Source of the DNA: a virus
Virus record (IMG/VR): IMGVR_UViG_3300014911_000001
Span: 111,797-175,796 of that record
Strand: one strand, 5' to 3'
DNA length: 64,000 nt
In this document: one piece after another, positions 1-64,000 of the stretch
Numbering within the stretch: the first letter of the stretch is position 1
How the letters are laid out: each line of letters begins with the position of its first letter
The notes under the pieces: model-generated
The model's database searches: none
What the model was told of the DNA's origin: nothing
The model's input: the letters and a program-made list of their open reading frames with translations, nothing else
Made by a program: the position numbers and the translations under genes

Positions 1-1107
1 TCCATAACTGCGGAGAAATGGGGTGTTATATGGAGTGTTGATGAGCATGTTATTAAGAACAACCAATGGGATATCCTTAAGATGTCTCTTAGGAATGCTG
101 CTCGAGCGCTTGCTAGACATAAGGAGAAGCAGGCCTATGAGCACATAAGGCATGGTGGGATAATACTATTCTCGAACTGGAGAAAGAATCATGCTGTTTT
201 CAAGAACTTCCTCAGGGGGCGTGATATAAAGTTAAGGCAGAACGGTAGCCTTTCACCGAGAGACTTTTTCCAGGGTTATGCGTACTTCCTGCAGAATGAA
301 TTTATCCCTGATGTTGTTATTATGAACTCATGGTCGTGGCTTGTATTCCTTTACTCACCTCTTACTAGAGAGATTGTTATGAATGGTAATACCATTGCGC
401 CTGACTTTACCAACTTTAACATGAGGGTCCGCAGCAGATGGCGTGAGGTATGGAACTCTCTTGGTAAGAAGGGTATTCTTGGTGGCAACAGCCCTGATGA
501 TATATTTGGTAAGATAGGTCTGAGCATTTTTGAGCCGACGAATGCTCCTTGGAGCTGGAATCCGCTTGGTGTTGAGGTTTATCATAAGCCTTCTTGGATG
601 CCGGCTGGTATAACATTCCTTATTTCACCATATGCTGATTGGTCGGCCAATGCAACTGATTACATGAATAAATACTTTAGTGGTTGGGACTTTACAGGTG
701 CTCAGTCGTGGGCAGATACGACAACTCCGAAGGACCCGCTTAATATATTTGCGCACAACGACGCTGCGAATAAGAATGATCCTACGAAGACGACAGGTTT
801 CAAAGAAGATGGTACTGTGGCAACATCACCTAGTGATGCACGTACTTATGCAGATCCGACGCTTAATCTAACCGATATAATCATGGTTGATAGTTCAGAG
901 GTTGGAATTCTTTATCAGTATTCAGATCCGACGACTACTAAGTGGTCTGATCCAATGCTGGATATACAGAATAATAAGATTGCTGAGGAATATGGCTTTG
1001 CTGTCAAGTGGGGTGGACGTGCTATAGGTATCTTTGAGGCTGTTGTCATTGATGAGCAGTATACCGCTGAGCTTGTAGCACAGAATGAAATAGCAAAACC
1101 GCTGTAA
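1..1107 (+). CDS. Major capsid protein (HK97-like), 5' truncated by the window edge
   Basis: Frame 1 is open from base 1 (SITAEKWGVIWSVDEHVIKNNQWDILKMSLRNAARALARHKEKQ), so the ATG at 82 is internal. The K-x-G...QWD...AARALARHKE spine-helix pattern and C-terminal KIAEEYGFAV resemble large-phage capsid proteins; the gene lies directly upstream of neck and sheath genes. Confidence 0.8.
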   Translation, partial: SITAEKWGVIWSVDEHVIKNNQWDILKMSLRNAARALARHKEKQAYEHIRHGGIILFSNWRKNHAVFKNFLRGRDIKLRQNGSLSPRDFFQGYAYFLQNEFIPDVVIMNSWSWLVFLYSPLTREIVMNGNTIAPDFTNFNMRVRSRWREVWNSLGKKGILGGNSPDDIFGKIGLSIFEPTNAPWSWNPLGVEVYHKPSWMPAGITFLISPYADWSANATDYMNKYFSGWDFTGAQSWADTTTPKDPLNIFAHNDAANKNDPTKTTGFKEDGTVATSPSDARTYADPTLNLTDIIMVDSSEVGILYQYSDPTTTKWSDPMLDIQNNKIAEEYGFAVKWGGRAIGIFEAVVIDEQYTAELVAQNEIAKPL

Positions 1108-1115
1108 TATAGATT

Positions 1116-1173
1116 AGGCCCGGTCTTCTAGCTCGTTAGACATTGTGATTCTTGTGGCTAGAAGGCCGGGCTT
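1116..1173 (+). terminator. Long stem-loop after the capsid gene (terminator, attenuator or mRNA-stabilising hairpin)
   Basis: AGGCCCGGTCTTCTAGC (1116-1132) pairs with GCTAGAAGGCCGGGCTT (1157-1173) using G-U wobbles, with a 24-nt loop. There is no clear U-tract, and AGGAGG follows at 1179. Confidence 0.6.
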
Positions 1174-1190
1174 CCTATAGGAGGACTATT

Positions 1191-1694
1191 GTGTATTGGG
1201 TAAAGCTATCAGGGCGCGCACCTGTAGCTACGATAACTTGTGGGCATCGTGTTGCACAGGTATCAGTCCGGTGCCCTATTTTTCCTCTTAAGGATTTTAC
1301 GCCTCATTGTATAGCTCAGTTTCAAAGACATGTTGATGTATATATCATAGAGGAGAATTTTCCTATTGATGAGGACCGGAAGGTAGAAATTTTCTCTACG
1401 CTTATAGATGGTGATATTGATATCGAACCTTCTGAGGAGGAATTCGTTATGTGGTTAATCTCCAATGGGTTCCAGCCTAAGGGTACCTATCATAAGGTTG
1501 TAGTGAAGGAAACGGAGTCAGAAGAGGAAAATATTGTGTCTCCTGAAGTAAGTGAAGAGGATGGTAAGGTTGATGATGTTTCTGTACAGGAATCTGATAC
1601 AGTTAATGAGGTAACTAGTGATGAAAAACCTAAATCGGTAGGGAAGAAGAAAGGTGCGCGTCGAGGTAGAACAAACAAGCGTAAACGTAAATGA
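1191..1694 (+). CDS. Hypothetical protein with acidic low-complexity middle and basic C-terminal tail
   Basis: ORF track 1152..1694; start moved to GTG 1191 because AGGAGG lies at 1179-1184. Ends KKKGARRGRTNKRKRK. Confidence 0.65.
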   Translation: MYWVKLSGRAPVATITCGHRVAQVSVRCPIFPLKDFTPHCIAQFQRHVDVYIIEENFPIDEDRKVEIFSTLIDGDIDIEPSEEEFVMWLISNGFQPKGTYHKVVVKETESEEENIVSPEVSEEDGKVDDVSVQESDTVNEVTSDEKPKSVGKKKGARRGRTNKRKRK

Positions 1695-2904
1695 TACGAT
1701 TATAATTTCATGTGATCAGACACCTGATAGTAGTACTGTAGATGAAACGACCATCCGTCTTTATTATAAAGATTATCCCCTGCCGCCTTCCTATGATTGC
1801 AGGGTCAATGGAAATAATATTGAGGTAATACCAGTTGAACCGTGGTTGGCTGGTTATACAATAATTTTAACAGTAGTTGGTGAACAGTATGGTGTTAAAT
1901 CTGTTGAAGGGGAGTCACTTGAGGAACCGGTTTATACATTTACAATAGCTGTATTACCTGCAGAGGAACCCGGCACGGCGCCTTCATATGAGCATGCATT
2001 AGTTGTAACGGCGACAATACCAGAGGATTATTATACAAATTACACGGGTAATCATATTAAATTTTTCTTCAATGTTCCTATTGATCCAAGTATCGAGGAT
2101 GCATATGAGGAACATGTTTTTATACATATTAAGCCTGTAATAGTCCTACCTCCTAATAGCCGTCTACCGGTGCCACCTCAAGGCTATCTTGCGCCTGAAG
2201 CTTATTCTGTTGATGTTGATGGTACTACAATGACTGTAACAATAGATGTGCCTATCTATAATGCAGAAATAAATGTTAAGATTGTTGATATCCATGCATT
2301 GGATATAAGTTATGTTCCTATATCAAGTTATGAAATAGTATTTACATATAGATATACGCCTCTTCTCTATACACCTGATTATTTTGAGGTTGATCTACCG
2401 GATGATGTTATCTATCGGTACATTTTGAGGGCAGAGGCAATAGCTGACACACTTTATCCGGGTATTCTTGATTGGAATGACCCTGAGTGGTGTGTTGTTA
2501 TGTTTGTTTATTATATGACGCAGCGGCTTATTTTAGAGCGTCTTTATGGCATATTAGCAATAATGGGTGGTTCATTTAGCAAGAGATTGGGCGATTTGCA
2601 GATATCGTATAATATTAGGCCTGATAATGATTTGAATAAGTTGCTAGGTCCTCTTTCTGCGTTGGTGCGTAATAGGTGTGCTAAGGTAGCTTTACATGGT
2701 GTCATACCGGGGCGTCTTGTCTACCCGATCCCATATCACCGTCCTGATGTAGCATGGCGCCGCTTCCCCATATTGAAGGATTATTTTATTGAGGAGCCTA
2801 CGGTATTTATGGGTGATCGGGCATGGGATTATGGTGTGTTTTTCAGGAAGCATATGGATCAATTGGAGACAGGTAGAGAGGTGCTTGGTGAAGAGAATGT
2901 ATGA
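1654..2904 (+). CDS. Ig-like-domain head-tail adaptor / neck protein
   Basis: Two beta-rich Ig-like segments (e.g. VVTATIPED...IKFFFNVPIDPS), then a helical region with SFSKRLGDLQISY, typical of head-completion adaptors; post-capsid position. Confidence 0.6.
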   Translation: MRVEVEQTSVNVNDTIIISCDQTPDSSTVDETTIRLYYKDYPLPPSYDCRVNGNNIEVIPVEPWLAGYTIILTVVGEQYGVKSVEGESLEEPVYTFTIAVLPAEEPGTAPSYEHALVVTATIPEDYYTNYTGNHIKFFFNVPIDPSIEDAYEEHVFIHIKPVIVLPPNSRLPVPPQGYLAPEAYSVDVDGTTMTVTIDVPIYNAEINVKIVDIHALDISYVPISSYEIVFTYRYTPLLYTPDYFEVDLPDDVIYRYILRAEAIADTLYPGILDWNDPEWCVVMFVYYMTQRLILERLYGILAIMGGSFSKRLGDLQISYNIRPDNDLNKLLGPLSALVRNRCAKVALHGVIPGRLVYPIPYHRPDVAWRRFPILKDYFIEEPTVFMGDRAWDYGVFFRKHMDQLETGREVLGEENV

Positions 2905-3436
2905 GAAAACTACCTTTACTGATCCGATAAATCTGCGTGTTGAGATGGATTTTTTTATGGATGGTGGAGGTGGTATAGGTCCCAAGGGACATTATGTTAT
3001 TTTACGGCATTATTTAGTTGATCAGAAGTCTGATTATTACTCGCACATAACAGGAGAAGGGCATGGCGGGCCGGCTTACAAATTTGAGGAAGCTTGTATA
3101 AAGACACGGCGAGTGCCATTTAGATCGATGCAACAGGAAGCTGACATGACTCAGATTGGTGAGGTACAGAATTATGATTATATTTACTATTTTAGATATG
3201 ATGATGTGCCGTTTGATTTACTTCCGGGTGATCATATTTATGAATTACAACCTCCTTATGATTTAGATGGTAGTGCGGATGACGAGGAATTACTCAGAGT
3301 TCCGCGTTATGCGCGTTATCGTATAGGATTTGTGCATCATTATAGAGAGCGTTCGGGGCGTGTTGAATATGTTGCAGCATTAGTAACTTATGACAGTATA
3401 GGTGGTGAAGCCCCGCTTATGAAACAAAATGGCTAA
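2897..3436 (+). CDS. Putative head-closure / neck protein
   Basis: ORF track 2789..3436; the likely start is the in-frame ATG 2897 overlapping the upstream gene end. Call rests on synteny between adaptor and tail completion genes. Confidence 0.5.
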   Translation: MYEKTTFTDPINLRVEMDFFMDGGGGIGPKGHYVILRHYLVDQKSDYYSHITGEGHGGPAYKFEEACIKTRRVPFRSMQQEADMTQIGEVQNYDYIYYFRYDDVPFDLLPGDHIYELQPPYDLDGSADDEELLRVPRYARYRIGFVHHYRERSGRVEYVAALVTYDSIGGEAPLMKQNG

Positions 3437-4127
3437 TAGTAATAGTACAGCGCAGTTTGTAGATCTTATTTTTGATCCACGGTTTCTTGATGCGTTGAAG
3501 TCTAATGTTATACCGAGGCCGATAAGATATGGTGAGATCTTATCCTTGTCGCAGTTATTTGGTGTTATAAAGCAGGTTATTGAGCATCTGAGGCCGCAGT
3601 GCAAGGTTTATCCGGCATATGGAAAGCATTTTTTGTATGCTTATGGTCTTGTTGATGATGAACCTGAGGCGGGCTTCAAAATTCCAGATGAGATTATCGG
3701 TTATGTACTATATAGTGCGGAGCCTGCGACGATGGGTGGTTCACAACCTGGTTCAAGTCCACAGGTGCGGCGGCCTCGTCCGGTACATAATGCTTTAACC
3801 GTAGATGTGGATTATGCTGCGCAGTTATATTACTATGCACTTGATGCGTACATTGATTTTTTCTTTTTTGCAAAGGATACACAGAGCATATATGAGTTGA
3901 TGGATTGGTTTCAGGAATTGATGTTTTCGACGCTGTCGCCTTTGTTAAAATATTTGGGTGTAGAGCAGGTTCATTTTGATTCGGCGGGCTTCGATGAATA
4001 CATGCGTTCTGTTCGACCAGAGGTTGTAATTCCGATAATGAGGTATTATTTTAGGATACAGCGTCTGTATGTTTCGTATCAGAAGATTATTAAAGCAATT
4101 TTGTTTAGTCTTATAGAGGAACAATAA
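3429..4127 (+). CDS. Putative tail completion / terminator protein
   Basis: 232 aa directly before the sheath; the alternating beta/alpha pattern (IDFFFFAKD...ELMDWFQELM...MRYYFRI) fits tail-completion proteins. Confidence 0.5.
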   Translation: MANSNSTAQFVDLIFDPRFLDALKSNVIPRPIRYGEILSLSQLFGVIKQVIEHLRPQCKVYPAYGKHFLYAYGLVDDEPEAGFKIPDEIIGYVLYSAEPATMGGSQPGSSPQVRRPRPVHNALTVDVDYAAQLYYYALDAYIDFFFFAKDTQSIYELMDWFQELMFSTLSPLLKYLGVEQVHFDSAGFDEYMRSVRPEVVIPIMRYYFRIQRLYVSYQKIIKAILFSLIEEQ

Positions 4128-4146
4128 AACATAGGAGTGGGGAAAA

Positions 4147-7100
4147 ATGCCAAGGGATATAAGAGTAAGATTCAGGCCTACGTTGGTTACCCCTCAGATA
4201 AGAGGGGGGTTTCCCACGCTAGGTGTTTTGATTATCGGTACGGCTACTGATGGCCCGACAAATGAGCCGGTTATTGTAAGGGGTCTTGAAGAAGCACAGG
4301 AGATTTTTGGCAACTTAGGTGAGGGGACTCTGCTGGAGGGTTATCATGAATTTATCACAGGTGCTTCACGTGGTGCAGACCTGCGTACTGTTGTGGGGCT
4401 TATGAGACTGGATTTCGGTGAGTATGCTAGTGTGGAGCTACCAGAGCCATCGACGGGTACAGGGCTAAGCGAGCCAATGGGTGCAACGGCGCTTACTATT
4501 AGAGCAAGATATAAAGGTGAAATATACAATATGTTTACCATATCATATAAAGCGGTAGCTGGCGGGTTTGCTGTATCTATAGTTGTGCCAGCTGAGAAAG
4601 ATCCATCAGGAAAAAGCCAAGAATATGTGCTTCTTTGTGACCCATCAGGTAGTAATACAGAGCTTATAAATAATCTTACGGAGCTGGCTAATGCTATTAA
4701 TCATCATCCAGTGCTGGCACGTTGGTTGTATGCGGAGGTAAACCTTCTTGATAGTAGATATTCAACGTATATATCCAATGGATTTTATTCGGGAGCTGGT
4801 GAGTCATTTAATGCGTGGGGTGTAGGATATAATGAGACTGATAAGGTTATAGATTTTGTGAGCCGATTTAGTGGCTCGCCTAGTAGTGATGTTTTGGATT
4901 CAGATGGTGACGATACACTAGGACAGTATCATCCTTATACGATATTTGGGACGACTCCTATCAATGTTAGGGCCACATCACTTGACAACATACAGAATAT
5001 AAGGAATTTTGGAAAACTGGCATTGTATGATGTGTCTGTGGATGCTAATACGAAGATTGCTAATTTAGGTGTCTATCCTCTTATACAGACCAAAGCCGGT
5101 GCAACAAAATTTTATCCCATAAGCGCATATAATGATTATGATGATGATGGTATGTATATTGATGTACCTAATTATCTAAGGAATTGGGACACCCCCGCGA
5201 CAGCTAAATATCTTATACCGGGTAGATTTCCTGTATCGGAGGCTGTCTTCTATATGGATGTGATTCTGAACCCCAGCGGGGCTTCAGGGGATGTGAATTA
5301 TGTCGAAACTAATATGTTCCTGCCTGTGGATGTTTATGGTGATGTATCACTAGCTAATCTTATTAATGCATCAAGTGTTAGTGATACAAGACGGTTTAGT
5401 TATAAATGGATAATACAGACAGAAGCCGGGACGGTTTATGATAGTGGGGCATCTACTTATACGGGTTGGATGTTGCCTCTTTTCCATTCTCCAATGTCAT
5501 CTATCGGTGGATTAATATTATTCCATCAGAAAGATGGATCGCCGGTTGATGAGTTGGATACGATATTTGGTTCATGGAAATATCTCTATTTAGGTGTGCC
5601 TTCACAGGTAGGTGGATCGGCGCCTGATTGGTATTCTACGACATCTGATGCAGCTACATTAAAACTTATTGATACAGGGGATAGTGAGAAGGTCCATATA
5701 GGTTTGGGTCCTGCATCAGCATTTTTCACGAAGACTGATGTAACGAGCCATTATGGTAATGAGACATCACCGGATGAGAATTATACTAATGCTATAAATA
5801 CGGATGTAAAAGATTTTGATGGTTCGTATTCAGGTAATGAGTTCAAGCTCTATTATTCAACAGATGGTTCATCTTGGCATGAAATTCCTTTGTATTATGA
5901 ATATGATGGTAAATATTGTTCTGGCCTTACATTAGAGTGGACATTTAATGGTCAAACAGATCTGGCCGCCTTAACTGACCTAAATACATTCAAGATCAAA
6001 TTCTTTGATGGGATCACATGGTCCTCGGAGGATGATCCCGAGATCAAAGAAATCCAGTCGAAGTATCCATTCCTTGAGGTTGCGAAGGATACCAGCACTG
6101 GTGAATATTATCTCGTAATAGCTGCTGGAACAAGAATAAGACTAACGGGTTATACACCGAAGGTTATGTTGAAGTACCTGCCTTCGAGGGCGGCGCTTAA
6201 TGACTGGTATGAGTATACTGTCTATCAGGATAGGATTGAGTTTGGTACACCTTATCCATACACAATTAAATTCAAGGTTCATTATCTCAAGGAGTTTGTT
6301 GAGAATGTTGATTACATATATGATTCCGCACAGGGTACATTCCAGATGCTTGACTCTGAATTGATACCACCTGATAAGCTAACATTGCTTTATATGGATT
6401 ACCAGTTTGAGCCTGAGTGGTTTGATACGTCTCGTATCTATACATTATCAGGTGGTTCATCTGGGTTTGAGAGGGCGCGGCCTCTTGAATACTATGCAAA
6501 GTTCCGTACGGCCTTGCAAGCTATAAGCACAGATGATAGATTTGACATTATAGTGCCAAAGGGTGCTTATATAGACACAGTTGATGAGGTATATGATGCA
6601 TCTATATCTTCGACGACATATGTTAATGTAGGCTATGTGGATCTCTTTGATGAGTTTACGCAGAAACGTGCTGATGATGGCAACCCAACGATTGTTATCC
6701 TAGCAGCGGAACCTTATAAACCTGAGACAGCTATTGTAGGTTATACCCGTGAGGGTATAGCTAATTGGGTAACAAGGATGACCGATACTACATCAATTGA
6801 TCCCCGTTCGCCGGCGGGCTTAATTGCCTCTGTGACTGACAATCCAATGATGTGTGTTACTGTTGTACCGATAGCACTTATAGCACCGGGCGGCGCTTAT
6901 TACATATCGGATGGAGCTGCATTCCTTGCGGGTCTTGCTGCAAGATTCCATTATGTGCCCCGCACTGCAGCTAATGAGAGTCTTTACAACCTTGCACTTC
7001 CTAATGGTGTCAGACCTGCGTTTAGATTATCGGAGTCACAGGTTGATGCATTGCTCAACATGCGTTACATAGTGTTCCACATGGGTCAGGATGGAGCGCC

Positions 7101-7431
7101 GCGGCTTATGAGAGATACAACACTTGCCCAGCCATTTAGTTCATTGAGTGCGCTAACCCACCTAGCTGTGTTGCTGCGTATTAAGCAGGGATTTATAAGA
7201 AGGCTGCGGCCTCATATCGGTAAGATCGTTAACGCTCAGACGAAGATGGAGGTTGATGCAGCTATAACATCCGAGTTGGCACTATGGCAGAAGAGTGGGA
7301 TTATACAGCAGGCTATAGTTGATATTGATTGGGCAAGTCTTGAAGGTACATTGGGAGTATTACCAGTGCATATTACGATTGTGAGATCACCCATTCTGAA
7401 GGGTGTTGAAATAGATATTGTTGTGCGGTAA
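4147..7431 (+). CDS. Contractile tail sheath protein with a large central insertion
   Basis: N-terminal VLIIGTATDGPTNEPVIVRGLEEAQEIFG...GTL; LTIRARYKGEIYN; TLSGGSSG; C-terminal DGAAFLAGLAA...LSESQVDALL...HIGK...VHITIVRSPILKGVEIDIVV sheath motifs; RBS AGGAG upstream. Confidence 0.9.
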   Translation: MPRDIRVRFRPTLVTPQIRGGFPTLGVLIIGTATDGPTNEPVIVRGLEEAQEIFGNLGEGTLLEGYHEFITGASRGADLRTVVGLMRLDFGEYASVELPEPSTGTGLSEPMGATALTIRARYKGEIYNMFTISYKAVAGGFAVSIVVPAEKDPSGKSQEYVLLCDPSGSNTELINNLTELANAINHHPVLARWLYAEVNLLDSRYSTYISNGFYSGAGESFNAWGVGYNETDKVIDFVSRFSGSPSSDVLDSDGDDTLGQYHPYTIFGTTPINVRATSLDNIQNIRNFGKLALYDVSVDANTKIANLGVYPLIQTKAGATKFYPISAYNDYDDDGMYIDVPNYLRNWDTPATAKYLIPGRFPVSEAVFYMDVILNPSGASGDVNYVETNMFLPVDVYGDVSLANLINASSVSDTRRFSYKWIIQTEAGTVYDSGASTYTGWMLPLFHSPMSSIGGLILFHQKDGSPVDELDTIFGSWKYLYLGVPSQVGGSAPDWYSTTSDAATLKLIDTGDSEKVHIGLGPASAFFTKTDVTSHYGNETSPDENYTNAINTDVKDFDGSYSGNEFKLYYSTDGSSWHEIPLYYEYDGKYCSGLTLEWTFNGQTDLAALTDLNTFKIKFFDGITWSSEDDPEIKEIQSKYPFLEVAKDTSTGEYYLVIAAGTRIRLTGYTPKVMLKYLPSRAALNDWYEYTVYQDRIEFGTPYPYTIKFKVHYLKEFVENVDYIYDSAQGTFQMLDSELIPPDKLTLLYMDYQFEPEWFDTSRIYTLSGGSSGFERARPLEYYAKFRTALQAISTDDRFDIIVPKGAYIDTVDEVYDASISSTTYVNVGYVDLFDEFTQKRADDGNPTIVILAAEPYKPETAIVGYTREGIANWVTRMTDTTSIDPRSPAGLIASVTDNPMMCVTVVPIALIAPGGAYYISDGAAFLAGLAARFHYVPRTAANESLYNLALPNGVRPAFRLSESQVDALLNMRYIVFHMGQDGAPRLMRDTTLAQPFSSLSALTHLAVLLRIKQGFIRRLRPHIGKIVNAQTKMEVDAAITSELALWQKSGIIQQAIVDIDWASLEGTLGVLPVHITIVRSPILKGVEIDIVVR

Positions 7432-7456
7432 GATTGGTGGAAGGAATATCAAGTAG

Positions 7457-7493
7457 AAGGCCCTCCGTATGAAGCGGGGGGCCTTTTTGTTTT
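7457..7493 (+). terminator. Rho-independent terminator
   Basis: AAGGCCCTCCG-TATGAAG-CGGGGGGCCTT followed by TTTGTTTT, downstream of the sheath stop codon. Confidence 0.85.
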
Positions 7494-7509
7494 GGTATGT
7501 TGTCTTGAG

Positions 7510-7743
7510 ATGAAAGATGTGAAGATATACATTGATGATGGTATTTTATATGTGGAATTTCATGAGTTCTACGATCGGGCCGATATATTGATTTATGATG
7601 TGAAGGGCCGGCTTATTCATGAAGGGACTGCGGCCGGCTTAAGCGTCTATACATATGACATGTCTCGTTATGCAAGTGGTCCTTACATTGTTGTTATTTT
7701 GGTTAGTGGTAGAAAATATAGTAAGGTAGTCACATTGCATTAG
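7510..7743 (+). CDS. Stand-alone T9SS type-A sorting domain / FlgD-Ig-like small protein
   Basis: Likely start ATG 7510. ILIYDVKGRLI...YDMSRYASGPYIVVI...KYSKVVTLH matches the IYD-x2-G-R/K...D-x-S...SG-x-Y-x-V...K pattern of Por/T9SS C-terminal domains. Confidence 0.7.
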   Translation: MKDVKIYIDDGILYVEFHEFYDRADILIYDVKGRLIHEGTAAGLSVYTYDMSRYASGPYIVVILVSGRKYSKVVTLH

Positions 7744-7758
7744 TATTAGGAGGTTATT

Positions 7759-8616
7759 ATGGGACTGACATTAAGTTCTAATAAATATGCTAAGACATTT
7801 AATTCCTTTTCAGGTGCCGATATATTCATAATCTTTGAAAATGCTACTGTTGGGACAATAACCCAGCTATCTTGGAATATAACGAGGGAGAAGGCCCCTC
7901 TTTATGTTCTTGGCCATGTTGATGCTGTGGGTACATCACGTGGTAAGAGAAGCATTGCTGGTTCACTTACAGGTCTAATCTTTGACCGTTGGACACTCTT
8001 TGATCTGGCATGGGGATCTGACATTACAGGTGAAGGTGGCCGTACCGGTGAGTATGCTGAGTATGCAAGGAAGACGGGTGATATCTTGGTGCCGGGTGAT
8101 TTGATGTTTGTGGATTATGCTGATATATATGGCACTGATGTAGCACCGGGTACTAGAGCATGGCCTGTAGGTGGTGGTGGGTCTGCTGAGGAAGCATGGA
8201 AAAAGATGCTTGGTTGGGAGCCTAGCAGGGTTGTGTATGCTGACCAAATGCTACCATGTGATGTAACGATTGTTGGTATTAATGAGGCAGGTAACTTTAT
8301 GGTTTCGAGGATTTTTGGTATAGATTTGCTATCAACAGGTGCTGGTATATCAATTGATGATGTAACTATGGAGGAGCAGTATACATGGTTTGCTATGTCA
8401 ATGCTACCATTTTTACCGAGGTATACAGGCGGTGAAGGTACTGGCTTAGAACTTTATAATCTCCTTAAGGAGTATTGGGGACTACCGGGTTCAGAGATGG
8501 CGTCGTTAAAGTCAGCTATGGAGACAATAGCTAGAGCAAGTCGTTCTGGTTTAGGTACTGGTAGCACTACTGGTGGAACAGGTACTGGAGGAACTGGTAC
8601 TGGTGGAGGAGGTTGA
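7759..8616 (+). CDS. Tail tube protein
   Basis: FNSFSGADI...LSWNITREKAPLYVLG...SRGKRSIAGSL...YADQMLPCDVTIVGINEAG...GISIDD...EEQYTWFA; strong RBS AGGAGG; follows the sheath; Gly/Thr-rich C-terminal tail. Confidence 0.8.
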   Translation: MGLTLSSNKYAKTFNSFSGADIFIIFENATVGTITQLSWNITREKAPLYVLGHVDAVGTSRGKRSIAGSLTGLIFDRWTLFDLAWGSDITGEGGRTGEYAEYARKTGDILVPGDLMFVDYADIYGTDVAPGTRAWPVGGGGSAEEAWKKMLGWEPSRVVYADQMLPCDVTIVGINEAGNFMVSRIFGIDLLSTGAGISIDDVTMEEQYTWFAMSMLPFLPRYTGGEGTGLELYNLLKEYWGLPGSEMASLKSAMETIARASRSGLGTGSTTGGTGTGGTGTGGGG

Positions 8617-9791
8617 TGAGATTAGAGGATGCTGAAAGCAAGCAGTATGTATTTAGTTTTAGTGGTGCTGATTATATACCATTTGCTTTTGTGGGGGGGC
8701 GGCTTCGTGCGCTCCCCCTTGTTATGACGATAACGGCTTCTTTTGTTGCTGATCAGGCGCCAGCCTTAACCCTTGGTAGTAAGGTACCACTGACAATAAG
8801 GCCCGGTCATGTTACTGTCGCGGGCTCCATTATAGGGGCTGTTAGTGATGTACATCCTCTCTTTCCATTGACATCATTGTTTGTTAGGGATGTGCGCTTC
8901 GGTACTGATGTTGCGCTAAGGACATATGAATTACCCCTTTTTGATATTATTATTGTTGGCATTAATGAGGTAGGTAGGACGACCGTTGCGAAGGTTTATG
9001 GTGCACGCATCCAGCAGGGAGGATATACGTATTCAATCCAGGATCTTTACACAGAAACAACATTTCAGTATAGGGCGCTGGATATGGATGAACCTCAGGT
9101 AGCACCTGTTATGGAAGGTGAGATGATGCATTATATTAATCCAGCCATATTTTTTGACCGGCTTAATAGGATTCCTATCTTAGCGAAGAATAAAGCGGAG
9201 GTTGGTGCTGTATTGGGTGTTATATTATCATTGCGTGCGAAACTTATTGACATCTATGACAAGATTGCTAATGCAAAGAGTATAGAAGAGCGTGAGCATT
9301 GGTTGCAGGAAGCTGAAAATGTGCAGGAAGAAATCCGCAGGTATGAGGATGCGCTTAATACGACATTGAGGTTATATTCGAGGACTGTTATATCAGGTAA
9401 TCAATTTGCGGATGCTGTATTTGGGGATTTGGTTTGGCCGCGGGATTTGAAGTATGTTGAAGTGGAGAAATCTTATGTATATCCGCAGCGTTATTATGCA
9501 TCTGTTGGGGATACACAGAAGATTGGTACCTATCAATGGCGTTCTGAACATGAGACTGATATGTGGAATATATATACCTATTTCCAACAGATTTATATAA
9601 TGTTACGAGATTCGTATCGAAAAGGAGATGTACCTATGCATGATTTATATAGGAGGTGCTTAGATTTCCGTGCGAAGTTAATAAGTGCTATGTCAACCTT
9701 TAAGGAGGATAAATATTTACATCCATATTATGGTGAAGCTTTATTGAAGCGTTATGATGAGTTAATTAAGCAGATAAGAGAGAGACTATGA
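8613..9791 (+). CDS. Tail-tube paralog with helical C-terminal extension
   Basis: N-terminal half aligns by eye with the tube (SFSGAD...VAGSII...LPLFDIIIVGINEVG...YSIQDLYTETTFQYRA). The start may be ATG 8616 (TGATG overlap). Confidence 0.7.
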   Translation: MMRLEDAESKQYVFSFSGADYIPFAFVGGRLRALPLVMTITASFVADQAPALTLGSKVPLTIRPGHVTVAGSIIGAVSDVHPLFPLTSLFVRDVRFGTDVALRTYELPLFDIIIVGINEVGRTTVAKVYGARIQQGGYTYSIQDLYTETTFQYRALDMDEPQVAPVMEGEMMHYINPAIFFDRLNRIPILAKNKAEVGAVLGVILSLRAKLIDIYDKIANAKSIEEREHWLQEAENVQEEIRRYEDALNTTLRLYSRTVISGNQFADAVFGDLVWPRDLKYVEVEKSYVYPQRYYASVGDTQKIGTYQWRSEHETDMWNIYTYFQQIYIMLRDSYRKGDVPMHDLYRRCLDFRAKLISAMSTFKEDKYLHPYYGEALLKRYDELIKQIRERL

Positions 9792-11794
9792 TAGTCCGCC
9801 GTTTTGTAAATACTAACATATATAAGAATCTACAGGAGAAGCAGGGCATAACGGACAATGATGGTACTGTTTCCTATAAGCCGGCTGAGGAAACGACTTT
9901 TGATATACCTTATTTAGAGGATTTTTATACCCCTGCGCTTATTACGCTTTACTTTGATGGCATAAGGATAGCTGAGGCTGTTTTTGTGGAATATGTTTAT
10001 AATGATCAGAAGATACCTGTTTATGGTTATGGGGATCGTTATGTTCGTGCATTTGAGGAGGGGCATCATTTAATAAGCGGGCGCATGGGGTTTTTATTTA
10101 AGGAGACGGCTTATTTATCGAGTGTTATTGATTTGGTATCAGGAAGCCGGCTTATTACCACACCCGGAGGTGAAAGTGCTGTATATGCATTGCTGCAGAG
10201 AGTACTGAGCGATCCTGAGGTTAATGAAAAAGTTGAATATATGAGGCAGATTTTGACATCGGTATTTGGGTTGGAGCCCTTCAAGGTTGGGCAGCTTAAT
10301 GCTAATCAGATGATTAATTTATTAAAGATTTATAAGTCTGTTATTTATATGACTGTGAATCCCCGCTATGGCGCCACAGGTCCTTTGGTGACAGAGGCAA
10401 TGAACAGTAGCGAAGCGCTTAGTTCTCCCTCATCGCCACTGGTATGGAAGATCGGCTCGCCTCATGTTATATCGGCAATGTTAGATATGGAGGATGTCTT
10501 TGGTGAGGTGGCTATTGAAGGATTGTGGGAATCAGTGGAAGATGCATTATGGAGTAAGGAGGTGCCGGGCTTAGACATTGCACCCATCGTAGAGCATGAT
10601 TTAGGTTATACAGGTTATGGGTATGTAATATCTGACAAAACATTTGATGTTTTTATAAGGTATGGTGCTGATGGATCAAGCATTACAGACCATACAGTTG
10701 AGGTTATCAATGATGTCCATCTTGTATCAAGTGGCAAGAGCATCAATGTTGGCTCGCCTGATCTTGTTGTTGAGGTTTTGGAGTTCATAGCGCGCACTAA
10801 CAATCGGCGGCTTAATATCTACCAGCATAAACAGGTATCGGAGACGGATGAGCTTATTCCACCGCAAATGGATAGTGGTATGAGCGAGGGGAAGAAGTAT
10901 TTTAGTTATAAGAAAGAAGAAATGGAGAATGCGAGGGTCGGGGATCAGGAAAAGGAGAAATATAGAAAGCTTTCAGAAGAGGAATTGAAAGAAATGCGGG
11001 CTACCTTGTGCGGTCGTTGTATTGATGAAAGATGTAGTATCAAGGTGGGTAGTTTTGGGTTTAACACGTTGAAAGATAGCTTGTTTGAACATACAGGTAT
11101 AACATTAGATATTAGCTATCGAGGTGAGACTCATTTTGGTCCTTTGGTCATATATGAAAAACCGACATTTACTTTGAGTGTGGAGAAGACAGTTGATAAT
11201 TTGTTGGCTAATATTGCAAAATTATCGCAGGCTGCTACAAGGGGATCATTGGGTGGATTTGTAGTAGAGAAAGGTTTGTTGGAAGTTGTGTGGGGGCAGC
11301 ATCCTAAACTTGAGCAGCAGGGCCCTCATAAAGTAAGGACAGTTGGTTGTCCTTTTGCGTTTGCGGAGGCGGTTGTAGAAAATTTGAAGCCATCATTTTG
11401 TTTACGCTACTTGAATGCTCTTTTAAGGTATAGTGCCCCACCGAGTGCTATTATTGATGATTTGCGTGCTATTTTAGATTATGTTACTTCGCATTCAGGT
11501 ATCGCAAGTTTGAAGTTTCCTATAGCTATTGCTATGGCTGGTCATGGTGATGAGTTTAATAAAAACATTTCGCAATATATGAAAGGGGTTCATGTGCCAC
11601 AATTTGATGTATATGATGGATTAAAGATAAGTGTAAAAAAAGCACTACTACAAATAAATGAAGGGGAAAATACTCCTTATAAATTGGCTGTTTTGCCGTT
11701 GTACATAATTATGATTGATTTAGCTGACCGTGAATCGGTATTGAATTTTAAAAATAAGCTTGACACATGGACATTCCATCATTATTATTACTGA
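9788..11794 (+). CDS. Third tube-fold protein (tube initiator / baseplate-proximal tube-like)
   Basis: ITLYFDGIRI...QKIPVYGYG...GHHLISG, and later FDVFIRYG...INDVHLVSSGKSI...VEVLEFIAR, complete a split tube-like pattern. Confidence 0.6.
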   Translation: MIVRRFVNTNIYKNLQEKQGITDNDGTVSYKPAEETTFDIPYLEDFYTPALITLYFDGIRIAEAVFVEYVYNDQKIPVYGYGDRYVRAFEEGHHLISGRMGFLFKETAYLSSVIDLVSGSRLITTPGGESAVYALLQRVLSDPEVNEKVEYMRQILTSVFGLEPFKVGQLNANQMINLLKIYKSVIYMTVNPRYGATGPLVTEAMNSSEALSSPSSPLVWKIGSPHVISAMLDMEDVFGEVAIEGLWESVEDALWSKEVPGLDIAPIVEHDLGYTGYGYVISDKTFDVFIRYGADGSSITDHTVEVINDVHLVSSGKSINVGSPDLVVEVLEFIARTNNRRLNIYQHKQVSETDELIPPQMDSGMSEGKKYFSYKKEEMENARVGDQEKEKYRKLSEEELKEMRATLCGRCIDERCSIKVGSFGFNTLKDSLFEHTGITLDISYRGETHFGPLVIYEKPTFTLSVEKTVDNLLANIAKLSQAATRGSLGGFVVEKGLLEVVWGQHPKLEQQGPHKVRTVGCPFAFAEAVVENLKPSFCLRYLNALLRYSAPPSAIIDDLRAILDYVTSHSGIASLKFPIAIAMAGHGDEFNKNISQYMKGVHVPQFDVYDGLKISVKKALLQINEGENTPYKLAVLPLYIIMIDLADRESVLNFKNKLDTWTFHHYYY

Positions 11795-11809
11795 TGTTAA
11801 ATCTTAACA
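11760..11809 (+). promoter_or_regulatory. Sigma70-like promoter with a downstream palindrome
   Basis: TTGACA (11760-11765), 17-bp spacer, TATTAT (11783-11788); inverted repeat TGTTAA-atc-TTAACA at 11795-11809. Confidence 0.6.
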
Positions 11810-11821
11810 AAGGGGTGGTAT

Positions 11822-12499
11822 ATGGATCCCAAAGAGTATAAACAGCAGCATGGTGTTGATATTTTTGCGGTTGGTTGTAATGTTCTGAAAAATACTTATA
11901 AGGCATATTTTCCTATTATGTCTGTTGCTGATCTTACGACTGATGTTATGTATAATGACCCTGCGCGGGTTCATCTATTAAATGTTGTCCGTAACCTTGT
12001 TGAAAAGATAAGTTTAGGAACGATGACTGATGATGATTTGGTTGCTGTCATGGGTGGTTGCATTCATCTCGAAAAGAATATGCAACCTATTGATCCGATG
12101 TCTGTAGAGAATGCTATAGCTAAGCTCTTAGCTGAACGGTGGATTACTGCGATGGGCTTCTTTGATACACCGCGGGTTTATGTTGCTGAGGTGGATGGGC
12201 AAACATGCGATGTTGTTGAAACTGTTTATGCAGGTAAGGTTTACAAAATTTATCTAAAGCCTATATCAGGTGACAATGATCCTCGTATTGAGCATGTGTT
12301 GAAGGTCTTGGGTAGAGAGTATACGATTGATCAGACATATGATGTATTTAGAAGCTCGGTTGTGAAGGTTGAAGCCGCGCCCTTTGGGCAGCTATCGTTT
12401 GAGGATGTTGAACTTAATGATAAAGTGCTGTTTGCAAGTGCTGTTATGGCGTGGATTGAGAATACAGGTAGCATTGAATATGATTACGAAATTATATAA
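11822..12499 (+). CDS. Hypothetical protein, probable tail assembly chaperone
   Basis: Synteny only (between tube genes and the tape-measure-like gene); RBS GGGGTGG. Confidence 0.45.
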   Translation: MDPKEYKQQHGVDIFAVGCNVLKNTYKAYFPIMSVADLTTDVMYNDPARVHLLNVVRNLVEKISLGTMTDDDLVAVMGGCIHLEKNMQPIDPMSVENAIAKLLAERWITAMGFFDTPRVYVAEVDGQTCDVVETVYAGKVYKIYLKPISGDNDPRIEHVLKVLGREYTIDQTYDVFRSSVVKVEAAPFGQLSFEDVELNDKVLFASAVMAWIENTGSIEYDYEII

Positions 12500-12876
12500 T
12501 GAATCTTATACGTATTAAGTATGAGGATACCACCTATGAATTTAATTATCCCACCCTATTTGATTACTACTTGTTTATTGATGGTCAAAAAGTTCGGGTA
12601 TTTGATCGCCTCGCATTAAAGGATTATAGTATTCCATCAATTAAGAAGGTGCGCATTATAACCATCCTCTTTCGTCACTTCCCCGCCTTTGCTACAGAGG
12701 ATGAGGTATTTTCCAATATACCGGATGCTGGTGGTTTGATTTATTTAATTCGGGCATTTGGATATAAACCTCACGAATTATTGCAGTTAAATCCTTATGA
12801 GCTTGATTTTGCGGTAAGGTTGGCGGAATATATAAACAATCCAAAACTAGAGAATGACAGTAGTCCGCAGGAATAA
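12499..12876 (+). CDS. Probable second tail assembly chaperone
   Basis: TAATG coupling; C-terminal AFGYKPHELLQLNPYEL resembles the G-x2-P-x-E-x3-L motif of tail chaperones; directly before the tape measure. Confidence 0.5.
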   Translation: MNLIRIKYEDTTYEFNYPTLFDYYLFIDGQKVRVFDRLALKDYSIPSIKKVRIITILFRHFPAFATEDEVFSNIPDAGGLIYLIRAFGYKPHELLQLNPYELDFAVRLAEYINNPKLENDSSPQE

Positions 12877-15800
12877 GCCCTTTCTTTTCCAGAGTGATTT
12901 AGCACGCATACGCACAGATGAGACATTGCGCAGCCGTTATGGGTGGGGTCGTACACTTTTGCGTTTTGGAGTGGCGATGGCTTCCTTTGCTGTTTTGTCT
13001 TATGGTGCGCGTTCCTTATCGCGTGCATGGCGTGCATTGGCCACATCTGGAGCATTATCACGGAAGTTTGTTGAAGGCGTTAAGGTAGTAAAGAAGTTAG
13101 GGCTTGAGCAGGGTAACTTACTTGATGTAATATTATCAGTATCTAGGCGTGCGCGTCGAGTTGCTTATAAATATGTTAAGTGGTCGCAAGATTATAGGGA
13201 TGCGTCGCGGCTTCTGCATTTTGGTAAGGCATTAAGGAAAATATGGAGCGGTGGTAAAGCATCATTAAAGGGTTTTAGGAAGGCGCGTGAGGCTTATCGA
13301 CGGGTTGGATTACGAGGTGCATTGTTTGGTGCCTTTTTGCGTGGTGCAGAAAGAGGTGTTGGATTTGCGATTTTATCTTCGGCTGCTGATGCATTAACAC
13401 ATTCATTTATAACACCTGCGGATAGAGAGAAGACAAGAAAGTATGGTCCTGTTGCTCGTGTGAAGCGTTTTTTCACTGATGCTGTCCTATTTAGTGGATT
13501 ACAAGGACTTTGGGGTGTATCAAAAGTTGCCTTTCCTACCTATATACATAGGTATAGCCCACAAATACAGCGTTTTCTTACCCGCATTGGAGCGCCTACT
13601 TATGTGGCTAAGTTTTATGGATGGAGGCGTCGCTTCTATGATTATCTAATTCGTGCTATAGAATATAAGCAGAAGTTTACTCAGAAATTGCAAGGTGCTA
13701 ATATATGGCAGCACATAAAGCAGCAGATGAAGGAGCATCCCGGGTTAGGTGCTATTGCAACCTATTTGCGGGAGCAGATAAGGGAAGCTCATCTACATGC
13801 TAAGAAATCGTTTAGGAGGCCGGGTGGATTTCCACCAAGGAGTGGTTATGATACGGTTATAACAATGATGAATTATGCGAAAGAGGTTAATGTTAAGGAT
13901 CCTAAGTTTGCAGCGGAGATTGCAGCTCAAGCTGTTGGACGTTATAAAGGTGTGAGTAAGTGGCGGCGGCTTCTTAATATCGAACGTGAAAGGTTGACCA
14001 AGAAGCAGGCTGTTGCTTTCAGGGAGATGCTTGAGAAAATGGGGTTTAGCAAGTCATGGATCGAGACATTAAAGGGGGAGGAACGCAAGTTTTATGAGAA
14101 TCTGTATTACCGTGTGATGAGGGGACCATTGTTCCATGGTCCCGGATGGTTTGAAGTAGCCGGGCAAAAGTTTTCACAGTATGAGACGCGTTATTTTGTA
14201 AAAGGAATTCTCCAGAATCTATATGCTGGTCGATGGAGGGGGGTTACACGCATTTTGGCTTCTGCGGCGGGCTTAGACCTCTATGCCAACCGCAGACCTG
14301 TATTTATCTTCCATCCTACCATGGATATTCCGATGAGCGTTCCTATACCGACTGATGAGGGTGTTCGTATGCTACGCTTGGTAACCGAACGTGGTAATGA
14401 TCGGGTTCGTCATGGGATTGTATTCTTACAGAATAAATTGTACAGATTATCGCCGACAGAGGAGGGTGGTGAATATTTTGTGGATAGGGTTATAGAGAAT
14501 GTTAAATTATATGAGAGCCCGGCTTATAACATATTAAAGAGGGAGTTAACGCAGTATTATATCAAGCAGAGGCGGCGCACGGATGAGATAGGTTTGCGTC
14601 CACCCGGTGAATATGTTAGGGATATAATCAGGAAATTATCGCGGGGTGTTGATAAGGCTAGCTTAGAGGAATTGGTTAATGTATATAAGTCAACCCGTTC
14701 GACGGCCCATATTATCTTTGGTAAATTGTTATCAAAGAAGGAGGTCCGTGAGGTTGCATCGCAGATCTTGGAGCAATTAGGCGCGAGTAGAGCGCAAAGG
14801 ATCTTGCAGATGGATGAGGCATCATTAATCAGGGAACTTGAGAAGGTTATAGAAAAGCCTGCACAGGTAACGGAGCGGCTTCGTAACAAGTTTATCTATC
14901 TTATAAATGCATCACGGAGTAGGATGAGGACTATGAAGGATCTTTTGAATCAGGAGTTTATAGGTTCTGGATATGCAGAAGCACGGGCTAGGCATGTTAT
15001 TGAGTCGTTCTTAATTGAGCAGCATTTGACACCAGAAATAAGGGCGAAATTCTTTAGCAGGCTTGCTGAGGAGCAGTTGATCGGGAAGTGGATAAGGAAG
15101 CCGGCTTATACACATTTCTTCAAAGCATTAGCAGAGCTAGCACCTGTTGAGATGGATGCAGAAGCTCTAAGGTCTACTATAAAGGGCGCGCTTAATGATA
15201 TTGTAGTCGGTTGGAAAAAATTACCTACAGTTGATCCATTTAGGCCGATATCTGCCTTATTCCAGTATGGTGGATTGGGTATCCACAGGTTATTTGAACC
15301 TACCATAGAAGGTATACGGGTAATGGGTACTACAGTACCATTTACTGTTGTTAGAGAAGGTATGAGTCCATTTAAACGGTATACGGTAACAAGTTTATTG
15401 TTTTCCCATCACTTACGGCGCATATGGGGATTTATGGATTATGTAAGCAAAGCTCCTCGCAAGTTTCCTATTATCAGGCATTTATTAAGGCGATTAGACC
15501 CTAGATTGGCTGATACGGCGCATATCTTTCCATTTGAGACTAATACTACTGGTTGGACGGCTTCAGATATGATAAAGAATTTATGGAAGCCGGCGGCTAC
15601 ATTATTGGCATTAGGTGTAGGATATAAGGCTGTTGATACATTCTTTGATGAAAGTGGTTTATTTGAAGGGACTGCATTAGGAGAGGGGTTGACACCTGCT
15701 ATACTGGATGCATATGCATTAGGTCGTCTTTCCTTGGCAAGAGTATTGGATATTGCAGGTGTAACTGATGCAGCGCGGTATTTAGAGGGATTAATGCCGG

Positions 15801-18685
15801 GGTCTACGACATGGTTGCCGGGTGCACTATATGGCGTATGGAAGTTTGCACCTGCGGGGCCGGCGGCTTCCGCTATGGGTGCATTAATAATGGGTGCTGT
15901 TAATAAAATGTTAGCGCCATTTTTGCCTGATTTAACAAAGAGTTATGATCAACTGAAAAGGATATATAGAGGTGAGGAGTATGTGCCTGTAAGGAGAGCA
16001 AGGTATTGGCCTCTATCTTTAACTCCTTGGGAGGGTTATGATATTGAATATTGGCGGCCTTCTCTATGGTTCATTGTAAGACAGCAGGCAAAATACACTC
16101 CTGATATAAGTGGTAGCAAGATACAGTCCTTGTTACAGGGTGACTGGTTGTTTGGTTATAATCCATTGCGTATGTTTGATCCATATGCTAAGGAAAGACA
16201 GCATTATTTCTCTAGGCCGGCGCCTCTCACACAGTTGCCATTTTGGGATGTGCCAGTTATAGGGCCGTTTTTAGCTTTAACTGTTGGGCAGGTATTGAAA
16301 CCACAGCAGATGATGCATACAGCCTTTTTGAAGGAGATGTATCCCGGTGAGTATGGTGTGCCGAAGGGTGAAGTTGTCACACCGGAGGATTTATCTAATC
16401 CTGATCAATATGTATCAGCTATGCAATCCAATCAAGCTGTTGCAATGTTAATGAATAGATATGCGGGGCGGGCTTACAGGCATGTCACAGGAGATATGCT
16501 TAATAGAGGTATAACAGAAACTCTGTATAGATCGATGGAGATGGCGGGCTTAAGAGGTTACCTAACATCGTTATTATTAGGAACACAGACACCGCTTAAT
16601 TTCAGTAGGTATCTAGAAATGTATGGTGAAAACGAAGGGTTTTTATCTGAGTACTGGAACATGGAGCTTAATGATGTAGCTGGTGGATTGTCTGAGATGA
16701 TAAGAAGATTCCGGCCTGACAAGCGGATAAATACAGTTAACCCTATCCCCAACCTTATGGCACAATTTTTACCCGAAGGAGAGTATGGTGGTAGCGATTT
16801 TCTACATGGTGATCCTTATACTAAAATTCCTATGGGTTTCATAAGATTGCCAGGGACTGGATATGAAGCAACACATAATGTAATGCATACATTTCCTGCA
16901 TCGTTAAGAATGTTGGGTAAGACAGTAACAGAGATAAGGGACATTATGGCCGGGTGGGAGGATATTATTGAGGAGAGAACGGAACGGGAGCTAAATCAAT
17001 TTTATGATGCCAAAAAGATTGTGCAGGGATTGCTTGAGATATCAGGACAGAATGTTGAGATGGATGTGCAGATTTACGATCCATATAACAACATTGTTGG
17101 TACCGTTGATGCAGTTGTGAGGAGAGGGCGATTTAGGCAACCTATTATTATACGTCCTGTTAGTGAGGAGGAATTTAGGGAGCTTGTTGCCCCGAAGGAG
17201 GAGCATGCGAGTCAGGTAAATTTTGCTATGAAGTTTTTTGGTGCGAAGACGGGTAAATTGATTTATGTGAATGTAAGATCGCCTGAACAGATTAAGACAT
17301 ATACCATCTTTTTTGATCCATCAAGGTTAAGAGAGGATATAAGTGCATTAAAGAGGGCGAGGGAACAGGCTGGTGAGTTGTTAAGGGCAGGAGCTGTTTT
17401 TGATTATGGTCGTAGTTATAGCTGGTTTGATAGATATAGAATTTTAGCTGATGTTGCTCCTTTATCTGATCAATATAAGCAGGCGCGTGCTATTGTATTG
17501 AAGCAATTGCAACAGGGATTTTTGCCACCTGAGTTATGGGATGAGGTGCATGAGATTGAGCGAAGGCGGCGGCTTCAGCTTTTAAAATATCCTATGTATG
17601 TGCGTCGTTTTACTGGTGAAAATGTTGTTGAAACGGTGCAGAAGCTTTTGCATCCGCCTAGGCTTTCCGGCAGGGAGTTATCGCTATCTTTGAATCCATA
17701 TTTAAGGTCGCCTGATGAATACAGTTTACCAGAAAGGATCGTAGGTAGTATCTGGGAGACATTTACACATTTACCAACACCTTATAATAGGAAATTCTTT
17801 TTCCAGTATTCACCGTCAGAGATTTATAAGTATTTCCATTTATATGATCGGGAGTATAAAGCATGGACGCGGCCTATTGAGGATTGGGTTAAGCCACAGG
17901 TTAGGACGATGCTTGCTTCACAAGGCGTAATGGAGGGCGCGGCTTCATGGGCTACAGCAGGTTATGCTGTTGGTAGGTTATACGGCGGGCTTATAGGTGC
18001 AGTGGCTGGATCCATATATGGGTTGATACCTAAGCCGCCGATGATACCGGAGGATGTGGAGAAGGCGCGCGAGGCTTATTCGTATTATGATAAATTGAAA
18101 TATGCACGTAACATGCAGTTTTATGTTATGACAGGTAATAGAATATATGAGGAGCGTGCTGAGCGGACCTTATTGGGTGCGAAGAACTTACGTGATTATG
18201 TAAGAGCATTACCACGTTTTGAGCGCCCATTTACTGTAGCGTTTATGAACATAACTGATGAGAGTGAAAGAGAAAGGATAAGGCAGATTATATCACCTGA
18301 GGCGCGTCGTGCCTTGGATGCAGCATGGGCGAGACGTGAATTGCGGTATAGTGTTGAAGAAGGTGGTTATGAAGAGGTACCGAGAACACCAGCTAATTGG
18401 GCTGGTTGGATTTTTGCGATACCTGATGAGGATATTTATGTGAAGGAGCTTGAGCAGCGGGGTGTTGATCCTCTAGATTTTGGTTATGGTTATCATGGTC
18501 AGGCAGCTGCTGTACGCCGTCTATCTGAAGATTTTGCTATACCTGATCAAACTGTAGACGTCGTAAATATTATGGATGTACAGGAAACGATAGTAAGGTC
18601 ATTGCAGGCGCAGGGTATTAATGCTTCTGTATCCATCATGGGATTTGATAATAGTAGAAGAGTTGATGTTGTTATTTATAAATAA
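12854..18685 (+). CDS. Tape-measure-like / ejected virion protein with a degenerate PD-(D/E)XK (Cas4/RecB-like) domain
   Basis: 1943 aa, helical, very basic N-half, several Gly/Ala-rich hydrophobic segments, tape-measure position; nuclease-like segment at about 17050-17340. Confidence 0.65.
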   Translation: MTVVRRNKPFLFQSDLARIRTDETLRSRYGWGRTLLRFGVAMASFAVLSYGARSLSRAWRALATSGALSRKFVEGVKVVKKLGLEQGNLLDVILSVSRRARRVAYKYVKWSQDYRDASRLLHFGKALRKIWSGGKASLKGFRKAREAYRRVGLRGALFGAFLRGAERGVGFAILSSAADALTHSFITPADREKTRKYGPVARVKRFFTDAVLFSGLQGLWGVSKVAFPTYIHRYSPQIQRFLTRIGAPTYVAKFYGWRRRFYDYLIRAIEYKQKFTQKLQGANIWQHIKQQMKEHPGLGAIATYLREQIREAHLHAKKSFRRPGGFPPRSGYDTVITMMNYAKEVNVKDPKFAAEIAAQAVGRYKGVSKWRRLLNIERERLTKKQAVAFREMLEKMGFSKSWIETLKGEERKFYENLYYRVMRGPLFHGPGWFEVAGQKFSQYETRYFVKGILQNLYAGRWRGVTRILASAAGLDLYANRRPVFIFHPTMDIPMSVPIPTDEGVRMLRLVTERGNDRVRHGIVFLQNKLYRLSPTEEGGEYFVDRVIENVKLYESPAYNILKRELTQYYIKQRRRTDEIGLRPPGEYVRDIIRKLSRGVDKASLEELVNVYKSTRSTAHIIFGKLLSKKEVREVASQILEQLGASRAQRILQMDEASLIRELEKVIEKPAQVTERLRNKFIYLINASRSRMRTMKDLLNQEFIGSGYAEARARHVIESFLIEQHLTPEIRAKFFSRLAEEQLIGKWIRKPAYTHFFKALAELAPVEMDAEALRSTIKGALNDIVVGWKKLPTVDPFRPISALFQYGGLGIHRLFEPTIEGIRVMGTTVPFTVVREGMSPFKRYTVTSLLFSHHLRRIWGFMDYVSKAPRKFPIIRHLLRRLDPRLADTAHIFPFETNTTGWTASDMIKNLWKPAATLLALGVGYKAVDTFFDESGLFEGTALGEGLTPAILDAYALGRLSLARVLDIAGVTDAARYLEGLMPGSTTWLPGALYGVWKFAPAGPAASAMGALIMGAVNKMLAPFLPDLTKSYDQLKRIYRGEEYVPVRRARYWPLSLTPWEGYDIEYWRPSLWFIVRQQAKYTPDISGSKIQSLLQGDWLFGYNPLRMFDPYAKERQHYFSRPAPLTQLPFWDVPVIGPFLALTVGQVLKPQQMMHTAFLKEMYPGEYGVPKGEVVTPEDLSNPDQYVSAMQSNQAVAMLMNRYAGRAYRHVTGDMLNRGITETLYRSMEMAGLRGYLTSLLLGTQTPLNFSRYLEMYGENEGFLSEYWNMELNDVAGGLSEMIRRFRPDKRINTVNPIPNLMAQFLPEGEYGGSDFLHGDPYTKIPMGFIRLPGTGYEATHNVMHTFPASLRMLGKTVTEIRDIMAGWEDIIEERTERELNQFYDAKKIVQGLLEISGQNVEMDVQIYDPYNNIVGTVDAVVRRGRFRQPIIIRPVSEEEFRELVAPKEEHASQVNFAMKFFGAKTGKLIYVNVRSPEQIKTYTIFFDPSRLREDISALKRAREQAGELLRAGAVFDYGRSYSWFDRYRILADVAPLSDQYKQARAIVLKQLQQGFLPPELWDEVHEIERRRRLQLLKYPMYVRRFTGENVVETVQKLLHPPRLSGRELSLSLNPYLRSPDEYSLPERIVGSIWETFTHLPTPYNRKFFFQYSPSEIYKYFHLYDREYKAWTRPIEDWVKPQVRTMLASQGVMEGAASWATAGYAVGRLYGGLIGAVAGSIYGLIPKPPMIPEDVEKAREAYSYYDKLKYARNMQFYVMTGNRIYEERAERTLLGAKNLRDYVRALPRFERPFTVAFMNITDESERERIRQIISPEARRALDAAWARRELRYSVEEGGYEEVPRTPANWAGWIFAIPDEDIYVKELEQRGVDPLDFGYGYHGQAAAVRRLSEDFAIPDQTVDVVNIMDVQETIVRSLQAQGINASVSIMGFDNSRRVDVVIYK

Positions 18686-21600
18686 TGGCAGTTATAAGGA
18701 AAAAACATACATATTTGCGTACTTTTACACGCAGGAAGGAGCGGGAGAAGGGCAACCGTTTTGCGAAGTTTGGACTGGGGGTTGCTGCTCTTGTGCCCAT
18801 TGTTTATTTGGTCAGGGGGCGCGGCTTCGAAAGGCTACATGATTTTCTTAAGACCTTTGCTGAGGCTTCATATAAGAAAGAGGCGCGGGCTTCAGAAGCA
18901 TCTCTATGGGCATATGGGCCTCTTGATAGGATAAAAAAGGCATTTATGGATAATCCATTTTTATCGGTACTGGGTACTGTTACCAAAAAGGAAGCACAAG
19001 GAAGGTCTGTAAGGGAGGTATTGAATAAATTAAAGGATATTGTCGAGCTCTTGCGTGAATATTATTCGGTAGCTGAAATAAGAAAATTATTTAATGAGGA
19101 TATTATTCCTTATGCTGATAAAGCGTCTAAGCTTATTGTTGAGGAGGAAAAGCAATTAGTATATAAGTATCAGTTAATGTTTGAGCGGGCGCTTAAAATT
19201 CTCACGAGGAAGATTAATGAAAAAGGGTGGCTTCCGCGAGACCCATTTCATTTTCGTCTCCTAAGTAAGTATTTACCACATAGCTACAAATTTGGATTGT
19301 TTTATGGTACGATGCCGAGTTTTTCGGCGCCTCTATTTGAGATTTCTACAGCTAGTGAGCAGTTTGCACAGATTTTCCAAAGGGAGATAAAGAATCTATC
19401 AGAAAGTGAGGTTTTACTTGGTCAACATGTTGAGCAGGTTATAAAAGATTATGTAAAAAAGCATGTAGTTGTAAATCCTGAGTGGGAGCTTGCTGCTAGT
19501 GAGGTGTTTAAGCATCTATCAGCTGAGGAGCATTTACAGGTCCGAAATCTTGTTACAAGAATTACAGAGCAGGTAGCTAAGTGGTTGCATCGTCATGCCG
19601 GTATTGATGCAACAGATTTGCCTGATGTGCATGTTGTTATAAAGGCGCAGCGTTATTATGATGTTCCTATGCTAGTTGCTCAGCTGTCGGTTGTTGATCT
19701 GCGTGGGGTCAAAAGGAGTATAGAGATCAAGCTTGGTGTTCCCCAGAAAAGTGGATTGATGGCAGCTATAGGAAATTATCCAACAGCAAATGTCAGATTT
19801 GCTCAAGGTAACAGGGTAAGGTCGATCTTTTCCTTGAAGCTGGAGCGCTTAGGCGAGATGTTTGAGCATGCCTTGAACGATTTATACGAAGGGAAGTCAG
19901 AGGATTATGTTACCAGACGCATTCATAGAATCATTGGACGATATGATTTATATGGAACTGGGCGTAATGATAAAGCATTCCAGTTGGTGCATTCCATTGT
20001 TGATAAGGACTTTAAGGATTATGCGGCTTATAATGCTAAAAAGAGATTTTTGAAGCGCGCTGCTGAGTTGGTGCTTGGTGTGAGAAAAGGCAAGTATCGG
20101 GTGTTTATGGATGCTGAGTGGGTTATGGCTGGTATATCGAGTACTGGGACTCAATATGCAGTGACTGAATCCCGCCGGCGCTTGATATGGAGTTTTGCCA
20201 TACAAGTTTTTGATGATCTTGGTAATGAGGTTGATAAGTTGGTTGTATTTATAGATCCGAAGACGATAAGCGATGAGTTCTTCATGTCGCAGGTGCGTCG
20301 TTTTGGATTATCAAAGGCAGCTGCTGAGGAGGCATTAAAAGCGGTTAGAGGTCGTGTTGCGATGCCTGCTGGATATGTCAGAGTTGATAGTGAGATGGAA
20401 GCCAGCCGGCTTATATGCAAGAAAATAAAAGACATAATTAATAAATATGGTAAGGATGATCTACTTGTTATGGGTAAGAACTTCTGGAGCTCAGAGGTTG
20501 CATTGTTGGAGCGGGCCTTTAAAGCTGACAGTAATATATTAAATTATATCAAAAGAAAGTTAGTTGATATAGAGGATATATATAGGTTGGTATATGGTGC
20601 TAAGGCTATTAACAGGTCATTAAGTGTTGAGGCTATTCTCGATTATGTAAAGGTATCGGATGAAGGATCGAAGCTATTGGGCCGGCTTCTTAATTATGAA
20701 CCGAGGGTTGAGGTCCAAGCGTTTGCTAATTTAGTTAGGTCGCTACATTTTGGTGAGCAAGATAACAGGATTGCATACATCCTATCAAAAATTGCGGAGA
20801 GCATGGTTAATAATGATCCTGAGTTGCGTGAGAGAGTACTAAGGATTTATGATATTGTAGCGAAGTCACAGGGAGCTGTTTTATCATTTACAACGCAGCA
20901 GGAGTTCATGCAGCGGGCTTACAATTATGTAAAGGAGCAATTGAAATCTGTTGGTGTTGGTTCGCCTAATGCTGCGCGTAAGTGGCGTTTTGAATATCCG
21001 TTTAATCCGGCTGATTGGGTTCCGCTATTTGTTCCCACCTTGGAGAAACAGAGGTATCAGTTAGGCCGCGGCTTACCTTTATCGGAGGCGTCGAAAAGAT
21101 TGCTTGAAACTCTTAAGAAGGAATATGCTAGGCGCGTATTAGGGTTGGGTGAGGCTGATATCAATTATCTAGGACCGGCGCTTATTTCTATGCCATTTAA
21201 GAGATTCCTAGAACAGCAGATGTTATATAATGTCCGTAGTGTATTTACGATACCTGTCTTCTCAACATTTTTCCCATTTGCTGGCGAAGGACATATGTTT
21301 ATACACAGGAGACTTACTGAGCTATCGACAGTAGTGCAGGAGGTGATTAGTCAGAAAATTCCGATAAGTAGGTTGGAGAATATGGATGCTCGTATGCAGT
21401 TGTGGGTGAAGCTTTTTGAATCTGCCATGGAGGCTGTTAAGACATCTCCGAAGTTGGGTGAGTTAATTAAAAGCAAATTTAATAATGATATTGTTAAGTT
21501 TTTGAGAGCTGTAGATTTGTCGATTGTTATTGGTAGATATCGTGGATGGATAAAGGATTCTGAGCGGTTGGCTAATGTTTTAGTGCAGTTGTTTCCGGGG

Positions 21601-24600
21601 TTTCCTATCAAGCGTTTTGTTGGTCATGCTATTGGTAGGAATCTAAGAGGTCTTACTATAAAGCAGTATATGGCACTGCGCCGCGGTGTGAGTGCACCAA
21701 AAATAAATTTGGGGGATATATGGAAGGAGATATTTAGCGACAAAGCAGCTGCTCATCCATTATACGACATGTTGAGTAATGATAATATGTTGAAACTTGG
21801 ATTGATGGATGAGTCTGCTCAGGCAGGTTATGCACAATGTGCATTAATAAGGGAAATCTTTAATAGATTGGTAGAATCGGGGCTTCATCTTACCAACCCA
21901 GAGCAGTACATCAAGTATGGTACTTTCGTAATGACGGACCGGCTTCAGCTTGGTGATAAGGTTGTAAAAATTGGTTATAATGGTAAATTGGTTTTTAATA
22001 AAATAATTACATCTTATGATCTTACAGGTGTACCTTCATTAGATTTTTCACTTACCTATGAGATAGTTTTGCCAACTCCCTTAAAGTGGGTTACATATTA
22101 TCAAAAAGGTATGGGGACAGCACAGCGCTGGTCCTTAAGCCAATTTCCATATTATCTTATAGAACCGGCACGTTTTATGGAGCGTGGTGAATTGGGCATC
22201 TTTATAGAGACAGAGATGACCCGGCTAAAGGAGGCATTAATTAAAAAATATGGTGTGCGGGAAGCCGCCAATGTTATGTCAAAGATGACAAAGGACCTCA
22301 ATGATTATATGAATAGAGTGGTTAATTACGCTATTAAGGAGCACGGGCTTCCCATCAAACTTACCAGTCCGTTGTTTATATTCAATCCCAAAATGATGGC
22401 AATAGAGGGCAATTATGATTTGTTTAACACATTGACAACAGAACAAAAGGGATTATTGTGGACAGTATTTTTGGAGGGTTTACCTGAGAAGGTGGGAAAG
22501 ATTGGTGGATATCCAAGCTTGTTTGATTATCTTGAGGCTAAATTCAAGGAGCATGGTATTGTTGTAACTCCCCAAGAAAGGAGGATATTCAGAAGATATG
22601 TACAGAAACAATATGCGTTGTATAAGAACAAAAAGATAAGCGAAAAGGAATTTTTTGAAACAGTCTTGCTGAAGGACATAGCTGATGAGAGGATACGAAA
22701 CTGGTTTAGCAGATTATATTATGGAGATGATAGGGAGCAGCTGGCGCGCTTATTCGATATATATCAGATAAAATTAGGTAAAAGGGTTGTTGAGCTTATT
22801 GGTTTGGGCCGTCATAGCCCCTTTGGGTTGGGTGATACGGCTCTAACTAGTACCTACAAAAGTTTTGTTCGTATACCAATGCAGATGTATTGGGATATCC
22901 ATCGCTGGCCTCATTTAGAGGGTATGGCTCAATTTATTGATGCCTTCCAAGCTCAGAATCTACCTATTTATGAGACACTTCTTAAGATGGCTGATATGCT
23001 AAAAATGAGTCAGTCATCTATTGATGAGTTGGTGAAGGCAGGGGGTATCTATGCTGTACCGGTGCGGCGCTTCTTTGACTTTGTGCGCAAACATATGAAT
23101 CTTCTTAGGTCAATAAGGGAGGATATATATGTACCAGAAAAGATATTAGAGGAGGCTCATGGTGATATGGTTCGTGCTGTCCAAATGATGCTTGATCTGG
23201 GTGTATCGTTAACGGATTTTAAGGAGAATGCTATAAAGTTTGAAGGCGCGCAGGTCCGTGCGCAGGTTGCCAAGGAAGTGCAGGATTTCCTCAGACAGAT
23301 ATTTGAGGAGGCGCAAGGGAAGCGCGTTGTTATCGATGTAGGCAGGGCAATGTCTGTTTCCTATAAGAACCTTGAGTCGATGATTGGTCAGAATGATGCT
23401 ATTATTAGGGATCTTATAAAATATTTAGAGAGAATGGGTTACAACAAGCTGAAGTATATACCATTGGGGACAAGGGAATTTTGGGATCTGTCATTCCACC
23501 AGATTGGTAGAGACCAAGTTATTGTTGAGCCTCAGGTTAAGAAGTTGCTGCAATTAATGGCATCGATTGCATCAATTAAGGGTAAGGTGCAAGCAACTGG
23601 TGTGCCATCGGCGCAGGTTAAATTTGAAGAGAGAAATGTATTTTATAAGCAGTTTGTTAATTATCTTGGTTCTATAGCTAGTAGCTTTATAGGCCGGCAA
23701 TCCTTATGGGCACGCACTGCTGTAACACATCTTCCTGGTGTTGAGGGTGTTGGACTTCCGTCCTTCTTGCTTTTTAATAAGTCGCGGCTTCTTGACACAG
23801 TTGTATGGGAGCCATTTACGACCTATGTTGATGCTTCTGTTATTGAGAATCTCAGAGGTATGTTGGAAGCCGCCGGCTTCTCCAAGGAATTTATCGATGC
23901 TTTTTACAAGGGCAGTCCTAATGTAGCATTTTTAGGTATGCCCGGACGTATGCCATTCCACCCCGGTATGGGATTGATAGGATTTATAAAGAGTTTAACC
24001 AAGCAGCAGAAGAAACATGTTTCATCTGTAAGCGATGCCGTTAAAATATATATGGATCCTTTATTGATAACGAAGGTTCTATTAGGTGACTGGGATACAG
24101 ATAGATTGATGGCGTTACTAACAATGACATCTCCGAAGGGTGCTGAGGATATAACAAGGATATGGAAGTGGGTCTATGGTTTATCAGATCAGGATGTTGC
24201 ATTTCTTATGTCGTATGGTAAGTTTAGAGCTGGTGACAGGAAGGCTATAGGTGAATTGCAGACATTTTTTACGTCTGTTTTTGAGAAGATGACAAAAGAG
24301 CAGAAGGAGGCATATATACAGAGCAAAGAGTTTGAGGATATGCTCCACAAAAGATTATCAGCCATTGTTGCAAGAATGAAGGAAGGATATTTGAGCTGGT
24401 TTGGTAAGTCTGAGGCAGAAGAGTTAAGCGAGCGGGTCGAGTTTTTAGTGACAGGTGATGTGACGAAGATACCGACAACGGAGGGTAAGGTTATTTATTT
24501 ACCGACTATATTAGCGCAGATGCGTGGTTATACGATGAAGATTGAAAAAATGTGGCCATTTATACAGGAGGCCAAGGAAATTGCGAGGAAGGAAGGAATT

Positions 24601-25746
24601 CCATTCAAGGAGGCATTAGCTAAGCATATGGCTGACATTTTTGCTAATAGGGAGCTTAGGAATGTACTGGGTACATCGATGGCTGGTAAAGCTGATGTGA
24701 TAAGAACAGGGTATGCATTAGCATTGCAGCATATATATAAATTAAGAGCTGAAGGGCTTTCATATCAGGATATAAGTAAGATCATGGGATTAAGCATTCC
24801 AGAAGCATTTGGTCAAGTATTTGATAAATGGATTGCGGCGGGTTCTGAAAGACAGAAGATGATTCTTACATTTGAAAGGGAAATACTCGATAAGGTATTA
24901 AAGATGAAGCGTGGTGGTTCTCCAGAGGCGATGGCTGAAGCAATAAATAATCTTGCTAATGAGTTGCTGGAGTATAGTAAGGTTTCATCATCTGTTGCGA
25001 AGAAAGGACATGAGTTAATAGATAAATTTGTTGCAGAAATTGATTGGGAGAAGATGGGATTGAAGCCGCGTGATGCTTTATACATGATGGGGTGGTTATT
25101 AAGAAACACGCAATGGACTATCCGTAATTCCAGTTATCTTGTTACGAGACAATCGATAAATAGAGGTCTTATTGAAGCATATGCGATGTTTGCATCCCGT
25201 TTGCTGAGTCAACCGACGGGTCCTACGGTAAGCCCGACATTGTTAGATGCATTGTCGGGTGAGGTATTAAGGGGCATGGCAAGGGAGCCGAAGCCATTGA
25301 ATGAATTACTTGGCGAGCAAACAGCAAATATGAGGTTTAGGGAGGCATTGGCGGGCTTCCTTACAAAAACATTTGAGAATTTATCTAAATCAAGAAAACA
25401 TAGATTGCTATTAGCAGGTGCATTGGCTGGGATAGCGGGATATATATTAAGCGGGCCGAAATTAAGAGGAGATATATTTTCATTTGGTATCGATATAGGC
25501 ACAGTGCATGGATTGGAGCCGAGCTTCTTTGATGGTAGATGGACATACCCTGAGTTGCCCCGAGGGGAGGATATAAGGGGTTTGGAGAATCCATATCATA
25601 AAAGGAAAATTTATATTCTACGTAATATAAGGCGCAGGAACCCTGCATTATTTAATGAGTTAAGGAGGCGCGGTATAATTCAAGAGTGGGAAATGTCGGC
25701 GCCTTATGATTACCCACGCAGAGAAAGGAAGGTGATCTATGTATGA
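18685..25746 (+). CDS. Giant virion protein: DEDDh exonuclease domain plus putative single-chain two-barrel RNA polymerase
   Basis: Exonuclease motifs VFMDAEW (D476/E478), MGKNFWSSE (E604), LHFGEQD (H688/D693); polymerase-like motifs LKWVTYYQKG (K1134/K1141), GRMP (R1755), GDWDTD (D1802/D1804/D1806). Confidence 0.65.
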   Translation: MAVIRKKHTYLRTFTRRKEREKGNRFAKFGLGVAALVPIVYLVRGRGFERLHDFLKTFAEASYKKEARASEASLWAYGPLDRIKKAFMDNPFLSVLGTVTKKEAQGRSVREVLNKLKDIVELLREYYSVAEIRKLFNEDIIPYADKASKLIVEEEKQLVYKYQLMFERALKILTRKINEKGWLPRDPFHFRLLSKYLPHSYKFGLFYGTMPSFSAPLFEISTASEQFAQIFQREIKNLSESEVLLGQHVEQVIKDYVKKHVVVNPEWELAASEVFKHLSAEEHLQVRNLVTRITEQVAKWLHRHAGIDATDLPDVHVVIKAQRYYDVPMLVAQLSVVDLRGVKRSIEIKLGVPQKSGLMAAIGNYPTANVRFAQGNRVRSIFSLKLERLGEMFEHALNDLYEGKSEDYVTRRIHRIIGRYDLYGTGRNDKAFQLVHSIVDKDFKDYAAYNAKKRFLKRAAELVLGVRKGKYRVFMDAEWVMAGISSTGTQYAVTESRRRLIWSFAIQVFDDLGNEVDKLVVFIDPKTISDEFFMSQVRRFGLSKAAAEEALKAVRGRVAMPAGYVRVDSEMEASRLICKKIKDIINKYGKDDLLVMGKNFWSSEVALLERAFKADSNILNYIKRKLVDIEDIYRLVYGAKAINRSLSVEAILDYVKVSDEGSKLLGRLLNYEPRVEVQAFANLVRSLHFGEQDNRIAYILSKIAESMVNNDPELRERVLRIYDIVAKSQGAVLSFTTQQEFMQRAYNYVKEQLKSVGVGSPNAARKWRFEYPFNPADWVPLFVPTLEKQRYQLGRGLPLSEASKRLLETLKKEYARRVLGLGEADINYLGPALISMPFKRFLEQQMLYNVRSVFTIPVFSTFFPFAGEGHMFIHRRLTELSTVVQEVISQKIPISRLENMDARMQLWVKLFESAMEAVKTSPKLGELIKSKFNNDIVKFLRAVDLSIVIGRYRGWIKDSERLANVLVQLFPGFPIKRFVGHAIGRNLRGLTIKQYMALRRGVSAPKINLGDIWKEIFSDKAAAHPLYDMLSNDNMLKLGLMDESAQAGYAQCALIREIFNRLVESGLHLTNPEQYIKYGTFVMTDRLQLGDKVVKIGYNGKLVFNKIITSYDLTGVPSLDFSLTYEIVLPTPLKWVTYYQKGMGTAQRWSLSQFPYYLIEPARFMERGELGIFIETEMTRLKEALIKKYGVREAANVMSKMTKDLNDYMNRVVNYAIKEHGLPIKLTSPLFIFNPKMMAIEGNYDLFNTLTTEQKGLLWTVFLEGLPEKVGKIGGYPSLFDYLEAKFKEHGIVVTPQERRIFRRYVQKQYALYKNKKISEKEFFETVLLKDIADERIRNWFSRLYYGDDREQLARLFDIYQIKLGKRVVELIGLGRHSPFGLGDTALTSTYKSFVRIPMQMYWDIHRWPHLEGMAQFIDAFQAQNLPIYETLLKMADMLKMSQSSIDELVKAGGIYAVPVRRFFDFVRKHMNLLRSIREDIYVPEKILEEAHGDMVRAVQMMLDLGVSLTDFKENAIKFEGAQVRAQVAKEVQDFLRQIFEEAQGKRVVIDVGRAMSVSYKNLESMIGQNDAIIRDLIKYLERMGYNKLKYIPLGTREFWDLSFHQIGRDQVIVEPQVKKLLQLMASIASIKGKVQATGVPSAQVKFEERNVFYKQFVNYLGSIASSFIGRQSLWARTAVTHLPGVEGVGLPSFLLFNKSRLLDTVVWEPFTTYVDASVIENLRGMLEAAGFSKEFIDAFYKGSPNVAFLGMPGRMPFHPGMGLIGFIKSLTKQQKKHVSSVSDAVKIYMDPLLITKVLLGDWDTDRLMALLTMTSPKGAEDITRIWKWVYGLSDQDVAFLMSYGKFRAGDRKAIGELQTFFTSVFEKMTKEQKEAYIQSKEFEDMLHKRLSAIVARMKEGYLSWFGKSEAEELSERVEFLVTGDVTKIPTTEGKVIYLPTILAQMRGYTMKIEKMWPFIQEAKEIARKEGIPFKEALAKHMADIFANRELRNVLGTSMAGKADVIRTGYALALQHIYKLRAEGLSYQDISKIMGLSIPEAFGQVFDKWIAAGSERQKMILTFEREILDKVLKMKRGGSPEAMAEAINNLANELLEYSKVSSSVAKKGHELIDKFVAEIDWEKMGLKPRDALYMMGWLLRNTQWTIRNSSYLVTRQSINRGLIEAYAMFASRLLSQPTGPTVSPTLLDALSGEVLRGMAREPKPLNELLGEQTANMRFREALAGFLTKTFENLSKSRKHRLLLAGALAGIAGYILSGPKLRGDIFSFGIDIGTVHGLEPSFFDGRWTYPELPRGEDIRGLENPYHKRKIYILRNIRRRNPALFNELRRRGIIQEWEMSAPYDYPRRERKVIYV

Positions 25747-25910
25747 AAATTATAGTTAGAGTACCACCAAATGCAGATATTGTTCGTGTTGAAGCGGCAA
25801 TACGTAATGCTTTGATGGCGTATGATTTAGATGTACGGTCGATACAAGTGGTAACAACAGCTTTCGGACAGGAGGAGTATGCCAGAGGACTCGAAAAAAC
25901 CGAGGCTTGA
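25743..25910 (+). CDS. Small hypothetical protein (55 aa), absent from the ORF track
   Basis: ATG overlaps the upstream TGA (ATGA); reads MKIIVRVPPNADIVRVEAAIRNALMAYDLDVRSIQVVTTAFGQEEYARGLEKTEA* and fills the apparent intergenic gap. Confidence 0.55.
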   Translation: MKIIVRVPPNADIVRVEAAIRNALMAYDLDVRSIQVVTTAFGQEEYARGLEKTEA

Positions 25911-28900
25911 TTACAGGACAGCTATTATAGGTACTGTTCCTGTGATTGTTACAGATTTTAGAGTTGTTGAGAATTTTTCCTACCAGCAGATACAGACGCT
26001 ACGTATGGATAATAATGTTATTTACCAGATACCCGGAAGGAATTTGTATGTTATTATTGGATTAGAATTTCCTGATGGTTATTCCATTAATACAGGACTG
26101 CGTGAGCTCCATGCCATGATGTTTCTTGCTCCCATTGTACCTATTTATAGTCCGTGGCTTAATGACATGGTTATTGCATCGTTTGATCAATATAGAGGGC
26201 TTGCTGAATTAATGGGTGTTAATACAGATGTAAACATTTATGCATTGCGTCGTTTAACGATGAGATCTGTTGAGTCGCCTTATGCTATTGGTGTTGAGAT
26301 GGAGATTGCTCCTATGGATTTAGATGCGGCGCGGCTTAAACCCCAATTCCTTGTGGATGAAGAGGCAGCGCGGGCTAAATCTGAATTTATAGCGAGGTTG
26401 TTTGAGTTATATGAAACGATGAAGAGAAGTGAGGACCCGCTGGCTTATTTGGATGGCTTTACATCTATCTACAATGATTACAAGAGGGCTGTTGCTAATA
26501 AGGTTGTCGACTTCCTATGGCAGTCAGAATTATTTAAAAGGTGGATAAGCATAATGTATCCTGAGGGTGATAAGTCACTTTTACCAGTTCAAGGGGTGCG
26601 GCTTAAGCGGCAGCTTGGCATATGGCGGCAGACACCGTTTGCTAATATTGTTATTCATTATCTTCATATGGCTGATGATATCGTATCGTTGCGAGATGAA
26701 ATCCATAAGTATGTTTCAGATGTGGCTAGTAGTACAGCGAAAATGATCCGTGATTATGTAGCTGATTACGAACAAATTCAGCAGGTTGGCGCGCCTCGAC
26801 GATTTTTTCAAGTATTACAGACATTATATAATAGCATTAAAGGTGGCATACGCACCCGTGTTGATAGTTCATTAATGGGTACTATAGCGTTTGGTAATCA
26901 GATAAGAGAGATGTTACTTGAGGTTGCGTTACGCATGGATAATGGGCAGAGGGGTAAGTTTACTAACTATGTGCAAAGGATTCTATCTCTGACGGCGGGG
27001 CCTAATCTAGTAGTCCCTGAGATGATGATGGAGGGTGAGTCAGCTATTGTTACCATGTCTGATTTTCTTACTAGATTTTTTGCGGAATTAGGTAAGAAGT
27101 TAGATACGGATTCATACAAAATTTTTGTTGATTTATTTGCTGATGTTATGTCTGAACGTATTGCGTATTGGGAGTTGTTTTCAAAGGTGATGAAATATGA
27201 GACATTTGATTTTGGTAAGTATCGTGCTACTCCAACCAGATGGGAATATACCGTAACTAATAAATTCGTACCTCTGAGGATTGGTGATGCAGTAGCTCCC
27301 TTGTTGCAACATCTTGGTACTGACAGTCCTATATTTAGGGTGCAATATGCATGTGGTGATGGTCTGGCCATAAGGCAGCTAAAACAGTTAAGAGATGATG
27401 TTGATAAGGCTGTGCAACAGATAAATGAAATAGGGTCGTATTTCCCTTGGATTACGAGATATATAGAGCCTATAATATTATCCTCAACGGACGGCTTAAT
27501 TGAATTTCTGGGCATGCAGCATGCGGTTTTAGATTCAGTAAGTATTAATCCGATGGAAGAAGCCGCGATGGTTGCTGAGGCTACATGTACATTTGTTGCC
27601 TCTGATATAACGATTTTTGATTACGAGCAGTTTGAGTTTGCCGATACTGTTGGTGCCAATAATTTATCATGTCTATTATTATTCTATGCATTGCGTAAAT
27701 GGTACCAGGAAATTTTTGGCAAAGACCTTCCTCCGAGTGGTACTGTTGCAGAGACGGTGCAGCCATTAAAGGAAGGTGAAGATATTTCGAAGCTAAGGAT
27801 TCCGTTTAAATTGTTTGATGTTATGGATTCACAGAATGTAACGAAGCGTGCATTTCAGTATGCGATGACATTATCCAAAGCTGAGAATCAGAATTATTAT
27901 AACTTCACTATCTATAATTCAGATAAAAAGGCTGTATATGCATTAAATGAGGGTGTGGTTACTAACGTAACTAATAATCTGGTTGATGGTTATATAGTTC
28001 GTGTGAAAAACGGTGATTTTGTAACGGAGTATAGGAATCTGGGGAAATTGGCAGAGGATATTAAGCCGGGCGAAAAGGTGTTGGGTGGACAATATTTAGG
28101 GGAGGCGCGCTTCTTTGCTAGTGGAACATATCCAACCGAAGTACAGGAAAAAGAAGTTAAAATGCTACCTAACCTATTAGGATTAGGGGTGCCTGAGGTT
28201 GTTCAAGAATACAAGAAGAAAGTAAAAACATCTGGTCCTGCGCCTTATGGGGTGTTTGTATTATTTATGTATAAAAATATTCCATTGGACCTAGAAATTT
28301 ATAAAGGTAAGGAGGTTTTTGAAAAAGCAGCTAATATATCTGCGCCCACAGATATATATGCATATTTTTGGACCCATACTAAGGATGATAAAATAACATG
28401 GGCTGGGCATACCTATGATGTGAAAAATAATCCTTATGTCCAAGGATATGTAAATAGTGTCTTAGGTGGGATACCTATTTTAGAATCAATTTCGAATCGT
28501 GTTTTTGATGAGAAGACATTTTTTGATGTCCTTATTCGATTACTGATGGAGAAATGTATGACATGTGTATCGTCATTTGATATTGCTGGCTTGGAGCAGA
28601 AGCTTGCAAATGAATTGGGTATGGAGCCGGCTTCTGCAACTGATAAAGCTGTTCCAACACAGGAGGAATATGTGCCCGTTCTTGGCCGTCCATACTTTAC
28701 CCACCCATCATTGGAAGAGATGAAACTACCAGAGCCACAATTACCTCCTAAGGTAACTCCGGCACCAGAGGAAGGAAAAATGGAAGTACCTGAGGAGAAA
28801 GTAGAGAAACCGCAGCTTTCTGCACCAAAAGAATTACCTGAGGAGGCCCCGCCAGTAGAGGTGCCGCCTAGTGAACCACCAATGATAGAAGAAGGTGAAA

Positions 28901-31275
28901 AAGAGGAGGGTGATCTTTTAAATAGACTCATAGCACGTTACATGGCGCTTGTATCGCAAGATATGAAATATTTACAGCAGTTACCACCTACCCCTATAGT
29001 TGATATGGAAGCGGTGCCTACTGATGATGAACTTATACATAGGAAAAATAGTGGTTTATGGGAGCATTTAAAGCAGCATTACACAGAGTTTGTAAAATTG
29101 GAAGCTGTATTGTCACAGAAATTTGGTGATGAATTCTTTAAGGATTTTGATGAACGGGTAAAAGCTGAGCGTGAGGAATTACGGAAACTAGAAGGTGGTG
29201 GATTATACCGTTGGGTTGTTGCAGATCGCTACCGTGAAATAATTAATGATGAATATGTGACATATGGTATACCGTGGCAAAGTTTGAAGGATCAGGCACC
29301 CTTTGATGAATTGTTGCCATTGGTAAAACAGAGACATGCTGTTGTTGTCAGTCTTATGAGGAATTTGTTTGAACTAGGAAAGAATTCTTCTGAGCATGAT
29401 TTCTGGGCCGCGGCTTCTTCAAGATTTGAAAATAGGCTGTCCTTCTTTAACAATGGTCTTGATCAGATCGCTGCTGAATACGGTGATAATTCAATGGAGA
29501 TAATTGAATTTTATGATAATGCTTTGGTGAAGGAGCAGGATTATTTATCAGCTCTCGAAGAGGCTTATGAGAGTCAGTTGGTTAGGGAGGAAAAGAAAGA
29601 ATCTATAGAGAAAAAGGATATGCCATCCAGTACTATACCACCAGCTGGTACTCCAAATCGTCTGCCTGAGTTAGAAGCAAAATATAAGGAGATCATAGGA
29701 TATGAACGAGATCTATTAGAAGCGGCACAGGATTTAAAAGATCCTTATTGGAAGAATGCATTGGAGGAGTTTAACAAGCGTGTGGCTAATTATGAGGGAG
29801 ATATTAAGGAGGCCGCGGGCCCAGATTTAGAAAAAATTTATGAGAATGCTATAGCTTATGAGACAATGATGCTTGATAATTATAAGACCAAATATCAGAA
29901 GCAGAGGGCTATTGGGGATTATACGAAGCCGCCAATGCCCCAGCATGTGGCGCCGGTAACAGTGCCAAAAGCAAAAGTAGTACCACCTCCTAAGGAGATG
30001 ATTATTGTTCCGGATGATGAGATTGAAATGTGGCGTGATTTGTTAGATTTTGTGGCTGATCATTGGATCGGTTCTAGTAAGTTTAGGGATATTGATTTAA
30101 CAGAAAAGATAGATGCTACTGATATAGACCATTCTTTCCAGAGTATAAAATCGGCGTTACGCGAGGCTTGGAATCGTTATAGTGAGATAGATCTGAGAGC
30201 TATTGCTGTGCATGTAACTGATAGCCATCCAGCTAGTGATAGCTATCTGGTAGGATCATCATTGTGTAGGCCATTTCTTATAGAGGGTCAAGAGGAAAAG
30301 ACAAATCGTAAAGAGGGAGGTGCATATACAATTTATCATATAATGATTGGTAATGGGTTTAGTAGAAATATTGATCATGAGATAATAGGTTATGATACGC
30401 ATTATGATGGCAGGATAATGACAAGTCGACCATTAACCCAAAAAGCATATCATGTAGGTGGATTGAATCATCTTGCTGTTGCGGTTGCATGGGTAGGTGC
30501 TACATTTGCGGATATAAGAAGCCCTAATGTACAATCTTTTGCAACAGTTTGGGGAATACAAACAGTTACACCATATGCTTTTATATCATTTTGGGATAAT
30601 GTTATCGAACCAGCTTTACATTCATTGGAAACACCAACATATGATACATTGAGGGAAAGAGCATTTGATGTATTAAGTGATTCTGGATGGATTGATAGTA
30701 ACTTCTTCACTAATAAGAAAACAAAGGGAGTTGTACCTTTTACAGAGAAATTCTATGAAGTTGCACCTGTATATGATTTTACTTATTATTTAAAAAATGA
30801 GTTAGAGGTTGCATGGCCTGGGTATGGGGAATTGCTTTCACCTGGCAAAATGTCTGCTAAAGGTTGTGCGTGGAAGCGTGGTGTCAGAGAGGCAGGGGTA
30901 TATGTAGAAAAACATGCAGGGAAATGGCGGCTTGGCACTATATATGGTATGAGTAGAATGGCTTGGGATAGATTAGTAAAGACAGTAGGTATTCTCAATA
31001 TGTTATTTAGACAGGCATTAGGTAAGGATATTATTATAGCGGGTCATTCGGAATTATATGGATTTATACCCTCATCATTGGGGCAAAAAGGTAAGGTTTG
31101 TCCAGGATTTAATTTACGTGGTAATCGTAGAGGCAATAATGACTTATTATCAGATATAAAATATGCGAAGGCATATTTACCAGATTTGGGTTATGAGTTA
31201 TGGCTATCACCAACCGCAGAGAAATATTGGGAGAAATATTTTAAAGCTGTTATTAAGGCTATAGGAGAATCATAA
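25879..31275 (+). CDS. Tail-associated lysin: degenerate M23/LytM domain, Pro/Glu linker and C-terminal Amidase_2 (N-acetylmuramoyl-L-alanine amidase)
   Basis: M23 scaffold AVYALNEGVV...GYIVRVKN...TEYRNL...IKPGEKVLGGQYLG; amidase motifs IAVHVT, YHIMIG, GRIMTSRP...AYHVGGLN...VAWVG, IAGHSE, KVCPG; RBS AGGAGG. Confidence 0.75.
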   Translation: MPEDSKKPRLDYRTAIIGTVPVIVTDFRVVENFSYQQIQTLRMDNNVIYQIPGRNLYVIIGLEFPDGYSINTGLRELHAMMFLAPIVPIYSPWLNDMVIASFDQYRGLAELMGVNTDVNIYALRRLTMRSVESPYAIGVEMEIAPMDLDAARLKPQFLVDEEAARAKSEFIARLFELYETMKRSEDPLAYLDGFTSIYNDYKRAVANKVVDFLWQSELFKRWISIMYPEGDKSLLPVQGVRLKRQLGIWRQTPFANIVIHYLHMADDIVSLRDEIHKYVSDVASSTAKMIRDYVADYEQIQQVGAPRRFFQVLQTLYNSIKGGIRTRVDSSLMGTIAFGNQIREMLLEVALRMDNGQRGKFTNYVQRILSLTAGPNLVVPEMMMEGESAIVTMSDFLTRFFAELGKKLDTDSYKIFVDLFADVMSERIAYWELFSKVMKYETFDFGKYRATPTRWEYTVTNKFVPLRIGDAVAPLLQHLGTDSPIFRVQYACGDGLAIRQLKQLRDDVDKAVQQINEIGSYFPWITRYIEPIILSSTDGLIEFLGMQHAVLDSVSINPMEEAAMVAEATCTFVASDITIFDYEQFEFADTVGANNLSCLLLFYALRKWYQEIFGKDLPPSGTVAETVQPLKEGEDISKLRIPFKLFDVMDSQNVTKRAFQYAMTLSKAENQNYYNFTIYNSDKKAVYALNEGVVTNVTNNLVDGYIVRVKNGDFVTEYRNLGKLAEDIKPGEKVLGGQYLGEARFFASGTYPTEVQEKEVKMLPNLLGLGVPEVVQEYKKKVKTSGPAPYGVFVLFMYKNIPLDLEIYKGKEVFEKAANISAPTDIYAYFWTHTKDDKITWAGHTYDVKNNPYVQGYVNSVLGGIPILESISNRVFDEKTFFDVLIRLLMEKCMTCVSSFDIAGLEQKLANELGMEPASATDKAVPTQEEYVPVLGRPYFTHPSLEEMKLPEPQLPPKVTPAPEEGKMEVPEEKVEKPQLSAPKELPEEAPPVEVPPSEPPMIEEGEKEEGDLLNRLIARYMALVSQDMKYLQQLPPTPIVDMEAVPTDDELIHRKNSGLWEHLKQHYTEFVKLEAVLSQKFGDEFFKDFDERVKAEREELRKLEGGGLYRWVVADRYREIINDEYVTYGIPWQSLKDQAPFDELLPLVKQRHAVVVSLMRNLFELGKNSSEHDFWAAASSRFENRLSFFNNGLDQIAAEYGDNSMEIIEFYDNALVKEQDYLSALEEAYESQLVREEKKESIEKKDMPSSTIPPAGTPNRLPELEAKYKEIIGYERDLLEAAQDLKDPYWKNALEEFNKRVANYEGDIKEAAGPDLEKIYENAIAYETMMLDNYKTKYQKQRAIGDYTKPPMPQHVAPVTVPKAKVVPPPKEMIIVPDDEIEMWRDLLDFVADHWIGSSKFRDIDLTEKIDATDIDHSFQSIKSALREAWNRYSEIDLRAIAVHVTDSHPASDSYLVGSSLCRPFLIEGQEEKTNRKEGGAYTIYHIMIGNGFSRNIDHEIIGYDTHYDGRIMTSRPLTQKAYHVGGLNHLAVAVAWVGATFADIRSPNVQSFATVWGIQTVTPYAFISFWDNVIEPALHSLETPTYDTLRERAFDVLSDSGWIDSNFFTNKKTKGVVPFTEKFYEVAPVYDFTYYLKNELEVAWPGYGELLSPGKMSAKGCAWKRGVREAGVYVEKHAGKWRLGTIYGMSRMAWDRLVKTVGILNMLFRQALGKDIIIAGHSELYGFIPSSLGQKGKVCPGFNLRGNRRGNNDLLSDIKYAKAYLPDLGYELWLSPTAEKYWEKYFKAVIKAIGES

Positions 31276-34200
31276 TGCCAGAGGATAGAACAAATATTAT
31301 CTCCGATCCAAGCTCTAAGCCTACTGGAGATGGGAAGACTAAAGATAAGGGTTATGGGATGTTGCCTCTAACAGCTAATTTGTTTTTAGATGATATGCTT
31401 CAATTTACGAATGAAGCATTTCCTCTTGCATCTGCGATGTCTATATTGAGTGGTGATTATCATTTTATTGTGCGTAATTGGACGACGGCTTACCCAGATA
31501 GGTATATACCTGACAGGATTTTAAATAAGAGGGGGTCGACGCCTCTATTCTACTATGATAGTGATATAGGAATTAACAATAAAGTTATACGTGCTCTTGT
31601 TAATGAGACTCGGTATCAGGCTAATATGATTCTTAATCAGTTGGCGGCGTTTACTAATATGCCGGAGGATCTTATTGAATCTATTAAGCAACAATTAAAG
31701 AAATTTTATGGACCTGAGGCCGCCAATAAGTTTGAAAATGAAATTAAAAAACATACTTACGGGAAGAAGTTAGATTTAAAGGAATACAGGAAATTTCTTG
31801 AACAATTTAAAGAGCTTTATTTAGATGATTCGCGGCTTCAGTACTTGCTTGACTCATCGGATAAGCAGACAAGCAAGTTGTTAGGTGGCTTGGATGCGCG
31901 GCTTGGTCTATTATCATGGTTAAATGTCCGCAATTACGCGCGCTTATACATTAAGCTTTTGGAGCTCAAGGAGATATTGGAGCAGATTGGAAAGGGAGAG
32001 GGAGCCGTGCCTCCTGATGCTGATGCGCTTAATCTTATAAAGGCGATGATAATAGCTAAGTACAAGGTTGATAATCCCAAGGCATCAGAAGCAGATATTT
32101 CAGCTAAGGCTGCTGAGATAGATGCTGCTTTTGGTGATGAAGCAAAGTTAGCACAAGTGTTGACAAAATATGGTAAGGAGCTCGCTGACATATATAGTTC
32201 ATATGATAAATTAAGTAAGTTTGTCGATAAGCTTATTAATGTTTGGACAAATGATCCATTTTTTAGCGGGTTGTTATCGGCGTATAGGGCAGAGAATAGA
32301 AGTATTACTGAAATTTTATGGTTGGCAAGGGATATTGCCCATGTTGATGCCGTGTTTGCGGCTAAAAATGTAGAAGATGCTGTGAATACCTATTTCCAGC
32401 ATTCCCTTATGGTGGGTCCTAAAGAATTTGAAACACAGTTAGATATTTTGTACCGCATTCTGGTTACATATCCTCTAGAGGTTGCCTATAAAGTGAACCG
32501 AATTTATCCAACATTCAGGATTTTCCTTGTTCATCCGGGTACGGGGCTTATTTACTCATTCAGAGACTTTTATTCACCAAAGGCTGTTGAGAGTATTGAT
32601 ATTTATAGAGACAAGTTAGGCACGGCAGATGTATGTCGTATAACGGTTTCCAATCGGGGTGGTCAGTTTGTAACAGATCTCCCAGCATTTCTTGAGCCAC
32701 ATGATATTATTGATGCAGGGGGTGCAAGGACACCTCTTATGTTGAAGCCCGGCATGTATCTTATTGTAAAATTAGGTTATGCTAATTTGGAGAATGATCT
32801 TAGGACTAGGTTTATAGGGCGCATAACAGATGTACAAATGCAGGAAGGGCGCATTGTTGTTATGGCACAAGGTCTTGGTACTCAGTTGTTGATGGTACCC
32901 GGGCAGGATGAGGATCATAAGGGTGAGATTAAAGTCAAAGATGGCGGAATATTAAGGTTATTGGGGTTTGGTTCTATTATAAGTAGTTATGGGGCGCTTA
33001 TTGCTCATTTATTATTGCAGACGCGCGGGCTTGGTGATCTAGGTCGCCGTGTGAGTTTATTCCGTAGGTGGGAGCTAGGGTATCGTGGAGGTATATATAA
33101 GACACATCGCGGGCCTATCATGTTTAGTTTGTCCAATGCATTAAATAGACTTCTTCATAATACGGCGCATCTTTTACCGTTTTTTGCTAAAAAAATAGTA
33201 GGTGTTTTTAAACATTCACCATTATATCATTTTCTGCCTGCGAAAACGCGTGAGAATATAGATAAAATGATTGATGCCTTGCCTTTATTGCCAACTATAA
33301 TGGATGCATACCGTCATTATCGAGATGTAACACATAATATTGGTGCGCTTATGGAGAATATTTATATTGATGCTGGTGTTGGTGGGGCTAGTACATATAC
33401 AGGCGCGGGTAAGTTTGCGTGGGATATATGGGCTCAATACTTGAGAAGTATATTTGGTGGTATTGGACGTGGGCGTTCAGCTAAAGACATTCAATCGCAG
33501 CAGAGACCTATTAATAGTGAGGTGGTTCCATGGGGTATTGAGTACTATACTCGTGCAAAGTCCCTATATGATTGCTTGAAGGAAGTAGCATGGTTCTTCC
33601 CCGGATATATTTTATATACACCGTTTTATAATGAGGATTTTGTGTATAGTGCGCGGGCCACTATATTTATAGGTCAGAAGACATTTTATTACAGATACAG
33701 AGATGATTTATATTCAAGGGTTGAGGATGGTCCTGTTATCAAGAAAGCATTATTGGAAATCATTGATGATGCGATACAGAATATAGGTAAATTAAAGAAA
33801 GTTGACTGGGTTTATCGTTATGGGCAATTGTTTTATCTATTTCCTGATATAAATTCCATCTTGGGCAAGTACAGCTCTTCACGTATGAGGTCATTGCCGA
33901 CAACACAGCCAGGGAAACTTCCCGGTTATTTAGATCTAGTTTCTGGCGGTCGTGCACATGCTGTTCCACAAACGGTAACAGAAAGTAAAGGTGATATAAC
34001 CGGGGAGGAGTTTAGGGTTCAATTGCAGGATCTTAGGACTCTTATCGAAACAGAGGGTGAATCATTACATAAAACGGAGAAGAACATCTTCCACTTAAAG
34101 TTCTTGTTTAGACCTGAAAATTATTCTCCCGATGTTTATAACTATGTATTATCGATGAAGCCGGAGGTTGCGTTGCATATGGTATCAGCGCGCCCGCTTC

Positions 34201-35288
34201 AAAAAACCCACTTTATTAATAGTGAAGAGGATATTATAGCCAACAATCTTGCCGCCAATGCAACTGATATGCATAATGCGGTGGCTTATTATTTCCCCCA
34301 CGATCCATTTATGTGGGCTCCGGGGATAGCAGTGCCGGGGCCTGATGAAAATAAATTTGATAACTTCTTTATGTATGTGTTGGATGATTCGATTCCTGAT
34401 GATATATTAACACCTGTTGAATTTTATGAGCCGAATTCCGATCCCAATGTATGGTTTGACTGGCGTCGCAGTTTGGCATTCAAGAAGCGTGTAAAGAAAA
34501 AAATTCTGGAGCCAAAGGATCTATTAGAAGCATTCCAATTTTTGCCGGCTTACATGATGCAGCCGCTTAACAAACTTATGGAAGAGATTGCTAAGATGTA
34601 TGCGGGTGAAGTCATTATTGTTGGTATGCCCACAATCGATCCGTGGGATATAGTTTACATGATGGATCTAACTAATGATATGGTTGGTTTACTAGAAGTA
34701 GAAGGGGTTACTGAGCATTTTAGTGTTGAGACTGGTTATGTTACCGTCATACATCCATCACTTTATACTACTATTGATATGCTTGATAAGTATAGGGCGA
34801 GTGTATTGCATCGTGTGTTTCATACAGTTTATGCGTCGACATTAAAAGGTGCTATTTTAAAGGCGGTATTGACGGCTTTTGGATTAGCCATATTTGGACC
34901 ATTCATAGGTGCGGCGGCCGCCTTCATAGGTATATCAGCTGGTTGGTTGCTGATACCATTAATCATATATAAAGTAACCACAGGTGTTTATAAGACTTTG
35001 AAGGAACATACAAGTCTGATGGTATTTAATGCAGCTAGGGTTATGTTAAGGAATGCTTTATCATTTATACCTGTATGGTATAAGGGATTCCCATATGTGG
35101 CAGGGATACAGGGTTACAGAAGAGATACCATAGAGGTTATGATGTTGGATAAGTATCGTAATAATCCTGTGATACGGACGTTCATTGGCATAGATCCGTA
35201 TCGGCTGTGGTATAATCAGGGGAAAATAGATAATTGGTATATATTTGGGACATTCTTTAAGTCTTTAATTGGATTTTATCCATTCTGA
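31275..35288 (+). CDS. Baseplate hub protein (T4 gp27 / phage late control D-like) with a C-terminal hydrophobic hairpin
   Basis: CRITVSN...LKPGMYLIVKLGY...RFIGRITDV...VMAQGLG; KSLYDCLKEVA; GEVIIVGMPTIDPWDIVYM...EVEGVTEHFSVETGYVTVI. Confidence 0.75.
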   Translation: MPEDRTNIISDPSSKPTGDGKTKDKGYGMLPLTANLFLDDMLQFTNEAFPLASAMSILSGDYHFIVRNWTTAYPDRYIPDRILNKRGSTPLFYYDSDIGINNKVIRALVNETRYQANMILNQLAAFTNMPEDLIESIKQQLKKFYGPEAANKFENEIKKHTYGKKLDLKEYRKFLEQFKELYLDDSRLQYLLDSSDKQTSKLLGGLDARLGLLSWLNVRNYARLYIKLLELKEILEQIGKGEGAVPPDADALNLIKAMIIAKYKVDNPKASEADISAKAAEIDAAFGDEAKLAQVLTKYGKELADIYSSYDKLSKFVDKLINVWTNDPFFSGLLSAYRAENRSITEILWLARDIAHVDAVFAAKNVEDAVNTYFQHSLMVGPKEFETQLDILYRILVTYPLEVAYKVNRIYPTFRIFLVHPGTGLIYSFRDFYSPKAVESIDIYRDKLGTADVCRITVSNRGGQFVTDLPAFLEPHDIIDAGGARTPLMLKPGMYLIVKLGYANLENDLRTRFIGRITDVQMQEGRIVVMAQGLGTQLLMVPGQDEDHKGEIKVKDGGILRLLGFGSIISSYGALIAHLLLQTRGLGDLGRRVSLFRRWELGYRGGIYKTHRGPIMFSLSNALNRLLHNTAHLLPFFAKKIVGVFKHSPLYHFLPAKTRENIDKMIDALPLLPTIMDAYRHYRDVTHNIGALMENIYIDAGVGGASTYTGAGKFAWDIWAQYLRSIFGGIGRGRSAKDIQSQQRPINSEVVPWGIEYYTRAKSLYDCLKEVAWFFPGYILYTPFYNEDFVYSARATIFIGQKTFYYRYRDDLYSRVEDGPVIKKALLEIIDDAIQNIGKLKKVDWVYRYGQLFYLFPDINSILGKYSSSRMRSLPTTQPGKLPGYLDLVSGGRAHAVPQTVTESKGDITGEEFRVQLQDLRTLIETEGESLHKTEKNIFHLKFLFRPENYSPDVYNYVLSMKPEVALHMVSARPLQKTHFINSEEDIIANNLAANATDMHNAVAYYFPHDPFMWAPGIAVPGPDENKFDNFFMYVLDDSIPDDILTPVEFYEPNSDPNVWFDWRRSLAFKKRVKKKILEPKDLLEAFQFLPAYMMQPLNKLMEEIAKMYAGEVIIVGMPTIDPWDIVYMMDLTNDMVGLLEVEGVTEHFSVETGYVTVIHPSLYTTIDMLDKYRASVLHRVFHTVYASTLKGAILKAVLTAFGLAIFGPFIGAAAAFIGISAGWLLIPLIIYKVTTGVYKTLKEHTSLMVFNAARVMLRNALSFIPVWYKGFPYVAGIQGYRRDTIEVMMLDKYRNNPVIRTFIGIDPYRLWYNQGKIDNWYIFGTFFKSLIGFYPF

Positions 35289-35878
35289 TGGTTGTCGATT
35301 ATGTAAATAAGTTAGAGTTTTATGATGCTGATCGGATGCTCGGGCTCTTTAGGGTAAGGCAAGGGCTTTATGTTGGTTATGTGATCAATTTACGCCTTGG
35401 TCAAAAGTTTGATGATGCTGATTTATTTTTATGGTTTCATTCGGAGAATCCCAGTCCTTATGATGGTAATAAACCTGTTGATGAGACAGATCATTTAGAT
35501 CCCCCTCATTACATAAGTTTACTTTTACCTGTTTTTACTCATGGTATAAAGGGGACGACTGTTTCACCATTAGAGGCATCGATTGTTAGTGCGCCTTCTG
35601 CATATGGTTCAAAGGATAGTGCATCAGTAACGGATGGTGAGGGCCACGGCTTATTCGTAAGTAATAATACAGTAACAATCAATGCAGAAGATGCTGGCAT
35701 TACACTTGGGCGTGACGGTATTTATATAAAAGGTAGAGTATTGTTTGAGGAGCCATCCAATACTTATGGATGGTTCAGGAAAAACCCTATGGCAATAATA
35801 CCTTCTACTGTTGTTACTCCGTTTCCTGATTTATCGATTGATGTTGAGATGTTAAGCAAGCTAATACCGGGCTTATAA
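35288..35878 (+). CDS. Putative baseplate central spike (gpV/gp5-like)
   Basis: Lies between hub and gp25; short beta-strand repeats HGLFVSNNTVTINAEDAGITLGRDGIYIKG. Confidence 0.55.
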   Translation: MVVDYVNKLEFYDADRMLGLFRVRQGLYVGYVINLRLGQKFDDADLFLWFHSENPSPYDGNKPVDETDHLDPPHYISLLLPVFTHGIKGTTVSPLEASIVSAPSAYGSKDSASVTDGEGHGLFVSNNTVTINAEDAGITLGRDGIYIKGRVLFEEPSNTYGWFRKNPMAIIPSTVVTPFPDLSIDVEMLSKLIPGL

Positions 35879-36357
35879 TGGTGGATTTGCACATAAATCA
35901 TTTAGGATTGCTCGGTGATGATGTTTTTATCGATACTGATAAGAACGAGTATCTTGCTGATTTTATCGCATTTTTGTTGCGCACTACTCCCGGAAGTATT
36001 GATATTTATCCAGAGCTGGGTGTAGGTGTTTATGATATGATCGGTGAATTCTGGTCCAAGGAGAAGAAAAAGCACATTACATTGGCTATAAAAAGGAAGC
36101 TTAATGATCTGCCTCAGATAGGAAACAGAGTCGCTCGTATTACTGTGTCAAGGGTTGTGGAAAAGGGTGATACCTATTTATTCATTGGTATAACGCTTAT
36201 TACTGGCGAACGATATTTTTACACATTAGTTATGAATGAACATGGATTAAGGTTATCGAAAGGGGGTAGGGATGAGGTGTATGATGAATATGTAGAAATG
36301 TTGGCAAAGGTAGAGTTTAAGGATGAAGATTTCAATAGCATTATGGAGCTATTATGA
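35878..36357 (+). CDS. Baseplate wedge / sheath initiator (gp25/gpW-like)
   Basis: LLRTTPGSIDIYPELGVGVYDMIG motif; precedes baseplate J. Confidence 0.8.
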   Translation: MVDLHINHLGLLGDDVFIDTDKNEYLADFIAFLLRTTPGSIDIYPELGVGVYDMIGEFWSKEKKKHITLAIKRKLNDLPQIGNRVARITVSRVVEKGDTYLFIGITLITGERYFYTLVMNEHGLRLSKGGRDEVYDEYVEMLAKVEFKDEDFNSIMELL

Positions 36358-37448
36358 TTACCAAAACGGCAATCAAAAATATATTAGCTGATGCTGGCTT
36401 TGACACAACAGATGGTTCACATCTGGATAGGCTGGTTGATGCTATGTATGATGTTACGCAGCAGCTGTTTTCTTCATGGGATATAAATCTTGATGCTTTT
36501 AATGTTGATGCTCTTTCTGGTGGTGATCTTGATCGAGTTGGTGATTTCTTTGGTATAACACGGTTACCTGCATTGAGAGCAAGTGATCCATTGGGTGTGA
36601 TTTTAAAGGTAACCAATGAAACTGATGATCCTATTACATTGCCAACGGGGGTATTAGTTAGGTCAGCTGATTGTAATTATGTTTTAACAAATGAAGCCGC
36701 CATTACCATCGAACCACATGATTCAGTATTTGTTCCATTTGAGGCATTAATTGAGGGGACAGTAGGTAATGCTGCTGTTGGTGAGGTTAACAGCATTGAT
36801 TATGTAGGTTTATCCGTAACTAATGTATTACCTATTTTGACTGGTCGTGATGAAGAACCTGATGATTCATACCGTTATCGTCTATCGTTAGTGCGTCATA
36901 TGCGCATGGGTGTTACTGCTACGGCATTAGAGGCGCTTGCATATACATTTCCATATGTAGCTAATGCTAGTGTTGATACAGTAGGCGCGGGCTTAATAAC
37001 CGTTTTTGTTGAACCAGTTATAGGTTATTATGACCCAGCATTGTCCTATTATGTTAAACTATATTTGCAGCGTTTTACGGCAGCTGGCGATTTATTAACG
37101 GTTCTTATGCCATCTGTAAAGGTTGTTGAATTAGATATAGCATACAAATCACGGACTGATTATACTGCAGAAATCTATAACATTGTTGTTGATTATTTAT
37201 TGAATCAAACATGGTCATTTTCAATTACTGAGATAATAGAAAGAATTTATGATTCCGTCGGGCCTATTGATCTATATATAAGGTCTTGTTATGTTGGTGA
37301 TTTGGATCTTAAGACAATGACTGTTTACAACAGGATACCTATTATTGATGAGTATTTACCTGAACGACGGGAGGAACCTGAGGTGCCTGTTTTCTCATCT
37401 GTGCGGTTTTATACCAATTCAGATTTTATTAAGATAACTAGATTATGA
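36354..37448 (+). CDS. Baseplate J/gp47-like wedge protein
   Basis: LSGGDLDRVGDFFGITR; EGTVGNAAVGEVN; VTN...GRDEEPDDSYRYRL; GAGLITVFV. Confidence 0.9.
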   Translation: MITKTAIKNILADAGFDTTDGSHLDRLVDAMYDVTQQLFSSWDINLDAFNVDALSGGDLDRVGDFFGITRLPALRASDPLGVILKVTNETDDPITLPTGVLVRSADCNYVLTNEAAITIEPHDSVFVPFEALIEGTVGNAAVGEVNSIDYVGLSVTNVLPILTGRDEEPDDSYRYRLSLVRHMRMGVTATALEALAYTFPYVANASVDTVGAGLITVFVEPVIGYYDPALSYYVKLYLQRFTAAGDLLTVLMPSVKVVELDIAYKSRTDYTAEIYNIVVDYLLNQTWSFSITEIIERIYDSVGPIDLYIRSCYVGDLDLKTMTVYNRIPIIDEYLPERREEPEVPVFSSVRFYTNSDFIKITRL

Positions 37449-39805
37449 GAGCTGTAATTTCTAAGTATAGAGGTTTAGTATCTGATAGCGTAATGCGCAG
37501 AGCATTTCCGCCGTGGGTATATGTCGAACCTGGCGGGCCTCTCTACACGCTTATTGGTACACTATTATCCCTTGCTGAGTCATATGCAAGATATGCTCGC
37601 TATTTACGTCGTAATGATCCATTAAAATCATCATTGCAAGATTTAGTTAATTTGTATTATAAAGCAGTACCTGAAAAGCCTGAATTCTGTAATGTTCGTG
37701 TTGGTGACAATGTATTTAAGATAGCTGTTACGGATGACCACATAGAATTTCTGGGAGCTGATGTAGGATATATTGCACCTGTGGGTGTAATAAGGGTACC
37801 GGAAGGGGTACAAGATTTTATTATTTACAGAAAGGATATGGAGCTTTACCTTGATGTTGTGACATCAAGTGAGCATTATTCGACTAAGTATCCCTTTGAG
37901 GTATTTAAGAAAATGTCTCCGTTTATAGCGGGGACTGTGGTGAAGCGCGGGCTTATCATCACTCCTAAATACACAACCTATACCAAACTTGATACCTTTG
38001 AGGAATCAAAGTCCGATCCTTATTTTACTATCACAAAGAAGATTAAAGTTATTGACCCGTTTCATAAAAGAGATGGAATTTCATTATCATGGGTTCTTAA
38101 TGATGGTGAGGTTATAGAGCATAATTTAGTTGACCCAGCAACATATGAAGCCGCGCCGCTTACTGTTTCTAACTTTATGTTTCCTTATACAGATGACATT
38201 ACTCCTTACAAGTTCCGCATTGAATTTGATAATGGTATAGTCCAGTTGTATAATCCTGTTTCACCGTTTTATATAATTTATGAATATGGATCACCAACAC
38301 CATATATATCGTTTAATCAGTCATATGATTACATCCAAGAGGAAATGGTAACAGATTATCCTGATGAGGTTATTTCTGATGGTACTACGGGGGATATGCA
38401 TCTTGAGGGAAATCATATGGTTGTTGATGTTACATTGAATAATATGGTATCGAGTTGTGATCTCTTAGTAGCGCGGCTTATTTCCCATGCTTATCTGGGT
38501 GACCCCGATGGAATAGAACCAAATGAATCTGATGATGAAGGTCACTATTATAAATTTACTTTCAATCCAGAGCCTTCCGATCCTTATGAATATGGTAATG
38601 GGGAAAACGATAGAGGCCTATTATTTGAGGTTATTTTACAGCGTGCAGAAGCAAGAGTTGATCTGCATGATGCATCGATGACTGATGTAGTTACGTTTCC
38701 TGCTGGTACTGATTTAAAGGATTATTTTACGGTCTCACATGAAGGGTTAGCTATATCCATAAAGCCTAACGGGGCACTACTTGAGACAGCTGAGTATGGA
38801 ACCAGCGACTTTAAGTTTGCATTTACATTTAAGTATGTATTAATATATACAGTAGAAGGTAGTGTGCCGACTGTGGGGCGCTTGCAGTACCTTGATGAGG
38901 TTATAAATTGGGAGGATCCTAATGCATGGGTGATTGGTCCTATGACAGCATATATTGATCATGTTCCTGAGGGTTATGGCGAGCGCTTCATTTTCACTGG
39001 TGGGTTAACGGACTATAAGGTTGTATTGCAAGCGGATGTGCATGAGTATGATCCATCGCATCCCGATATACCTGGACCTGTATTATATGCGAGTGGTACT
39101 GATATAACAGACCTTGTTGAACTGGAGGTATGCGAGGATTATATGCGGTTTGTGCCCAAGATAGAGTTATCATTTAATGGTTTTGAATTCCGAAACTTAA
39201 GTGCAACAGTACCACCTATAAGGGTGCAGGGTACATTGCGTATTGAAACTTTGAACTTTTATACACTTACACCAACTCCAGAGAACACAGTATACATGTC
39301 ATTATCATTATATCCATTTGCAGACAGGACAAAGAATGCGATTTTAAGTAAATATAGTAGATTTACATCGAATGTAAAGATTACGAGTGTAAGGGTTTAT
39401 AACTTTCTTGAATATATTGATAATGTTCTTATTGAGGACGATATTACAGTTCAGGCATTGGGGCCGGTGCGGGCTTATGTGTTAAAGGCATATCCGACGC
39501 GCCTGTTTTTATATTACATGGGGACCAATGATGTAGAATATAGAGATTTTGATAGTAGCATTCGTAGTATTACCCACTTTGATGGATATATTTTTATTGC
39601 ACTTGATGATGGTATTTATGCATATGATTTATATGCTGCTGAGGTAACAAAACTGAGTGATGTTGTGGCTGATAGGATACGTATCGGTCCTGATAACAAG
39701 TTATATATTCTTAAGGGTTCAAGAATCACAGTATGTGAGTTAGTAAGAAATAGAGCTTTTTATAATGGTGCAGAGATAGTATCATTTTATTCTATTGTAG
39801 AATAA
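37445..39805 (+). CDS. Putative baseplate structural protein, possible C-terminal beta-propeller blades
   Basis: Follows baseplate J with ATGA overlap; the C-terminus has blade-like strands (IRSITHFDGYIFIALDDGIYAYD...RIRIGPDNKLYIL). Confidence 0.5.
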   Translation: MRAVISKYRGLVSDSVMRRAFPPWVYVEPGGPLYTLIGTLLSLAESYARYARYLRRNDPLKSSLQDLVNLYYKAVPEKPEFCNVRVGDNVFKIAVTDDHIEFLGADVGYIAPVGVIRVPEGVQDFIIYRKDMELYLDVVTSSEHYSTKYPFEVFKKMSPFIAGTVVKRGLIITPKYTTYTKLDTFEESKSDPYFTITKKIKVIDPFHKRDGISLSWVLNDGEVIEHNLVDPATYEAAPLTVSNFMFPYTDDITPYKFRIEFDNGIVQLYNPVSPFYIIYEYGSPTPYISFNQSYDYIQEEMVTDYPDEVISDGTTGDMHLEGNHMVVDVTLNNMVSSCDLLVARLISHAYLGDPDGIEPNESDDEGHYYKFTFNPEPSDPYEYGNGENDRGLLFEVILQRAEARVDLHDASMTDVVTFPAGTDLKDYFTVSHEGLAISIKPNGALLETAEYGTSDFKFAFTFKYVLIYTVEGSVPTVGRLQYLDEVINWEDPNAWVIGPMTAYIDHVPEGYGERFIFTGGLTDYKVVLQADVHEYDPSHPDIPGPVLYASGTDITDLVELEVCEDYMRFVPKIELSFNGFEFRNLSATVPPIRVQGTLRIETLNFYTLTPTPENTVYMSLSLYPFADRTKNAILSKYSRFTSNVKITSVRVYNFLEYIDNVLIEDDITVQALGPVRAYVLKAYPTRLFLYYMGTNDVEYRDFDSSIRSITHFDGYIFIALDDGIYAYDLYAAEVTKLSDVVADRIRIGPDNKLYILKGSRITVCELVRNRAFYNGAEIVSFYSIVE

Positions 39806-39806
39806 T

Positions 39807-41432
39807 ATGAGAAGTGCTGGTTATTTAAATATAGCGGCTTATTTTGATGCGGTACCAAATAGGGAGCTACAACAAGCAGAGATATCATACTTGTGGAGGC
39901 GTATTGGTGGTGCGCCTCTGACGCTTCATTATATGTCGCTGAATCGCATATTGATGGCGTTCTTGATGAAGGATTTTGATGTTATTAATTACCGTTTTCC
40001 ATTTAGAGTTGATAGATTATCATTATTTGCTTATAGGAAAAGGGGTAAAGATTGGAAATATAAAGTATATGAGGATATTGAAGCCGCCGCCTCCCTTATA
40101 GATAAATATGAAGAGGGCGATGACTATCCATTCTTTCCCGTAAGGACCGAAAATTCATACATGATTGTACCTTATCCGGGGTATGAGATCCTTTATATTG
40201 GTGATAATGGTCAAGAACTTTTTGAAGCGCCAGCTCCATCGACAGATAGATTGGTTTATTCAGCATTGTATTGGGCCTTGTTATATGCTGATGATTATGG
40301 GTATTTACCTAAATCAATTGAGGAGCATATTATTAATTGTTTGTTAAAGAGACCAACGACGATGGCGGGCTTCGAACCTTATGCTTATGACGTGGCTGAA
40401 TATGATGTTAATATGGGTTCCTATCCTCTTATGACTGGAGCCCGTGTTGCGTATCCTGATAAGGATTTTAATATTGATACATCTAAGCCGGCGCCCGGCT
40501 TATGCTTCGGTCTGGAGGTGGATGACATAGAGGTTGATGCTGAGGATTATCGTTTTGTTATGACTGACGGCGGCTTCATCATAGGCGGCCGCTTCCTACA
40601 CACAGGATTATATGATGTTTATGTTTATGATATTTCTAAATATGAATGGGACGACGGAGAAGGTACATGGATACCAGTCGGGCCATATGAAGAGCCGATA
40701 GATCTGAAATTATCAGTCCCTCTTTCATTTCCTCACCTTATTTTTGCTTTTGAGAAACCATATATGTTTTCTCACCACTATGTTCGTATTGATCCGGCGC
40801 CCGGTGATAGCTTTGAAGTGCCATTTATGGATCCTCCGTTGCCTTATTCGTTGGAGGGGGCTTATACGCCTTATTCCGGATCATATCACGATGCCATGTA
40901 CGGTAATCCAACCGTTTTAGATGAGCATCTTTTGAAGTGTGTCGATCCGGATCATCCTGAGCGTTACAGTTATTCGATCCTTGATGTAGATCTTATTAGG
41001 ATTCATCATTGTGGATACAGGACATACATTTATATATTTATTCTGCGGCATGATGAGCTACAAAAGTTAAATAAAAGCGTTGATAGTGTTAAATATGATG
41101 TTTTGGATGGATTAACATTAGGGGTTGTTGGTATTGATGATGACTTTTCAGATACTACCATAGAGATTAAAGGTAATCCTGATCCGTTATATTTATCGTC
41201 TAGTTATGAGTGGTTGACATTAAAGGTAAAGAAGGATGGTGTGTTTTTAGATGCTGTTGTTGTTAAAGCATATGATGATTCAGATAGCCGTATTGTAATG
41301 CATCATGCCAATCTTGCTCCTGATTACGGTGCATCTGATGTCTATCCTATTATGACAACATGGTTTGGGTATGCTTTAGTAGGTGTTGAGGATAGTTCAC
41401 GTATTGATCATTTTGTGGTTGAAAAGATTTAA
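39807..41432 (+). CDS. Hypothetical virion structural protein
   Basis: 541-aa co-oriented ORF, Tyr/Asp/Pro-rich, inside the baseplate block. Confidence 0.5.
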   Translation: MRSAGYLNIAAYFDAVPNRELQQAEISYLWRRIGGAPLTLHYMSLNRILMAFLMKDFDVINYRFPFRVDRLSLFAYRKRGKDWKYKVYEDIEAAASLIDKYEEGDDYPFFPVRTENSYMIVPYPGYEILYIGDNGQELFEAPAPSTDRLVYSALYWALLYADDYGYLPKSIEEHIINCLLKRPTTMAGFEPYAYDVAEYDVNMGSYPLMTGARVAYPDKDFNIDTSKPAPGLCFGLEVDDIEVDAEDYRFVMTDGGFIIGGRFLHTGLYDVYVYDISKYEWDDGEGTWIPVGPYEEPIDLKLSVPLSFPHLIFAFEKPYMFSHHYVRIDPAPGDSFEVPFMDPPLPYSLEGAYTPYSGSYHDAMYGNPTVLDEHLLKCVDPDHPERYSYSILDVDLIRIHHCGYRTYIYIFILRHDELQKLNKSVDSVKYDVLDGLTLGVVGIDDDFSDTTIEIKGNPDPLYLSSSYEWLTLKVKKDGVFLDAVVVKAYDDSDSRIVMHHANLAPDYGASDVYPIMTTWFGYALVGVEDSSRIDHFVVEKI

Positions 41433-41446
41433 ATTTTATGTATAAT
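41419..41446 (+). promoter_or_regulatory. Sigma70-like promoter
   Basis: TTGAAA (41419-41424), 16 bp, TATAAT (41441-41446), then RBS GGAGG before ATG 41464. Confidence 0.55.
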
Positions 41447-41463
41447 AATATTGGAGGGTTAAC

Positions 41464-44400
41464 ATGGGTTTCTCAATAATACCATCGGATCATTATATAA
41501 AGCCCGGTCGGATAACAGCGGCAGATATTAACCGGGCGTTTGATGATATAAATAATAGGCTTGGTGGCTCAAATTATGTTTTGCCGCTCCTTGTTGCAGA
41601 TACCAATATTATTTATCTTTCGCGTATTAGTGAATGGGGTCCTGATGATGTTGAGGTGCATGTAAGGGATGTCACACCTTATTCTGTTGATCCAGCAACA
41701 AGAACAGGTACACTTAAGATATTACCAAGCATCCCTACCGGTAGTTGTGTAAAGGATACCTCCACATGGGAGGTTACTATTGAAGGTACAACGATCGGAT
41801 CCGGGACATTCGATGGAGCAACACATGAGTTTAGTGGTATAGCTTTATATGGTAAGACAATAACAGTACATTTTCATTTTGATTTTGATGATACAGTTGG
41901 ATTTTTAGACGTAAGGGAGAAGGTTTTATTTAATTTCCAGCTTGCTGTAGAAGCGTTGACTGATGCTACTGATAAGCCTTGGAGTTATTATACAATTGTT
42001 GGACGTGCCGAACCGCTGCCTTCATTTGCGTCTTCATATCCCCATGTGCTTGTCAGATTTGATTCGAGGGTTGTTGAGACAGATGCTACAGGAACGGCTA
42101 TGGTTACCGGTACTGTATATTTTTCATGGGGTAGTGATACGACAGGTACACATTGGGAAATTTATAAGGTTATTGATGGCGCAGAGACACTAATATCATC
42201 GGGAACTGATGCCATATCAGAAAAAGATTTTAGTTTTAATGTTACTCTTACGGATGAGCGGGAGAAGGAGGTTATTTTAAAGGTTATTCTTGGTAATAGT
42301 ACATTCCCTAATGTGACCTTTACTGATAAGTGTTGGGTGATAACTGATGTATCTGATGCCTTACCTTTAATTGAACAGATACCTTCATGTGTTGTTATGC
42401 CTCCATTGTGGGAATCATTCTATACTGTCGGTTCAAATACTTATGTCTATACATTCTATCTAACTACATCAGCTACCCATTGGGTTGGTATCGATGATGA
42501 TAAGCGCGCGCTTAAATTAAATATAGAAAACGACGATTACGAAATCAAGAAGACTGATGGTACATGGGCAACAATTGCTGATGCCGTTGAGAAGGTAATA
42601 GCTATTGCACATACGCGTAATACAAGTGGTGGCGAGAGTGTTTATGTATATGATCCTTATACATTAGATAGCTATATTTATGCGGGTGATGGTACCATAC
42701 CTTCTGGGGAAACTCTACTATATGTTGATTTCCTTGTAATGTTATCGAAGCAATATGATTACAGTTATATCAAATCACCCGGTGGTACTTATACTTATAA
42801 CGATAGCCCTATAGAATTTTTATATACAATCGCTGAGCATGATACCAGCTTCATGGTTATTGGTAGTAGATCGCATACAACACATGTTCATTATTATCCC
42901 ATTTTATCATCTTGTATTGCATTTTTCGATCCTACTAATGTGAGTATGGAAAGTGGTAGTGCCGCCAGTACCCTTAGGGCTATTATTCTAAATGCTCCAC
43001 TACAAGAAGCTGATCTTGTGCGATATGGGTTTATTAGTGGATCTGCATCACCAACATCGAAAATTGAGTATCAATATGTTATATCATGTTTGGAGGCTCC
43101 TGCAGGGGTTACTGTTGAAATATATGATGATAGTGATGATAATTGGCACCCTATTACATCAAGTAGTTATACTATTAGTATAGGCGAACTTGATGCCGTG
43201 CCGGCTTATTATAGTTTTCCTGTACGAGTTATTGGTAGTGCTACGGCTAATATTCTGTTCAATGTTGAATTAGTTGCAAAGTATCATGATGCATCAGGTA
43301 CCGAATCGACTGTGCTAATAGAGCGCAGGCATATTGCATTGGCTACATTTTTGTCTGGAGGCGCGGCGGCTTATGCAACCTCCCTTTCGTTACCCCGTAC
43401 CAATTTTATGGTCTATGTTGGTGGGTATGGTATGGGCATACCAACAATTTCGAAACCAGATATTAGTGATGTCTATTTAGATAGTAGTACTCATTTATAT
43501 TATCTTGGGTTAATTGCGCGGGAACCATTGAAGATCATTTATGGAGATACCACAGGAGATATTGTAGGAGGCGAATCGAGGCTTGGTGGCGTAACACTGG
43601 AGGACATGTCGGCATCTATGCTTGGGTATCGTCTTGATACAGATATCCTGTTACCAGCAGGGGTATTAAAGAGTGAGATCTATGTTGCTTATGACCCATC
43701 ATCAAAGCATATAATAATAAGTAGTGAGTTTACAGGTGGTTGCATTCCAATAGGTGTACTAATAATCGAGCGTTATGCTGAAAATCTGTATCCATCATTG
43801 AAATTCATTCCCTATGTACATACATATGTATATGAGGCAACACGTGGTTTAGAGGTCGGCCGCTTCGGTTTAGTAGATAAGGTTGGAGTAGATAGTCCTG
43901 TTATTGTTGCGACGACGCATTTTGAGAATGCTGATGATTTGACAAACTTGCTTGCGCTTATGAATACTGGTGACAGTTGTTTGCTTATTGGTGAGAATTA
44001 TGCGAGTAGCGATTCCTTAAGATTCCCTTATGTAATGGGTGTAAGGAAACTTGCTGAAGATAAGGTGAAGCTTACGATGCTTACTGATGTGGGTATGGCA
44101 ACTGTTTTAATGGAGAGTGCAAGCAGATATGTCTATCCAGTTCTTGATGTCTTTAGAATTTATTATGTAGATGCTAGCGGTAATTTTAGTGCCACGCCGC
44201 CACCTCCGACAGCGGTCTATCATGCTGTAGGCCCTCCAGGGAGTATAATTAGTACCAGTGTGCTGGGAGATGATGCAAAGATTTTTGAGAATATTGGCAA
44301 TCAACTTATTATTCTAGTAGAGCCATACATTTATGTTGATAAAACATTACTTCCTGATCCCAGTGTTAATATAGTAGGCATGCAAGTTGTTGGTGGTGGT

Positions 44401-44583
44401 CAATATATGGGAGGATTCTTAATGCTTTCCCATTATATATTATTGACGGATGATCATGGGAGTGGTTATTTCCTGTCAGTACCAGCGAGGATAATAGTAT
44501 TTGGCTCTATGTATCATGCCCTTGGTGGTTGGGGTGCACCGAGTACACCTGGTAGTCCATTTACACCGACAGCACATGATTAA
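41464..44583 (+). CDS. Putative tail fibre / baseplate appendage with tandem beta-sandwich domains
   Basis: N-terminal GRITAADINRAFDDINNRL resembles fibre anchor helices; the remainder is Thr/Ser/Val/Tyr-rich beta structure. Confidence 0.5.
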   Translation: MGFSIIPSDHYIKPGRITAADINRAFDDINNRLGGSNYVLPLLVADTNIIYLSRISEWGPDDVEVHVRDVTPYSVDPATRTGTLKILPSIPTGSCVKDTSTWEVTIEGTTIGSGTFDGATHEFSGIALYGKTITVHFHFDFDDTVGFLDVREKVLFNFQLAVEALTDATDKPWSYYTIVGRAEPLPSFASSYPHVLVRFDSRVVETDATGTAMVTGTVYFSWGSDTTGTHWEIYKVIDGAETLISSGTDAISEKDFSFNVTLTDEREKEVILKVILGNSTFPNVTFTDKCWVITDVSDALPLIEQIPSCVVMPPLWESFYTVGSNTYVYTFYLTTSATHWVGIDDDKRALKLNIENDDYEIKKTDGTWATIADAVEKVIAIAHTRNTSGGESVYVYDPYTLDSYIYAGDGTIPSGETLLYVDFLVMLSKQYDYSYIKSPGGTYTYNDSPIEFLYTIAEHDTSFMVIGSRSHTTHVHYYPILSSCIAFFDPTNVSMESGSAASTLRAIILNAPLQEADLVRYGFISGSASPTSKIEYQYVISCLEAPAGVTVEIYDDSDDNWHPITSSSYTISIGELDAVPAYYSFPVRVIGSATANILFNVELVAKYHDASGTESTVLIERRHIALATFLSGGAAAYATSLSLPRTNFMVYVGGYGMGIPTISKPDISDVYLDSSTHLYYLGLIAREPLKIIYGDTTGDIVGGESRLGGVTLEDMSASMLGYRLDTDILLPAGVLKSEIYVAYDPSSKHIIISSEFTGGCIPIGVLIIERYAENLYPSLKFIPYVHTYVYEATRGLEVGRFGLVDKVGVDSPVIVATTHFENADDLTNLLALMNTGDSCLLIGENYASSDSLRFPYVMGVRKLAEDKVKLTMLTDVGMATVLMESASRYVYPVLDVFRIYYVDASGNFSATPPPPTAVYHAVGPPGSIISTSVLGDDAKIFENIGNQLIILVEPYIYVDKTLLPDPSVNIVGMQVVGGGQYMGGFLMLSHYILLTDDHGSGYFLSVPARIIVFGSMYHALGGWGAPSTPGSPFTPTAHD

Positions 44584-45632
44584 TGTATAAGTATGTTGAC
44601 ATAGAGGAAGCCGGCAGCAATGTTATCCCTTTGTTTACGATGCATGGGCATACTATGCCGTGGGTTGTGCATAATGTATTTGCTAGTGAAGAGGGCTATG
44701 CTGCAACGGGTTATTACCTCCATCCATTTGATGTCAGTGGTATTAAATATTACTTTTATCATGAGCTTCCATCGGTGCCATCTACATTGAATGTTTATAG
44801 AATTGATGGGGTGCCATTGATTGAACATGTTGATTATGATTTAGTTGGTAATAGAGTTTATCTTGATTGGTATTGGAGGTATGAGTCTATTATTATTGAA
44901 GCCGATGGTGTGAAGTTAGCTGCTGATTGGATACCATATGAATTGTCAACAGATCCGGTGGCTGATGCTAAGCGACATCATTTTCTTGTTCCTGTTGGAG
45001 ATATAATCGAATTTGACGGTTCGGAAGCGGGGCTTCACTATTATTATCCGCGTCTTATCCCTAGGAAGGTTTCGATGCCGCCTGTTTATTATGACAGGTT
45101 TGATTTAGTCTGGACGCCGCCTTCTGATACCACATTATATGTTAAAGCGAAGCGGAAGAGATTTATAATTTATCAAACGGTGCCATATGTGACGCTAGAT
45201 TTGGCACACTATTATACATGGGATGGTTCTACATATGTTGAGCATGATGTTAGTGATGTATTATATTTTAGGAACACTGGAGAGATAAAGTTTGATGATT
45301 ATGTGCCATATGATGAAATAAGTTTCAAGGTTGTATCTATCGACGGGATTGTTATGAATTTAAATATAAATCCTTCAAATCTTGAGTTATTGTCGAGAAC
45401 TGAGTACATGCCGTCATTTTTAGTTGGTTATGCCATTACATCTGATGAGTTTATTGTATCAGTTAGAGGATTTGACCACCACATTCATTACTATGATTTT
45501 GGAGATATTAGGTCTGAGTTACATGGTATTACTGATGTTTTTTGGTTGTGTGAATATAGATTATTAGATCCTTTGAAACGGTTGATGATGGTAAAGCATG
45601 ATGTCCATCGAAGGAGAGGAGGGTATGTATAG
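44583..45632 (+). CDS. Hypothetical virion structural protein
   Basis: 349 aa, TAATG coupling; LIEHVDYDLVGNRVYL resembles beta repeats common in baseplate proteins. Confidence 0.5.
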   Translation: MYKYVDIEEAGSNVIPLFTMHGHTMPWVVHNVFASEEGYAATGYYLHPFDVSGIKYYFYHELPSVPSTLNVYRIDGVPLIEHVDYDLVGNRVYLDWYWRYESIIIEADGVKLAADWIPYELSTDPVADAKRHHFLVPVGDIIEFDGSEAGLHYYYPRLIPRKVSMPPVYYDRFDLVWTPPSDTTLYVKAKRKRFIIYQTVPYVTLDLAHYYTWDGSTYVEHDVSDVLYFRNTGEIKFDDYVPYDEISFKVVSIDGIVMNLNINPSNLELLSRTEYMPSFLVGYAITSDEFIVSVRGFDHHIHYYDFGDIRSELHGITDVFWLCEYRLLDPLKRLMMVKHDVHRRRGGYV

Positions 45633-46044
45633 TATTGGCGAGACAGCCATTATACCGGTTTTATTTTTTGATGAATCGTATAGTTTGATGGATCCTGTTG
45701 AATTGGAAGGAGAGTGTGTTACTCTTACGATGTATCGTCTTGATGCAGCGCCGTCCGTAGCAAAGTTTATTGATGACTTTAGATGGATACACACAGGAGC
45801 TGCGGGCTTATATGATCTGGAGGTCATTGTTGAAGAAAATATACTAAGTGGTGGAGATTATTATATTGGGGCAACGAGATATGATGTGGGTATTTATGCA
45901 TTGAAGGTTAAGCCGCGGCTTCCTGGCACTTATTATATTGTTGTAGAGGCTCATGCATCTGGTCTTGCTAGCGAATGTGTTTTACAAACCTTTACTGTAA
46001 GATTCATAGAGAAGAGAGATCCATCATTATTATTAATGGAATGA
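45625..46044 (+). CDS. Hypothetical Ig-like structural protein
   Basis: ORF track 45598..46044; likely start ATG 45625 after AGGAGG; LPGTYYIVVEA strand pattern. Confidence 0.5.
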   Translation: MYSIGETAIIPVLFFDESYSLMDPVELEGECVTLTMYRLDAAPSVAKFIDDFRWIHTGAAGLYDLEVIVEENILSGGDYYIGATRYDVGIYALKVKPRLPGTYYIVVEAHASGLASECVLQTFTVRFIEKRDPSLLLME

Positions 46045-46445
46045 GTGAGTTATCAACAGCGCGCGGGCTTCACCGTATAGTAATATCATTACCTGATGAT
46101 ACATATACGGCAACTATAAAGCGATTTAAGGATTCGTTATTGTATGAGGAGTCAGTTAATCTCGAGAAGCTTGATACAGAAAAATATCTTCTGGAATTCG
46201 TTGATAAATCGAGTGATGACGGCTTGATATTTATCCAAGTTGTTAATTCTGTTGGTGATGTAGTGGCTTTTGAGGCTATTGGGGTGAGTGAGGTAAAAAC
46301 GGATGTGTTGTGGTTAGTTGGTTATGCAGATACCTATGGTGTGCGTTATCCATTGGCAAAGGATGCATTTGTTATATTAAATCATAGTGATTTACATTAT
46401 CTGATAAGGAAGAAATTAAAAGGTAACAGGTTTGGGAGGTCATAA
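46041..46445 (+). CDS. Hypothetical protein
   Basis: ORF track 45975..46445; likely start ATG 46041 (ATGA overlap). Confidence 0.5.
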   Translation: MSELSTARGLHRIVISLPDDTYTATIKRFKDSLLYEESVNLEKLDTEKYLLEFVDKSSDDGLIFIQVVNSVGDVVAFEAIGVSEVKTDVLWLVGYADTYGVRYPLAKDAFVILNHSDLHYLIRKKLKGNRFGRS

Positions 46446-46942
46446 TGAATGTTGCGGTTGATAGATTCGTTGTCTTGCCTATAACATTTAGAACTAGTGG
46501 TGGGTATGCTACATTAGATCCATCTACGAATATAGATGTGGACATCACATATCTTCCGAATTTCGATAGTGATGATGGATCGACGGCAGTCAGTACATAT
46601 AATATTTTTAACCCCCTAAGTGACCCGAATGTTTGCATTCTATCCTTCCTGTCATCGAAGAGGGGCATCTATATGGTAAAGGTAACATATACAGGGACTG
46701 AAGTATTATCAGAACCACCAACTAAGTATTTTGTTGTAACATGTGGTAATGATTATGATCCACCGCTAAAGCATACATATGTATATAATCCTCTAACTGG
46801 TAACGTATCTGAGGTTCATACAGATTATTATAAAGATAGTGAGAGTACCGAAACCATCTTCAGGAAGAAGATTGTTGGTTTCGTCTATGAAGAGGATGGT
46901 GGTGAAGCACGGCTTAATGAGGTGACGGATAAGAACGAATGA
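46445..46942 (+). CDS. Hypothetical structural protein
   Basis: RBS GGAGG, TAATG coupling, beta-rich. Confidence 0.5.
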   Translation: MNVAVDRFVVLPITFRTSGGYATLDPSTNIDVDITYLPNFDSDDGSTAVSTYNIFNPLSDPNVCILSFLSSKRGIYMVKVTYTGTEVLSEPPTKYFVVTCGNDYDPPLKHTYVYNPLTGNVSEVHTDYYKDSESTETIFRKKIVGFVYEEDGGEARLNEVTDKNE

Positions 46943-47172
46943 TACGTAAGGAAAGAGAGACATATGCTGGGGCTGTCTATGTAACTGGTATACCGATGCC
47001 TCTGACACCGAGGGCATTTGATGGATTATACATTGGGGGGCTTCTTTTGCCTTACTATGTCCCTAATGAGTTCTATGATCGGTTGCAAACAGATGCTGTT
47101 AACTTTATAAATTCTGTTTTTGACTTCTGGAGGCCGGCGGGCTTATGTCGCTACATCTATTTGAAAGATTAG
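46939..47172 (+). CDS. Small hypothetical protein, possibly a baseplate wedge (gpI-like) C-terminal module
   Basis: ATGA coupling; ends with a helix plus FWRPAGLCRYIYL, similar to the K/R-PA-G/H motif of wedge proteins. Confidence 0.4.
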   Translation: MIRKERETYAGAVYVTGIPMPLTPRAFDGLYIGGLLLPYYVPNEFYDRLQTDAVNFINSVFDFWRPAGLCRYIYLKD

Positions 47173-48356
47173 GTCTAGGAACAACAGATATAGATCGGAC
47201 GATCGATATCCTATTAGAGTTGCGCGATGCGCTTCAGCAGCTATCTAGGTGCGAGAAGCGCAAGCTATTAGAATCATATACTGATTTTGGTGGTTATCCA
47301 TCTGATTTCAAGGAGCTTGTTGCCTTATTAACAAAGATCGAGGCATATGTTGAACTGATTGAACAGCGTTATCCTGTATTTAAGCAGTTCATCGATGATG
47401 TTCTTCGGTCACTTTATGATGTAAGACATCTTACATCTAGTGCTGTTTTTTCCTATATGGATGGTATTAATATCGATTATTACCCAGCGCCTCATCTGTC
47501 ATCTGTAACCGAAGAGGTTGATGTTAATGATATAGATGTTAGCGTTGTACCTTATACAGAGGATATTGAAATTGGTGAACATTTTATTGCATGTAGTCTT
47601 GAGCGTCAGGATAACATACAGAAGATTATATTATCTTTTAAATCTCCTATAAAGGCAACGCGGATATGGATGCCGATTTTTGGTGCTAAGGTTAAGAGGT
47701 TACTTATTAATACAGTAAGCGCGGGCTTCGATTACTGGTATGGATACATTGTACCTATACATAGGGTTATTAATGCTGATGATAAGGTAACTATTGTTGT
47801 GGAAATGATGATGAAGCCGCGCTTCGAGGCTGTTAAGAAGCCGGCTGATGTGTGGAAATTATATAAAAAGCCTACTTGGATTGGAGATGCGGTTATTTTG
47901 AAGCCGCGCTTGGTATTAGATATATCATCAGGCGCGGGGCTTCTTGAAACAACAACACTACCCATGGTATTTGGCGATAATGGTAGTGTTGTGCCGTTTG
48001 TTAAGGTAAATGGAATTTATTTCCCTGCGATTGGTCGTGAATATAATGGGTTACCATTTCCATTTCACTATGATGGGCGATATTATTATTTCCCTATTTA
48101 TACATCTGGTGATTTCACATCTAGTACGCCTCTTATGGGATATCGTACTGAATACAGGTTATTTAAATCATCATCGCTTCCAGAATTATCATATGAGGTC
48201 GATTTTTCAGGATTTACACACTGGGTTTTTTGGAACCCTTGGAAAAATAAAATTGAGGCATATCCTTCGGAGGGATTGTTTGCTATACCTCATCTTGAGA
48301 GTGAGTTGATTATGATGCCGCCTCCTCCGACAGAATTGCCAGAGGAGCATGAGTAG
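47145..48356 (+). CDS. Hypothetical structural protein (N-terminal helical, C-terminal beta)
   Basis: 403-aa co-oriented ORF. Confidence 0.5.
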   Translation: MSLHLFERLGLGTTDIDRTIDILLELRDALQQLSRCEKRKLLESYTDFGGYPSDFKELVALLTKIEAYVELIEQRYPVFKQFIDDVLRSLYDVRHLTSSAVFSYMDGINIDYYPAPHLSSVTEEVDVNDIDVSVVPYTEDIEIGEHFIACSLERQDNIQKIILSFKSPIKATRIWMPIFGAKVKRLLINTVSAGFDYWYGYIVPIHRVINADDKVTIVVEMMMKPRFEAVKKPADVWKLYKKPTWIGDAVILKPRLVLDISSGAGLLETTTLPMVFGDNGSVVPFVKVNGIYFPAIGREYNGLPFPFHYDGRYYYFPIYTSGDFTSSTPLMGYRTEYRLFKSSSLPELSYEVDFSGFTHWVFWNPWKNKIEAYPSEGLFAIPHLESELIMMPPPPTELPEEHE

Positions 48357-48364
48357 AGGCTAAA

Positions 48365-48766
48365 ATGGCAATAGATATTGAATATAGAACATATGAGCCA
48401 TATGAGATACCGCGTGAAGTCAGTCCTATATGGGTTGCGCCCCATATTGGCGACTTCGATGCTTATAGTATTTATAACTATTATTTATCCTATATTGTTG
48501 AGAAGGTTTTGAGGTTACCATATGTTGATATTAAGGATGAGGTAGTACAACAGGGGCCGGGCTTATTCATCCCCGGTAAATATATCTTCCGTATCAAGCG
48601 TTTTGTTGCTGATGATGCAGTACCGGTTTATAGATTAAGAAAGGGCATTATTTATGTTTATGAGGAGATTAATAATATTCAAGTTTTAGAGGCTATTGTT
48701 TTGGATGAGGTTAAGTATGCGGCGGGCTTAATCAATGATGGAACATTTGGACCTTATATAAAATGA
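48365..48766 (+). CDS. Hypothetical protein
   Basis: 133-aa co-oriented ORF with RBS GAGG. Confidence 0.5.
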   Translation: MAIDIEYRTYEPYEIPREVSPIWVAPHIGDFDAYSIYNYYLSYIVEKVLRLPYVDIKDEVVQQGPGLFIPGKYIFRIKRFVADDAVPVYRLRKGIIYVYEEINNIQVLEAIVLDEVKYAAGLINDGTFGPYIK

Positions 48767-49488
48767 AGGTTTACAGAAAAATAGATGCGTTTCCCATAGG
48801 TGATGTCCTAACAGAGCTTTCTTCGATGATGTACGATGTAGACCAGACTGTTGGCCGTTTATCTCATGTTGTAGACCGCATTGATGGTATTTCTGATTTA
48901 TTTGATGAATATATAAAATTATTGCAGACAGTAGCAATTTATACAGAGGATCTTATAGGATTTGGGACATTTGAGAATATTCCCTTGGATGCTGTTGAAA
49001 CGAATGGTACTGTGATAAATGGCAAACTCTATCCCTATGTTCCTATTGACAGTAAATGGATTGTTAAGACGACTGTTGAAGGTCATTTATATATGGATGG
49101 TAGTGAAGTACCAATACCAAGTGAGTGTGTTGCTGAAGGGCACATAGTATTTTATGAAGGTGGTACTACAGAAGTACTAAATCCGACAAATGTTGGGATG
49201 CTGTTTGATCGTGATATAAGCAAAGCATATCATTTGGAGGTTGCTGTTCCGGTAAATTATGAAGGAAGGATGGCACGTATTGCTGATGCATTATTTAAGA
49301 TTAATCTGCAGCCAAGGGATGGCATGGTTTTTGTTGGTGAGCTGAGAATCTATGTTAAAAGTGGTAAGATCAAAGATATTTTAGTTAATGGAGTATCAAG
49401 AATAGTTGATTTAAAGTTTAAGGAACCATATATGGTATTAGAGGTTTTTGATGAGGTGGGAGACATATGGGTGCACCTAGTTACATAA
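48763..49488 (+). CDS. Hypothetical structural protein with N-terminal coiled coil
   Basis: ATGA coupling; heptad-like N-terminus followed by a beta region. Confidence 0.5.
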   Translation: MKVYRKIDAFPIGDVLTELSSMMYDVDQTVGRLSHVVDRIDGISDLFDEYIKLLQTVAIYTEDLIGFGTFENIPLDAVETNGTVINGKLYPYVPIDSKWIVKTTVEGHLYMDGSEVPIPSECVAEGHIVFYEGGTTEVLNPTNVGMLFDRDISKAYHLEVAVPVNYEGRMARIADALFKINLQPRDGMVFVGELRIYVKSGKIKDILVNGVSRIVDLKFKEPYMVLEVFDEVGDIWVHLVT

Positions 49489-51578
49489 GACGCATGCTGG
49501 CGCCGGCTCCGTATGCTCCTGTTCCATTAGTTAAGCTTGATAGATCTATACAGGATAAGTTATGGAGTAATTTTTTTAATGATTATATAACAAAGGGGCA
49601 TGATGATTGGCGTTTAGCATTTTGCATATGTGAGGTAGTAGAAGGGCGGATTTATGGATTCCAATATTATGATTTTGGTGATGAAGGAGATTGGTGGGGG
49701 CCTCATAAAATATTGCAGGATTATAGCGATGATATCTATGCAAGCATATGGAAATATCTTGAAAAAAGCATTAGATTAGTGTATGTCTTGTTTGATCTAA
49801 TACCTCATAACGATGCTCGGTATGTTGGCAATTTTCAAGGCTCGGGAAGATTGGGTGGTATTCCAAGATTTTTTTATCTAGATGAAGATTCAACTTTTTT
49901 CCCATCTTCATTTAAGTTATTTTCTCCTACTAGATTTGCCGTAAGAGGTGGACGGTTTGGTTATGAGTCTCTATCGGATCCTTATTGGGTGTACTCTACT
50001 GATACATTGTATGTGCATGGGGATGTCGTCTATAATCTCGATATACCTATTGGTAGTACACTGCAATATTTCTTACCATTTGTGCCATTATTGGGGAAAA
50101 TTACAGGGGGAAAGTTGTGTGATGTTGATAACCAGAAGCTAATATGTCTTGATGACCAAAGGGGCGGGTTAAATCGTGGTGTTGGATGTATAAGGTCCGG
50201 TGTTGAGGACATAAGTGATAAAAGGGAGCCACTGAAGTTGTATGCATTCGATCTTATGAATGATATATCATGGGAGGATTTGTTATTTGAGGGAGGTTTG
50301 CCTTGTGTGGTACCAAGTAAGGTAAGAGTTGAATTTGTAAATGAGCCCCGGCCTATCAGTTGGGGTGAATTAGAGGGTACCACATGGTGGTATACGACAG
50401 CTCATCATATTCCTTATGCTGATGCTAAAAGCATTTGGATGTTATTATATAATATAGCTGGCAAGCATATTTATTGGAATATTGTATCATCATTTCCATA
50501 TTATCATGTTGAGACAGTAGAGTCGATAGAAACACATGAGGTTCTCACTACAGATGAAGAGATCCAACCTATATGGGTAGATTCTAAAGTACTCGAGTAT
50601 GATTTTTCCAGTCTTTTTAATTATACGGGAATCTATAAAGTTAGTGGTACATTTATGCTTAAAAATACGGGGCCTATAAATGTTGTGGGTTGGTCATGCC
50701 CATTTACAATTGGGGTTCTTCATATAGGTGATGTTGATATTAGTATCAGTAAAAAAACGTATGTTAATACAGGCACCACAATTGTTACATATACTATTGA
50801 CCGTGGATTCATTGATTTAGATAACTTGAAGTATGAAATAATATGGTTGGATGGTGGAGTTGAAAAGAACTTTGAATTGAGATACCCTGTGGGGCAACTT
50901 TCTGCATCGAGGACATCAACAGATTTTAAACTATGCATTTATTACAATGATGAATTGGTTAAAACGATTGATATAACAGATATTAATGAGGTAACAATCG
51001 GTGATGTACCCCTGCCAATTGCCTATTACATATCCAGTGAAAATCGAGTGCATGTTGAATGGGATAATGAGACATATGAATGTTATGAAAGACTCGTTAA
51101 TATAACGGGTACTACATCATGGGTTGCCTTATCATCATCTCCTTATGATTGGTATCCTGCCGTTGGTGTTAACCTTGCTGCTATTTATAAACTTAAGCAT
51201 AGGACACTGGGGATAGAGGGACCGAGTATTACAGTAGAAATTAATAATGAGTTAGTGCGTACTGAGATTGTTAATGTCAATCGCGAATACATAGAAGTTG
51301 GCGAGGTTGAGATTGACGCTTATGCGCGCAGGCCTCAGCTTTATTTTGTCTATGATACAGTTATCCCCAATGGGGCGGCGGGCTTCAACTTCTTAGTATA
51401 TGGTGACTTTGACGAAACTAATTTATCTTACAGTTTTGATGGGGTACACTTCCAGCCATTTACCATGGGTGATATTATCTATTTCCCTGAGGTACCCAAT
51501 TTAGATCATCTATGGGTACGGTTTGAATCAAGTAATGTTAGATACGTGCAAAGTGCATATATTAAGTTTATCTTTTAA
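49467..51578 (+). CDS. Hypothetical virion structural protein
   Basis: 703 aa, beta-rich; C-terminal LSYSFDGVHFQP...LWVRFES resembles baseplate/fibre beta domains. Confidence 0.5.
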   Translation: MGAPSYIRRMLAPAPYAPVPLVKLDRSIQDKLWSNFFNDYITKGHDDWRLAFCICEVVEGRIYGFQYYDFGDEGDWWGPHKILQDYSDDIYASIWKYLEKSIRLVYVLFDLIPHNDARYVGNFQGSGRLGGIPRFFYLDEDSTFFPSSFKLFSPTRFAVRGGRFGYESLSDPYWVYSTDTLYVHGDVVYNLDIPIGSTLQYFLPFVPLLGKITGGKLCDVDNQKLICLDDQRGGLNRGVGCIRSGVEDISDKREPLKLYAFDLMNDISWEDLLFEGGLPCVVPSKVRVEFVNEPRPISWGELEGTTWWYTTAHHIPYADAKSIWMLLYNIAGKHIYWNIVSSFPYYHVETVESIETHEVLTTDEEIQPIWVDSKVLEYDFSSLFNYTGIYKVSGTFMLKNTGPINVVGWSCPFTIGVLHIGDVDISISKKTYVNTGTTIVTYTIDRGFIDLDNLKYEIIWLDGGVEKNFELRYPVGQLSASRTSTDFKLCIYYNDELVKTIDITDINEVTIGDVPLPIAYYISSENRVHVEWDNETYECYERLVNITGTTSWVALSSSPYDWYPAVGVNLAAIYKLKHRTLGIEGPSITVEINNELVRTEIVNVNREYIEVGEVEIDAYARRPQLYFVYDTVIPNGAAGFNFLVYGDFDETNLSYSFDGVHFQPFTMGDIIYFPEVPNLDHLWVRFESSNVRYVQSAYIKFIF

Positions 51579-51589
51579 GGGATAGAGAT

Positions 51590-53011
51590 ATGACGGAAGA
51601 TAGGTTACTACAACTAATACATAATGGGGAGTTTGATGATTATATTGAAACGCTGGATCTCAGAATCAAGAAGTTGCGCAATATAGCTGATGATTATGCA
51701 AGATTAATGGATGCGATAGAAACAAGTTTTATGTATGACTTAGATATTATCCAAAAGTGGAGCATACATGTCCTACGTGACTATCTGAGGAAGAGATTTG
51801 ATGTTGTATGGGAGTGGAAGATCTCTGATTGGGATTTGGCTAATATAAAGGCGCAGTTAGCTCACAGTATTGTTGTTGATGGTGTGATGGTTAAGGATCT
51901 TTATATTTTAAATGGCAGAAGGGTTACATTTGAAGGTACATATCATAATTTAACGGATGTTAATGAAGATACATATTTTCGTATTCACGGTTACCGTCAG
52001 GCAGCTGTAGCTTTTCAGATACAAATTAGTAAAGGGGTAAAATATTTAGCAATAAACATGTTCCCCCGTTGGCATCAGTATGTATATTTAATGTCGACTG
52101 ATGGACGAAGGTTATCTAATACAGTTCTCAATGCCGGAATTGTTCTTATACCAGTAAAGGAGCCCGGCGATTATTTCCTTGTTGTTGGTGAGTTATTTGA
52201 TAGAGAAAGCATCATAATGATATCAGATATTATTGCATTAGGGGAATATCAGGATGTACCAGAGGTTACGTTATCATGGAAGCCGGCGGGCTTCTACAAT
52301 TACTTCTTTGTTTATCCATTACTTGCCGGAAAAACGGCTTTGAAGGTAACCGATGGTACTAATAGTGTGGATATTTCATATGGTATTAACTTTATACAAA
52401 AGTGGATGGTTGAGGAGTCTGAAGCCCGCGCTTCGACCAGCATTGATTACTTAGGGACCCATTATAATAAGGCTTATTTAGTGGATTCAATATCACCTAT
52501 TGTTGCCAAGAAGACGGAGGGGGAGCGGCTTATTTATTATTTCCCCAAGTTAACTACTGTTAAAGGAAGCGGGCGGCTTCTACAGCTCGACAGAACATGG
52601 AGGTTCACGCGTCCTATTGACATTGATGGTGAAAAATCATTGATCGGAGTTTTCAAATCCGATGGTAGTGATTTTGAGATTGATGGTATTTATCTGGCAT
52701 TCAGCAAGCCTTTATACTTTATTGATAAGGACTATTTTTATGTAAAGGATAGCAGAGGACATATATATCTTGTATTTAGGCGTAATCCAAGCGAACTAGA
52801 AGCTGGTGATGCGATATACTGGTATAATCTAAAGGATATGAGCATTAAAGTTAAAGCAACACATGGTGGTGTGTTGTTCATGGGTTCGGATAACACATTG
52901 TTACCATTGGCACCTAAGCGTCCAATCAATTTTGAGTTAGGTGGTTATGGTGAAGGTCCATTATCAGCTCCTGGTGGAACTCCTATGGAGGAAGAAGAGG
53001 AAATATCATGA
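51590..53011 (+). CDS. Hypothetical structural protein with N-terminal coiled coil
   Basis: 473-aa co-oriented ORF. Confidence 0.5.
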   Translation: MTEDRLLQLIHNGEFDDYIETLDLRIKKLRNIADDYARLMDAIETSFMYDLDIIQKWSIHVLRDYLRKRFDVVWEWKISDWDLANIKAQLAHSIVVDGVMVKDLYILNGRRVTFEGTYHNLTDVNEDTYFRIHGYRQAAVAFQIQISKGVKYLAINMFPRWHQYVYLMSTDGRRLSNTVLNAGIVLIPVKEPGDYFLVVGELFDRESIIMISDIIALGEYQDVPEVTLSWKPAGFYNYFFVYPLLAGKTALKVTDGTNSVDISYGINFIQKWMVEESEARASTSIDYLGTHYNKAYLVDSISPIVAKKTEGERLIYYFPKLTTVKGSGRLLQLDRTWRFTRPIDIDGEKSLIGVFKSDGSDFEIDGIYLAFSKPLYFIDKDYFYVKDSRGHIYLVFRRNPSELEAGDAIYWYNLKDMSIKVKATHGGVLFMGSDNTLLPLAPKRPINFELGGYGEGPLSAPGGTPMEEEEEIS

Positions 53012-54024
53012 AGATTGATGCACAATATTTTGAAAATTATTTCAAGCAATATGCTGCACTTGCGCATGATATCTCCAATCTTGTTGCTTATTACCAAAAT
53101 ATAACAAACATATATGATGCATTTGGAAGTGCTTTATCTGTGTTCTTCCCTGTTGAAAAGGATGAGTATTTTGTAGCTAACAAAACATTAAGGACCGTTG
53201 GATCAATTTTATCTCTCACACACCATGTGGAAACCGAGCTATCTTTTATCCGCCTAAGTACCAGTACTAACTTGAGAGTCATTCCAGCAGTTGAAAGAAC
53301 TATTGGTATTAGTAGTGTCAGAGAAGCACATGGTGTTACAACATCTATAACATATGGCGCAATGAGCCGTGAGCCATTATCGCTGATAAACAGAATCTTT
53401 GTAGACGAATCACTTTATTGTGAATTATTGTCACCATATACGGACCAATGGATTCTTGATGTAGGGTTTACACTTATGGAGACGACTCATTGGAATACAC
53501 TAAAAGTTTTGCAGGTCCCACCGATTGTTGTTAATATAGACAGCATTGAAGTTGGTGGTATTAGTTATGAGCCTTATAATAAGCAGTATCCGCATCTATT
53601 CCAGCTTCCTGATACAGCAATTAATGCATTTAAAATTATAGGTTCATCTGCTGAAGTGACTGCGGGCGGGGCTTCAGCTTCAATCATCGGATTCACACAT
53701 ATAGGGGTTTATTATAGGCGTTATCATACATATGGTGTATTTAATGCTTATTTCCATAATGATACAGATAGAGAGGTATCTGTAAGTCCTGTGTATTATA
53801 TACCACCTCAGCTGTATGAGGATTATGATACTGATAGTGATATTATCATTGTAAAGTTATATAAAACAAGTACCTCACCATCGGGATTTGAACTGATTTG
53901 GACATCTCTATCACCGACATCGATTATCCTTGATGCTGATAGTGATATATATGTTGAGGTTGAGTTAAGAGGGAATGAAAAATATACGCCTTTATTTTAT
54001 GGCATCAAACTTATAGAGGTCTAA
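53008..54024 (+). CDS. Hypothetical structural protein
   Basis: ATGA coupling; ends YVEVELRGNEKYTPLFYGIKLIEV, resembling the L...TP-x-L end of phage beta-sandwich modules. Confidence 0.5.
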   Translation: MKIDAQYFENYFKQYAALAHDISNLVAYYQNITNIYDAFGSALSVFFPVEKDEYFVANKTLRTVGSILSLTHHVETELSFIRLSTSTNLRVIPAVERTIGISSVREAHGVTTSITYGAMSREPLSLINRIFVDESLYCELLSPYTDQWILDVGFTLMETTHWNTLKVLQVPPIVVNIDSIEVGGISYEPYNKQYPHLFQLPDTAINAFKIIGSSAEVTAGGASASIIGFTHIGVYYRRYHTYGVFNAYFHNDTDREVSVSPVYYIPPQLYEDYDTDSDIIIVKLYKTSTSPSGFELIWTSLSPTSIILDADSDIYVEVELRGNEKYTPLFYGIKLIEV

Positions 54025-54025
54025 C

Positions 54026-54328
54026 ATGACGGATAGTGATTTCACAGCTTTGCAGCAGCGTGTTGCTCAATTGGAAGAAACCGTTTTGGAGTGCATAACA
54101 ATCGTGCGTTCATTGAGTGGAGTAATAGAATTATTACAGCAACGTATTGCTGATTTGGAAGATAAATCATCATTACTAGAGAAGGAGGGGGTTTTACTGA
54201 GTAATGATGATTATCAGCGTTATAAGGATATGTGGAATCGTTTGCTTATATTAGAGCAAAAGTATCGTGAATACTTAGCAAAATTACTGCGCAGTTTGAG
54301 AGAAAAGCATGTGGATCCTCTCGAATAG
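54026..54328 (+). CDS. Coiled-coil hypothetical protein
   Basis: Heptads LQQRVAQLEE and LQQRIADLED. Confidence 0.55.
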   Translation: MTDSDFTALQQRVAQLEETVLECITIVRSLSGVIELLQQRIADLEDKSSLLEKEGVLLSNDDYQRYKDMWNRLLILEQKYREYLAKLLRSLREKHVDPLE

Positions 54329-55583
54329 TTATATTGAGAGTGATAAGGCAACTGTTTTCTATGCGGCTTCGGATGATGAGTTACCAGCAATTTTATTCAA
54401 GGTTAATGATCATTATGAATGTGTGTATGTGCATGGGAGAGGCCGGCCGGCTTCACTAACATCTGGTTATGTAAGACTCCCCCATGCTAGTACTCGTTAT
54501 TATCACATAAGAGCGAAATCTATTGACAGAAATATTTACGAAGTTGTCCTACCACGTCCACGGACCGGGGTTGTTGCATTATATGATTTGCAATCAGATA
54601 CATTTGTGCATGAGCTGCATTTATCAGAGCCAACAACTGATTTTGAGCATATTGTTGTTGATATTGTTGATAATATATTACGCATCCACATTCCCGATAA
54701 GGTATATGGTGATTGTTATGTTACATATCATAGCACATCTACACCACCCTCGAAGCCTACTATTGTAACATCGTTTCCTATTGTGAAAAGTGGGACTTAC
54801 AATGTTGAGATAACGGAGCCGGGCCTCTACAACATTTATGTTAGGGATAAATCAGGCAATCTGTTAGGGCCTCATGCTGCTTATTATGATCCAACATTTG
54901 ATAAAAAGATTGTTCTATCATCCTTAAGGCAGGTAAGTGGGGTTGTTGTGGGCACTGTTAAAAGCAATTATTATCCTGTCGTTGTTTTTAGGTGGATGGG
55001 TGAATTAGATCGGTATGTATATTTAACGACATTATTCGAGGGGCAGGATTATTTTGTAGATGAGGATCCATTCTTTGGGCAGAACATTTATGCATGTGGT
55101 TACACGAAGGAGGGTGAGGCATTTCTTGTATCTTCAGCTAGTTTGGTATTTTATCCTTGTGAGTATCTTACTGCTCCATTTCTATCCGTTGCTAGATTAA
55201 GTGAGGAGGATTTATACATGGAAGTAACAAGGATTATTGAGCATGTTATTGTCAGAGATGGGCTACGCACGGCACGCGTTACTGTTTATCCCAATCCCGA
55301 TGCAAGTGGTTCGTACACAGTTCTTGATGATAGTACTGATTATCCACTCTCTCACTATGGTGATGTATTAGTCGACAGGAAATATGTTTTTGTTATTAAT
55401 AGATCTGGCACATCTATTTATGTCGCCCCCAATACAGTATCAGGAGACGATATCATTTCAACAGGCATAGAGATTCCTAATAATACTTATAAGATATTGG
55501 AGATAGAGACACTTCCGATGCTTTTCAGACTTTCTAGTAGCCCATCGGCAGGTGGTAAGGTAATTATATGGGAGGTTGGCTAA
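54309..55583 (+). CDS. Hypothetical protein with Ig/FN3-like beta domains
   Basis: ITEPGLYNIYVRDKSGN and YFVDEDP...IYAC patterns. Confidence 0.5.
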   Translation: MWILSNSYIESDKATVFYAASDDELPAILFKVNDHYECVYVHGRGRPASLTSGYVRLPHASTRYYHIRAKSIDRNIYEVVLPRPRTGVVALYDLQSDTFVHELHLSEPTTDFEHIVVDIVDNILRIHIPDKVYGDCYVTYHSTSTPPSKPTIVTSFPIVKSGTYNVEITEPGLYNIYVRDKSGNLLGPHAAYYDPTFDKKIVLSSLRQVSGVVVGTVKSNYYPVVVFRWMGELDRYVYLTTLFEGQDYFVDEDPFFGQNIYACGYTKEGEAFLVSSASLVFYPCEYLTAPFLSVARLSEEDLYMEVTRIIEHVIVRDGLRTARVTVYPNPDASGSYTVLDDSTDYPLSHYGDVLVDRKYVFVINRSGTSIYVAPNTVSGDDIISTGIEIPNNTYKILEIETLPMLFRLSSSPSAGGKVIIWEVG

Positions 55584-55813
55584 TGATTGGATTTGCGCGG
55601 GTTAATGAGTTTTTTGATGTTACAGAAAAGAATGGTATAGCTAATAAACTATCCGATGCAGTAATAAGGCAAATAGCGATGGAGAAGCCGGCTTCATATA
55701 GATTAGATGGGCATGAGCTTAAGGTTGAATATATCGTTGATGATGGCTACGGATTACTTATCCTATTCCGTCCCAATATGCAACAGTTAGTGTATATTAG
55801 AGATGGGAGATAA
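55583..55813 (+). CDS. Small hypothetical protein
   Basis: ORF track 55568..55813; likely start ATG 55583 (TAATG, RBS GGAGG). Confidence 0.45.
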   Translation: MIGFARVNEFFDVTEKNGIANKLSDAVIRQIAMEKPASYRLDGHELKVEYIVDDGYGLLILFRPNMQQLVYIRDGR

Positions 55814-56141
55814 GGATAACATCAGGTTATTATTAGAGGAGATGTTAAGTCGTCTTGGTGATAAGCATATTAGTAATGGTGATGCTGAGATTATAGCTAG
55901 GGCTATTACGTCCCGTCTGAAACCGTTTTTTGATAATGTAATACTACGCACAGTACAGAAGGTATCAGGCAGTGGCGATGTTTCCAAAGAGATCCAGGAA
56001 TTACATGATTTGATCAATGACAAGTTTGCCGAGTTACAGGTTGAGGTTGTGAAGAAGAAGGATACGATTTATTTATTAGCTAATTTAATTGCGCTTCTTG
56101 CCAATGTTATCTTGTTGGTTTTTAATTTGATGCCGAAGTAA
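55803..56141 (+). CDS. Coiled-coil protein with a single C-terminal transmembrane helix (holin-like candidate)
   Basis: C-terminal IYLLANLIALLANVILLVFNLM after a helical region. Confidence 0.45.
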   Translation: MGDKDNIRLLLEEMLSRLGDKHISNGDAEIIARAITSRLKPFFDNVILRTVQKVSGSGDVSKEIQELHDLINDKFAELQVEVVKKKDTIYLLANLIALLANVILLVFNLMPK

Positions 56142-56171
56142 AGGAGCCCTCTATGAGGGTATAAAAATGCG

Positions 56172-58550
56172 ATGCTTTTATTATGGACAAATATCCCGGA
56201 AGCACGGGGATATATTGTTTATAAAGCCCCGCACTTTGTCTATCCGACAGGAAAGTTGTCAGAACCAAAGTGTGTCTGTAAAGGGGATAGTGATACATCG
56301 GACCCGGGCTTCAGCGTACCCTCCTATGTTGACGATGGATTAAAGGGGTTTTTAAGCCCGCCAGAAGGTTATAATTTTTATGCCTATACCGAAAGCAATC
56401 ATTTGGAGGTTGATACAGGTGTTTATGTAGTTGTTGCGATTAATGGTATTTGTGCATCAAGTTATTCAAATCCTGTTAGCATTGTTTCTGAGTTGGAGGA
56501 AAAAACCATATCAGTAGCTATAAGGGAGGTGCCTGTTGATGATACTGTTGTAGCCAAGCGTTTCTGTCGGTGGGGTGTATTTTTAACAAAAGTGCATTGG
56601 AATTTTAATATTGATAGCATTATAAGTACTGACTATAATGTTGACATTGAATTCAGCACTCTAACCAGCGGTTCCTTTGTACTTACTGGTGTACCTCCTA
56701 CTGGTAGTGAGGATGTATCAGGTAGGTCATTTTATAAGTATGCTTTCGAGCCATTGGTCATAAAGGTCAGTACTGATGGCTGTTCTATCAGTCAAGTAAA
56801 TATTGCTATTGATGTTGTTTTGATTGAATACCCGCTAGATGTTATAAGGGCTGCCTTGGAGAAAACAACGGTTATAGATCGTTTTGATAAACCTGAGCCA
56901 TCCTTAGATTATGTCACAACGGGTTATCTTAGGAAGCCGTTGATATTAGATTGGATTTATGTCGACACATCTGGTTCTTTAGATGCATATTTATTATTGC
57001 ATAAGCGCGGGCTTTATCATCATTATGATTTGTCATTGGATAATAAGTTTAAGCCGCCGCTTGTTTTAAGTGATATGGATGATCTAGCACTATATACTAA
57101 AGGTGACACAGGTTCTGTAGTTATGGTAAGTGAAGGCCCGCTTCAGGTAAAGCAAGATAAATTACCTGACATGAAGGATGTTTATTTTGAGGGCGGCTTC
57201 CTCTTAGGGCATGATAGAGAGATAAGGCGTATATATCTGTTCAAGGGGGCAATCAAACATATTGATGTCCAATTTTACAAGCAGCATGATGATGCCGAAC
57301 TGACGGTTTATACACCACAGGCGGGGCTTCAAACATTTTTCATCCCTAAGGATATTTTATCTGCACAGTTCGTTACTGACATTCCATTTGATGCTGGTTC
57401 ATATATAGTAATAAGTTCAACAGAAGAGCATCCTATTACTGTGGATTGTGATGTGCGCATTGAGATATGGAGAGAGTATCCACCTTGCATATGTGAAGTT
57501 GCTGTTGAGGAAGAGGAAGAGGAGGGCGCGCGGCCTCTAATTTACGACGGCACCTATTTTGAAGGCGGGGCTAATGGCTGGCGCTACAAGACATATCCTT
57601 TCCAAGCACATCTATCCAAAGTAATGTTCCTTGGACACGATTTATTTGATGTACCCGTGCGATACAACTTCTATGTTAATGGGGACCTAGTAAAGACGTA
57701 TGATCTTAATTTCTCAACTAGCCGGCTTCTACAATTTGATTTAGATATAACAGTCCCGTCTAATGGTGTCCTTGTTATTGAGCAGATTATTATGGATCGT
57801 ACAATGTATGAGGTTACAAGGGATGTTGATGTCATATGGTCGCTTACCTTCGAGGGTGAAGGAGCATATGTAGCAACATACACGGCGGCTGATTCTGTAC
57901 TCCTGAATTCACCATCATCTAATAGTACAACAGAATTCCAGCTTATTGATGCTATTACATTTCCACATGCTGTTCATTTGACGGGCATGAGTGCTTCGGC
58001 GGCTTCTGGTAGCGATAATGCTATATACAAGGTTGAAATACCGGATTTAGATGTTAGCTATGAATTTACAAGTACATATCTATGTGATCCTGTTGTAGAG
58101 GTGCCGCCTTACACTGCTATAAGGGCTTATTATAAGGTCAATGATCCTGAAGGGGATGAGGTTGCATACCCACAAGTCCTTTTGCATATAGGCTTTTTGG
58201 CTGAACGTGAGGAGTTTGTTGATCTTGATAATGTGGGTATATTTTGGTTGAGGGAGCATAGCGGGAGTCTGTATGACACTATTACTCATCAGCTTGCTCT
58301 GCCAAGTGGTACCTATAGGTGCATCTTCTTGCAGGCATCTGTTTACCAAACGCCGTTGGATGAAGCAGATATTATTATTGATATAGGAGGAAGCGGAGAT
58401 ACTCTTAATGTGAAGCCGGGGCTTCATAACATTTACAAAACAACGGATTTCACCTTTGGTAATATGGATACAGTTACAGTAAGTTCAAGTGACCCGCGGC
58501 TTATGCACGGTATTGTTATCATGGCTATCTATCAGAAGGTTGAGACATGA
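56172..58550 (+). CDS. Multi-domain beta-sandwich protein with an N-terminal FN3-like domain
   Basis: LLWTNIPEARGYIVYK...VYVVVAING...SSYSNPVSI FN3 pattern, followed by several modules of about 100 aa. Confidence 0.55.
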   Translation: MLLLWTNIPEARGYIVYKAPHFVYPTGKLSEPKCVCKGDSDTSDPGFSVPSYVDDGLKGFLSPPEGYNFYAYTESNHLEVDTGVYVVVAINGICASSYSNPVSIVSELEEKTISVAIREVPVDDTVVAKRFCRWGVFLTKVHWNFNIDSIISTDYNVDIEFSTLTSGSFVLTGVPPTGSEDVSGRSFYKYAFEPLVIKVSTDGCSISQVNIAIDVVLIEYPLDVIRAALEKTTVIDRFDKPEPSLDYVTTGYLRKPLILDWIYVDTSGSLDAYLLLHKRGLYHHYDLSLDNKFKPPLVLSDMDDLALYTKGDTGSVVMVSEGPLQVKQDKLPDMKDVYFEGGFLLGHDREIRRIYLFKGAIKHIDVQFYKQHDDAELTVYTPQAGLQTFFIPKDILSAQFVTDIPFDAGSYIVISSTEEHPITVDCDVRIEIWREYPPCICEVAVEEEEEEGARPLIYDGTYFEGGANGWRYKTYPFQAHLSKVMFLGHDLFDVPVRYNFYVNGDLVKTYDLNFSTSRLLQFDLDITVPSNGVLVIEQIIMDRTMYEVTRDVDVIWSLTFEGEGAYVATYTAADSVLLNSPSSNSTTEFQLIDAITFPHAVHLTGMSASAASGSDNAIYKVEIPDLDVSYEFTSTYLCDPVVEVPPYTAIRAYYKVNDPEGDEVAYPQVLLHIGFLAEREEFVDLDNVGIFWLREHSGSLYDTITHQLALPSGTYRCIFLQASVYQTPLDEADIIIDIGGSGDTLNVKPGLHNIYKTTDFTFGNMDTVTVSSSDPRLMHGIVIMAIYQKVET

Positions 58551-59461
58551 AAAAGATAATTTTTATAATATTGATTATGGTGGTGGCTTCCATATCACAG
58601 ATTATCAGCGTTGGTGAGGATAGAGCGATTATCAACTTTGGTTCTTATGAAGGCGCAAAACTGTTGATCTATGATGATGTCCATGAGCTGTACTGGTATG
58701 ACGGTTCTTGGAGCAATGATCCTAATGAGCTGGAGGGTTATACATCAATACAGTACCCTATGGAAATAACAGGGTTGGTACCGGGCAGAAAATATTGTTT
58801 AAAGGTAGTTGGATTATCAGGTACTGCTTATAATGCACTTTCATCCACCTATTGTTTCAACACACTTGTTAAACCTATCAAAAGGTTTACAAGTTGGGAT
58901 AGCATTTATGTGGATGTAGGTGTTTTCGATACCATAAAAGGGAATTTTATGATGTTTTTCCCTTATAATATGGAGCCACCTCATATAAGCGGGCTTCTCT
59001 ATTTAAAGAGATCTGGTGATGTTGATACGCTTATGTATTGGAATGGGGTTCGTTGGGTTAAACTTGTGGAAGTAGGAAGTGCGGGGCTTCACACATTATA
59101 TGATGGTTCTGGCATCCGTGGTGGTGCTTATAATGGTACATCTGATGTGACATGGTATATTGAACCGAGTGCAACTATTGATACTCTTGGTGATAGTATT
59201 TTTGTTAAGGATAATTCCATAGATAGTATAAAAATAAAAGATAAGTCAATTGCGACATCTGATATTGCACCGACGGGTGAAAATGGGCAGGTATTAATGA
59301 TTGAAGATGGTAATGTTACATGGAGCAATGCTTCTGGTACAGCTCCAAGTGACCATAGCTTTGATGTGCTTATAACTAATGAATCATTAGAGAAAGAGTG
59401 GAGAACACAGCCGGGCTTAAAGAGAGCAATGACAACAAATTTTGTTATATATAGATATTAA
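58547..59461 (+). CDS. Signal-peptide protein with FN3-like and fibre-type repeats
   Basis: Signal peptide MKKIIFIILIMVVASISQ; FN3 motif ITGLVPGRKYCLKVVG; fibre repeat DNSIDSIKIKDKSIATSDI...GQVL...VTWS. Confidence 0.7.
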   Translation: MKKIIFIILIMVVASISQIISVGEDRAIINFGSYEGAKLLIYDDVHELYWYDGSWSNDPNELEGYTSIQYPMEITGLVPGRKYCLKVVGLSGTAYNALSSTYCFNTLVKPIKRFTSWDSIYVDVGVFDTIKGNFMMFFPYNMEPPHISGLLYLKRSGDVDTLMYWNGVRWVKLVEVGSAGLHTLYDGSGIRGGAYNGTSDVTWYIEPSATIDTLGDSIFVKDNSIDSIKIKDKSIATSDIAPTGENGQVLMIEDGNVTWSNASGTAPSDHSFDVLITNESLEKEWRTQPGLKRAMTTNFVIYRY

Positions 59462-59473
59462 TAGGAGGTAATA

Positions 59474-61429
59474 ATGAAAATATTAAAAATAGTAGGAGCT
59501 ATCTTACTGTTGTCATCGGTGGTGTTAGGTGTTGTACCAAGCAAGCTTATGTATATGGGAAGGTTGGCTGATGCTGATAATCATGTTGTTAATGGATATG
59601 TAGAGATGAGGTTTAAGTTTTATTCAGACAGTACAGGGACAACGCCTTTTAAAACGATTGAATTTGTTGGTGATGATTCCATTGAGGTTTCGGCGGGTTA
59701 CTTCTTTGTTGTTATGGATTTATCAGATGTTATTGATTCACTTAACCAGACGGTCTATCTTGAGGTTGATATTTATAACAAAAGCACATCAAGTTGGGAA
59801 ACATCTGCAGAGAGGGAGAGGCTTGTAGCGCAGGTACCATATACAATATGGGCCCACCGATCGGCTGTGGCTGAAACTGCAAATGTTATTAGTTCTGGTG
59901 CTGTGCAGACAAGTACACCTATAACAGGTGATGGAACCTCTAGTAGTCCTATTTCGCTTACATATGGATCGGGGCTTACACTTTCAGGATCTGTTTTGAT
60001 CGTAGATTTTGATAATAGTACTATTGATACTAATTCAGCAGGTAAGATAAGAGTTAAACCCAGTGGTATTACATCAACAGAGATTAATGATGATGTTGTG
60101 TTTTCCAAGGTGCAGAATGCTTCTGGGACATTACAATTTGCAGTTACTGATGGTAATGCAGCATTACAGTTTGCGGCTTCGGGTATGAATTCAGTTTCAT
60201 TCGATTCGGATAACCATAGAGTGACATATACCGCAACAGCTAATACCAATGTTCCTATTACAGGAAATGGTACATCCGGATCTCCTCTTAGTTTAAACTA
60301 TGGTACTGGACTTACATTATCGGGATCGGATCTTATTATTAATGAGAGTGATATTCCATATACGCCGTCAGATGTATCTGATTGGAGTGGTAGTGTGGAT
60401 CCCGGGGATGTAAATGATGCATTAGACCAATTGGCTAGTAGAACTACCAATCTTGAAAGTGGTAGCAATAATAATTATATTCGTAATCAATATTCATCTG
60501 CACAATCAGCAAGTTTTTGGATTAGTGGAAAGGGCAAAGCCAGTCAGTTAATTGCTGTGGATACTTTATTCCTAGGTGATATTTTAAAAATATATTTGAA
60601 GGGAGATACAATATTCTATGCATCTGATTCAGTATTAGATTTTGGCGGCGGCTTAATAATTGAGAAAGATAATGATGTGAAGGTAACAGCTGATCTTTAT
60701 ATTCCGAGTGCAACAGTGAATACTGCGGCAAGTACATTGTTAGCTATAACAAATGGCAAAGTAGAAAAAATTCTAAAATCAAGTGTGACGGCTGGTGTAT
60801 CTTCTATTACCGGTGGTCTTGGTCTAGAACCTGATGATGCATCAACTGGTGATGTTACAATGACTGTTGATATGACGGAGCTTCATCTTAAAGGGTTGGT
60901 TGCAACCACATATGATTCGTTGAGGGTAAAAATAGATGGTAATACAATATGTTTTGGTGGCTCTAATGAATTACAGGTTTGTTATGGTGGTATATCAACA
61001 AATCATATCAGTGACGGTACAATTATTGATAATGATATATCTTCCAGTGCAGCTATACAGTGGACGAAGATAAGTAAATCAGGATCTTCCATAGATGATT
61101 TAGGTGATGTAAATACGAGTTCAGCGGCTTCAGGGGATATTTTGTATTATGATGGTAGTAAGTGGACGATTCTTTCGGCTGGTACAAGTGGCTATGTACT
61201 TCATACGAATGGAGCTGGGGCGGCGCCTTCATGGGGTACAATGGCTGATTTAATAGCAGGAGATGGTCTAAAATATACATCAGCTGGAAATTATAATGGT
61301 ATAGATGATAAAACACTTCAAATAGATATAGCAGATTCATCTCTAACATTTTCTGGTTCTAAGTTAAAGGTTTCATTAGGCAAGGCGACCTTGACAACAA
61401 CGAATTATAAAATATATAGAAATTATTAA
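59474..61429 (+). CDS. Secreted fibre/adhesin-like protein, paralog A (651 aa)
   Basis: Signal peptide MKILKIVGAILLLSSVVLG; N-terminal domain VP...YMGRLAD...NG...MRFKFY...V-x2-GYF...VPY; Ser/Gly/Thr fibre repeats; RBS AGGAGG. Confidence 0.75.
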   Translation: MKILKIVGAILLLSSVVLGVVPSKLMYMGRLADADNHVVNGYVEMRFKFYSDSTGTTPFKTIEFVGDDSIEVSAGYFFVVMDLSDVIDSLNQTVYLEVDIYNKSTSSWETSAERERLVAQVPYTIWAHRSAVAETANVISSGAVQTSTPITGDGTSSSPISLTYGSGLTLSGSVLIVDFDNSTIDTNSAGKIRVKPSGITSTEINDDVVFSKVQNASGTLQFAVTDGNAALQFAASGMNSVSFDSDNHRVTYTATANTNVPITGNGTSGSPLSLNYGTGLTLSGSDLIINESDIPYTPSDVSDWSGSVDPGDVNDALDQLASRTTNLESGSNNNYIRNQYSSAQSASFWISGKGKASQLIAVDTLFLGDILKIYLKGDTIFYASDSVLDFGGGLIIEKDNDVKVTADLYIPSATVNTAASTLLAITNGKVEKILKSSVTAGVSSITGGLGLEPDDASTGDVTMTVDMTELHLKGLVATTYDSLRVKIDGNTICFGGSNELQVCYGGISTNHISDGTIIDNDISSSAAIQWTKISKSGSSIDDLGDVNTSSAASGDILYYDGSKWTILSAGTSGYVLHTNGAGAAPSWGTMADLIAGDGLKYTSAGNYNGIDDKTLQIDIADSSLTFSGSKLKVSLGKATLTTTNYKIYRNY

Positions 61430-61441
61430 GGGGGTGGAACA

Positions 61442-63397
61442 ATGAAACGCTATATAGCCATAATTGTTTTGTTGTCCTTTACGCTATCATTTGCTCTTGT
61501 GCCCATGAAAATTGTGTATAAAGGGCGGCTTACTGATGCTAATAATAAAGTGCTGAATGGTACTTATGACATGATATTTAGAATTTATGATGGTGGTTGT
61601 AATAGTGATTGCTCGGAGTGTACAGGTACCAAGCTTACCGATGATACGGTATCTGTTGAAGTGAATGATGGTTACTTCCATCATGTTATTGATCTATCGT
61701 CTGTATCATTAGAAAAATTAAATAAGCAACTGTTTTTGGAAATATGGGTTAAATATGGAGATTTTGAAAGGCTGTGCCCTCGCGAGACGCTATACACGCG
61801 GGCTCCTTATACTATATGGGCGAGATCAAGTGCTGTGGCTGAGACAGCAAATGTAGTGGGGAGCGGGGCTGTTAATACAAGTGCGCCTGTTGCAGGTGAT
61901 GGGACAGCAAGCAGTCCTATAACATTATCATATGGAGGCGGGCTTACCCTATCAGGTAGTGCATTGATAATCGCATTTGATAATAGTACTATTGATACCA
62001 ATTCTGCTGGTAAGGTTCGTGTTAAACCCGGTGGCATTACATCGACGGAAATTAATGATGGAGTTGTATTTTCATCTATACAAAATAGTTCTGGTACTGA
62101 ACAGTTTACTGTTACTGATGGCAATACCGCATTACAATTTGCTGCATCGGGGATGAATTCCGTTTCGTTTAATTCAACTTATAACCGTATTACTTATACA
62201 GCGACGGCTTCAGTAAGTGCTCCTATCACAGGTAATGGAACATCAGGATCGCCTATAGGCTTAAACTATAGTACGGGGCTTACATTATCTGGTTCCAGTT
62301 TGATTATAGATGAAAATAATATCCCATATACTCCTAGTGATCTAACGGATTGGAATGGTAGTGCTGATCCGGGCGATGTTGATGATGGTTTAGATCAATT
62401 AGCTGATCGTGTGAAGTCTATTGAAGGTGGTAATAATACGAACTATATTCAAAATCAGTATGGTACAGCTCAGTCAGCTAATTTCTGGATTGGTGGAAAA
62501 GGCAAGGCTGGTCAGCTTACTGCTATTGATACATTGTTCCTTAATAATGTGCTAAAGATTTACCTAAGTGGAAATACAATATATTATGCCTCGGATTCCG
62601 TTTTAGATTTTGGCGGTGGCTTAATAATTGAAAAGGACAACGATGTGAAAGTTAATGCTGATCTTTATGTTCCGAATGCATCAGTGAATTCATCGGCAGA
62701 AACGCTATTGGCTATAACAGGTGGTAAGGTAGAAAAGATATTGAGGTCTAGCGTTACAGCTGGCGTATCGTCTATCACTGGTGGTTTAGGTCTCAATCCT
62801 GATGCTGTGACAGAGGGTGATGTTGTAATGACTGTTGATATGACAGAGCTTCGTCTTAAGGGATTGGTGGCAACTACATATGATTCACTAAGGGTCAAGG
62901 TAGATGGCAATACTATATGTTTTGGTGGTTCTAATGAGTTGAAGGTTTGTACTGGTGGAATATCAACGACTCACATTAGTGATGGAACTATAGTTGATAA
63001 TGACATAAGCGCCACAGCTAATATAGCATGGAGTAAAATTAACAAATCTGGTTCATCGATAGATGATATAGGGGATGTTAGTACATCAGGGGCAGCAAAC
63101 GGTGCGCTTCTTTACTATAATGGATCATCATGGGTTGATTTATCCCCAGGTACAAGCGGTTATGTCCTAAGAACTAATGGAGCAGGCTCGGCGCCTTCAT
63201 GGAGCACACTAAATAGTTTATCAGCAGGTGATGGACTTACATATGTTTCAGGTGGGCCATATAATGGTATGAGTGATCTGACGCTAAAGGTTGATATAGC
63301 TGATTCATCTCTTACTATTATAGGTGGCAAGCTTGCTGTTACCCATGGAAGCCCGGTGGCTACGTCTAGTAATTTCAAGTTATATAATAATCATTAA
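61442..63397 (+). CDS. Secreted fibre/adhesin-like protein, paralog B (651 aa)
   Basis: Signal peptide MKRYIAIIVLLSFTLSFA; collinear with paralog A, roughly 70% identical by eye after the N-terminal domain. Confidence 0.75.
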   Translation: MKRYIAIIVLLSFTLSFALVPMKIVYKGRLTDANNKVLNGTYDMIFRIYDGGCNSDCSECTGTKLTDDTVSVEVNDGYFHHVIDLSSVSLEKLNKQLFLEIWVKYGDFERLCPRETLYTRAPYTIWARSSAVAETANVVGSGAVNTSAPVAGDGTASSPITLSYGGGLTLSGSALIIAFDNSTIDTNSAGKVRVKPGGITSTEINDGVVFSSIQNSSGTEQFTVTDGNTALQFAASGMNSVSFNSTYNRITYTATASVSAPITGNGTSGSPIGLNYSTGLTLSGSSLIIDENNIPYTPSDLTDWNGSADPGDVDDGLDQLADRVKSIEGGNNTNYIQNQYGTAQSANFWIGGKGKAGQLTAIDTLFLNNVLKIYLSGNTIYYASDSVLDFGGGLIIEKDNDVKVNADLYVPNASVNSSAETLLAITGGKVEKILRSSVTAGVSSITGGLGLNPDAVTEGDVVMTVDMTELRLKGLVATTYDSLRVKVDGNTICFGGSNELKVCTGGISTTHISDGTIVDNDISATANIAWSKINKSGSSIDDIGDVSTSGAANGALLYYNGSSWVDLSPGTSGYVLRTNGAGSAPSWSTLNSLSAGDGLTYVSGGPYNGMSDLTLKVDIADSSLTIIGGKLAVTHGSPVATSSNFKLYNNH

Positions 63398-63412
63398 TAA
63401 GGAGTAGTTGAT

Positions 63413-64000
63413 ATGAAGCCGCGGCTTCTTCTACTCATCAGCATTCTTATGATTATTAATACATGTTTAGCAGGTGTGCCTAAGGTATTGATGATAAAGA
63501 GGCAACTGGCCAGTAGTGATGGATCTGTCATAAATGGGGATACGACTATTGCCATATGTATATATGATGTTGGATGTAGTGGTAGTGATTGTCCTGATGC
63601 ATGTACGGGCAGTCCTATAGTATGTGATACGCAGGTAGTAACTGTAAGCGGCGGCTACTTCTACTTCAAATTAGATTTATCATCAGTGGATGATTCATAT
63701 TTATCAGATACTCTCTATCTTATGGTTTCAGTAAAAAATGGTGGATCTTATGAGGATCTATGTCCTAGGGAGACTCTTTATGCGACGCATACATATGCAC
63801 TGAGTTCACATATTGCAGATAAATCATATAATAGTGATAGTTTGGGCGGACATCCACCGAGCTATTATTTAGACAATACAGTTGACACATTTATAGCATA
63901 CTGGAGTTATATAAGGGAAATGCCTTCAGGTTTCGCCGATGGGATAGATGATACAGGTCACTATGAACCCAAAGATACTTTTATAGCATACTGGGATAGC
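63413..64000 (+). CDS. Secreted fibre/adhesin-like protein, paralog C, 3' truncated (not in the ORF track)
   Basis: RBS AAGGAG; reads MKPRLLLLISILMIINTCLAGVPKVLMIKRQLASSDGSVING...VSGGYF...LCPRETLY... and stays open to the window end. Same N-terminal domain as paralog B, then DTFIAYW repeats. Confidence 0.7.
   Translation, partial: MKPRLLLLISILMIINTCLAGVPKVLMIKRQLASSDGSVINGDTTIAICIYDVGCSGSDCPDACTGSPIVCDTQVVTVSGGYFYFKLDLSSVDDSYLSDTLYLMVSVKNGGSYEDLCPRETLYATHTYALSSHIADKSYNSDSLGGHPPSYYLDNTVDTFIAYWSYIREMPSGFADGIDDTGHYEPKDTFIAYWDS

Follow-up and report, generated by a model that had tools for sequence, protein, structure and literature searches.

The stretch analysed here (the window) is 64 kb long, has a GC content of 40.0% and forms the end of a phage genome of 175.8 kb that is rated 100% complete. 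The genome is of the lytic type. It encodes a family-B polymerase, a PD-(D/E)XK nuclease, a helicase, a RecA-like protein and a UDG-superfamily glycosylase, together with a primase-helicase fusion (genome coordinates 15069-17414, minus strand) in which DNAG_N, Toprim and DnaB_C domains are joined; the primase core of this fusion matches solved DnaG structures and its N-terminus carries a CHC2-like zinc ribbon (C29/H35/C55/C58). Most of the phage proteins, four giant virion proteins among them, are not assigned to any family. The F(IVYWREL) of the proteome is 0.428, compared with 0.37-0.40 in comparison phages, and on this measure the phage looks heat-adapted, or thermophile-like, an estimate of thermophily that reportedly goes back to the amino-acid regression of Zeldovich 2007. 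Strong AAGGAGG-type ribosome-binding words are also present in the genome, which suggests a host with strong Shine-Dalgarno use and, by extension, perhaps a Firmicutes-like one.

Across this DNA a short word recurs at high density. GGCTT occurs 148 times on the plus strand of the window and is preceded by two G/C bases in 100 of these cases (68%), compared with the approximately 16% that composition predicts, and SSGGCTT on the minus strand (read as AAGCC-SS) accounts for a further 37 copies; the counts and the two-base preference announced in the original prediction are thus borne out. GGCTT is the commonest form of a wider unit, namely a G/C run of 6-11 nt that ends in GC and is followed by TT and then by A or C. 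Written as SSSSGCTTM, this unit forms a field over positions 1-64000 on both strands with 148 copies (104 on the plus and 44 on the minus strand, or about one per 430 bp), versus 6.4±2.4 in dinucleotide-preserving shuffles, which is a 23-fold excess. The genome as a whole holds approximately 409 copies of the word (2.3 per kb, both strands), and its top 7-mer, GAAGCCG, is found 169 times versus 11.7 expected.

Within the run, positions -2 to -5 show G and C at almost the same frequency and the next 4-8 positions from the core accept either base, an interchangeability that fits a thermodynamic requirement (base-pair strength) rather than one for base identity. The length of the run before TT(A/C) is bimodal, with a second mode at 6-11 nt that peaks at 7-8 and drops sharply after 11. 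This upper limit of about 11 nt is within the range of primer lengths. Runs of at least 7 nt precede 31% of GCTT(A/C) sites versus 1-4% of GCTT(G/T), GCTA, GCAT, GGTT, CGTT and CCTT sites; the majority of GCTT(A/C) sites have no G/C run at all, and the core without a run is little enriched. AAGC on the left and GCTT on the right both flank a 7-8-nt run in 34 cases (34.3 expected) and a run of at least 9 nt in 12 cases (24.2 expected). Because these flanks occur independently, the unit is one-sided, and the HIP1-like palindromic unit that had been among the options of the original prediction has to be abandoned. A search for partner arms of the word, both near and far, revealed no excess of complementary arms and no hairpin partners, and a search of Rfam gave no match to it.

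Individual copies illustrate these properties. A typical single copy, a G/C run followed by GCTTC, lies at 1164-1174 on the plus strand and is identical in all four aligned relatives (L001, L003, L005 and L008; alignment column 1416). The eight quasi-palindromes originally quoted at 10144, 15098, 55685, 45910, 63416, 23867, 52281 and 58413 are all present there, and they are double copies that belong to both strands: GAAGCCGGCTTA at 10143-10154, where one G/C run is flanked at both ends and reads on each strand, and again at 15097-15108, GAAGCCGCCGGCTTC at 23866-23880, TAAGCCGCGGCTTC at 45909-45922, GAAGCCGGCGGGCTTC at 52279-52294, GAAGCCGGCTTC at 55684-55695, GAAGCCGGGGCTTC at 58412-58425, and GAAGCCGCGGCTTC at 63415-63428, the latter being the commonest 14-mer of the genome (9 places). 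The copies are not confined to coding frames, because GCGGGCTTA (47137-47145, plus strand) follows a Shine-Dalgarno-like GGAGG and precedes the ATG of the gene at 47145-48356.

The enrichment of the word persists when protein sequence and codon usage are taken into account. In genome-wide shuffles of synonymous codons within genes, sense SSGGCTT was found 242 times versus 35.5±5.4 (z=38) and antisense SSGGCTT 103 times versus 30.4 (z=15), and when the dinucleotide at the codon junction was also kept, the sense count stood against 71±6.7 (z=25) and the antisense excess was at z=12. With the junction-preserving shuffle, the genes of the window contain 134 sense copies versus 44 expected and 57 antisense copies versus 25. 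Sense copies of SSGGCTT are distributed as 106, 83 and 53 over the three reading frames, and copies occur in all window genes, in all frames and between genes. The two results that could have undone the original prediction, namely loss of the excess under a shuffle that preserves amino acids and codon junctions and confinement to a single frame, were therefore not obtained. Intergenic DNA, which is 5.5% of the genome, holds 7% of the copies, so that its density equals that of coding DNA; density is even along the genome and across gene classes, and spacing is Poisson, that is, random and not regular.

The word is preferentially on the plus strand at 95-176 kb of the genome, on the minus strand at 65-95 kb and on neither at 25-65 kb. 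All regions show an excess of sense copies, whichever strand the genes are on, and a small block of oppositely oriented genes is no exception. The strand bias goes with gene orientation and is not attributable to the direction of the replication fork.

Comparison with close relatives, all of which are at least 84% identical to this phage, indicates how the word is kept. In the 84%-identical relative, 25 of 31 word sites (81%) are retained, versus 32% of all 7-mers (P=4e-8), and 6 of 9 antisense copies, a small sample, are kept in L003. Gains and losses between relatives are substitutions without indels. For example, the copy CGCGGCTTC at 13206-13214 (plus strand), in a gene for a 1943-aa protein, has a run that is shortened in L003 by one synonymous change, TCG to TCA. 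Conversely, at 5707-5718 (plus strand) the phage has an empty site, GGT CCT GCA TCA, for which L003 has the full copy GGG CCG GCT TCA (alignment column 5966); since both encode Gly-Pro-Ala-Ser, the word arises here by three coordinated synonymous changes. It is maintained by selection on the nucleotide sequence itself, and selection is favoured over a purely mutational process because run length is bimodal and gains arise through coordinated synonymous changes. The original prediction had left the choice open between a signal at the DNA level and a mutational process: the former is upheld by the shuffles, the use of all frames, the intergenic copies and the excess conservation, and the latter is the less favoured part.

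With respect to its distribution, the word is found only in this phage clade among the IMG/VR and metagenome matches listed. Phages with primase-helicases that are 26-28% identical and with a similar GC content do not carry it, nor do the non-clade matches and unrelated viral contigs in IMG/VR. In a scan of JGI metagenomes, dense copies were seen in only 7 contigs among the at least 118 matches listed, all 7 belonging to this clade, and AT-rich non-clade contigs among these matches have the word at background level.

Our best guess, which was absent from the options of the original prediction and is ranked first here, is that the copies are candidate start sites preferred by the phage's own DnaG-type primase-helicase; word and enzyme are linked by fit only, and a rough probability of one in three is assigned to this reading. 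The enzyme would use its zinc-binding domain to read GCTT(A/C), the fixed 3' part of the word, on the single-stranded lagging-strand template. The last one or two bases of this element would be cryptic, i.e. recognised and not copied, and primer synthesis would begin at T or C with a purine (pppA-A-G-C..., pppA-G-C... or pppG-C...). The G/C run would then be copied into a short, almost all-G/C RNA primer, which might stay annealed long enough for handover to the family-B polymerase. About one site per 0.8-1 kb per strand would correspond to the scale of Okazaki fragments. Such templates arise at approximately 0.1 per kb by chance in a 40%-GC genome, which means that selection would have had to introduce them. 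That usable primers form at high temperature only on G/C-clamped GCTT(A/C) templates, and that selection has for this reason installed and maintained some 400 sites, is a slightly more doubtful part of the proposal.

Several features are consistent with priming. The phage does encode a cognate primase with a zinc-binding domain, and the geometry of the word is that of a primase site, with a fixed GCTT(A/C) 3' of a degenerate run in which CTT would template A-A-G or A-G. The sites of T4 primase gp61 are 5'-GCT and 5'-GTT, and GCTTA contains both GCT, a T4 primase site, and TTA, a DnaG site; the recognition site of T7 gp4 is 5'-(G/T)(G/T)GTC. It has been reported that DnaG enzymes start at the middle base of d(CTA), d(TTA) and d(CTG) (PMC2978363), that AtTwinkle, a T7-type primase-helicase with the site 5'-(G/C)GGA, can need two cryptic bases (PMC5737085), and that the 3' flank influences site choice by T7 primase (PMC12839067). 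The primase of the hyperthermophile Aquifex, with the site d(CCC), starts only on G/C triplets (PMC2532735), and this G/C-only initiation parallels the G/C-run word of a phage that itself looks thermophile-like. On the other hand, the random, not regular, spacing of the word counts against a role in priming. Among phages with an enzyme of this type T7 is the best studied, and in its genome the known primase recognition pentamers show no noticeable enrichment or strand bias, so that genome-wide selection for priming sites would have no precedent known to us. To our knowledge, no primase needs a site of 9-14 nt, and none has been described whose sites are kept at about 400 places by selection.

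The next alternative, which is unlikely, is that a protein encoded by the phage binds the word as duplex DNA in, for example, a genome-organising, condensing, packaging-associated or self-marking role. As a monomer, this protein would make base contacts with GCTT(A/C) and would sense the G/C run by its shape or in the minor groove, in which G:C and C:G pairs are similar. Such binding would account for the one-sided unit, whose footprint of 9-14 bp spans roughly one turn of the helix, for the interchangeability of G and C, for the even density over gene classes and intergenic DNA, and for the specificity of the word to the clade, and the many phage proteins without a family leave room for candidates. 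However, no candidate protein was found, the sense-strand excess and the need for approximately 400 sites are left unexplained, and a run that varies from 6 to 11 nt is odd for a fixed footprint.

It is still less probable that 5'-(G/T)AAGC-S(n) acts as a Chi-like marker of self, which would switch off or redirect the AddAB/RecBCD of the host or a helicase-nuclease of the phage and so protect linear or rolling-circle DNA. GAAGCCG is one base away from the S. aureus Chi GAAGCGG and contains a stretch of the same shape as AGCGG, the word of B. subtilis (bioRxiv 10.1101/2021.07.08.451572), density is near that of short Chi words, and copies occur on both strands with a bias in orientation; the AAGGAGG-type words, which suggest a host with strong Shine-Dalgarno use, and the nuclease, helicase and RecA-like protein of the phage would also suit such a role. 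Nevertheless, recognition of Chi on single-stranded DNA is specific for each base, and the phage word takes G or C alike at 4-8 positions. A host with equal density should give many more matches than the phage, and the restriction of dense copies to the 7 clade contigs, with no non-phage contig carrying the word among the metagenome matches listed and none of the unrelated viral contigs having it, disfavours the host-type Chi word that had originally been suggested.

There is only a slim chance that the word is the by-product of a sequence-specific process, such as nicking at GCTT and subsequent resynthesis of a short patch with a G/C bias, or mismatch correction near a modification target, as has been proposed for HIP1 and the words of very-short-patch repair. 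The G/C run does have the length of a short patch and always lies on one side of a fixed word, the phage has its UDG-superfamily glycosylase, and constant regeneration would mimic conservation. A process that acts at every GCTT should, however, give a continuum of run lengths, and what is seen is a bimodal distribution in which most GCTT(A/C) sites have no run; a host-wide process is argued against because non-clade contigs among the metagenome matches listed are without the word. Searches of the phage genome for six families found neither C5, N4/N6 or D12 methyltransferases (PF00145, PF01555, PF02086) nor Vsr, TGT/DpdA or ThyA-family enzymes, which also tells against the modification target included in the original prediction. 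Least probable of all is a signal at the level of RNA or transcription, in which SSSSGCUU(A/C) would be a pause, R-loop/transcript-primer or processing site for the unusual RNA polymerases or nucleases of the phage. In its favour are the excess of sense copies, which holds throughout the genome for genes of both orientations, and a G/C-rich stretch of 9-11 nt that ends in UU and is as long as a transcription hybrid; these points are countered by the strong antisense enrichment (z=12-15), an intergenic density equal to that of coding DNA and the absence of complementary partners, hairpins or an Rfam match.

The carrier of the word is one isolated, thermophile-like phage clade with its own replisome. 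If the copies are indeed primase start sites, this would be the first case in which site choice by a primase visibly sculpts a genome, lagging-strand priming would be able to constrain protein-coding sequence, and the starts of Okazaki fragments could be read from sequence alone, thus providing a handle on the replication of uncultured thermophilic phages. If the word is instead a binding site or a self-marker, it would point to a phage DNA-recognition system that has not been described.

Among known systems, primase sites resemble the word in having a specific element and one or more cryptic bases at the 3' end of the template with the copied bases 5' of them, although they are 3-5 nt long and common by chance, whereas the word is 9-14 nt long and rare by chance. 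HIP1 (GCGATCGC) has been described as hyper-abundant in cyanobacterial coding DNA in all frames and conserved beyond background, with a function that is unsettled after decades (PMC5861425). The phage word is likewise hyper-abundant in all frames (z=25-38) and conserved (81% vs 32%), but HIP1 is a fixed 8-bp palindrome of cellular genomes and the phage word is one-sided with a degenerate run of variable length. HIP1 is tied to cognate methyltransferases, and no methyltransferase was found in the phage genome. Chi words (E. coli GCTGGTGG, B. subtilis AGCGG, S. aureus GAAGCGG) are similarly G/C-rich, frequent, oriented and mostly intragenic in AT-rich genomes, and the reverse complement of the phage word, (G/T)AAGC-S-S, subsumes GAAGCGG and AGCGG (bioRxiv 10.1101/2021.07.08.451572); yet Chi is a fixed host sequence of 5-8 nt, the phage word accepts G or C equally at 4-8 positions, and its preferred gene orientation is the complement of that of the S. 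aureus GAAGCGG. DUS/USS and KOPS are also over-represented, oriented and spread through coding DNA, but as fixed 8-12-mers of bacterial chromosomes tied to competence or to FtsK/dif, in contrast to the degenerate word; since these contexts do not apply to a lytic-type phage, identity with KOPS or with an uptake sequence, the latter another of the original suggestions, was rejected. Yeast mitochondrial GC clusters, RPE and REPIN-like repeats are G/C-rich islands in AT-rich DNA as well, sometimes intragenic. A mobile GC cluster or REP-like repeat was rejected too, as those are insertions of at least 30 bp that form hairpins and the word copies are point substitutions with no indels and no hairpin partners. 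Hyper-abundant words of this sort, among them Chi, HIP1, uptake sequences and KOPS, are rare and each of them revealed a DNA-handling machine; in the phage word a fixed pentamer is joined to a G/C run that is purely strength-coded, a combination that is absent in the known words.

The GGCTT word that had marked this DNA out is the commonest version of a broader unit, in which a run of G and C ending in GC is followed by TT and then by A or C. When counted, the window has a GC content of 40.0%, as had been read by eye, and carries 148 copies of GGCTT on the plus strand, 100 of them preceded by two G/C bases, and 37 copies of the reverse-complement form, AAGCC followed by two G/C bases; all eight AAGC-(S)n-GCTT quasi-palindromes (S, G or C) quoted in the original prediction lie where it had placed them. 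In the alignment of all sites, the G/C run and GCTT are followed at +1 by C in 358 cases, A in 198, G in 50 and T in 45, with weak A/T preferences beyond, and within the run G is about as frequent as C at positions -2 to -5, position -1 alone preferring G by about 2:1. Run length, counted before TT[AC] and including the GC of GCTT, has two modes, the first a geometric background spanning 2-5 nt (380, 143, 93 and 54 sites) and the second at 6-11 nt (75, 108, 104, 62, 33 and 19), with only 2 sites at 12 nt. A run of at least 7 nt is present at 31% of GCTT[AC] sites and at 1-4% of GCTT[GT], GCTA, GCAT, GCAA, GCTG, GGTT, CGTT, GGAA and GCTC; CCTT shows a small excess of such runs (3.7%). The +1 preference, run composition and length window thus define a fixed G-C-T-T-(A/C) joined to a strength-coded, length-limited clamp. 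The word has 409 copies genome-wide (2.33 per kb), with 104 on the plus and 44 on the minus strand of the window, and accounts for 58% of G/C runs of at least 7 nt, which are themselves 2-10 times commoner than the geometric expectation. Unbiased k-mer screens return GGCTT/AAGCC, GGCTTC and GAAGCCG as top words; among the forms of the word are GCGCGGCTTC and GCGGGCTTA, and the commonest 14-mer, GAAGCCGCGGCTTC, occurs at 9 places in the genome.

A codon or amino-acid artefact is ruled out by two codon shuffles and by the use of the word in all frames. Across all 202 called genes, a within-gene synonymous-codon shuffle yielded 35.5±5.4 sense copies of SSGGCTT against 242 observed (z=38) and 30.4±4.7 antisense copies against 103 (z=15), and the excess persisted in a stricter version that also keeps the dinucleotide of third base and next first base (sense 242 versus 71±6.7, z=25; antisense 103 versus 46.7, z=12). 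Copies are spread over the three reading frames (106, 83 and 53), as the original prediction had stated, with no confinement to a single one; they encode differing peptides (AGF/AGL, GRL/ARL, AAS/PAS), and 7% fall in intergenic DNA, which makes up 5.5% of the genome. An independent pattern search found 148 copies of SSSSGCTTM (M, A or C) in the window, compared to 6.4±2.4 in dinucleotide-preserving shuffles.

Four close relatives are collinear with the window, L001, L005 and L008 at 93-94% and L003 at 84.6% nucleotide identity, and all have the word density of this phage. Between the window and L003, 25 of 31 motif 7-mers (81%) are unchanged, a share that drops to 32% for 7-mers overall and to 29% for G/C-rich ones outside the motif (binomial P = 4e-8 for the excess), and differences per column amount to 0-3 of 26 in the nine motif columns versus 4-7 of 26 in most flanking columns. 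The word also turns over, mostly by synonymous changes: at window positions 5707-5718, where this phage has GGT CCT GCA TCA and L003 has GGG CCG GCT TCA (both Gly-Pro-Ala-Ser), three third-position changes create a perfect copy in the relative. Other gains and losses alter amino acids (NAK to RAS, A to T, A to V). Since the window-relative alignment has no indels at gained or lost sites, the copies are not inserted elements, and mobile insertion is ruled out, the gains being substitutions. Selection for a discrete element is favoured over a diffuse mutational bias by three observations taken together: the two modes of run length, conservation beyond the background, and gains in which several synonymous changes act in concert. 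With the shuffles and the use of all frames, these observations support the proposal of a DNA-level signal under selection.

The virus record (G000:C1) spans 175,796 bp, of which the window (111797-175796) is the final 64 kb, and is rated 100% complete by CheckV. All genes in the window lie on the plus strand and are mostly structural, with weak tail-sheath and major-head matches. Four giant open reading frames follow one another on this strand, of 1943 (window 12854-18685), 2353 (18685-25746), 1798 (25879-31275) and 1337 amino acids (31275-35288); none of the four has a Pfam family, their lone match being a sub-threshold Peptidase_M23 hit at residues 680-743 of the third. At window 7431-7759, where an 83-aa gene is called in the relatives (weak DUF3244 and faint Por_Secre_tail matches), two word copies stand 26 bp apart (7607-7615 and 7633-7641). 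A DnaG-type primase fused to a DnaB-type helicase is encoded at genome positions 15069-17414 on the minus strand, and elsewhere outside the window are a family-B DNA polymerase, an SF2 helicase, a RecA-like protein, a B12-type ribonucleotide reductase, PhoH and a PD-(D/E)XK nuclease. A TnpB (IS605 OrfB / Cas12f-like TNB) lies on the minus strand at 74808-76052 (14808-16052 of the stretch designated L013), its nearest cellular relative found being 28% identical, in a Runella MAG. GC content reaches 44-47% at 55-75 kb (stretches L012 and L013) and is 37-41% elsewhere. The genome has no tRNA genes.

The reading that best fits these features is that the word provides start sites for the phage primase, to which we give a probability of about one in three. 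The fixed G-C-T-T-(A/C) stands at the 3' side of the word and the degenerate run at its 5' side, a geometry that, by analogy with characterized enzymes, is that of a primase site. DnaG/T7 gp4-type primases recognise a short element at the 3' side of the template site, leave its last base or bases uncopied, initiate with a purine placed opposite a pyrimidine and proceed toward the template 5' end; the sites of T4 primase are GCT/GTT. Known DnaG sites include d(CTA), d(TTA) and d(CTG), with the start at the middle base (PMC2978363), the T7 site is 5'-(G/T)(G/T)GTC, its use being influenced by the 3' flank (PMC12839067), that of AtTwinkle is 5'-(G/C)GGA with two cryptic bases (PMC5737085), and a hyperthermophile DnaG has been shown to initiate on G/C triplets only (PMC2532735). 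On the primase reading, primers would open with (A)AGC and continue in G and C only, and a requirement for hybrid stability would make G and C interchangeable in the run, as is seen; the run-length ceiling of about 11 falls within the range of primer lengths, and the per-strand spacing of 0.8-1 kb would be on the scale of Okazaki fragments. The primase-helicase begins with a CHC2-like zinc ribbon and its core matches solved DnaG structures. Dinucleotide shuffles indicate that, with so AT-rich a genome, no more than about 0.1 suitable sites per kb would arise by chance, so that a need for priming would be met by selection only. Counting against the primase reading, the T7 genome is not enriched in the sites of its own primase.

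The shape of the sites bears on a second explanation, in which a phage protein binds the duplex. AAGC on the left and GCTT on the right share a run of 7-8 nt in 34 cases (34.3 expected) and a run of at least 9 nt in 12 (24.2 expected), and these independent flanks indicate that the "quasi-palindromes" are two half-sites on a common run, which rules out a palindrome or dimer site. A monomeric duplex-binding protein that reads the run by shape is the weightiest of the alternatives, and still unlikely. Gaps between copies are exponential, without regular spacing (CV 0.98-1.12), the longest match random placement, and early-type small genes, replication genes and late genes all carry about 2-3 copies per kb in total. 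Raw counts favour the plus strand at 95-176 kb and the minus strand at 65-95 kb, and show no preference at 25-65 kb. Relative to the strict shuffle, sense copies are enriched 2.0-3.2-fold and antisense copies 1.3-2.3-fold in almost all combinations of region and gene orientation, and the short block of opposite orientation at 10.5-17.4 kb is no different; only the plus-strand genes at 56-73.7 kb, 1.8 kb in all, depart from this (3 sense copies, 1.4-fold; 0 antisense). Strand bias thus tracks gene orientation. It is most extreme in the TnpB-containing block at 73.7-78.2 kb (1 versus 21). The coding strand of the window has a very strong skew (G 24.6% versus C 15.5%), with T also exceeding A, and the skew changes sign with gene orientation across the genome. 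Because the coding strand is strongly G-rich, and genes may themselves run in the direction of replication, strand bias cannot discriminate between mechanisms.

The distribution of the word concerns a Chi-like self-marker, which would distinguish phage DNA and which we regard as less likely again. No cultured relatives were found in the phage collection, and among 1.84 billion representatives the primase-helicase has a single close cluster (93%) followed by sequences of at most 31% identity, a gap that marks the clade as isolated; the libraries searched hold no intermediate relatives in which word and primase could co-vary, and relatives of the capsid protein were found at 71-100% identity only. 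The distant primase-helicase phages (L016-L020) are without the word, and in three distant phages (primase-helicase 26-28% identical, GC 41-45%) SSGCTTM occurs at 0.3-0.6 per kb versus 3.2 here, with no long-run excess. IMG/VR and JGI metagenomes were scanned with the 14-mer as query, the JGI pattern having A/T flanks. Dense loci among the 111 IMG/VR matches are five fragments of this clade only. Among the 118 JGI matches listed, seven are clade fragments, with the long run on 34% of GCTT[AC], and 43 AT-rich non-clade contigs are at background after removal of two ascertained copies per locus. Individual scan-match contigs were also rejected: L171 is a chance local cluster inside a Roizmanbacteria clpB gene with 20-kb surroundings at background, L079 has only three G/C runs of at least 7 nt, and L202 and L214 are bacterial contigs with an approximately 2-3-fold excess, ascertainment included. 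In L202 (C687J13239_1000218, 7.8 kb, encoding FtsK, a RodZ-like HTH protein and RecA), SSSSGCTTM occurs 11 times (3.9±1.9 expected), nine on the strand opposite the genes, so that the sense strand reads GAAGC-S, a mild excess that probably reflects Glu-Ala codon context and ascertainment. Given that a phage-like density in the host would yield far more matches than the phage itself, the metagenome scan, among the matches listed, is moderate evidence for attributing the word to the phage rather than to its host.

The proteome looks thermophilic by composition: F(IVYWREL) is 0.428 (clade fragments 0.426-0.429; T7 0.373; distant phages and the Runella locus 0.38-0.40), with a low share of Gln and high shares of Tyr, Arg, Glu and Lys. 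Under the Zeldovich regression, such a value would correspond to roughly 65 °C and suggests that the host grows at about 60-70 °C. A study of anoxic metagenomes with methane cycling (PMC9723712) includes one of the source runs. A by-product of repair or modification is improbable. The genome encodes a UDG-superfamily protein (L010:5804-6532, plus strand, E=1.7e-14) and a nucleoside 2-deoxyribosyltransferase-like protein (L011:10174-10830, minus strand, a weak match below the cut-off), on two other stretches of this genome, for which roles in DNA repair or nucleotide salvage are possible. It encodes neither a DNA methyltransferase (three families) nor Vsr, TGT/DpdA, a ThyA-family enzyme or a type IB topoisomerase: the seven families searched (PF00145, PF01555, PF02086, PF03852, PF01702, PF00303 and PF01028) gave zero matches, and phage-encoded modification, very-short-patch repair and topoisomerase IB were rejected on that basis. 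The alternatives rank by weight from duplex-binding protein through Chi-like marker and repair or modification by-product to an RNA- or transcription-level signal, the least probable: complementarity between neighbouring sites of AAGC and GCTT type does not exceed that of random pairs, and the run's reverse complement is not enriched within 50 nt relative to control windows, which rules out local or long-range RNA/DNA stems, and neither the window nor genome 40-100 kb matched an Rfam family at the gathering threshold.

The literature searched contains no description of this word, nor of genome-wide selection for primase sites. The word is composite, a fixed pentamer being combined with a strength-coded clamp that has a length window. 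Hyper-abundant words as such are a known kind of feature, as exemplified by HIP1, Chi, USS/DUS and KOPS; unlike all of these, the word of this phage is phage-intrinsic, one-sided and composite.

Follow-up and report, generated by a model that had tools for sequence, protein, structure and literature searches.

Our analysis of a 64,000-nt window of viral DNA (the whole stretch analysed) suggests, with a probability of about 0.6, that the gene block at positions 11760–35288 encodes the tail interior in a phage belonging to the 0305phi8-36 lineage, and that one of its giant proteins, g2353 (giant B), carries a DEDDh exonuclease and an RNA polymerase core, is ejected, and transcribes the entering DNA. 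The block, with all its parts on the + strand, consists of a sigma-70-like site followed by seven overlapping genes in a 176-kb genome of a phage with a contractile tail, and the evidence supports reading these as the tail-interior/ejection genes of a contractile-tailed phage from the lineage of Bacillus phage 0305phi8-36. In particular, the catalytic signature of a cellular-type RNA polymerase lies in the slot of the tail-length ruler, so the tail is probably the route by which the phage delivers a transcription enzyme of its own. If so, this would be a tail-delivered polymerase outside the Thermus phage group, the one unrelated group where such a polymerase has been shown so far.

The sigma-70-like promoter site directly 5′ of the block (TTGACA-17-TATTAT, 11760–11788; 11/12 matches) is the top-scoring such site within 7300–13000, an interval in which the number of sites (15) shows no excess over the 18.5 expected from shuffles. 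It is followed by two small ORFs of 225 aa (11822–12499) and 125 aa (12499–12876), g1943 or giant A (1943 aa, 12854–18685), giant B (2353 aa, 18685–25746), an ORF of 55 aa defined by its coordinates only (25743–25910), g1798 (1798 aa, 25879–31275), and g1337 (1337 aa, 31275–35288). Neighbouring ORFs overlap by 1 to 32 nt, and the coordinates are thus compatible with translational coupling, in agreement with the original prediction of a promoter-like element ahead of coupled genes. The two small ORFs (11822–12876) are assigned, by position only, to the tail-chaperone slot between the tube paralogues and giant A, the position-equivalent of gp143/gp144 in 0305phi8-36 (PMC2147016). Neither these two ORFs nor the 55-aa ORF gave a match in Pfam or PHROG, or a tblastn match in related loci.

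Upstream of the chaperone slot lie a sheath gene (4147–7431), a tube gene, and two tube paralogues. The order sheath, tube and paralogues, chaperones, giant A, giant B, and hub is common to phages 0305phi8-36, WH1, KLEB27-3, ME3, and MTATph1, and the baseplate wedge following the hub also matches the order in these five phages. Giant A relatives are present in 78 IMG/VR loci that share the tail-gene order, and a giant ORF lies immediately 3′ of giant A in 61 of 71 IMG/VR loci with giant A. Homologues of the polymerase-like gene are linked to tail genes in every case, so the linkage test put forward with the original prediction does not refute it. The record notes for gp145 and gp146 of 0305phi8-36, the occupants of the giant A and giant B slots, read "identified as virion protein by mass spectrometry", and the counterparts in WH1 and KLEB27-3 carry structural-protein annotation.

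Giant A appears to belong to a conserved virion protein family, of which gp145 of 0305phi8-36 is the member detected by mass spectrometry. Specifically, residues 880–1940 are 22–34% identical to gp145, WH1 gp096, MTATph1 CDS0026, and ME3 gp35 (tblastn, BLASTP). The nuclease-like fold previously proposed for this protein is not supported: the nuclease signal is a single PHROG match (E 0.0095), six members of the family yielded no Pfam match, and a profile search of the PDB found nothing.

Giant B contains a candidate RNA-polymerase-like core at residues 1539–1832 (23299–24180), delimited by alignment to the core of the giant-B family. The putative catalytic motif comprises R1755-x-P1757 (23947–23955), a 44-residue gap, and the loop D1802-W-D-T-D1806 (24088–24102), is located at 0.75 of the chain length, and fits the filter [RK]xPx{20,100}DxDxD of Chaban et al. 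2024 (PMC10770324). With a stricter form of the filter, giant B is the sole fitting ORF in the 176-kb genome; its metal loop, DWDTD, is unlike D[FY]DGD. In the only two distant homologues of giant B (24% identity), the loops read GDYDGD and GDFDAD, and the R, the P, and the three D are invariant. Profile–profile comparison (hhalign) aligned residues 1405–2073 of giant B with the giant-B family over 574 colinear columns (probability 89.4%, E 2.1e-6), and a second run with the two cores gave 240 columns (probability 85.6%, E 5.5e-6); both alignments superpose R-x-P on R-x-P and DxDxD on DxDxD. The link to the family depends on this comparison or on the homologue P0002, which the giant-B family HMM matches at the motif region (domain E 1.3e-5); HMMER gave no direct link between g2353 and other giant B proteins, and g2353 alone gave no match in Pfam, PHROG, PDB sequences, or the ESM Atlas. 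An AlphaFold model of g2353, built from 4 sequences, was of too low confidence (pLDDT 33) to give a fold. From its sequence, g2353 is best described as a probable, very divergent member of the giant-B family with a cellular-type (double-psi beta-barrel) RNA polymerase core.

It is very improbable that g2353 is unrelated to this family and that chance alone produced the motif and profile match in a long protein that evolves fast and is mostly helical. The regular expression alone also fits unrelated giant proteins (3 chance matches) and 2.8% of shuffled sequences, a direct HMMER link was not found, and the hhalign probabilities of 86–89% are below 95%. However, the motif residues are invariant across homologues of 24% identity and superposed in both alignments, the family HMM finds P0002 at the motif site, g2353 occupies the gene slot of the family, the relative position of its motif (0.75) is close to the family median (0.78), and it shares the C-terminal hydrophobic helix of the family.

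The polymerase signal is stronger at the level of the family. The motif is present in 42 of 50 non-identical complete giant B proteins, at 55–92% of their length (median 0.78), compared with 28 of 1000 shuffled sequences (2.8%) and 6 of 69 giant A proteins, and in a 41-sequence alignment with a mean identity of 15% every column varies except R, P, D, D, and D. Searched against PDB sequences, the family profile matches the phiKZ non-virion RNAP beta′ subunit (E 2e-4), followed by AR9 beta′ and by numerous Rpb1, Rpo1N, and beta′ chains, with the matches falling at the catalytic loop; at this site WH1 gp095 and KLEB27-3 gp034 also match Pfam PF00623, though below its threshold. The AlphaFold model of the core of one family member (L074) is confident (pLDDT 70.4, pTM 0.71) and is predicted to adopt an RNA polymerase fold: Foldseek returned at least 487 PDB matches at E ≤ 1e-3, the best 50 all being RNAP largest subunits (probability 1.0), and VIA-align gave Z scores of 9.6–12.2 to Rpa1, Rpb1, Rpo1N, and beta′, and of 7.2–7.8 to P23-45 gp96, P74 gp62, and RDR2. 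The polymerase candidate proposed originally thus has motif and profile support in g2353 itself, and fold support for the family only.

Upstream of the core, giant B contains a DEDDh-exonuclease-like region (residues 471–693; 20095–20763) with the motifs D476-x-E478, G-K-N599...E604, D628, and H688-x4-D693, which are kept between g2353 and P0002 (23% identical). The order Exo I (D-x-E), Exo II, Exo III (H-x4-D) in both proteins matches that of DnaQ/RNase T-type exonucleases; unlike these enzymes, the region is embedded in a giant tail-module protein, and DnaQ and the giant-B family have Asp where g2353 has Glu604. The family consensus for the three Exo motifs reads D.ETLG / N...FD.P / H.A..D, the family exonuclease profile, searched against the PDB, finds PolB, PolC, and DnaQ-type exonucleases (E 1e-4 to 1e-3), and MTATph1 CDS0027 attains the Pfam RNase_T cut-off. 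A DEDDh exonuclease domain is thus supported for the family; in g2353, where no HMM recognises the region and its profile link is non-significant (E 0.26–0.58), the motifs point to a putative domain.

The same-chain exonuclease bears on a quite improbable reading in which the two-barrel core is another nucleic-acid enzyme (primer-synthesising, RNA-templated, or DNA-synthesising), acting jointly with that exonuclease, for example, in the processing or repair of genome ends at entry. DNA polymerases typically carry a DEDDh 3′–5′ exonuclease on the polymerase chain, and the PDB matches include the exonuclease domains of PolB and PolC; the archaeal DNA polymerase PolD belongs to the two-barrel superfamily, as do RNA-dependent polymerases (PMC10770324), and RDR2 was matched structurally (Z 7.8). 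Against this reading, the top structural and sequence matches are the largest subunits of DNA-dependent RNAPs, and the known virion-carried two-barrel enzymes (phiKZ-like, crAss-like, and P23-45) are all DNA-dependent RNA polymerases.

An RNA polymerase in the tape-measure slot has a close precedent in gp96 of the Thermus phage P23-45, a virion two-barrel RNA polymerase fused to a tape measure (PMC10770324; PDB 8h2m, 8h2n). Like giant B, gp96 is a giant encoded at the tape-measure position of a tail operon, has an R-x-P...DxDxD core that, outside the motif, cannot be related to other polymerases by sequence, carries hydrophobic segments on the polymerase chain, and is proposed to be ejected through the tail and to transcribe entering DNA, a role that we extend to g2353 by analogy. 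The two differ in that P23-45 is a non-contractile siphovirus, that the polymerase part of gp96 takes up the N-terminal 1200 of its 5002 residues whereas the g2353 core lies ~75% along 2353 residues, and that g2353 has the exonuclease-like region ahead of the core. The family-member model matches gp96 at Z 7.2–7.5, and multisubunit beta′/Rpb1 match better (Z 10–12); hhalign against gp96 gave no significant match. Unlike that of P23-45, the 176-kb genome yielded no second two-barrel polymerase of non-virion type. The virion polymerases of crAss-like phages (phi14:2 gp66) and of phiKZ/AR9 are likewise particle-carried cellular-type cores delivered to start transcription, those of crAss-like phages being encoded among tail genes and fused to large regions lacking known function, and crAss-like protein pieces and AR9 and phiKZ beta′ appear among the structural and sequence matches. 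However, crAss-like phages are podovirus-like and carry their cargo in the head or muzzle, phiKZ and AR9 package multisubunit enzymes in the head, and none of these polymerases has a DEDDh exonuclease on its chain.

Phage 0305phi8-36 bears on whether giant B is a scaffold alone. Its gp145-gp146-gp147 order is as here, and gp146 has a C-terminal hydrophobic helix in common with giant B; it lacks the R-x-P...DxDxD motif and was interpreted solely as a tape measure (Thomas et al. 2007; Hardies et al. 2007, PMC2147016), a role assigned from tail length. We consider it unlikely that giant B serves purely as a tape measure or as a scaffold of the tail lumen, with polymerase and exonuclease regions that are inactive structural relics and the host polymerase transcribing all genes. 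Eight of 50 family members (gp146 and 7 others) lack the motif yet keep the giant protein, which indicates that the polymerase domain is dispensable in some lineages; in addition, the DWDTD loop is non-textbook, neither g2353 nor the family revealed a second barrel (two basic residues plus Asp), and the genome has a sigma-70-like promoter as well as a weak sigma-like ORF. Yet the invariance of R, P, and three Asp, the sole invariant columns of the family alignment and invariant also in the g2353 homologues, points to selection on catalysis, and a separate YonO-like polymerase is encoded by 0305phi8-36 (PMC7824862), a pattern consistent with replacement and not with general inactivity.

The hub giant, single in 0305phi8-36 (gp147), is here split into two ORFs, g1798 and g1337, of 1798 and 1337 aa. 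On sequence similarity, g1337 is a likely hub related to the gp27/gpD-like part of gp147: residues 952–1165 match phrog_20474 (E 6.8e-18), and the protein matches gp147, WH1 gp094, KLEB27-3 gp035, ME3 gp37, and MTATph1 CDS0032 (tblastn, BLASTP). g1798 is probably the lytic front half of the split giant; tblastn found nothing for it in phage records or related loci. The label "wall hydrolase" proposed for g1798 rests on M23-like and amidase-like matches that are weak or sub-threshold (PF01551 at residues 680–743, E 4.5e-5, 24 bits, under the 28.7-bit cut-off; phrog_822 at residues 1472–1542, E 4e-4).

The hydrophobic segments quoted in the original prediction are all found. Giant A has helices at residues 38–51 and 1709–1725, and giant B has an N-terminal helix at residue 29 and a Gly/Ala-rich helix at residues 2241–2255 (25405–25449), 112 residues before the C-terminus. 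All nine giant B proteins that were inspected have a hydrophobic helix 111–128 residues before the C-terminus, and the tail beyond it in g2353 is conserved in P0002 and P0003. The hydrophobic hairpin proposed for the hub corresponds to a strongly hydrophobic stretch at residues 1190–1231 of g1337 (34842–34967; hydropathy 2.0–2.2).

By analogy with the ejection-transcription mechanism earlier proposed for P23-45 gp96 (PMC10770324), giant B would be assembled within the tail and expelled by tail contraction once the hub and lytic domains had opened the wall; its hydrophobic helices may then hold it at or in the membrane, where it would transcribe the first genes of the incoming DNA. In this phage, virion carriage, ejection, membrane association, and activity, as well as the template used and what the exonuclease does, are inferred. 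The original proposals of a single machine built from the four giants, of membrane anchoring, and of a genome drawn into the cell by transcription gained no support from this analysis. A search for a repeated phage-specific promoter-like motif found none. The sigma-70-like site, together with the weak sigma-like ORF found in the 176-kb genome, indicates that the host polymerase probably serves at least part of the transcription programme.

Seven consecutive + strand ORFs, whose neighbours overlap by 1–32 nt, form the block that the original prediction read as an ejected module for entry and early transcription (11760–35288). Named by length in amino acids, they are g225 (11822–12499), g125 (12499–12876), g1943 (giant A, 12854–18685), g2353 (giant B, 18685–25746), g55 (25743–25910), g1798 (25879–31275), and g1337 (31275–35288). 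The block is as it had been described: the four hydrophobic segments, the hydrophobic hairpin of the last protein, and the DWDTD loop were all located. The window closes an IMG/VR virus record of 175,796 bp, rated complete by CheckV, and is 64 kb long; all its large ORFs lie on the + strand. We propose that the "tape measure" of jumbo myophages of the 0305phi8-36 type is an ejected tail-lumen enzyme carrying a DEDDh exonuclease and a cellular-type RNA polymerase core on one chain, and that g2353 is an extreme, intact outlier of this family in a phage that has no other polymerase of its own; we put the probability of this reading at roughly 0.4, somewhat short of even odds.

The surroundings of the block are those of a contractile tail module. 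In particular, a 1094-aa sheath, a tube protein, and two tube paralogues lie upstream, and a baseplate wedge gene (36354–37448) lies downstream. A tblastn search with g1943 identifies gp145 of Bacillus phage 0305phi8-36 and counterparts in WH1, Edson, KLEB27-3, ME3, and Moorella phage MTATph1, and the records of these phages share a common order: sheath, tube(s), two small chaperone genes, giant A, giant B, and giant hub. The synteny recurs both in these named records and in IMG/VR loci. The giant A alignment leads to 78 IMG/VR loci; a giant ORF lies directly 3′ of giant A in 61 of the 71 loci holding giant A, and a tube gene lies upstream in 72 loci. With one gene between it and the chaperone slot, and the hub genes following immediately, g2353 occupies the tape-measure slot. 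In 0305phi8-36, gp143/gp144 were assigned as a two-gene chaperonin, gp146, the counterpart of g2353, as tape measure, and gp147 as a hub of the T4 gp27/P2 gpD type with wall-degrading domains (PMC2147016). According to notes in the 0305phi8-36 record, mass spectrometry detected gp145 and gp146 in virions, which is indirect evidence for carriage of g2353 in the particle. Three proteins of window 7759–11794, the tube protein and two longer paralogues of it (285, 392, and 668 aa), match phrog_9206, labelled "major head protein", a label that is apparently wrong, because the 0305phi8-36 record names their counterparts tail tube.

g2353 has no Pfam, PHROG, or PDB-sequence match, and the ESM Atlas contains no usable match for its C-terminal part or for its homologue P0003. 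When 1.8 billion representative proteins were scanned in full with HMMER, only three g2353 clusters were returned: a protein 94–95% identical, P0002 (2268 aa), and P0003 (a 671-aa fragment), the latter two each ~24% identical. A word-index search found only the 94%-identical protein, and, with the g2353 family as query, IMG/VR and metagenome contigs yielded near-identical phages only. BLASTP of g2353 against gp146 and against MTATph1 CDS0027 gave no match, as did tblastn against phage records. Five residues of g2353, R1755, P1757, D1802, D1804, and D1806, with a spacing of 44 residues, are invariant in the homologues P0001–P0003. The metal loop reads GDWDTD in g2353 and GDYDGD and GDFDAD across aligned distant homologues, and a conserved Y-x-D-P-L also precedes it in g2353 and its homologues. 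Read at the level of sequence, the R-x-P...DxDxD of g2353 is the pattern that characterises the catalytic barrel in cellular-type polymerases, and it fits the pattern [RK]xPx{20,100}DxDxD used as a filter by Chaban et al. (PMC10770324). No other ORF of the genome fits this motif, and neither a T7-type polymerase nor a PF00623 match was found in the genome.

The same motif recurs at the same relative position in proteins of the same slot: NRYPT...ADHDGD in WH1, NRYPT...ADYDGD in KLEB27-3, and REP...GDHDQD in ME3, with sub-threshold matches to Pfam RNA_pol_Rpb1_2 exactly at the motif in the WH1 and KLEB27-3 proteins. Edson likewise belongs, with WH1, KLEB27-3, and ME3, to the cultured relatives that keep the motif. 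Among non-identical complete giant B proteins from IMG/VR loci, 42 of 50 carry it at 55–92% of their length, as against 2.8% of shuffled sequences and 6 of 69 giant A proteins. In a core alignment of 41 sequences with a mean identity of 15%, the R, P, D, D, and D of the motif are the only invariant columns, and the five motif residues of g2353 align to them.

Profile comparison connects g2353 to this family. An hhalign comparison aligned g2353 to the family with a probability of 89.4% and an E of 2.1e-6 over 574 colinear columns, and a second, over g2353 residues 1539–1832, gave 85.6% and 5.5e-6; both place R-x-P on R-x-P and DxDxD on DxDxD. The family HMM also matches P0002 at the motif site (domain E 1.3e-5); HMMER searches from g2353 to other giant B proteins were not significant. 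g2353 is a giant B protein of the gp146 type by its place directly 3′ of a gp145 homologue, by the similarity of its core profile, and by its C-terminal-side helix, a Gly/Ala-rich hydrophobic helix that lies 111–128 residues before the C-terminus in g2353 (residue 2241 of 2353) and the family. gp146 was alignable only over its last 60 residues in the work of Hardies et al. (PMC2147016). The best-conserved part of the g2353 family is the tail after the helix (residues 2241–2353, window 25405–25743), in which G-D-x-F-S, D-x-x-W, and P-E-L-P are invariant; this tail may dock to the hub or tube. The nearest phages by giant A (L014:13315-20559 and L015:13276-20781; E 1e-124 and 1e-115) have giant B proteins of 2414 and 2501 aa that carry RFP/RYP...DTDGD and, like g2353, a hydrophobic helix near the N-terminus. 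BLAST and HMMER see no similarity between these proteins and g2353, indicating that giant B evolves fast.

Two named phages depart from this pattern. gp146 (L004:24080-31693, the same record as L055) is the sole motif-less member of a 43-sequence BLAST cluster. 0305phi8-36 carries a separate YonO-like polymerase, ABS83659.1 (PMC7824862), and the polymerase domain of gp146 may have decayed once its function was replaced. In MTATph1, a transposase gene, CDS0028, splits the giant B slot (L003:23387-30743, CDS0027-0031). WH1 gp095 is matched at its C-terminus by the last of the pieces, and none of them showed a DxDxD motif.

The family profile and a family model place the core with the largest subunits of cellular-type polymerases. 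Against all PDB sequences, the family core profile matches a beta′ piece of the phiKZ non-virion polymerase (E 2e-4), followed by AR9 beta′ and many Rpb1, Rpo1N, and beta′ chains, at the catalytic loop. An AlphaFold model of the core of one member, L074, reached a pLDDT of 70.4 and a pTM of 0.71. Foldseek returned at least 487 PDB matches at E <= 1e-3 for this model, the top 50 all being polymerase largest subunits, with a probability of 1.0 to beta′/Rpb1. VIA-align gave Z 9.6–12.2 over 270–425 residues to Rpa1, Rpb1, Rpo1N, and beta′, and Z 7.2–7.8 to P23-45 gp96, P74 gp62, and RDR2. For g2353 itself, residues 1300–2353 modelled with 4 sequences reached a pLDDT of only 33, and its fold is therefore inferred through the profile link. 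Among the predicted viral structures of BFVD, the L074 model matches WH1-like and ME3 proteins, A0A8S5SD80, which is annotated as a "minor tail protein" and comes from an uncultured siphovirus (E 7e-12), and a protein from Microcystis phage MaMV-DC (E 1e-6); polymerases of giant viruses and poxviruses follow, along with fragments of crAss-like proteins. Given the siphovirus and Microcystis phage matches, tail-module polymerases may extend beyond this lineage.

A second barrel of the beta/Rpb2 type, which in two-barrel polymerases contributes two basic residues and an Asp to the active site, was sought upstream of the catalytic barrel and was located neither in g2353 nor in the family. Conservation analysis and an alignment of the upstream region found no conserved K/K/D columns, and a profile of the region from 900 to 200 residues before the R-x-P arginine had no polymerase match in the PDB. 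The single-chain enzymes gp62 and RDR2 align over residues 18–773 of the L074 model at Z 7.3–7.8 only. What the model covers ahead of the catalytic barrel aligns with the clamp, at the N-terminal end of beta′/Rpb1, which suggests, as far as the model goes, that any beta-like barrel sits further upstream than the modelled region.

The front part of giant B probably contains the second enzyme. g2353 has DEDDh-like motifs at D476-x-E478, N599...E604 (E for Asp), D628, and H688-x4-D693. The majority consensus of 30 giant B front parts reads D.ETLG, N...FD.P, and H.A..D, and the front-part profile matches PolB, PolC, and DnaQ-like exonuclease domains in the PDB at E 1e-4 to 1e-3. In addition, three family members match Pfam RNase_H_2, and MTATph1 CDS0027, a front piece of 1309 aa, scores at the Pfam RNase_T cut-off. 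The domain is thereby supported for the family, and the DEDDh motifs read earlier in g2353 are conserved in P0002, but HMMs did not recognise the exonuclease-like region of g2353 and the profile link of that region is not significant. For this reason, a DEDDh domain in g2353 itself is graded as only probable.

The neighbours of g2353 were assigned with differing success. Giant A, a conserved virion protein, has a core of high conservation around residues 1220–1940 and a hydrophobic segment rich in Gly; about half of the family also has a hydrophobic helix at the N-terminus. The nuclease-like fold predicted for it (Cas4/RecB, PD-(D/E)XK) found no support: the only match was phrog_2506 "exonuclease" at E 0.0095, Pfam matched 0 of 6 family members, and its profile had no match in the PDB. 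The idea that giant A is a beta-like polymerase subunit was dropped, its profile having no polymerase match in the PDB. The wall hydrolase proposed for g1798 survives as weak matches, to PF01551 (M23; 24 bits against a cut-off of 28.7) and to a phrog_822 amidase (E 4e-4). tblastn of phage records and related loci found no relatives of g1798, which is probably the lytic, front half of a giant hub protein that this phage encodes in two pieces. g1337 residues 944–1280 match gp147 and other hub-annotated proteins, and this homology, together with a position ahead of the baseplate genes, identifies g1337 as a hub of the T4 gp27/P2 gpD type.

We model a probable mechanism on P23-45 gp96 (PMC10770324). 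Upon contraction, the hub and lytic domains would open the wall; giants A and B would vacate the tube lumen; their hydrophobic helices would engage the membrane; and the polymerase core of giant B would transcribe the entering DNA. Gene order, homology, and the motif are the basis of this scheme, from which we infer every later step. Homology to the gp96 core at the sequence or profile level is not significant (hhalign E 0.057 for the g2353 family and 0.43 for the WH1/KLEB family); the only resemblance of gp96 to giant B is structural, with Z 7.2–7.5 for the family model. g2353 resembles gp96 in its way of working and is outside the gp96 sequence family.

A virion-delivered polymerase lets the phage programme start independently of the host. 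To our knowledge, fusion of such an enzyme to a tape measure has been proven only once, for a Thermus siphovirus. If our reading is correct, contractile-tailed phages also couple DNA entry to transcription through a tail-delivered polymerase, with a coupling that perhaps extends to nucleic-acid trimming; the same solution would be present in a large, old lineage of contractile-tailed jumbo phages, and the DEDDh exonuclease would be an unreported partner domain. Bacillus and Acinetobacter phages in culture belong to the lineage, as do dozens of uncultured phages, and since 2007 the gene has been labelled "tape measure", "virion structural protein", or "hypothetical". In the literature examined, gp146-type proteins are tape measure or structural proteins, and the only polymerase mentioned is the YonO-like one. 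Phages of the 0305phi8-36 type are absent from the available part of the supplementary tables of Chaban et al. (PMC10770324). A virion polymerase in the tape-measure slot is already known as a principle; what appears new is that it sits in a contractile tail and toward the C-terminal end of its chain, that it has an exonuclease as partner, and that the family is so broad. The motif-keeping cultured phages make the idea directly testable, and 0305phi8-36, with its motif lost and a separate YonO-like enzyme, and MTATph1, with its transposase-interrupted gene, offer natural contrasts for the need for the domain.

The best sigma-70-like site in the neighbourhood of the block, TTGACA-17-TATTAT, lies at 11760–11788 on the + strand; as a class, such sites are not enriched around it, and an exact 11-mer count in intergenic regions found no phage-specific repeated promoter motif. 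Outside the window, a 244-aa ORF contains a weak Sigma70_r2 match on the minus strand (genome 10897–11100, L013; E 0.003, 15 bits, below the cut-off) and may encode a phage sigma factor for middle or late genes. A second IMG/VR contig of 147 kb (IMGVR_UViG_3300005098_000017; L002, L005, L008) is the same phage, with proteins 100% identical, and a 78-kb metagenome contig (L007, Ga0190337_1000001) is a variant phage with 94% protein identity.

Follow-up and report, generated by a model that had tools for sequence, protein, structure and literature searches.

The window, i.e., the whole stretch of viral DNA that was analysed (64,000 nucleotides), contains a tail module in which the gene of a giant protein, P0001, is located between the sheath/tube and the baseplate genes, all on one strand:

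4147..7431, plus strand: tail sheath gene (1094 aa), matching PHROG sheath families
7759..11794, plus strand: three paralogous genes after the sheath gene, at the position of the tail tube, matching phrog_9206 (labelled 'major head protein')
12854..18685, plus strand: giant gene upstream of P0001 (1943 aa), a homolog of MTATph1 CDS0026
18685..25746, plus strand: whole P0001 gene (2353 aa, ATG start), the sole long frame at the locus
25879..35288, plus strand: two downstream giant genes (products of 1798 aa and 1337 aa)
35878..37448, plus strand: baseplate genes, matching phrog_975 and the baseplate wedge family phrog_6 (E=6e-30)

The sheath and baseplate genes flanking P0001 confirm the contractile-tailed phage and the tail-module setting proposed in an earlier note on this DNA. 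In tblastn searches, the sheath gene matched its counterparts in Bacillus phage 0305phi8-36 and Moorella phage MTATph1, and the phrog_9206 genes have the same label and position in the latter. The 1943-aa upstream gene possibly encodes the tape measure, the 1798-aa downstream product shows weak Peptidase_M23 and amidase matches, and the 1337-aa product combines two hydrophobic segments with a lysin-like region. The same gene order was found around the gene of P0003, a distant relative of P0001. In MTATph1, the upstream giant gene is present, but a P0001 homolog and a DxDxD-bearing tail giant are both missing, indicating that P0001 is not a universal tail part.

The start codon of P0001 overlaps the stop codon of the 1943-aa gene (TAATG) and is not preceded by a Shine-Dalgarno sequence; the gene is translationally coupled to its giant neighbour. 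The earlier note had proposed the reading frame 18685-25746 with four motifs in a given order, and all of them were found there. The family of P0001, which is encoded by an uncultured phage whose DNA stretch occurs in hydrothermal-vent metagenomes, is tiny, comprising near-identical copies, some of them in independent assemblies (P0002, L002, and L005), and two distant lineages, P0003 and P0004/P0005; identity among the three lineages is 22-29%. An exhaustive HMMER search for homologs gave 3 matches, word-index searches returned P0002 alone or nothing, scanning viral, metagenome, and genome contigs for patterns detected near-identical copies only, and a degenerate DNA scan recovered the same phage only. 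A match in a Bryobacterales MAG (L009), located in a 367-aa ORF, was discarded as spurious. Scans of P0001 against Pfam, PHROG, and NCBIfam yielded nothing meaningful, no RNA polymerase (RNAP) was ranked when PDB sequences were searched with phmmer and with the family profile, tblastn against 50,697 phage records gave no match, and look-ups in the ESM Atlas returned no usable matches. Within the P0001 gene, the following features were distinguished, all on the plus strand:

18757..18813: N-terminal hydrophobic segment (aa 25-43, Kyte-Doolittle), weaker in P0003
20107..20784: candidate DEDDh-exonuclease-like region (DxE at ~484-486, GKNF..(E/D) at ~597-605, Hx4D at 688-693; alignment A5)
21385..21984: hypervariable patch (aa ~900-1100), 64-73% identical to P0002 versus 94-100% elsewhere
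22081..22110: LKWVTYYQKG (aa 1133-1142, with K1134/K1141), in an insertion specific to P0001/P0002 (alignment A3)
23314..23343: QGKRVVIDVG (aa 1544-1553), candidate Lys-Gly strand of the second barrel, DPBB-B (alignment A8)
23686..24129: beta'-like (DPBB-A-like) segment (aa 1668-1815; alignments A1 and A7, and hhalign register)
23947..23955: R1755-M-P1757 (R-x-P), invariant
24088..24102: D1802-W-D1804-T-D1806, presumed Mg-binding triad, all three Asp invariant
24184..24195: conserved motif YG.SD(Q/E)D, 32 aa after the triad
24640..24759: bridge-helix-like segment (aa ~1986-2025; MAGKADVIRTGY), with F1986, N1993, V1994, and G2001 invariant (alignment A2)
24883..24912: trigger-loop-like I2067-L-D2069-K-V-L2072-K2073-M-K2075-R2076, invariant (alignment A2), 267 aa after the triad
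25405..25461: C-terminal hydrophobic segment (aa 2241-2259), shared by the three lineages
25468..25560: GD.FS.G..(I/L)G.V.G..PS..D..W..PELP (aa 2262-2292), strongly conserved (alignment A6)

In the beta'-like segment, only 24 of 163 aligned positions (15%) are invariant. When P0001-P0004 were aligned, R1755 and P1757, within GRMP (aa 1754-1757, nt 23944-23955), and D1802, D1804, and D1806, within LLGDWDTD (aa 1799-1806, nt 24079-24102), were invariant across the three lineages. These residues had been named beforehand as the R-x-P and DxDxD of a beta'-like barrel, a proposal that their invariance at 22-29% identity sustains; all three Asp are kept in every lineage. The Asp loop has the canonical form GDYDGD in P0003, and P0004 reads GRNPTL...GDFDAD. 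Further invariants of the segment are G1670, P1684-G1685, L1691-P1692-S1693, Y1789, D1791-P1792-L1793, and G1801. The order of motifs shared with beta' is G-K/R, P-G, G-L-P, a helical insert, R-x-P, (H/D)-P-L, and (G/A)-D-aromatic-D-x-D, and both order and spacing match residues 333-500 of E. coli beta' (taken from the genome record), in which a PSQD motif at +42 can be set beside the YG.SD(Q/E)D of P0001.

Two validated virion RNAPs were used for comparison: gp96 of Thermus phage P23-45, which is fused to the tape measure and forms a cascade with the non-virion RNAP gp64 (Chaban et al., 2024, PMC10770324), and the 2180-aa gp66 of phi14:2, a phage of the crAss-like group (Drobysheva et al., bioRxiv 10.1101/2020.03.07.982082). 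The distance from R-x-P to the triad is 39 aa in P0003 and P0004 and 47 aa in P0001, where a 9-aa insertion shared with P0002 separates both motifs, compared with 38 aa in gp96, 40 aa in gp66, and 35 aa in beta'. Alignment of the P0001 family with beta' by hhalign recovered the correct motif register, with 58 columns aligned to a single beta' sequence and 89 to a profile built from 31 beta' sequences, but was not significant (P=0.057-0.059). Against the same profile, gp96 reached P=0.01 over 32 columns and gp66 P=0.024 over 21 columns, and a Pfam scan of the gp96 barrel gave no match. Thus, since validated enzymes also score marginally, similarity in the twilight zone is what would be expected of a virion RNAP. 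No Pfam match to PF00623 was detected in P0001 even at E<=10, and comparison of the family profile with gp96, gp64, gp66, and a further polymerase candidate, P0006 (see below), aligned the Asp loop, irrelevant segments, or nothing. AlphaFold2 returned low-confidence models, with a mean pLDDT of 38.2 for aa 800-1960 of P0001 and of 49.8 for the DPBB-A segment of P0003, the barrel part of which remained below 50; no double-psi barrel could be recognised in these models.

The two-barrel reading of the earlier note was upheld by conservation in its beta'-like half, but not in the site chosen for the beta-like barrel. K1134 and K1141, put forward as the lysine pair of that barrel, are not conserved, as their site belongs to an insertion absent from P0003 and P0005; furthermore, LKWVTYYQKG is located ~660 aa upstream of the triad, whereas the second barrel of known single-chain enzymes is found 180-335 aa upstream. 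Likewise, E868, contained in FAGEGHMFIHRR (aa 865-876), is conserved in part only, aligns with E/Q, and fails the distant-homolog test. A better candidate for the second barrel may be the QGKRVVIDVG strand, 257 aa before the triad, which was compared with the KG strands of gp96, gp64, and QDE-1. Its distance from the triad is plausible, and D1551 and G1553 are invariant in this strand, but Lys placement is variable: in P0001 the order is G-K instead of K-G, and P0005 retains the strand poorly. If aa 1544-1553 form the DPBB-B strand, the expected order, barrel B followed by barrel A, holds.

Downstream of the triad, by-eye, post hoc motif matches suggest candidates for two other elements of the active centre. 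An AGK at +199 from the triad in P0001 may correspond to the bridge helix, located at +186 in gp96 and about +180 in gp66, and the h-h-D-K-x-L-K-x-K-R at +267 to the trigger loop, represented by TDRKKR at +263 in gp96 and VDNAK at about +250 in gp66. Between both motifs, aa 2017-2038 matched Sigma70_r4_2 of Pfam with 18.5 bits, below the cut-off of 25.7, and the match was not taken as a finding; these residues probably form a helical hairpin. The DEDDh-exonuclease-like region in the N-terminal half is a motif-level lead, and Pfam RNase_T gave no match in P0001 sub-sequences or in the six frames of the genome.

The same genome encodes a second, smaller polymerase candidate:

G000:68458-70950, minus strand: P0006, gp64/YonO-like polymerase candidate (830 aa) with GLKG, KSP, and DADGD motifs

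BLASTP aligned P0006 in register with the core of gp96 (E=0.009), and at the level of motifs it would be a companion, non-virion two-barrel RNAP. A search of the long intergenic regions for repeated words and shared 10-mers detected no conserved promoter-like motif; the words recovered were Shine-Dalgarno sequences, AT-rich words, and the palindrome GAAGCCGCGGCTTC.

By themselves, the motifs of P0001 are weak evidence. Given its length and composition, 0.21 occurrences of DxDxD are expected; the motif was seen in 17% of shuffles, and together with an R-x-P located 20-80 aa upstream in 2.7%, while K1134/K1141 and E868 resemble matches that arise by chance. Nevertheless, that the motifs are a coincidence in a long protein is very improbable: the R-x-P/DxDxD pair rises above chance because it is conserved in distant homologs, and the five residues named beforehand are invariant where ~15% of positions are, which amounts to roughly 0.15^5 if positions were independent, a statistic that is thin since only about three lineages are independent. 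Slightly less remote, but still improbable, is that P0001 descends from a two-barrel polymerase and is catalytically dead, retaining only a structural or DNA-binding role. The Thr of P0001/P0002 where nearly all active enzymes have Gly, and their 9-aa insertion, absent from P0003 and P0004, could be signs of such decay. However, the three Asp and their invariant neighbours are kept in the independent assemblies P0002, L002, and L005, P0001 and P0002 are 94-98% identical across the beta'-like segment, and gp66 of the crAss-like phage, which has Ile in place of this Thr (DFDID; bioRxiv 10.1101/2020.03.07.982082), is an active enzyme.

More weight has to be given, although we consider it unlikely, to P0001 being a tail protein with a structural or ejection function (as tape measure, in the tail lumen, or as a membrane channel) and devoid of polymerase activity, the acidic loop of which would bind metal structurally or belong to another type of enzyme, e.g., a nuclease or phosphoesterase. 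Its location among the tail genes, beside those of other giants, the hydrophobic segments at both ends and the conserved C-terminal motif, frequent in ejection and tape-measure proteins, the largely helical prediction in the low-confidence AlphaFold2 models, and the lack of significant similarity to any polymerase would all agree with this role. Left unexplained, however, are the beta' order and spacing of the invariant R-x-P, (H/D)-P-L, G-D-aromatic-D-x-D, G-K, and G-L-P, and the canonical GDYDGD of the homolog P0003. Metal-binding loops of the EF-hand type read DxDxDG and metallophosphatases show GDxxDR spacing; the loop of P0001 lacks the Gly of the former and does not fit the latter. That MTATph1 shares the upstream giant without having a P0001 homolog also argues against a structural role.

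Beyond the gene, the conservation of its motifs, and its context, which are observed, we infer a fold, an activity, packaging into the particle, and a cascade. The explanation preferred, to which a probability of about 0.65 is assigned, is that P0001 is a tail-module giant with a diverged two-barrel RNAP core that is injected and acts as the first of two polymerases. The C-terminal half (aa ~1540-2080) would constitute an extremely diverged, single-chain RNAP core of the cellular type, in which D1802, D1804, and D1806 would be the ligands of the catalytic Mg ion, with R1755-x-P1757 in the same beta'-like barrel, followed by the bridge-helix-like (~1986-2025) and trigger-loop-like (2067-2076) elements. 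P0001, whose gene is coupled to the 1943-aa gene, would be synthesised late, along with the tail proteins, and incorporated into the particle; its conserved hydrophobic segment near the C-terminus and its tail motif may serve as an anchor in the tail or membrane. Since the catalytic signature of cellular-type RNAPs is kept, P0001 probably travels in the particle in order to initiate transcription of the virus: ejected with the DNA, it would transcribe the first phage genes, including that of P0006, which would then take over. With such a two-polymerase cascade, early transcription would need no host RNAP. There is an even chance that P0001 represents an undescribed family of giant tail-module RNAPs of contractile vent phages, characterised by the DWDTD loop, a possible 3'-5' exonuclease-like domain, translational coupling, and the two-polymerase cascade.

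If this interpretation is correct, cellular-type RNAPs hidden in tail modules and delivered by the virion would be more than an oddity of a single Thermus siphovirus: the solution would recur, having originated in contractile-tailed phages as well or having diverged there past the point of recognition, and the P23-45 strategy would extend to a lineage that is unrelated in sequence and differs in tail type and domain order. P0001 would also represent a new, very distant branch of the two-barrel superfamily with a non-glycine loop, helping to define the minimal conserved core; it would raise the question of how an enzyme of ~260 kDa gets through the tail and offer, in a vent phage, a testable case of early transcription that does not depend on the host. 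From a methodological point of view, motif conservation in a few distant homologs can flag RNAPs where Pfam, PHROG, and PDB searches and AlphaFold fail.

Among known systems, enzymes of the YonO/QDE-1 type (about 800-1400 aa) are set apart from P0001, not being known to be associated with virions or tail modules; the catalytic loop of QDE-1 is presumably GDYDGD, as in P0003. The bacterial beta' barrel (PF00623) shares with P0001 the order and spacing of G-K, P-G, G-L-P, R-x-P-T-L, (H/D)-P-L, and D-aromatic-D-x-D, but beta' is a subunit of a multisubunit enzyme, whereas P0001 is a single chain. P0001 and gp66 are both single chains of similar size, encoded in a structural module next to other giant proteins (virion proteins in the case of gp66), with the core (a candidate in P0001) in the second half, a non-Gly fourth position in the loop (DFDID and DWDTD, respectively), and R-x-P, AGGK, and VDNAK of gp66 at distances similar to those of the P0001 motifs. 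On the other hand, gp66 belongs to a podovirus-like phage, shows no detectable sequence similarity to P0001, and has its second barrel ~334 aa upstream of the triad, compared with 257 aa for the candidate strand of P0001; to our knowledge, no companion phage RNAP has been described for it.

Like gp96 of P23-45, P0001 is a giant tail-module protein with a DxDxD and no other detectable similarity to RNAPs, in a phage from a hot habitat, with similar distances between R-x-P and the triad and from there to the motifs resembling bridge helix and trigger loop, and with a second, smaller single-chain RNAP candidate in the genome. Direct comparison of both proteins by hhalign and BLASTP gave an 11-residue Asp-loop match or nothing, and their loops differ (DFDGD in gp96, DWDTD in P0001). 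The phage of gp96 is non-contractile and very long-tailed, whereas that of P0001 has a sheath; moreover, the RNAP of gp96 takes up the first 1200 residues of a tape measure of 5002 aa, while P0001 shows no N-terminal tape-measure fusion, its candidate core (aa ~1540-2080) lying in the C-terminal half of a separate protein preceded by the separate 1943-aa gene. P0001 is best described as a probable new family of tail-module virion RNAPs and a variant of the P23-45 strategy.

The window is the final 64 kb of a 175,796-bp IMG/VR virus record. The four motifs from which the earlier note had proposed P0001 to be a virion-packaged, single-chain two-barrel RNA polymerase (RNAP) are all present in this protein, in the expected order and at positions exact or within 3 nt:

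Window 18685-25746, plus strand: P0001, single frame, 2353 aa
P0001 aa 865-876: FAGEGHMFIHRR, motif 1 (E868)
P0001 aa 1133-1142: LKWVTYYQKG, motif 2 (K1134/K1141)
P0001 aa 1754-1757: GRMP, motif 3 (R1755)
P0001 aa 1799-1806: LLGDWDTD, motif 4 (Asp triad, D1802/D1804/D1806)

P0001 matched nothing meaningful among PDB sequences, 50,697 phage genomes or the Pfam, PHROG and NCBIfam families. With aa 800-1950 as query, HMMER run exhaustively over 1.84 billion representatives retrieved three proteins:

P0002: 91% identity to P0001, same phage lineage
P0003: 2268 aa, 23% identity, E=5e-17
P0004: 671-aa fragment, 29% identity, E=9e-9

Two further assemblies (L002 and L005) carry near-identical copies of P0001, and the collections searched yielded no relatives beyond P0002-P0005 and such copies. 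The P0001-P0003 alignment spans aa 286-900 and 1336-2348, and the 112-kb contig encoding P0003 has the gene order of the window: two small genes separate a tube-like gene from one for 1975 aa, and P0003 itself comes next. P0004 comes from a copy that is split in two: it represents the C-terminal part, and the ORF before it (P0005) aligns with the central part of the protein. The 999-aa and 671-aa ORFs are about 150 nt apart on their 13-kb metagenome contig (L004:6349-11514), a separation that could reflect a frameshift, a true split or an assembly artefact; tube and chaperone-like genes there run on the opposite strand, an arrangement that differs from the window and from L003.

Conservation separated the two halves of the proposed polymerase. 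In a segment of 163 aa that surrounds the triad, no more than 24 positions are invariant across the four sequences, and these include all the residues previously assigned to the beta'-like barrel (R1755, D1802, D1804 and D1806), as well as P1757. In contrast, the assignments made for the beta-like barrel were not borne out, since K1134/K1141 fall in an insertion absent from P0003 and P0005, and the homolog positions aligned with E868 read E and Q. Thus, on conservation, the beta'-like half of the two-barrel reading holds up, whereas the beta-like half, as originally placed, fails. P0003 reads VRYP...GDYDGD, a canonical loop, and P0004 reads GRNPTL...GDFDAD. The other invariants in the segment are G1670 (followed by K/R), P1684-G1685, L1691-P1692-S1693 (G-L-P-S), Y1789, D1791-P1792-L1793 and G1801.

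The beta' subunit of E. coli, taken from its genome record, displays LLGKR, GP, CGLP, a helical insert, NRAPTLH, HPL and NADFDGD in the same order as P0001, with about 128 aa between G-K and the triad versus 132 aa in P0001. Alignment of the family profile with beta' by hhalign gave a register identical to this motif correspondence, covering 58 columns against a single sequence and 89 against a 31-sequence profile, at a P-value of only 0.057-0.059. In two literature precedents, giant virion proteins were first recognized by the DxDxD motif alone: gp66 of phi14:2, a crAss-like phage, with DFDID at 1361-1365 (bioRxiv 10.1101/2020.03.07.982082), and gp96 of Thermus phage P23-45, a tape measure in which aa 1-1200 form a two-barrel RNAP (PMC10770324). 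Against the same beta' profile, P-values were 0.01 for gp96 (32 aligned columns) and 0.024 for gp66 (21 columns), both alignments being shorter than that of the P0001 family, and the gp96 barrel has no match in Pfam. In its twilight-zone similarity, P0001 is therefore comparable to two enzymes of proven activity. AlphaFold2 models were unusable both for P0001 aa 800-1960 (five alignment rows, mean pLDDT 38.2) and for the P0003 barrel segment (four rows, pLDDT 49.8, barrel part below 50).

Spacing of polymerase elements, in aa from the triad's first Asp; alignment A2 supplied the family invariants
R-x-P: gp96 -38; gp66 -40; beta' -35; P0003/P0004 -39; P0001 -47 (9-aa insertion)
Bridge helix: gp96 AGQ +186; gp66 AGGK about +180; P0001 MAGK +199 (candidate)
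Trigger-loop start: gp96 TDRKKR +263; gp66 VDNAK about +250; P0001 I-L-D-K-V-L-K-M-K-R +267, invariant (candidate)
Second-barrel Lys-Gly strand: gp64 -178; gp96 -232; QDE-1 about -264; gp66 about -334; P0001 -257 (candidate)

In published structure-based alignments, the Lys-Gly strand of the second barrel precedes the triad by 178-334 aa. Its best candidate in P0001 is QGKRVVIDVG (aa 1544-1553), in which D1551 and G1553 are invariant and Lys placement varies. The bridge-helix, trigger-loop and second-barrel correspondences were spotted by eye post hoc and serve as supporting inference only.

P0001 has one N-terminal hydrophobic segment and another, C-terminal, which is conserved across all lineages and followed by a highly conserved motif. 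Motifs in DEDDh 3'-5' exonuclease order are kept across lineages in window 20107-20784 (aa about 475-700): D-x-E, then G-K-N-F/Y-x3-4-(D/E), then H-x4-D, with H688 and D693 invariant. Pfam RNase_T does not match this exonuclease-like region, which is a lead only. A hypervariable patch (window 21385-21984, aa about 900-1100) shows 64-73% identity to P0002 versus 94-100% elsewhere, and may reflect diversifying selection or recombination.

P0001 is embedded in a contractile-tail module. Upstream lies a sheath gene, assigned by PHROG sheath families and by tblastn matches to its counterparts in Bacillus phage 0305phi8-36 and Moorella phage MTATph1; it is followed by three paralogs, a pair of small genes and the gene of a 1943-aa protein:

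Window 7759-11794: three tube-position paralogs, directly after the sheath gene
Window 12854-18685: 1943-aa upstream protein
Window 25879-35288: a further pair of tail-module giants, with baseplate genes after them

The paralogs match phrog_9206, labelled "major head protein", as do the MTATph1 genes in the equivalent position; the label looks wrong, because a position after the sheath makes tail-tube proteins more likely. The 1943-aa protein is homologous to the 1949-aa CDS0026 of MTATph1, a phage with a 176.6-kb genome and a thermophilic host; several blocks are conserved between the two proteins (E about 1e-16), which distantly links the vent phage to a cultured one. MTATph1 has neither a P0001 homolog nor a DxDxD-bearing tail giant, indicating that P0001 is a lineage accessory and not a universal tail part. 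The ATG of P0001 overlaps the upstream TAA and, unlike the next gene, has no Shine-Dalgarno, an arrangement suggesting translational coupling to a tail-module protein. Downstream, a 1798-aa product (weak Peptidase_M23 and amidase matches) or a 1337-aa product (lysin-like region and two adjacent hydrophobic segments, aa 1193-1234) could be the actual tape measure or tail lysin.

The most likely reading, with a probability of roughly 0.65, is that the C-terminal half of P0001 contains an extremely diverged two-barrel RNAP core, whose fold and activity we infer. Its main rival, clearly less probable, holds that P0001 acts in the tail or in ejection, in keeping with the neighbouring genes, and has a conserved acidic loop but no polymerase function; on this view, the match between the invariant positions and the beta' motif pattern is left unexplained. 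We consider a catalytically dead descendant unlikely. By chance, 0.21 DxDxD motifs are expected in a protein like P0001; DxDxD occurred in 17% of shuffles, and together with R-x-P 20-80 aa upstream in 2.7%. Taken alone, the four motifs are weak evidence; set beside the invariance of R1755 and the triad, pure chance appears very improbable.

A second polymerase candidate is encoded outside the window:

L006:2462-4951 = G000:C1:68458-70950 (phage genome record), minus strand: P0006, 830-aa ORF

Its motifs GLKG (aa 190-193), KSP (406-408) and DADGD (440-444) resemble those of gp64/YonO-type single-chain RNAPs, and BLASTP against the gp96 core gave E=0.009 in the correct register; Pfam, NCBIfam, PDB and phage databases gave no match. 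Across the 176-kb genome, the palindrome GAAGCCGCGGCTTC is present 9 times, with 11 copies of its 12-nt core, mostly within coding sequence, with palindrome/core sites at window 63415-63428 and 45910-45921. Half or more of the sampled words of window 22000-26000 were found in DNA runs, spanning at least six studies, that are labelled hydrothermal vent, marine sediment or marine metagenome, so this phage lineage is widespread in habitats of that kind.

As an RNAP, P0001 would enter the particle along with tail or head contents and later be ejected. The first phage genes would be its templates, and the P0006 gene would probably be one of them, following the P23-45 scheme. Membership of P0001 in the gp96 family was rejected: it has no homology to gp96, its domain order differs and the tail is contractile. 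The nearest known system is P23-45, where gp96 is partnered by a second, non-virion RNAP, gp64 (PMC10770324). If the polymerase reading is true, P0001 would represent a new variant of the P23-45 strategy, unrelated in sequence.

Follow-up and report, generated by a model that had tools for sequence, protein, structure and literature searches.

A giant protein encoded among the tail genes of an uncultured phage may carry, at amino acids ~466-712, a very divergent DEDDh-like exonuclease acting at 3' ends, within a tail protein that would be ejected at infection together with a two-barrel RNA polymerase (RNAP) on the same chain. This reading is advanced tentatively, since every sequence-based family test of the domain was negative. 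The protein, P0001, is encoded within the window, the 64,000-nucleotide stretch of DNA analysed here, to which all coordinates refer and which comes from the 176-kb phage.

The P0001 gene and its tail-module neighbourhood

The ORF of P0001, its hydrophobic segments and the two giant ORFs beside it are as follows.

12854..18685, + strand: upstream giant ORF of 1,943 aa, in tape-measure position, whose aa 1405-1485 weakly match an exonuclease PHROG
18685..25746, + strand: giant ORF of P0001 (2,353 aa, 2,353 codons), carrying exonuclease-like and RNAP-like motifs
18757..18813, + strand: hydrophobic, membrane-helix-like N-terminal segment of P0001, aa 25-43 (Kyte-Doolittle scan)
25399..25470, + strand: Gly/Ala-rich hydrophobic C-terminal segment of P0001, aa 2239-2262 (identified by eye, under the 1.6 hydropathy cut-off)
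25879..31275, + strand: downstream giant ORF of 1,798 aa, a wall-degrading tail protein judging by weak matches to M23 peptidase and amidase

The start codon of P0001 overlaps the stop codon of the upstream 1,943-aa ORF (TAATG), and the ORF was found unbroken in each of three assemblies, including those of strain L002 and of the homologue P0002. Comparison with L002 revealed 63 nucleotide differences with just 11 amino-acid differences, and P0001 is therefore a real gene under purifying selection. Substitutions are no more frequent in the exonuclease-like domain than in the remainder of the protein, with 6 of 281 residues changed versus approximately 4% elsewhere.

A word-based search of 5.8 billion proteins, using the domain, the full-length protein and shorter forms of aa 1000-1950, identified P0002 (94% identity) as the sole match. 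An exhaustive phmmer search with the domain against 1.84 billion representatives returned P0002 and five spurious repeat proteins, either FN3 arrays or translated junk repeats, which accumulate score from one repeat to the next. Among IMG/VR records, the near-identical contig UViG_3300005098_000017 was the only match to P0001, to the baseplate wedge and to the 1,798-aa neighbour, while tblastn (E<=5) against GenBank phages, a set that should include P23-45-type phages, found no similarity to P0001. Thus, no diverse relatives of P0001 were found in the protein, IMG/VR or GenBank phage searches. The sequence-only reading that preceded this work had asked whether homologues keep the fusion of the two modules; it is kept in both of the near-identical strains that are the sole relatives found, and the acidic residues could be compared only across their domains, which are 98-100% identical.

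The gene of P0001 lies between the genes for the sheath and the tape-measure position and those of the baseplate, in a structural module of the contractile-tail type that includes a sheath, a baseplate wedge and lysin-bearing giants. Most likely P0001 is carried in the virion and exits through the tail at infection, given that its gene sits between the giant at the tape-measure position and the wall-degrading giants and that the protein has hydrophobic segments at both ends.

Candidate active site of the exonuclease-like domain

The features assigned to the domain are listed below.

20080..20820, + strand: DnaQ/DEDDh-like domain, aa ~466-712 (AlphaFold secondary structure, Foldseek and VIA matches, ESM features)
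20095..20121, + strand: ExoI-like strand YRVFMDAEW, aa 471-479, with D476 and E478 (in frame; MAFFT)
20386..20388, + strand: D568, the alternative ExoII candidate picked by MAFFT (Gly in the close relative P0002)
20461..20508, + strand: ExoII-like strand and helix LLVMGKNFWSSEVALL, aa 593-608, with N599 and Glu604 (RNase T local alignment)
20560..20586, + strand: LVDIEDIYR, aa 626-634, resembling the DEDDh b5 segment 'hhD[TV]xxLxR' (sequence comparison only)
20743..20763, + strand: ExoIII-like LHFGEQD, aa 687-693, with H688-x4-D693 (in-frame motif)

The sequence-only reading had proposed a DnaQ/RNase T-type DEDDh nuclease on the basis of four motif strings. All four were found in frame within ORF 18685-25746 where it had placed them, D476/E478 and H688-x4-D693 are as it described, and the motifs run in DEDDh order along P0001 (D476-x-E478, N599...E604, H688-x4-D693) with plausible spacing. 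Unguided alignment with MAFFT placed D476 and E478 with the ExoI D and E of five E. coli DEDDh enzymes. The secondary motifs hhD[IV]xxIxR and SLxxxL likewise occur in the right order. D476-A-E478 sits inside a predicted strand (aa 471-483) and H688-FGEQ-D693 at the start of a predicted helix (694-710).

At ExoII the canonical Asp is missing, with Glu604 in its stead in an uncertain register. The N-to-acid spacing of 5 in N599-x4-E604 equals that of E. coli Orn, Glu604 is one position off the register of DnaQ and RNase T, and local alignment with RNase T scored best over the a3-b4-ExoII segment of that enzyme. D568 is probably not the catalytic ExoII residue, given that it is Gly in P0002. The putative active site has D476, E478, E604, H688 and D693 as its candidate residues. 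The bare catalytic pattern (D.E...N.{3,4}[DE]...H.{4}D) is weak when taken alone, as it was present in 163 of 2000 shuffles of the protein (8%). A stricter pattern with flanking hydrophobic strands occurred in 1-3 of 5000 shuffles, this pattern having been composed after the sequence was seen and matching two of the five E. coli DEDDh enzymes.

Family tests and predicted fold

The check proposed by the sequence-only reading, a profile search against the RNase_T/DnaQ family, gave a negative result. No match to the domain was found among all Pfam families at E<=1 or in PHROGs and NCBIfam at E<=10, and neither PF00929 nor PF16473 matched a six-frame translation of the genome at E<=10. An HMM of the E. 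coli DEDDh enzymes run with filters off (--max) gave no match, alignment of the domain to DEDDh enzymes with hhalign was negative (prob 0.3), phmmer against PDB sequences found no DEDDh similarity, and shuffle-tested Smith-Waterman pairwise alignments to DEDDh enzymes were likewise negative (Z <= 1.25). Weak matches to histone H2B, R.HinP1I and KwaB were dismissed as chance.

An untemplated single-sequence AlphaFold (AF2) model of the domain was of low confidence (pLDDT 46.8, pTM 0.40), with its elements in the order b1-b2-b3-a-a-(b)-a-b4-a followed by helices. When this model was compared to the PDB with Foldseek, approximately 31 of the 41 matches listed were exonuclease domains of the DEDDh or PolB type, led by ERI2 (1.5e-3, prob 0.98) and 3'hExo (8.7e-3, prob 0.99), and the top BFVD matches were named 'Exoribonuclease 3' (1e-3), 'DEDDh' and 'Orn'. 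Foldseek E-values were about 1e-3 at best, none being clearly under 1e-3, with TM of 0.25-0.33. A second look with VIA aligned model residues 12-160 (aa 466-614) to PolB-exo, ERI2, ExoI and Orn (Z 4-5.5, rmsd 3.4-4.8 A, identity <=17%); the Foldseek and VIA scores fall in the noise range given by the tools. A wide VIA search yielded nothing at Z>=5, unrelated helical chains scoring equally, and no structural match was found for the C-terminal half of the model, which includes ExoIII. In the ESM Atlas, the nearest named clusters were all viral RNase_T or DnaQ-like (0.92-0.93; recognition 2987), with named matches sharing <170 features, which the tool classes as chance or distant.

The sequence-only reading had held that its proposal would fall if no RNase H-like fold were predicted. 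A fold of this kind, of the DnaQ type, is predicted, by a low-confidence model with borderline scores and by language-model features, and aa ~466-712 probably, but not certainly, fold like a DnaQ-type 3'-5' exonuclease. The motif set and its order are real and the family profiles are negative: fold-level predictors are the sole support for DEDDh membership, and no sequence method agrees with them. A very divergent exonuclease-like domain is accordingly plausible, at a certainty that is moderate to low.

The RNA polymerase-like region

Three features were identified in the region following the domain.

22081..22110, + strand: LKWVTYYQKG, aa 1133-1142, with K1134 and K1141, candidate lysine pair of a beta-like barrel (motif only)
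23710..24120, + strand: candidate beta-prime-like double-psi barrel, with motif order and spacing as in bacterial beta-prime
24088..24102, + strand: DWDTD (D1802/D1804/D1806), the only DxDxD in P0001 (motif)

The strings of the candidate barrel occur in the order ARTAVTHLP..GVGLP, GRMPFHPGMG and IYMDPL..GDWDTD. A viral beta-prime profile built from 78 segments aligned aa 1784-1822 in register at 1.0 bit, a score reached by 4 of 1000 shuffles in a test whose segment was chosen after the fact. PF00623 and PF05183 did not match P0001, no PDB sequence matched the whole protein or aa 1601-1900, an AF2 model of aa 1660-1850 (pLDDT 40.6) had no strands, and the ESM Atlas gave no usable match for aa 1001-1922. 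The RNAP that had been proposed as the fusion partner of the exonuclease thus holds at the level of motifs (DWDTD and the beta-prime register), with no support from Pfam, PDB, ESM or AF2. Judged from these motifs, P0001 probably also carries a single-chain two-barrel RNAP with a DWDTD loop. A separate 830-aa ORF with a DADGD motif was identified in the same genome, its product having no similarity to P0001.

Other phages were searched for tail giants that combine the two modules. Searching GenBank phages with beta-prime (tblastn) recovered the multisubunit RNAPs of jumbo phages and a Rhizobium phage beta-prime located in a replication module. No exonuclease and RNAP tail giant was found in Bacillus phage SP-10, Bacillus phage 0305phi8-36 had no match to PF00929 or PF00623, and an IMG/VR beta-prime scan identified four simple beta/beta-prime fusions, none of which has an exonuclease.

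Comparison with known systems

The domain shares with DEDDh exonucleases (E. coli DnaQ epsilon, RNase T, Orn, ExoI and ExoX; human ERI2 and 3'hExo/ERI1; PF00929) the D-x-E of the first strand, the late-helix H-x4-D, a candidate Orn-spaced N-x4-acid at strand 4 and its helix, and, as predicted, the b1-b2-b3-a-b4-a order, with DEDDh enzymes being the top structural neighbours of its low-confidence model. It differs from them in having no detectable sequence or profile similarity, a Glu rather than an Asp at ExoII, and wider motif spacing, by approximately 30 residues from ExoI to ExoII and approximately 25 from ExoII to ExoIII. Furthermore, DEDDh enzymes are free-standing or situated on a DNA polymerase, whereas this domain is embedded around residue ~470 of a 2,353-aa protein of a virion module.

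The nearest precedent for the protein as a whole is Thermus phage P23-45, a siphovirus whose gp96 is a tape-measure-fused virion two-barrel RNAP, with gp64 as its non-virion RNAP partner (Chaban et al. 2024, PMC10770324). In gp96 the DFDGD motif is at 779-783, within the first 1,200 residues, and no nuclease is reported (PMC10770324). P0001 resembles gp96 in its great size, its place in the tail module, its membrane segments and the occurrence of just one DxDxD; its genome also encodes a second, smaller DxDxD protein, as P23-45 does with gp64, and the phage looks to be thermophile-associated. Unlike gp96, P0001 follows a separate giant at the tape-measure position in a contractile-tail module, its DWDTD is at 1802, and an exonuclease-like domain precedes the DxDxD loop. 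If the RNAP is present, P0001 would therefore be analogous to the P23-45 virion RNAP. The sequence-only reading did not recognise the architecture, which has some context in that a tail-delivered two-barrel RNAP had already been published (PMC10770324), P23-45 having no fused exonuclease. Searches of PDB sequences and tblastn against GenBank phages found no sequence or structure similarity of P0001 to gp96, gp64, gp66 or QDE-1.

The gp66 just mentioned, of crAss-like phage phi14:2, is a two-barrel enzyme that was identified by a DFDxD motif. The virion RNAP of phage N4 is a very large protein that is packaged in the virion, ejected and transcribes the early genes. Both resemble the role proposed for P0001 in being very large ejected early-gene polymerases, but they are capsid cargo of podoviruses with no exonuclease domain described and no sequence match to P0001. 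A DnaQ-like proofreading exonuclease shares a chain or polyprotein with its polymerase in PolB, PolC, Pol I and nidoviruses (nsp14 ExoN with nsp12). In such systems, as proposed for P0001, a DEDD exonuclease is N-terminal to a polymerase, and the PolB exonuclease is among the best structural neighbours of the domain; however, the exonuclease there is partnered by a DNA polymerase or an RNA-dependent RNA polymerase, unlike the candidate RNAP of P0001. No fusion of a DEDD exonuclease to a DNA-dependent two-barrel RNAP is known to us, and none was found in the literature searched.

Alternative explanations

It is conceivable, though we regard it as unlikely, that there is no DEDD-nuclease fold and that aa 466-712 are another alpha/beta module in which the motifs are coincidental. 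The uniformly negative sequence-based tests would fit this, as would the frequency of the loose catalytic pattern among shuffles, structural scores within the noise of the tools and ESM named matches of the chance-or-distant class, and single-chain two-barrel RNAPs have an N-terminal helix and three-strand motif of their own (PMC10770324). Arguing for a DnaQ-like fold instead are the ranking of DEDDh enzymes first in two libraries from an untemplated model, with about three quarters of the PDB matches belonging to one superfamily, the arrival of a language model at the same family by another route, and the correct order of both secondary motifs. Such a fold could also belong to a dead or weakened pseudo-nuclease retained for its binding of a 3' end. 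It might, for example, hold the leading genome end, so that the DNA would enter the cell behind the ejected protein and reach the polymerase module. We consider this improbable: the ExoII Asp is out of place, with Glu604 misaligned by one position and D568 replaced in P0002, the divergence is beyond the reach of any family profile and the upstream giant has a weak exonuclease match of its own, but the catalytic set is intact at four of its five positions, Glu is itself able to bind metal, the Orn-like spacing is retained and the domain is conserved at least as well as its surroundings.

An exonuclease that is active yet independent of any polymerase is quite improbable in our estimation. P0001 would then be an ejected effector that degrades host DNA, RNA or defence nucleic acids immediately on entry, with the remainder of the protein serving as a tail or ejection scaffold. 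The motif-level identity of the RNAP, the other enzymatic cargo of the adjoining giants, such as wall hydrolases, and the separate DADGD protein, which could be the polymerase of this genome, are in keeping with an effector. Against this, the unique DxDxD is in register with a beta-prime profile and comes after a GLP motif and R-x-P-x-x-H, spaced as in beta-prime, P23-45 sets a precedent for virion and non-virion RNAPs in one phage, and the few copies ejected would be ill-suited to destroying bulk host nucleic acid.

Proposed role and significance

On the reading of an exonuclease joined to a polymerase, P0001 would leave the virion through the tail upon infection and the exonuclease would act at 3' ends beside the polymerase. 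Most likely it would resect the 3' strand of the genome end as this enters, giving a single-stranded template for a sigma-less polymerase; less likely, it would remove misincorporated or backtracked RNA 3' ends. A bolder version, which we would call a long shot, has the tail-ejected nuclease strip the 3' strand before a clamp-less, sigma-less RNAP starts pre-early transcription, the Asp-to-Glu change at ExoII being a property of a deep thermophile-associated lineage whose divergence has taken it out of the range of profiles. If true, the sequential action of nuclease and RNAP would launch infection without promoter melting.

Tail delivery of a cellular-type RNAP has so far been shown for one Thermus siphovirus lineage only (PMC10770324). 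If both modules of P0001 are real, a nuclease-polymerase machine enters the cell through a contractile tail, and the mechanistic question would be whether the exonuclease prepares the template, proofreads RNA or attacks the host. P0001 illustrates how far modules of this kind can drift beyond Pfam-type annotation, and it may be an enzyme that, once injected, trims the ends of nucleic acids and initiates transcription.

Genomic setting and gene integrity

The window forms the final 64 kb of a 175,796-bp IMG/VR virus record and carries all of its long ORFs on the + strand. Matches to PHROGs mark a contractile-tail structural module, with four consecutive giant ORFs (7,431 aa in total) occupying the whole tape-measure-to-baseplate interval between the sheath and phrog_9206 genes and the baseplate wedge gene.

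4147-7431, +, tail sheath (PHROGs match)
7759-11794, +, three tandem genes with a common N-terminal phrog_9206 match (PHROGs)
12854-35288, +, four giant ORFs of 1,943, 2,353, 1,798 and 1,337 aa
18685-25746, +, P0001, the second giant, its ATG overlapping the stop of the first (TAATG)
36354-37448, +, baseplate wedge protein (PHROGs match)

The annotation of phrog_9206 ('major head protein') is odd at a tube position directly after the sheath; the three genes probably encode paralogous tail tube or decoration proteins. The first giant (12854-18685) has a weak match to the exonuclease PHROG phrog_2506 at aa 1405-1485 (E 0.0095). Weak matches to M23 peptidase and amidase were found for the third giant and a match to an 'endolysin' PHROG for the fourth. 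P0001 possesses an N-terminal hydrophobic helix and a Gly/Ala-rich hydrophobic segment near its C-terminus, and these segments at both ends, together with its place among ejection and lysis giants, suggest that it may be carried in the virion and leave through the tail.

The gene of P0001 is real. Its ORF is uninterrupted both in L002, a near-identical IMG/VR contig, and in P0002, an ENA protein of 2,355 aa with 94% identity. The 63 nucleotide differences from L002 cause just 11 amino-acid differences, and the three nucleotide differences inside the exonuclease-like domain (aa 466-712) are all synonymous, while P0002 differs across aa 455-735 by six changes, all conservative and none at the five candidate active-site residues (D476, E478, E604, H688, D693). 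Word-based protein searches and an exhaustive phmmer search identified P0002 as the sole genuine relative; IMG/VR scans gave L002 and no other relative, and GenBank phages none. The fusion is kept in both relatives, which says little about its persistence among homologues because the domain is 98-100% identical in them. Five further phmmer matches (P0003-P0007) were repeat proteins and were rejected as spurious; translated junk repeats or FN3 arrays gave E-values down to 4e-19 by summing many weak stretches over repeats, a pitfall for automated homologue counts. Of the 152 differences that separate P0001 from P0002, 65 cluster in aa 901-1100 (window 21385-21984), a stretch of 200 residues directly upstream of the putative beta-like barrel; elsewhere the protein differs at about 4%. 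This stretch resembles a hypervariable region or one exchanged by recombination.

Candidate DEDDh exonuclease domain

The sequence-only reading had placed a DEDDh exonuclease domain N-terminal to a putative two-barrel RNA polymerase (RNAP) on the same chain. The four strings it quoted were all found in frame and in place, with D476, E478, H688 and D693 as claimed. The motifs, along with a leaning at fold level, lend the DEDDh assignment partial support, but the profile search it had suggested did not detect family membership. Pfam returned no nuclease family at E<=1 for whole P0001 or aa 439-739, PF00929 and PF16473 gave no match at E<=10 in the six-frame genome (both find matches in control genomes), and neither did PHROGs and NCBIfam at E<=10. 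An HMM built from the five PF00929 domains of E. coli K-12 (DnaQ, Orn, ExoI, RNase T, ExoX) gave no match with all filters off, and hhalign gave none either. Smith-Waterman scores were not above those of shuffles (best Z 1.25). A PDB sequence search returned just histone H2B rows, attributed to chance.

The bare catalytic pattern was found in 8% of shuffles of P0001, and a stricter pattern with flanking hydrophobic strands in 1-3 of 5000, the latter being post hoc and recognising just two of the five E. coli enzymes. Alignments to these enzymes are in register despite non-significant scores: unguided MAFFT placed D476/E478 on their ExoI D/E column and matched LVDIEDIYRL to the DnaQ b5 segment and SLSVEAILDYV to the helix after it, and the top local alignment to RNase T paired aa 568-612 with its a3-b4-ExoII segment. 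ExoII is the weak point of the candidate site. No Asp follows N599 in the ExoII-like segment; Glu604 lies five residues past this Asn, the spacing of the Asp in Orn, whereas in DnaQ and RNase T it is four. As the ExoII candidate, E604 is favoured over D568, the choice of MAFFT, because of this Orn-like spacing and the replacement of D568 by Gly in P0002.

AlphaFold2, run on the single sequence of aa 455-732, produced a model (pLDDT 46.8, pTM 0.40) in which three long strands precede helices, then a strand at LLVMG and further helices, an element order that fits the DnaQ fold. Foldseek against PDB gave no row at E<=1e-3; among the listed rows, about 31 of 41 were DEDDh enzymes (ERI2 at 1.5e-3, 3'hExo, Orn, CRN-4, RNase T, TREX2) or PolB exonuclease domains, and the remainder mostly other RNase H-like proteins. 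The top BFVD rows were phage proteins named 'Exoribonuclease 3' (1e-3), 'DEDDh' and 'Orn'. A second look with VIA-align matched model residues 12-160 (aa 466-614) to PolB-exo, ERI2, ExoI and Orn at Z 4-5.5 (best five rows: 92-126 residues, 3.4-5.4 A, identity <=17%). A Foldseek-independent wide VIA search produced no Z>=5, unrelated helical chains scoring equal to exonuclease rows, all within the tool's 'common arrangement' range. The C-terminal half of the model, ExoIII included, had no structural match. ESM Atlas gave a recognition of 2987, above its mark of 2300. The 30 best clusters (0.94) are viral proteins without a name; those with a name that come nearest (0.92-0.93) are all viral exonucleases of RNase_T or DnaQ-like type, but share fewer than 170 features, graded by the tool as chance or distant. 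This fold-level evidence is weak, yet points in a single direction, and aa 466-712 probably adopt a DnaQ-like fold.

Putative polymerase partner

P0001 contains a single DxDxD, DWDTD at aa 1802-1806, preceded by ARTAVTHLP..GVGLP, GRMPFHPGMG and then IYMDPL. Bacterial beta-prime (E. coli) carries RSVITVGP..CGLP, RAPTLHRLG and IQLHPL..NADFDGD, in the same order and at approximately the same spacing. When 78 viral beta-prime segments were combined into a profile, it aligned in register with aa 1784-1822, scoring 1.0 bit; 4 of 1000 shuffles of this segment, itself picked post hoc, also reached that score. The RNAP reading of this part of P0001 is plausible but unproven, because PF00623 and PF05183, PDB sequences, ESM Atlas and an AlphaFold2 model of aa 1660-1850 gave no support for an RNAP or its barrel. 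C-terminal of the putative core, aa 2017-2038 (window 24733-24798) gave a weak, below-cut-off match to a Sigma-70 region 4 helix-turn-helix (E 0.017).

Chaban et al. 2024 (PMC10770324) located a virion two-barrel RNAP, through its DxDxD, in gp96, the tape measure protein of Thermus phage P23-45; at another site the same genome encodes gp64, a further RNAP that is not part of the virion. No nuclease is mentioned in that paper. By analogy, this context favours the RNAP reading of P0001. The present genome likewise has a separate second DxDxD protein, comparable to gp64 and a candidate non-virion two-barrel RNAP, for which BLASTP found no similarity to P0001.

68458-70950 of the whole virus record, minus, 830-aa ORF with loop GWDADGD, about 41 kb before the window

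Beta-prime matches among GenBank phages and IMG/VR were jumbo-phage multisubunit enzymes, one replication-module beta-prime and four beta/beta-prime fusions, with no exonuclease-RNAP giant found. The fusion ORFs lie on IMG/VR contigs.

L023, 5891-12763
L025, 5846-12577
L062, 5948-13774
L024, 5921-11209

The shortest, cut off where its locus ends, has at least 1,763 aa and the longest 2,609 aa; all fuse complete cellular-type beta and beta-prime and lack an exonuclease domain. The three scanned with Pfam matched Rpb2_6 and Rpb1_1-5; one also shows an M23 match within its beta part, and one a LAGLIDADG insert.

Proposed role of P0001

We tentatively propose, at a confidence somewhat short of probable, that P0001 is a tail-ejected virion protein whose DnaQ-like domain would work on 3' ends next to the polymerase module. 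Its most likely action would be 3' strand resection at the entering genome end: 3'-5' resection at a duplex end would leave the very strand that a polymerase heading to that end would take as template, and such an exposed strand may suit a sigma-less, clamp-less polymerase. Trimming of RNA 3' ends would be a second option.

That the region has no DEDD fold at all is unlikely, though a serious contender; the profile and alignment null results would fit it, and the nearest entries in PDB, BFVD and ESM Atlas speak against it. A catalytically impaired pseudo-nuclease holding on to the DNA end is rather improbable: it would agree with the irregular ExoII, less so with four of the five catalytic residues being in place. 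About equally improbable is a nuclease that attacks the host independently, on a scaffold that is not a polymerase; this would be consistent with the RNAP null results and at odds with the beta-prime-like motif order ahead of DWDTD.

Returning to the ejected exonuclease-polymerase proposal, no exonuclease fused to a virion RNAP is described in the literature searched, within which the architecture is unpublished, and the evidence for the P0001 instance is weak. The description that suits P0001 best is that of a very divergent version of a polymerase delivered by the tail, to which a module resembling an exonuclease is added.
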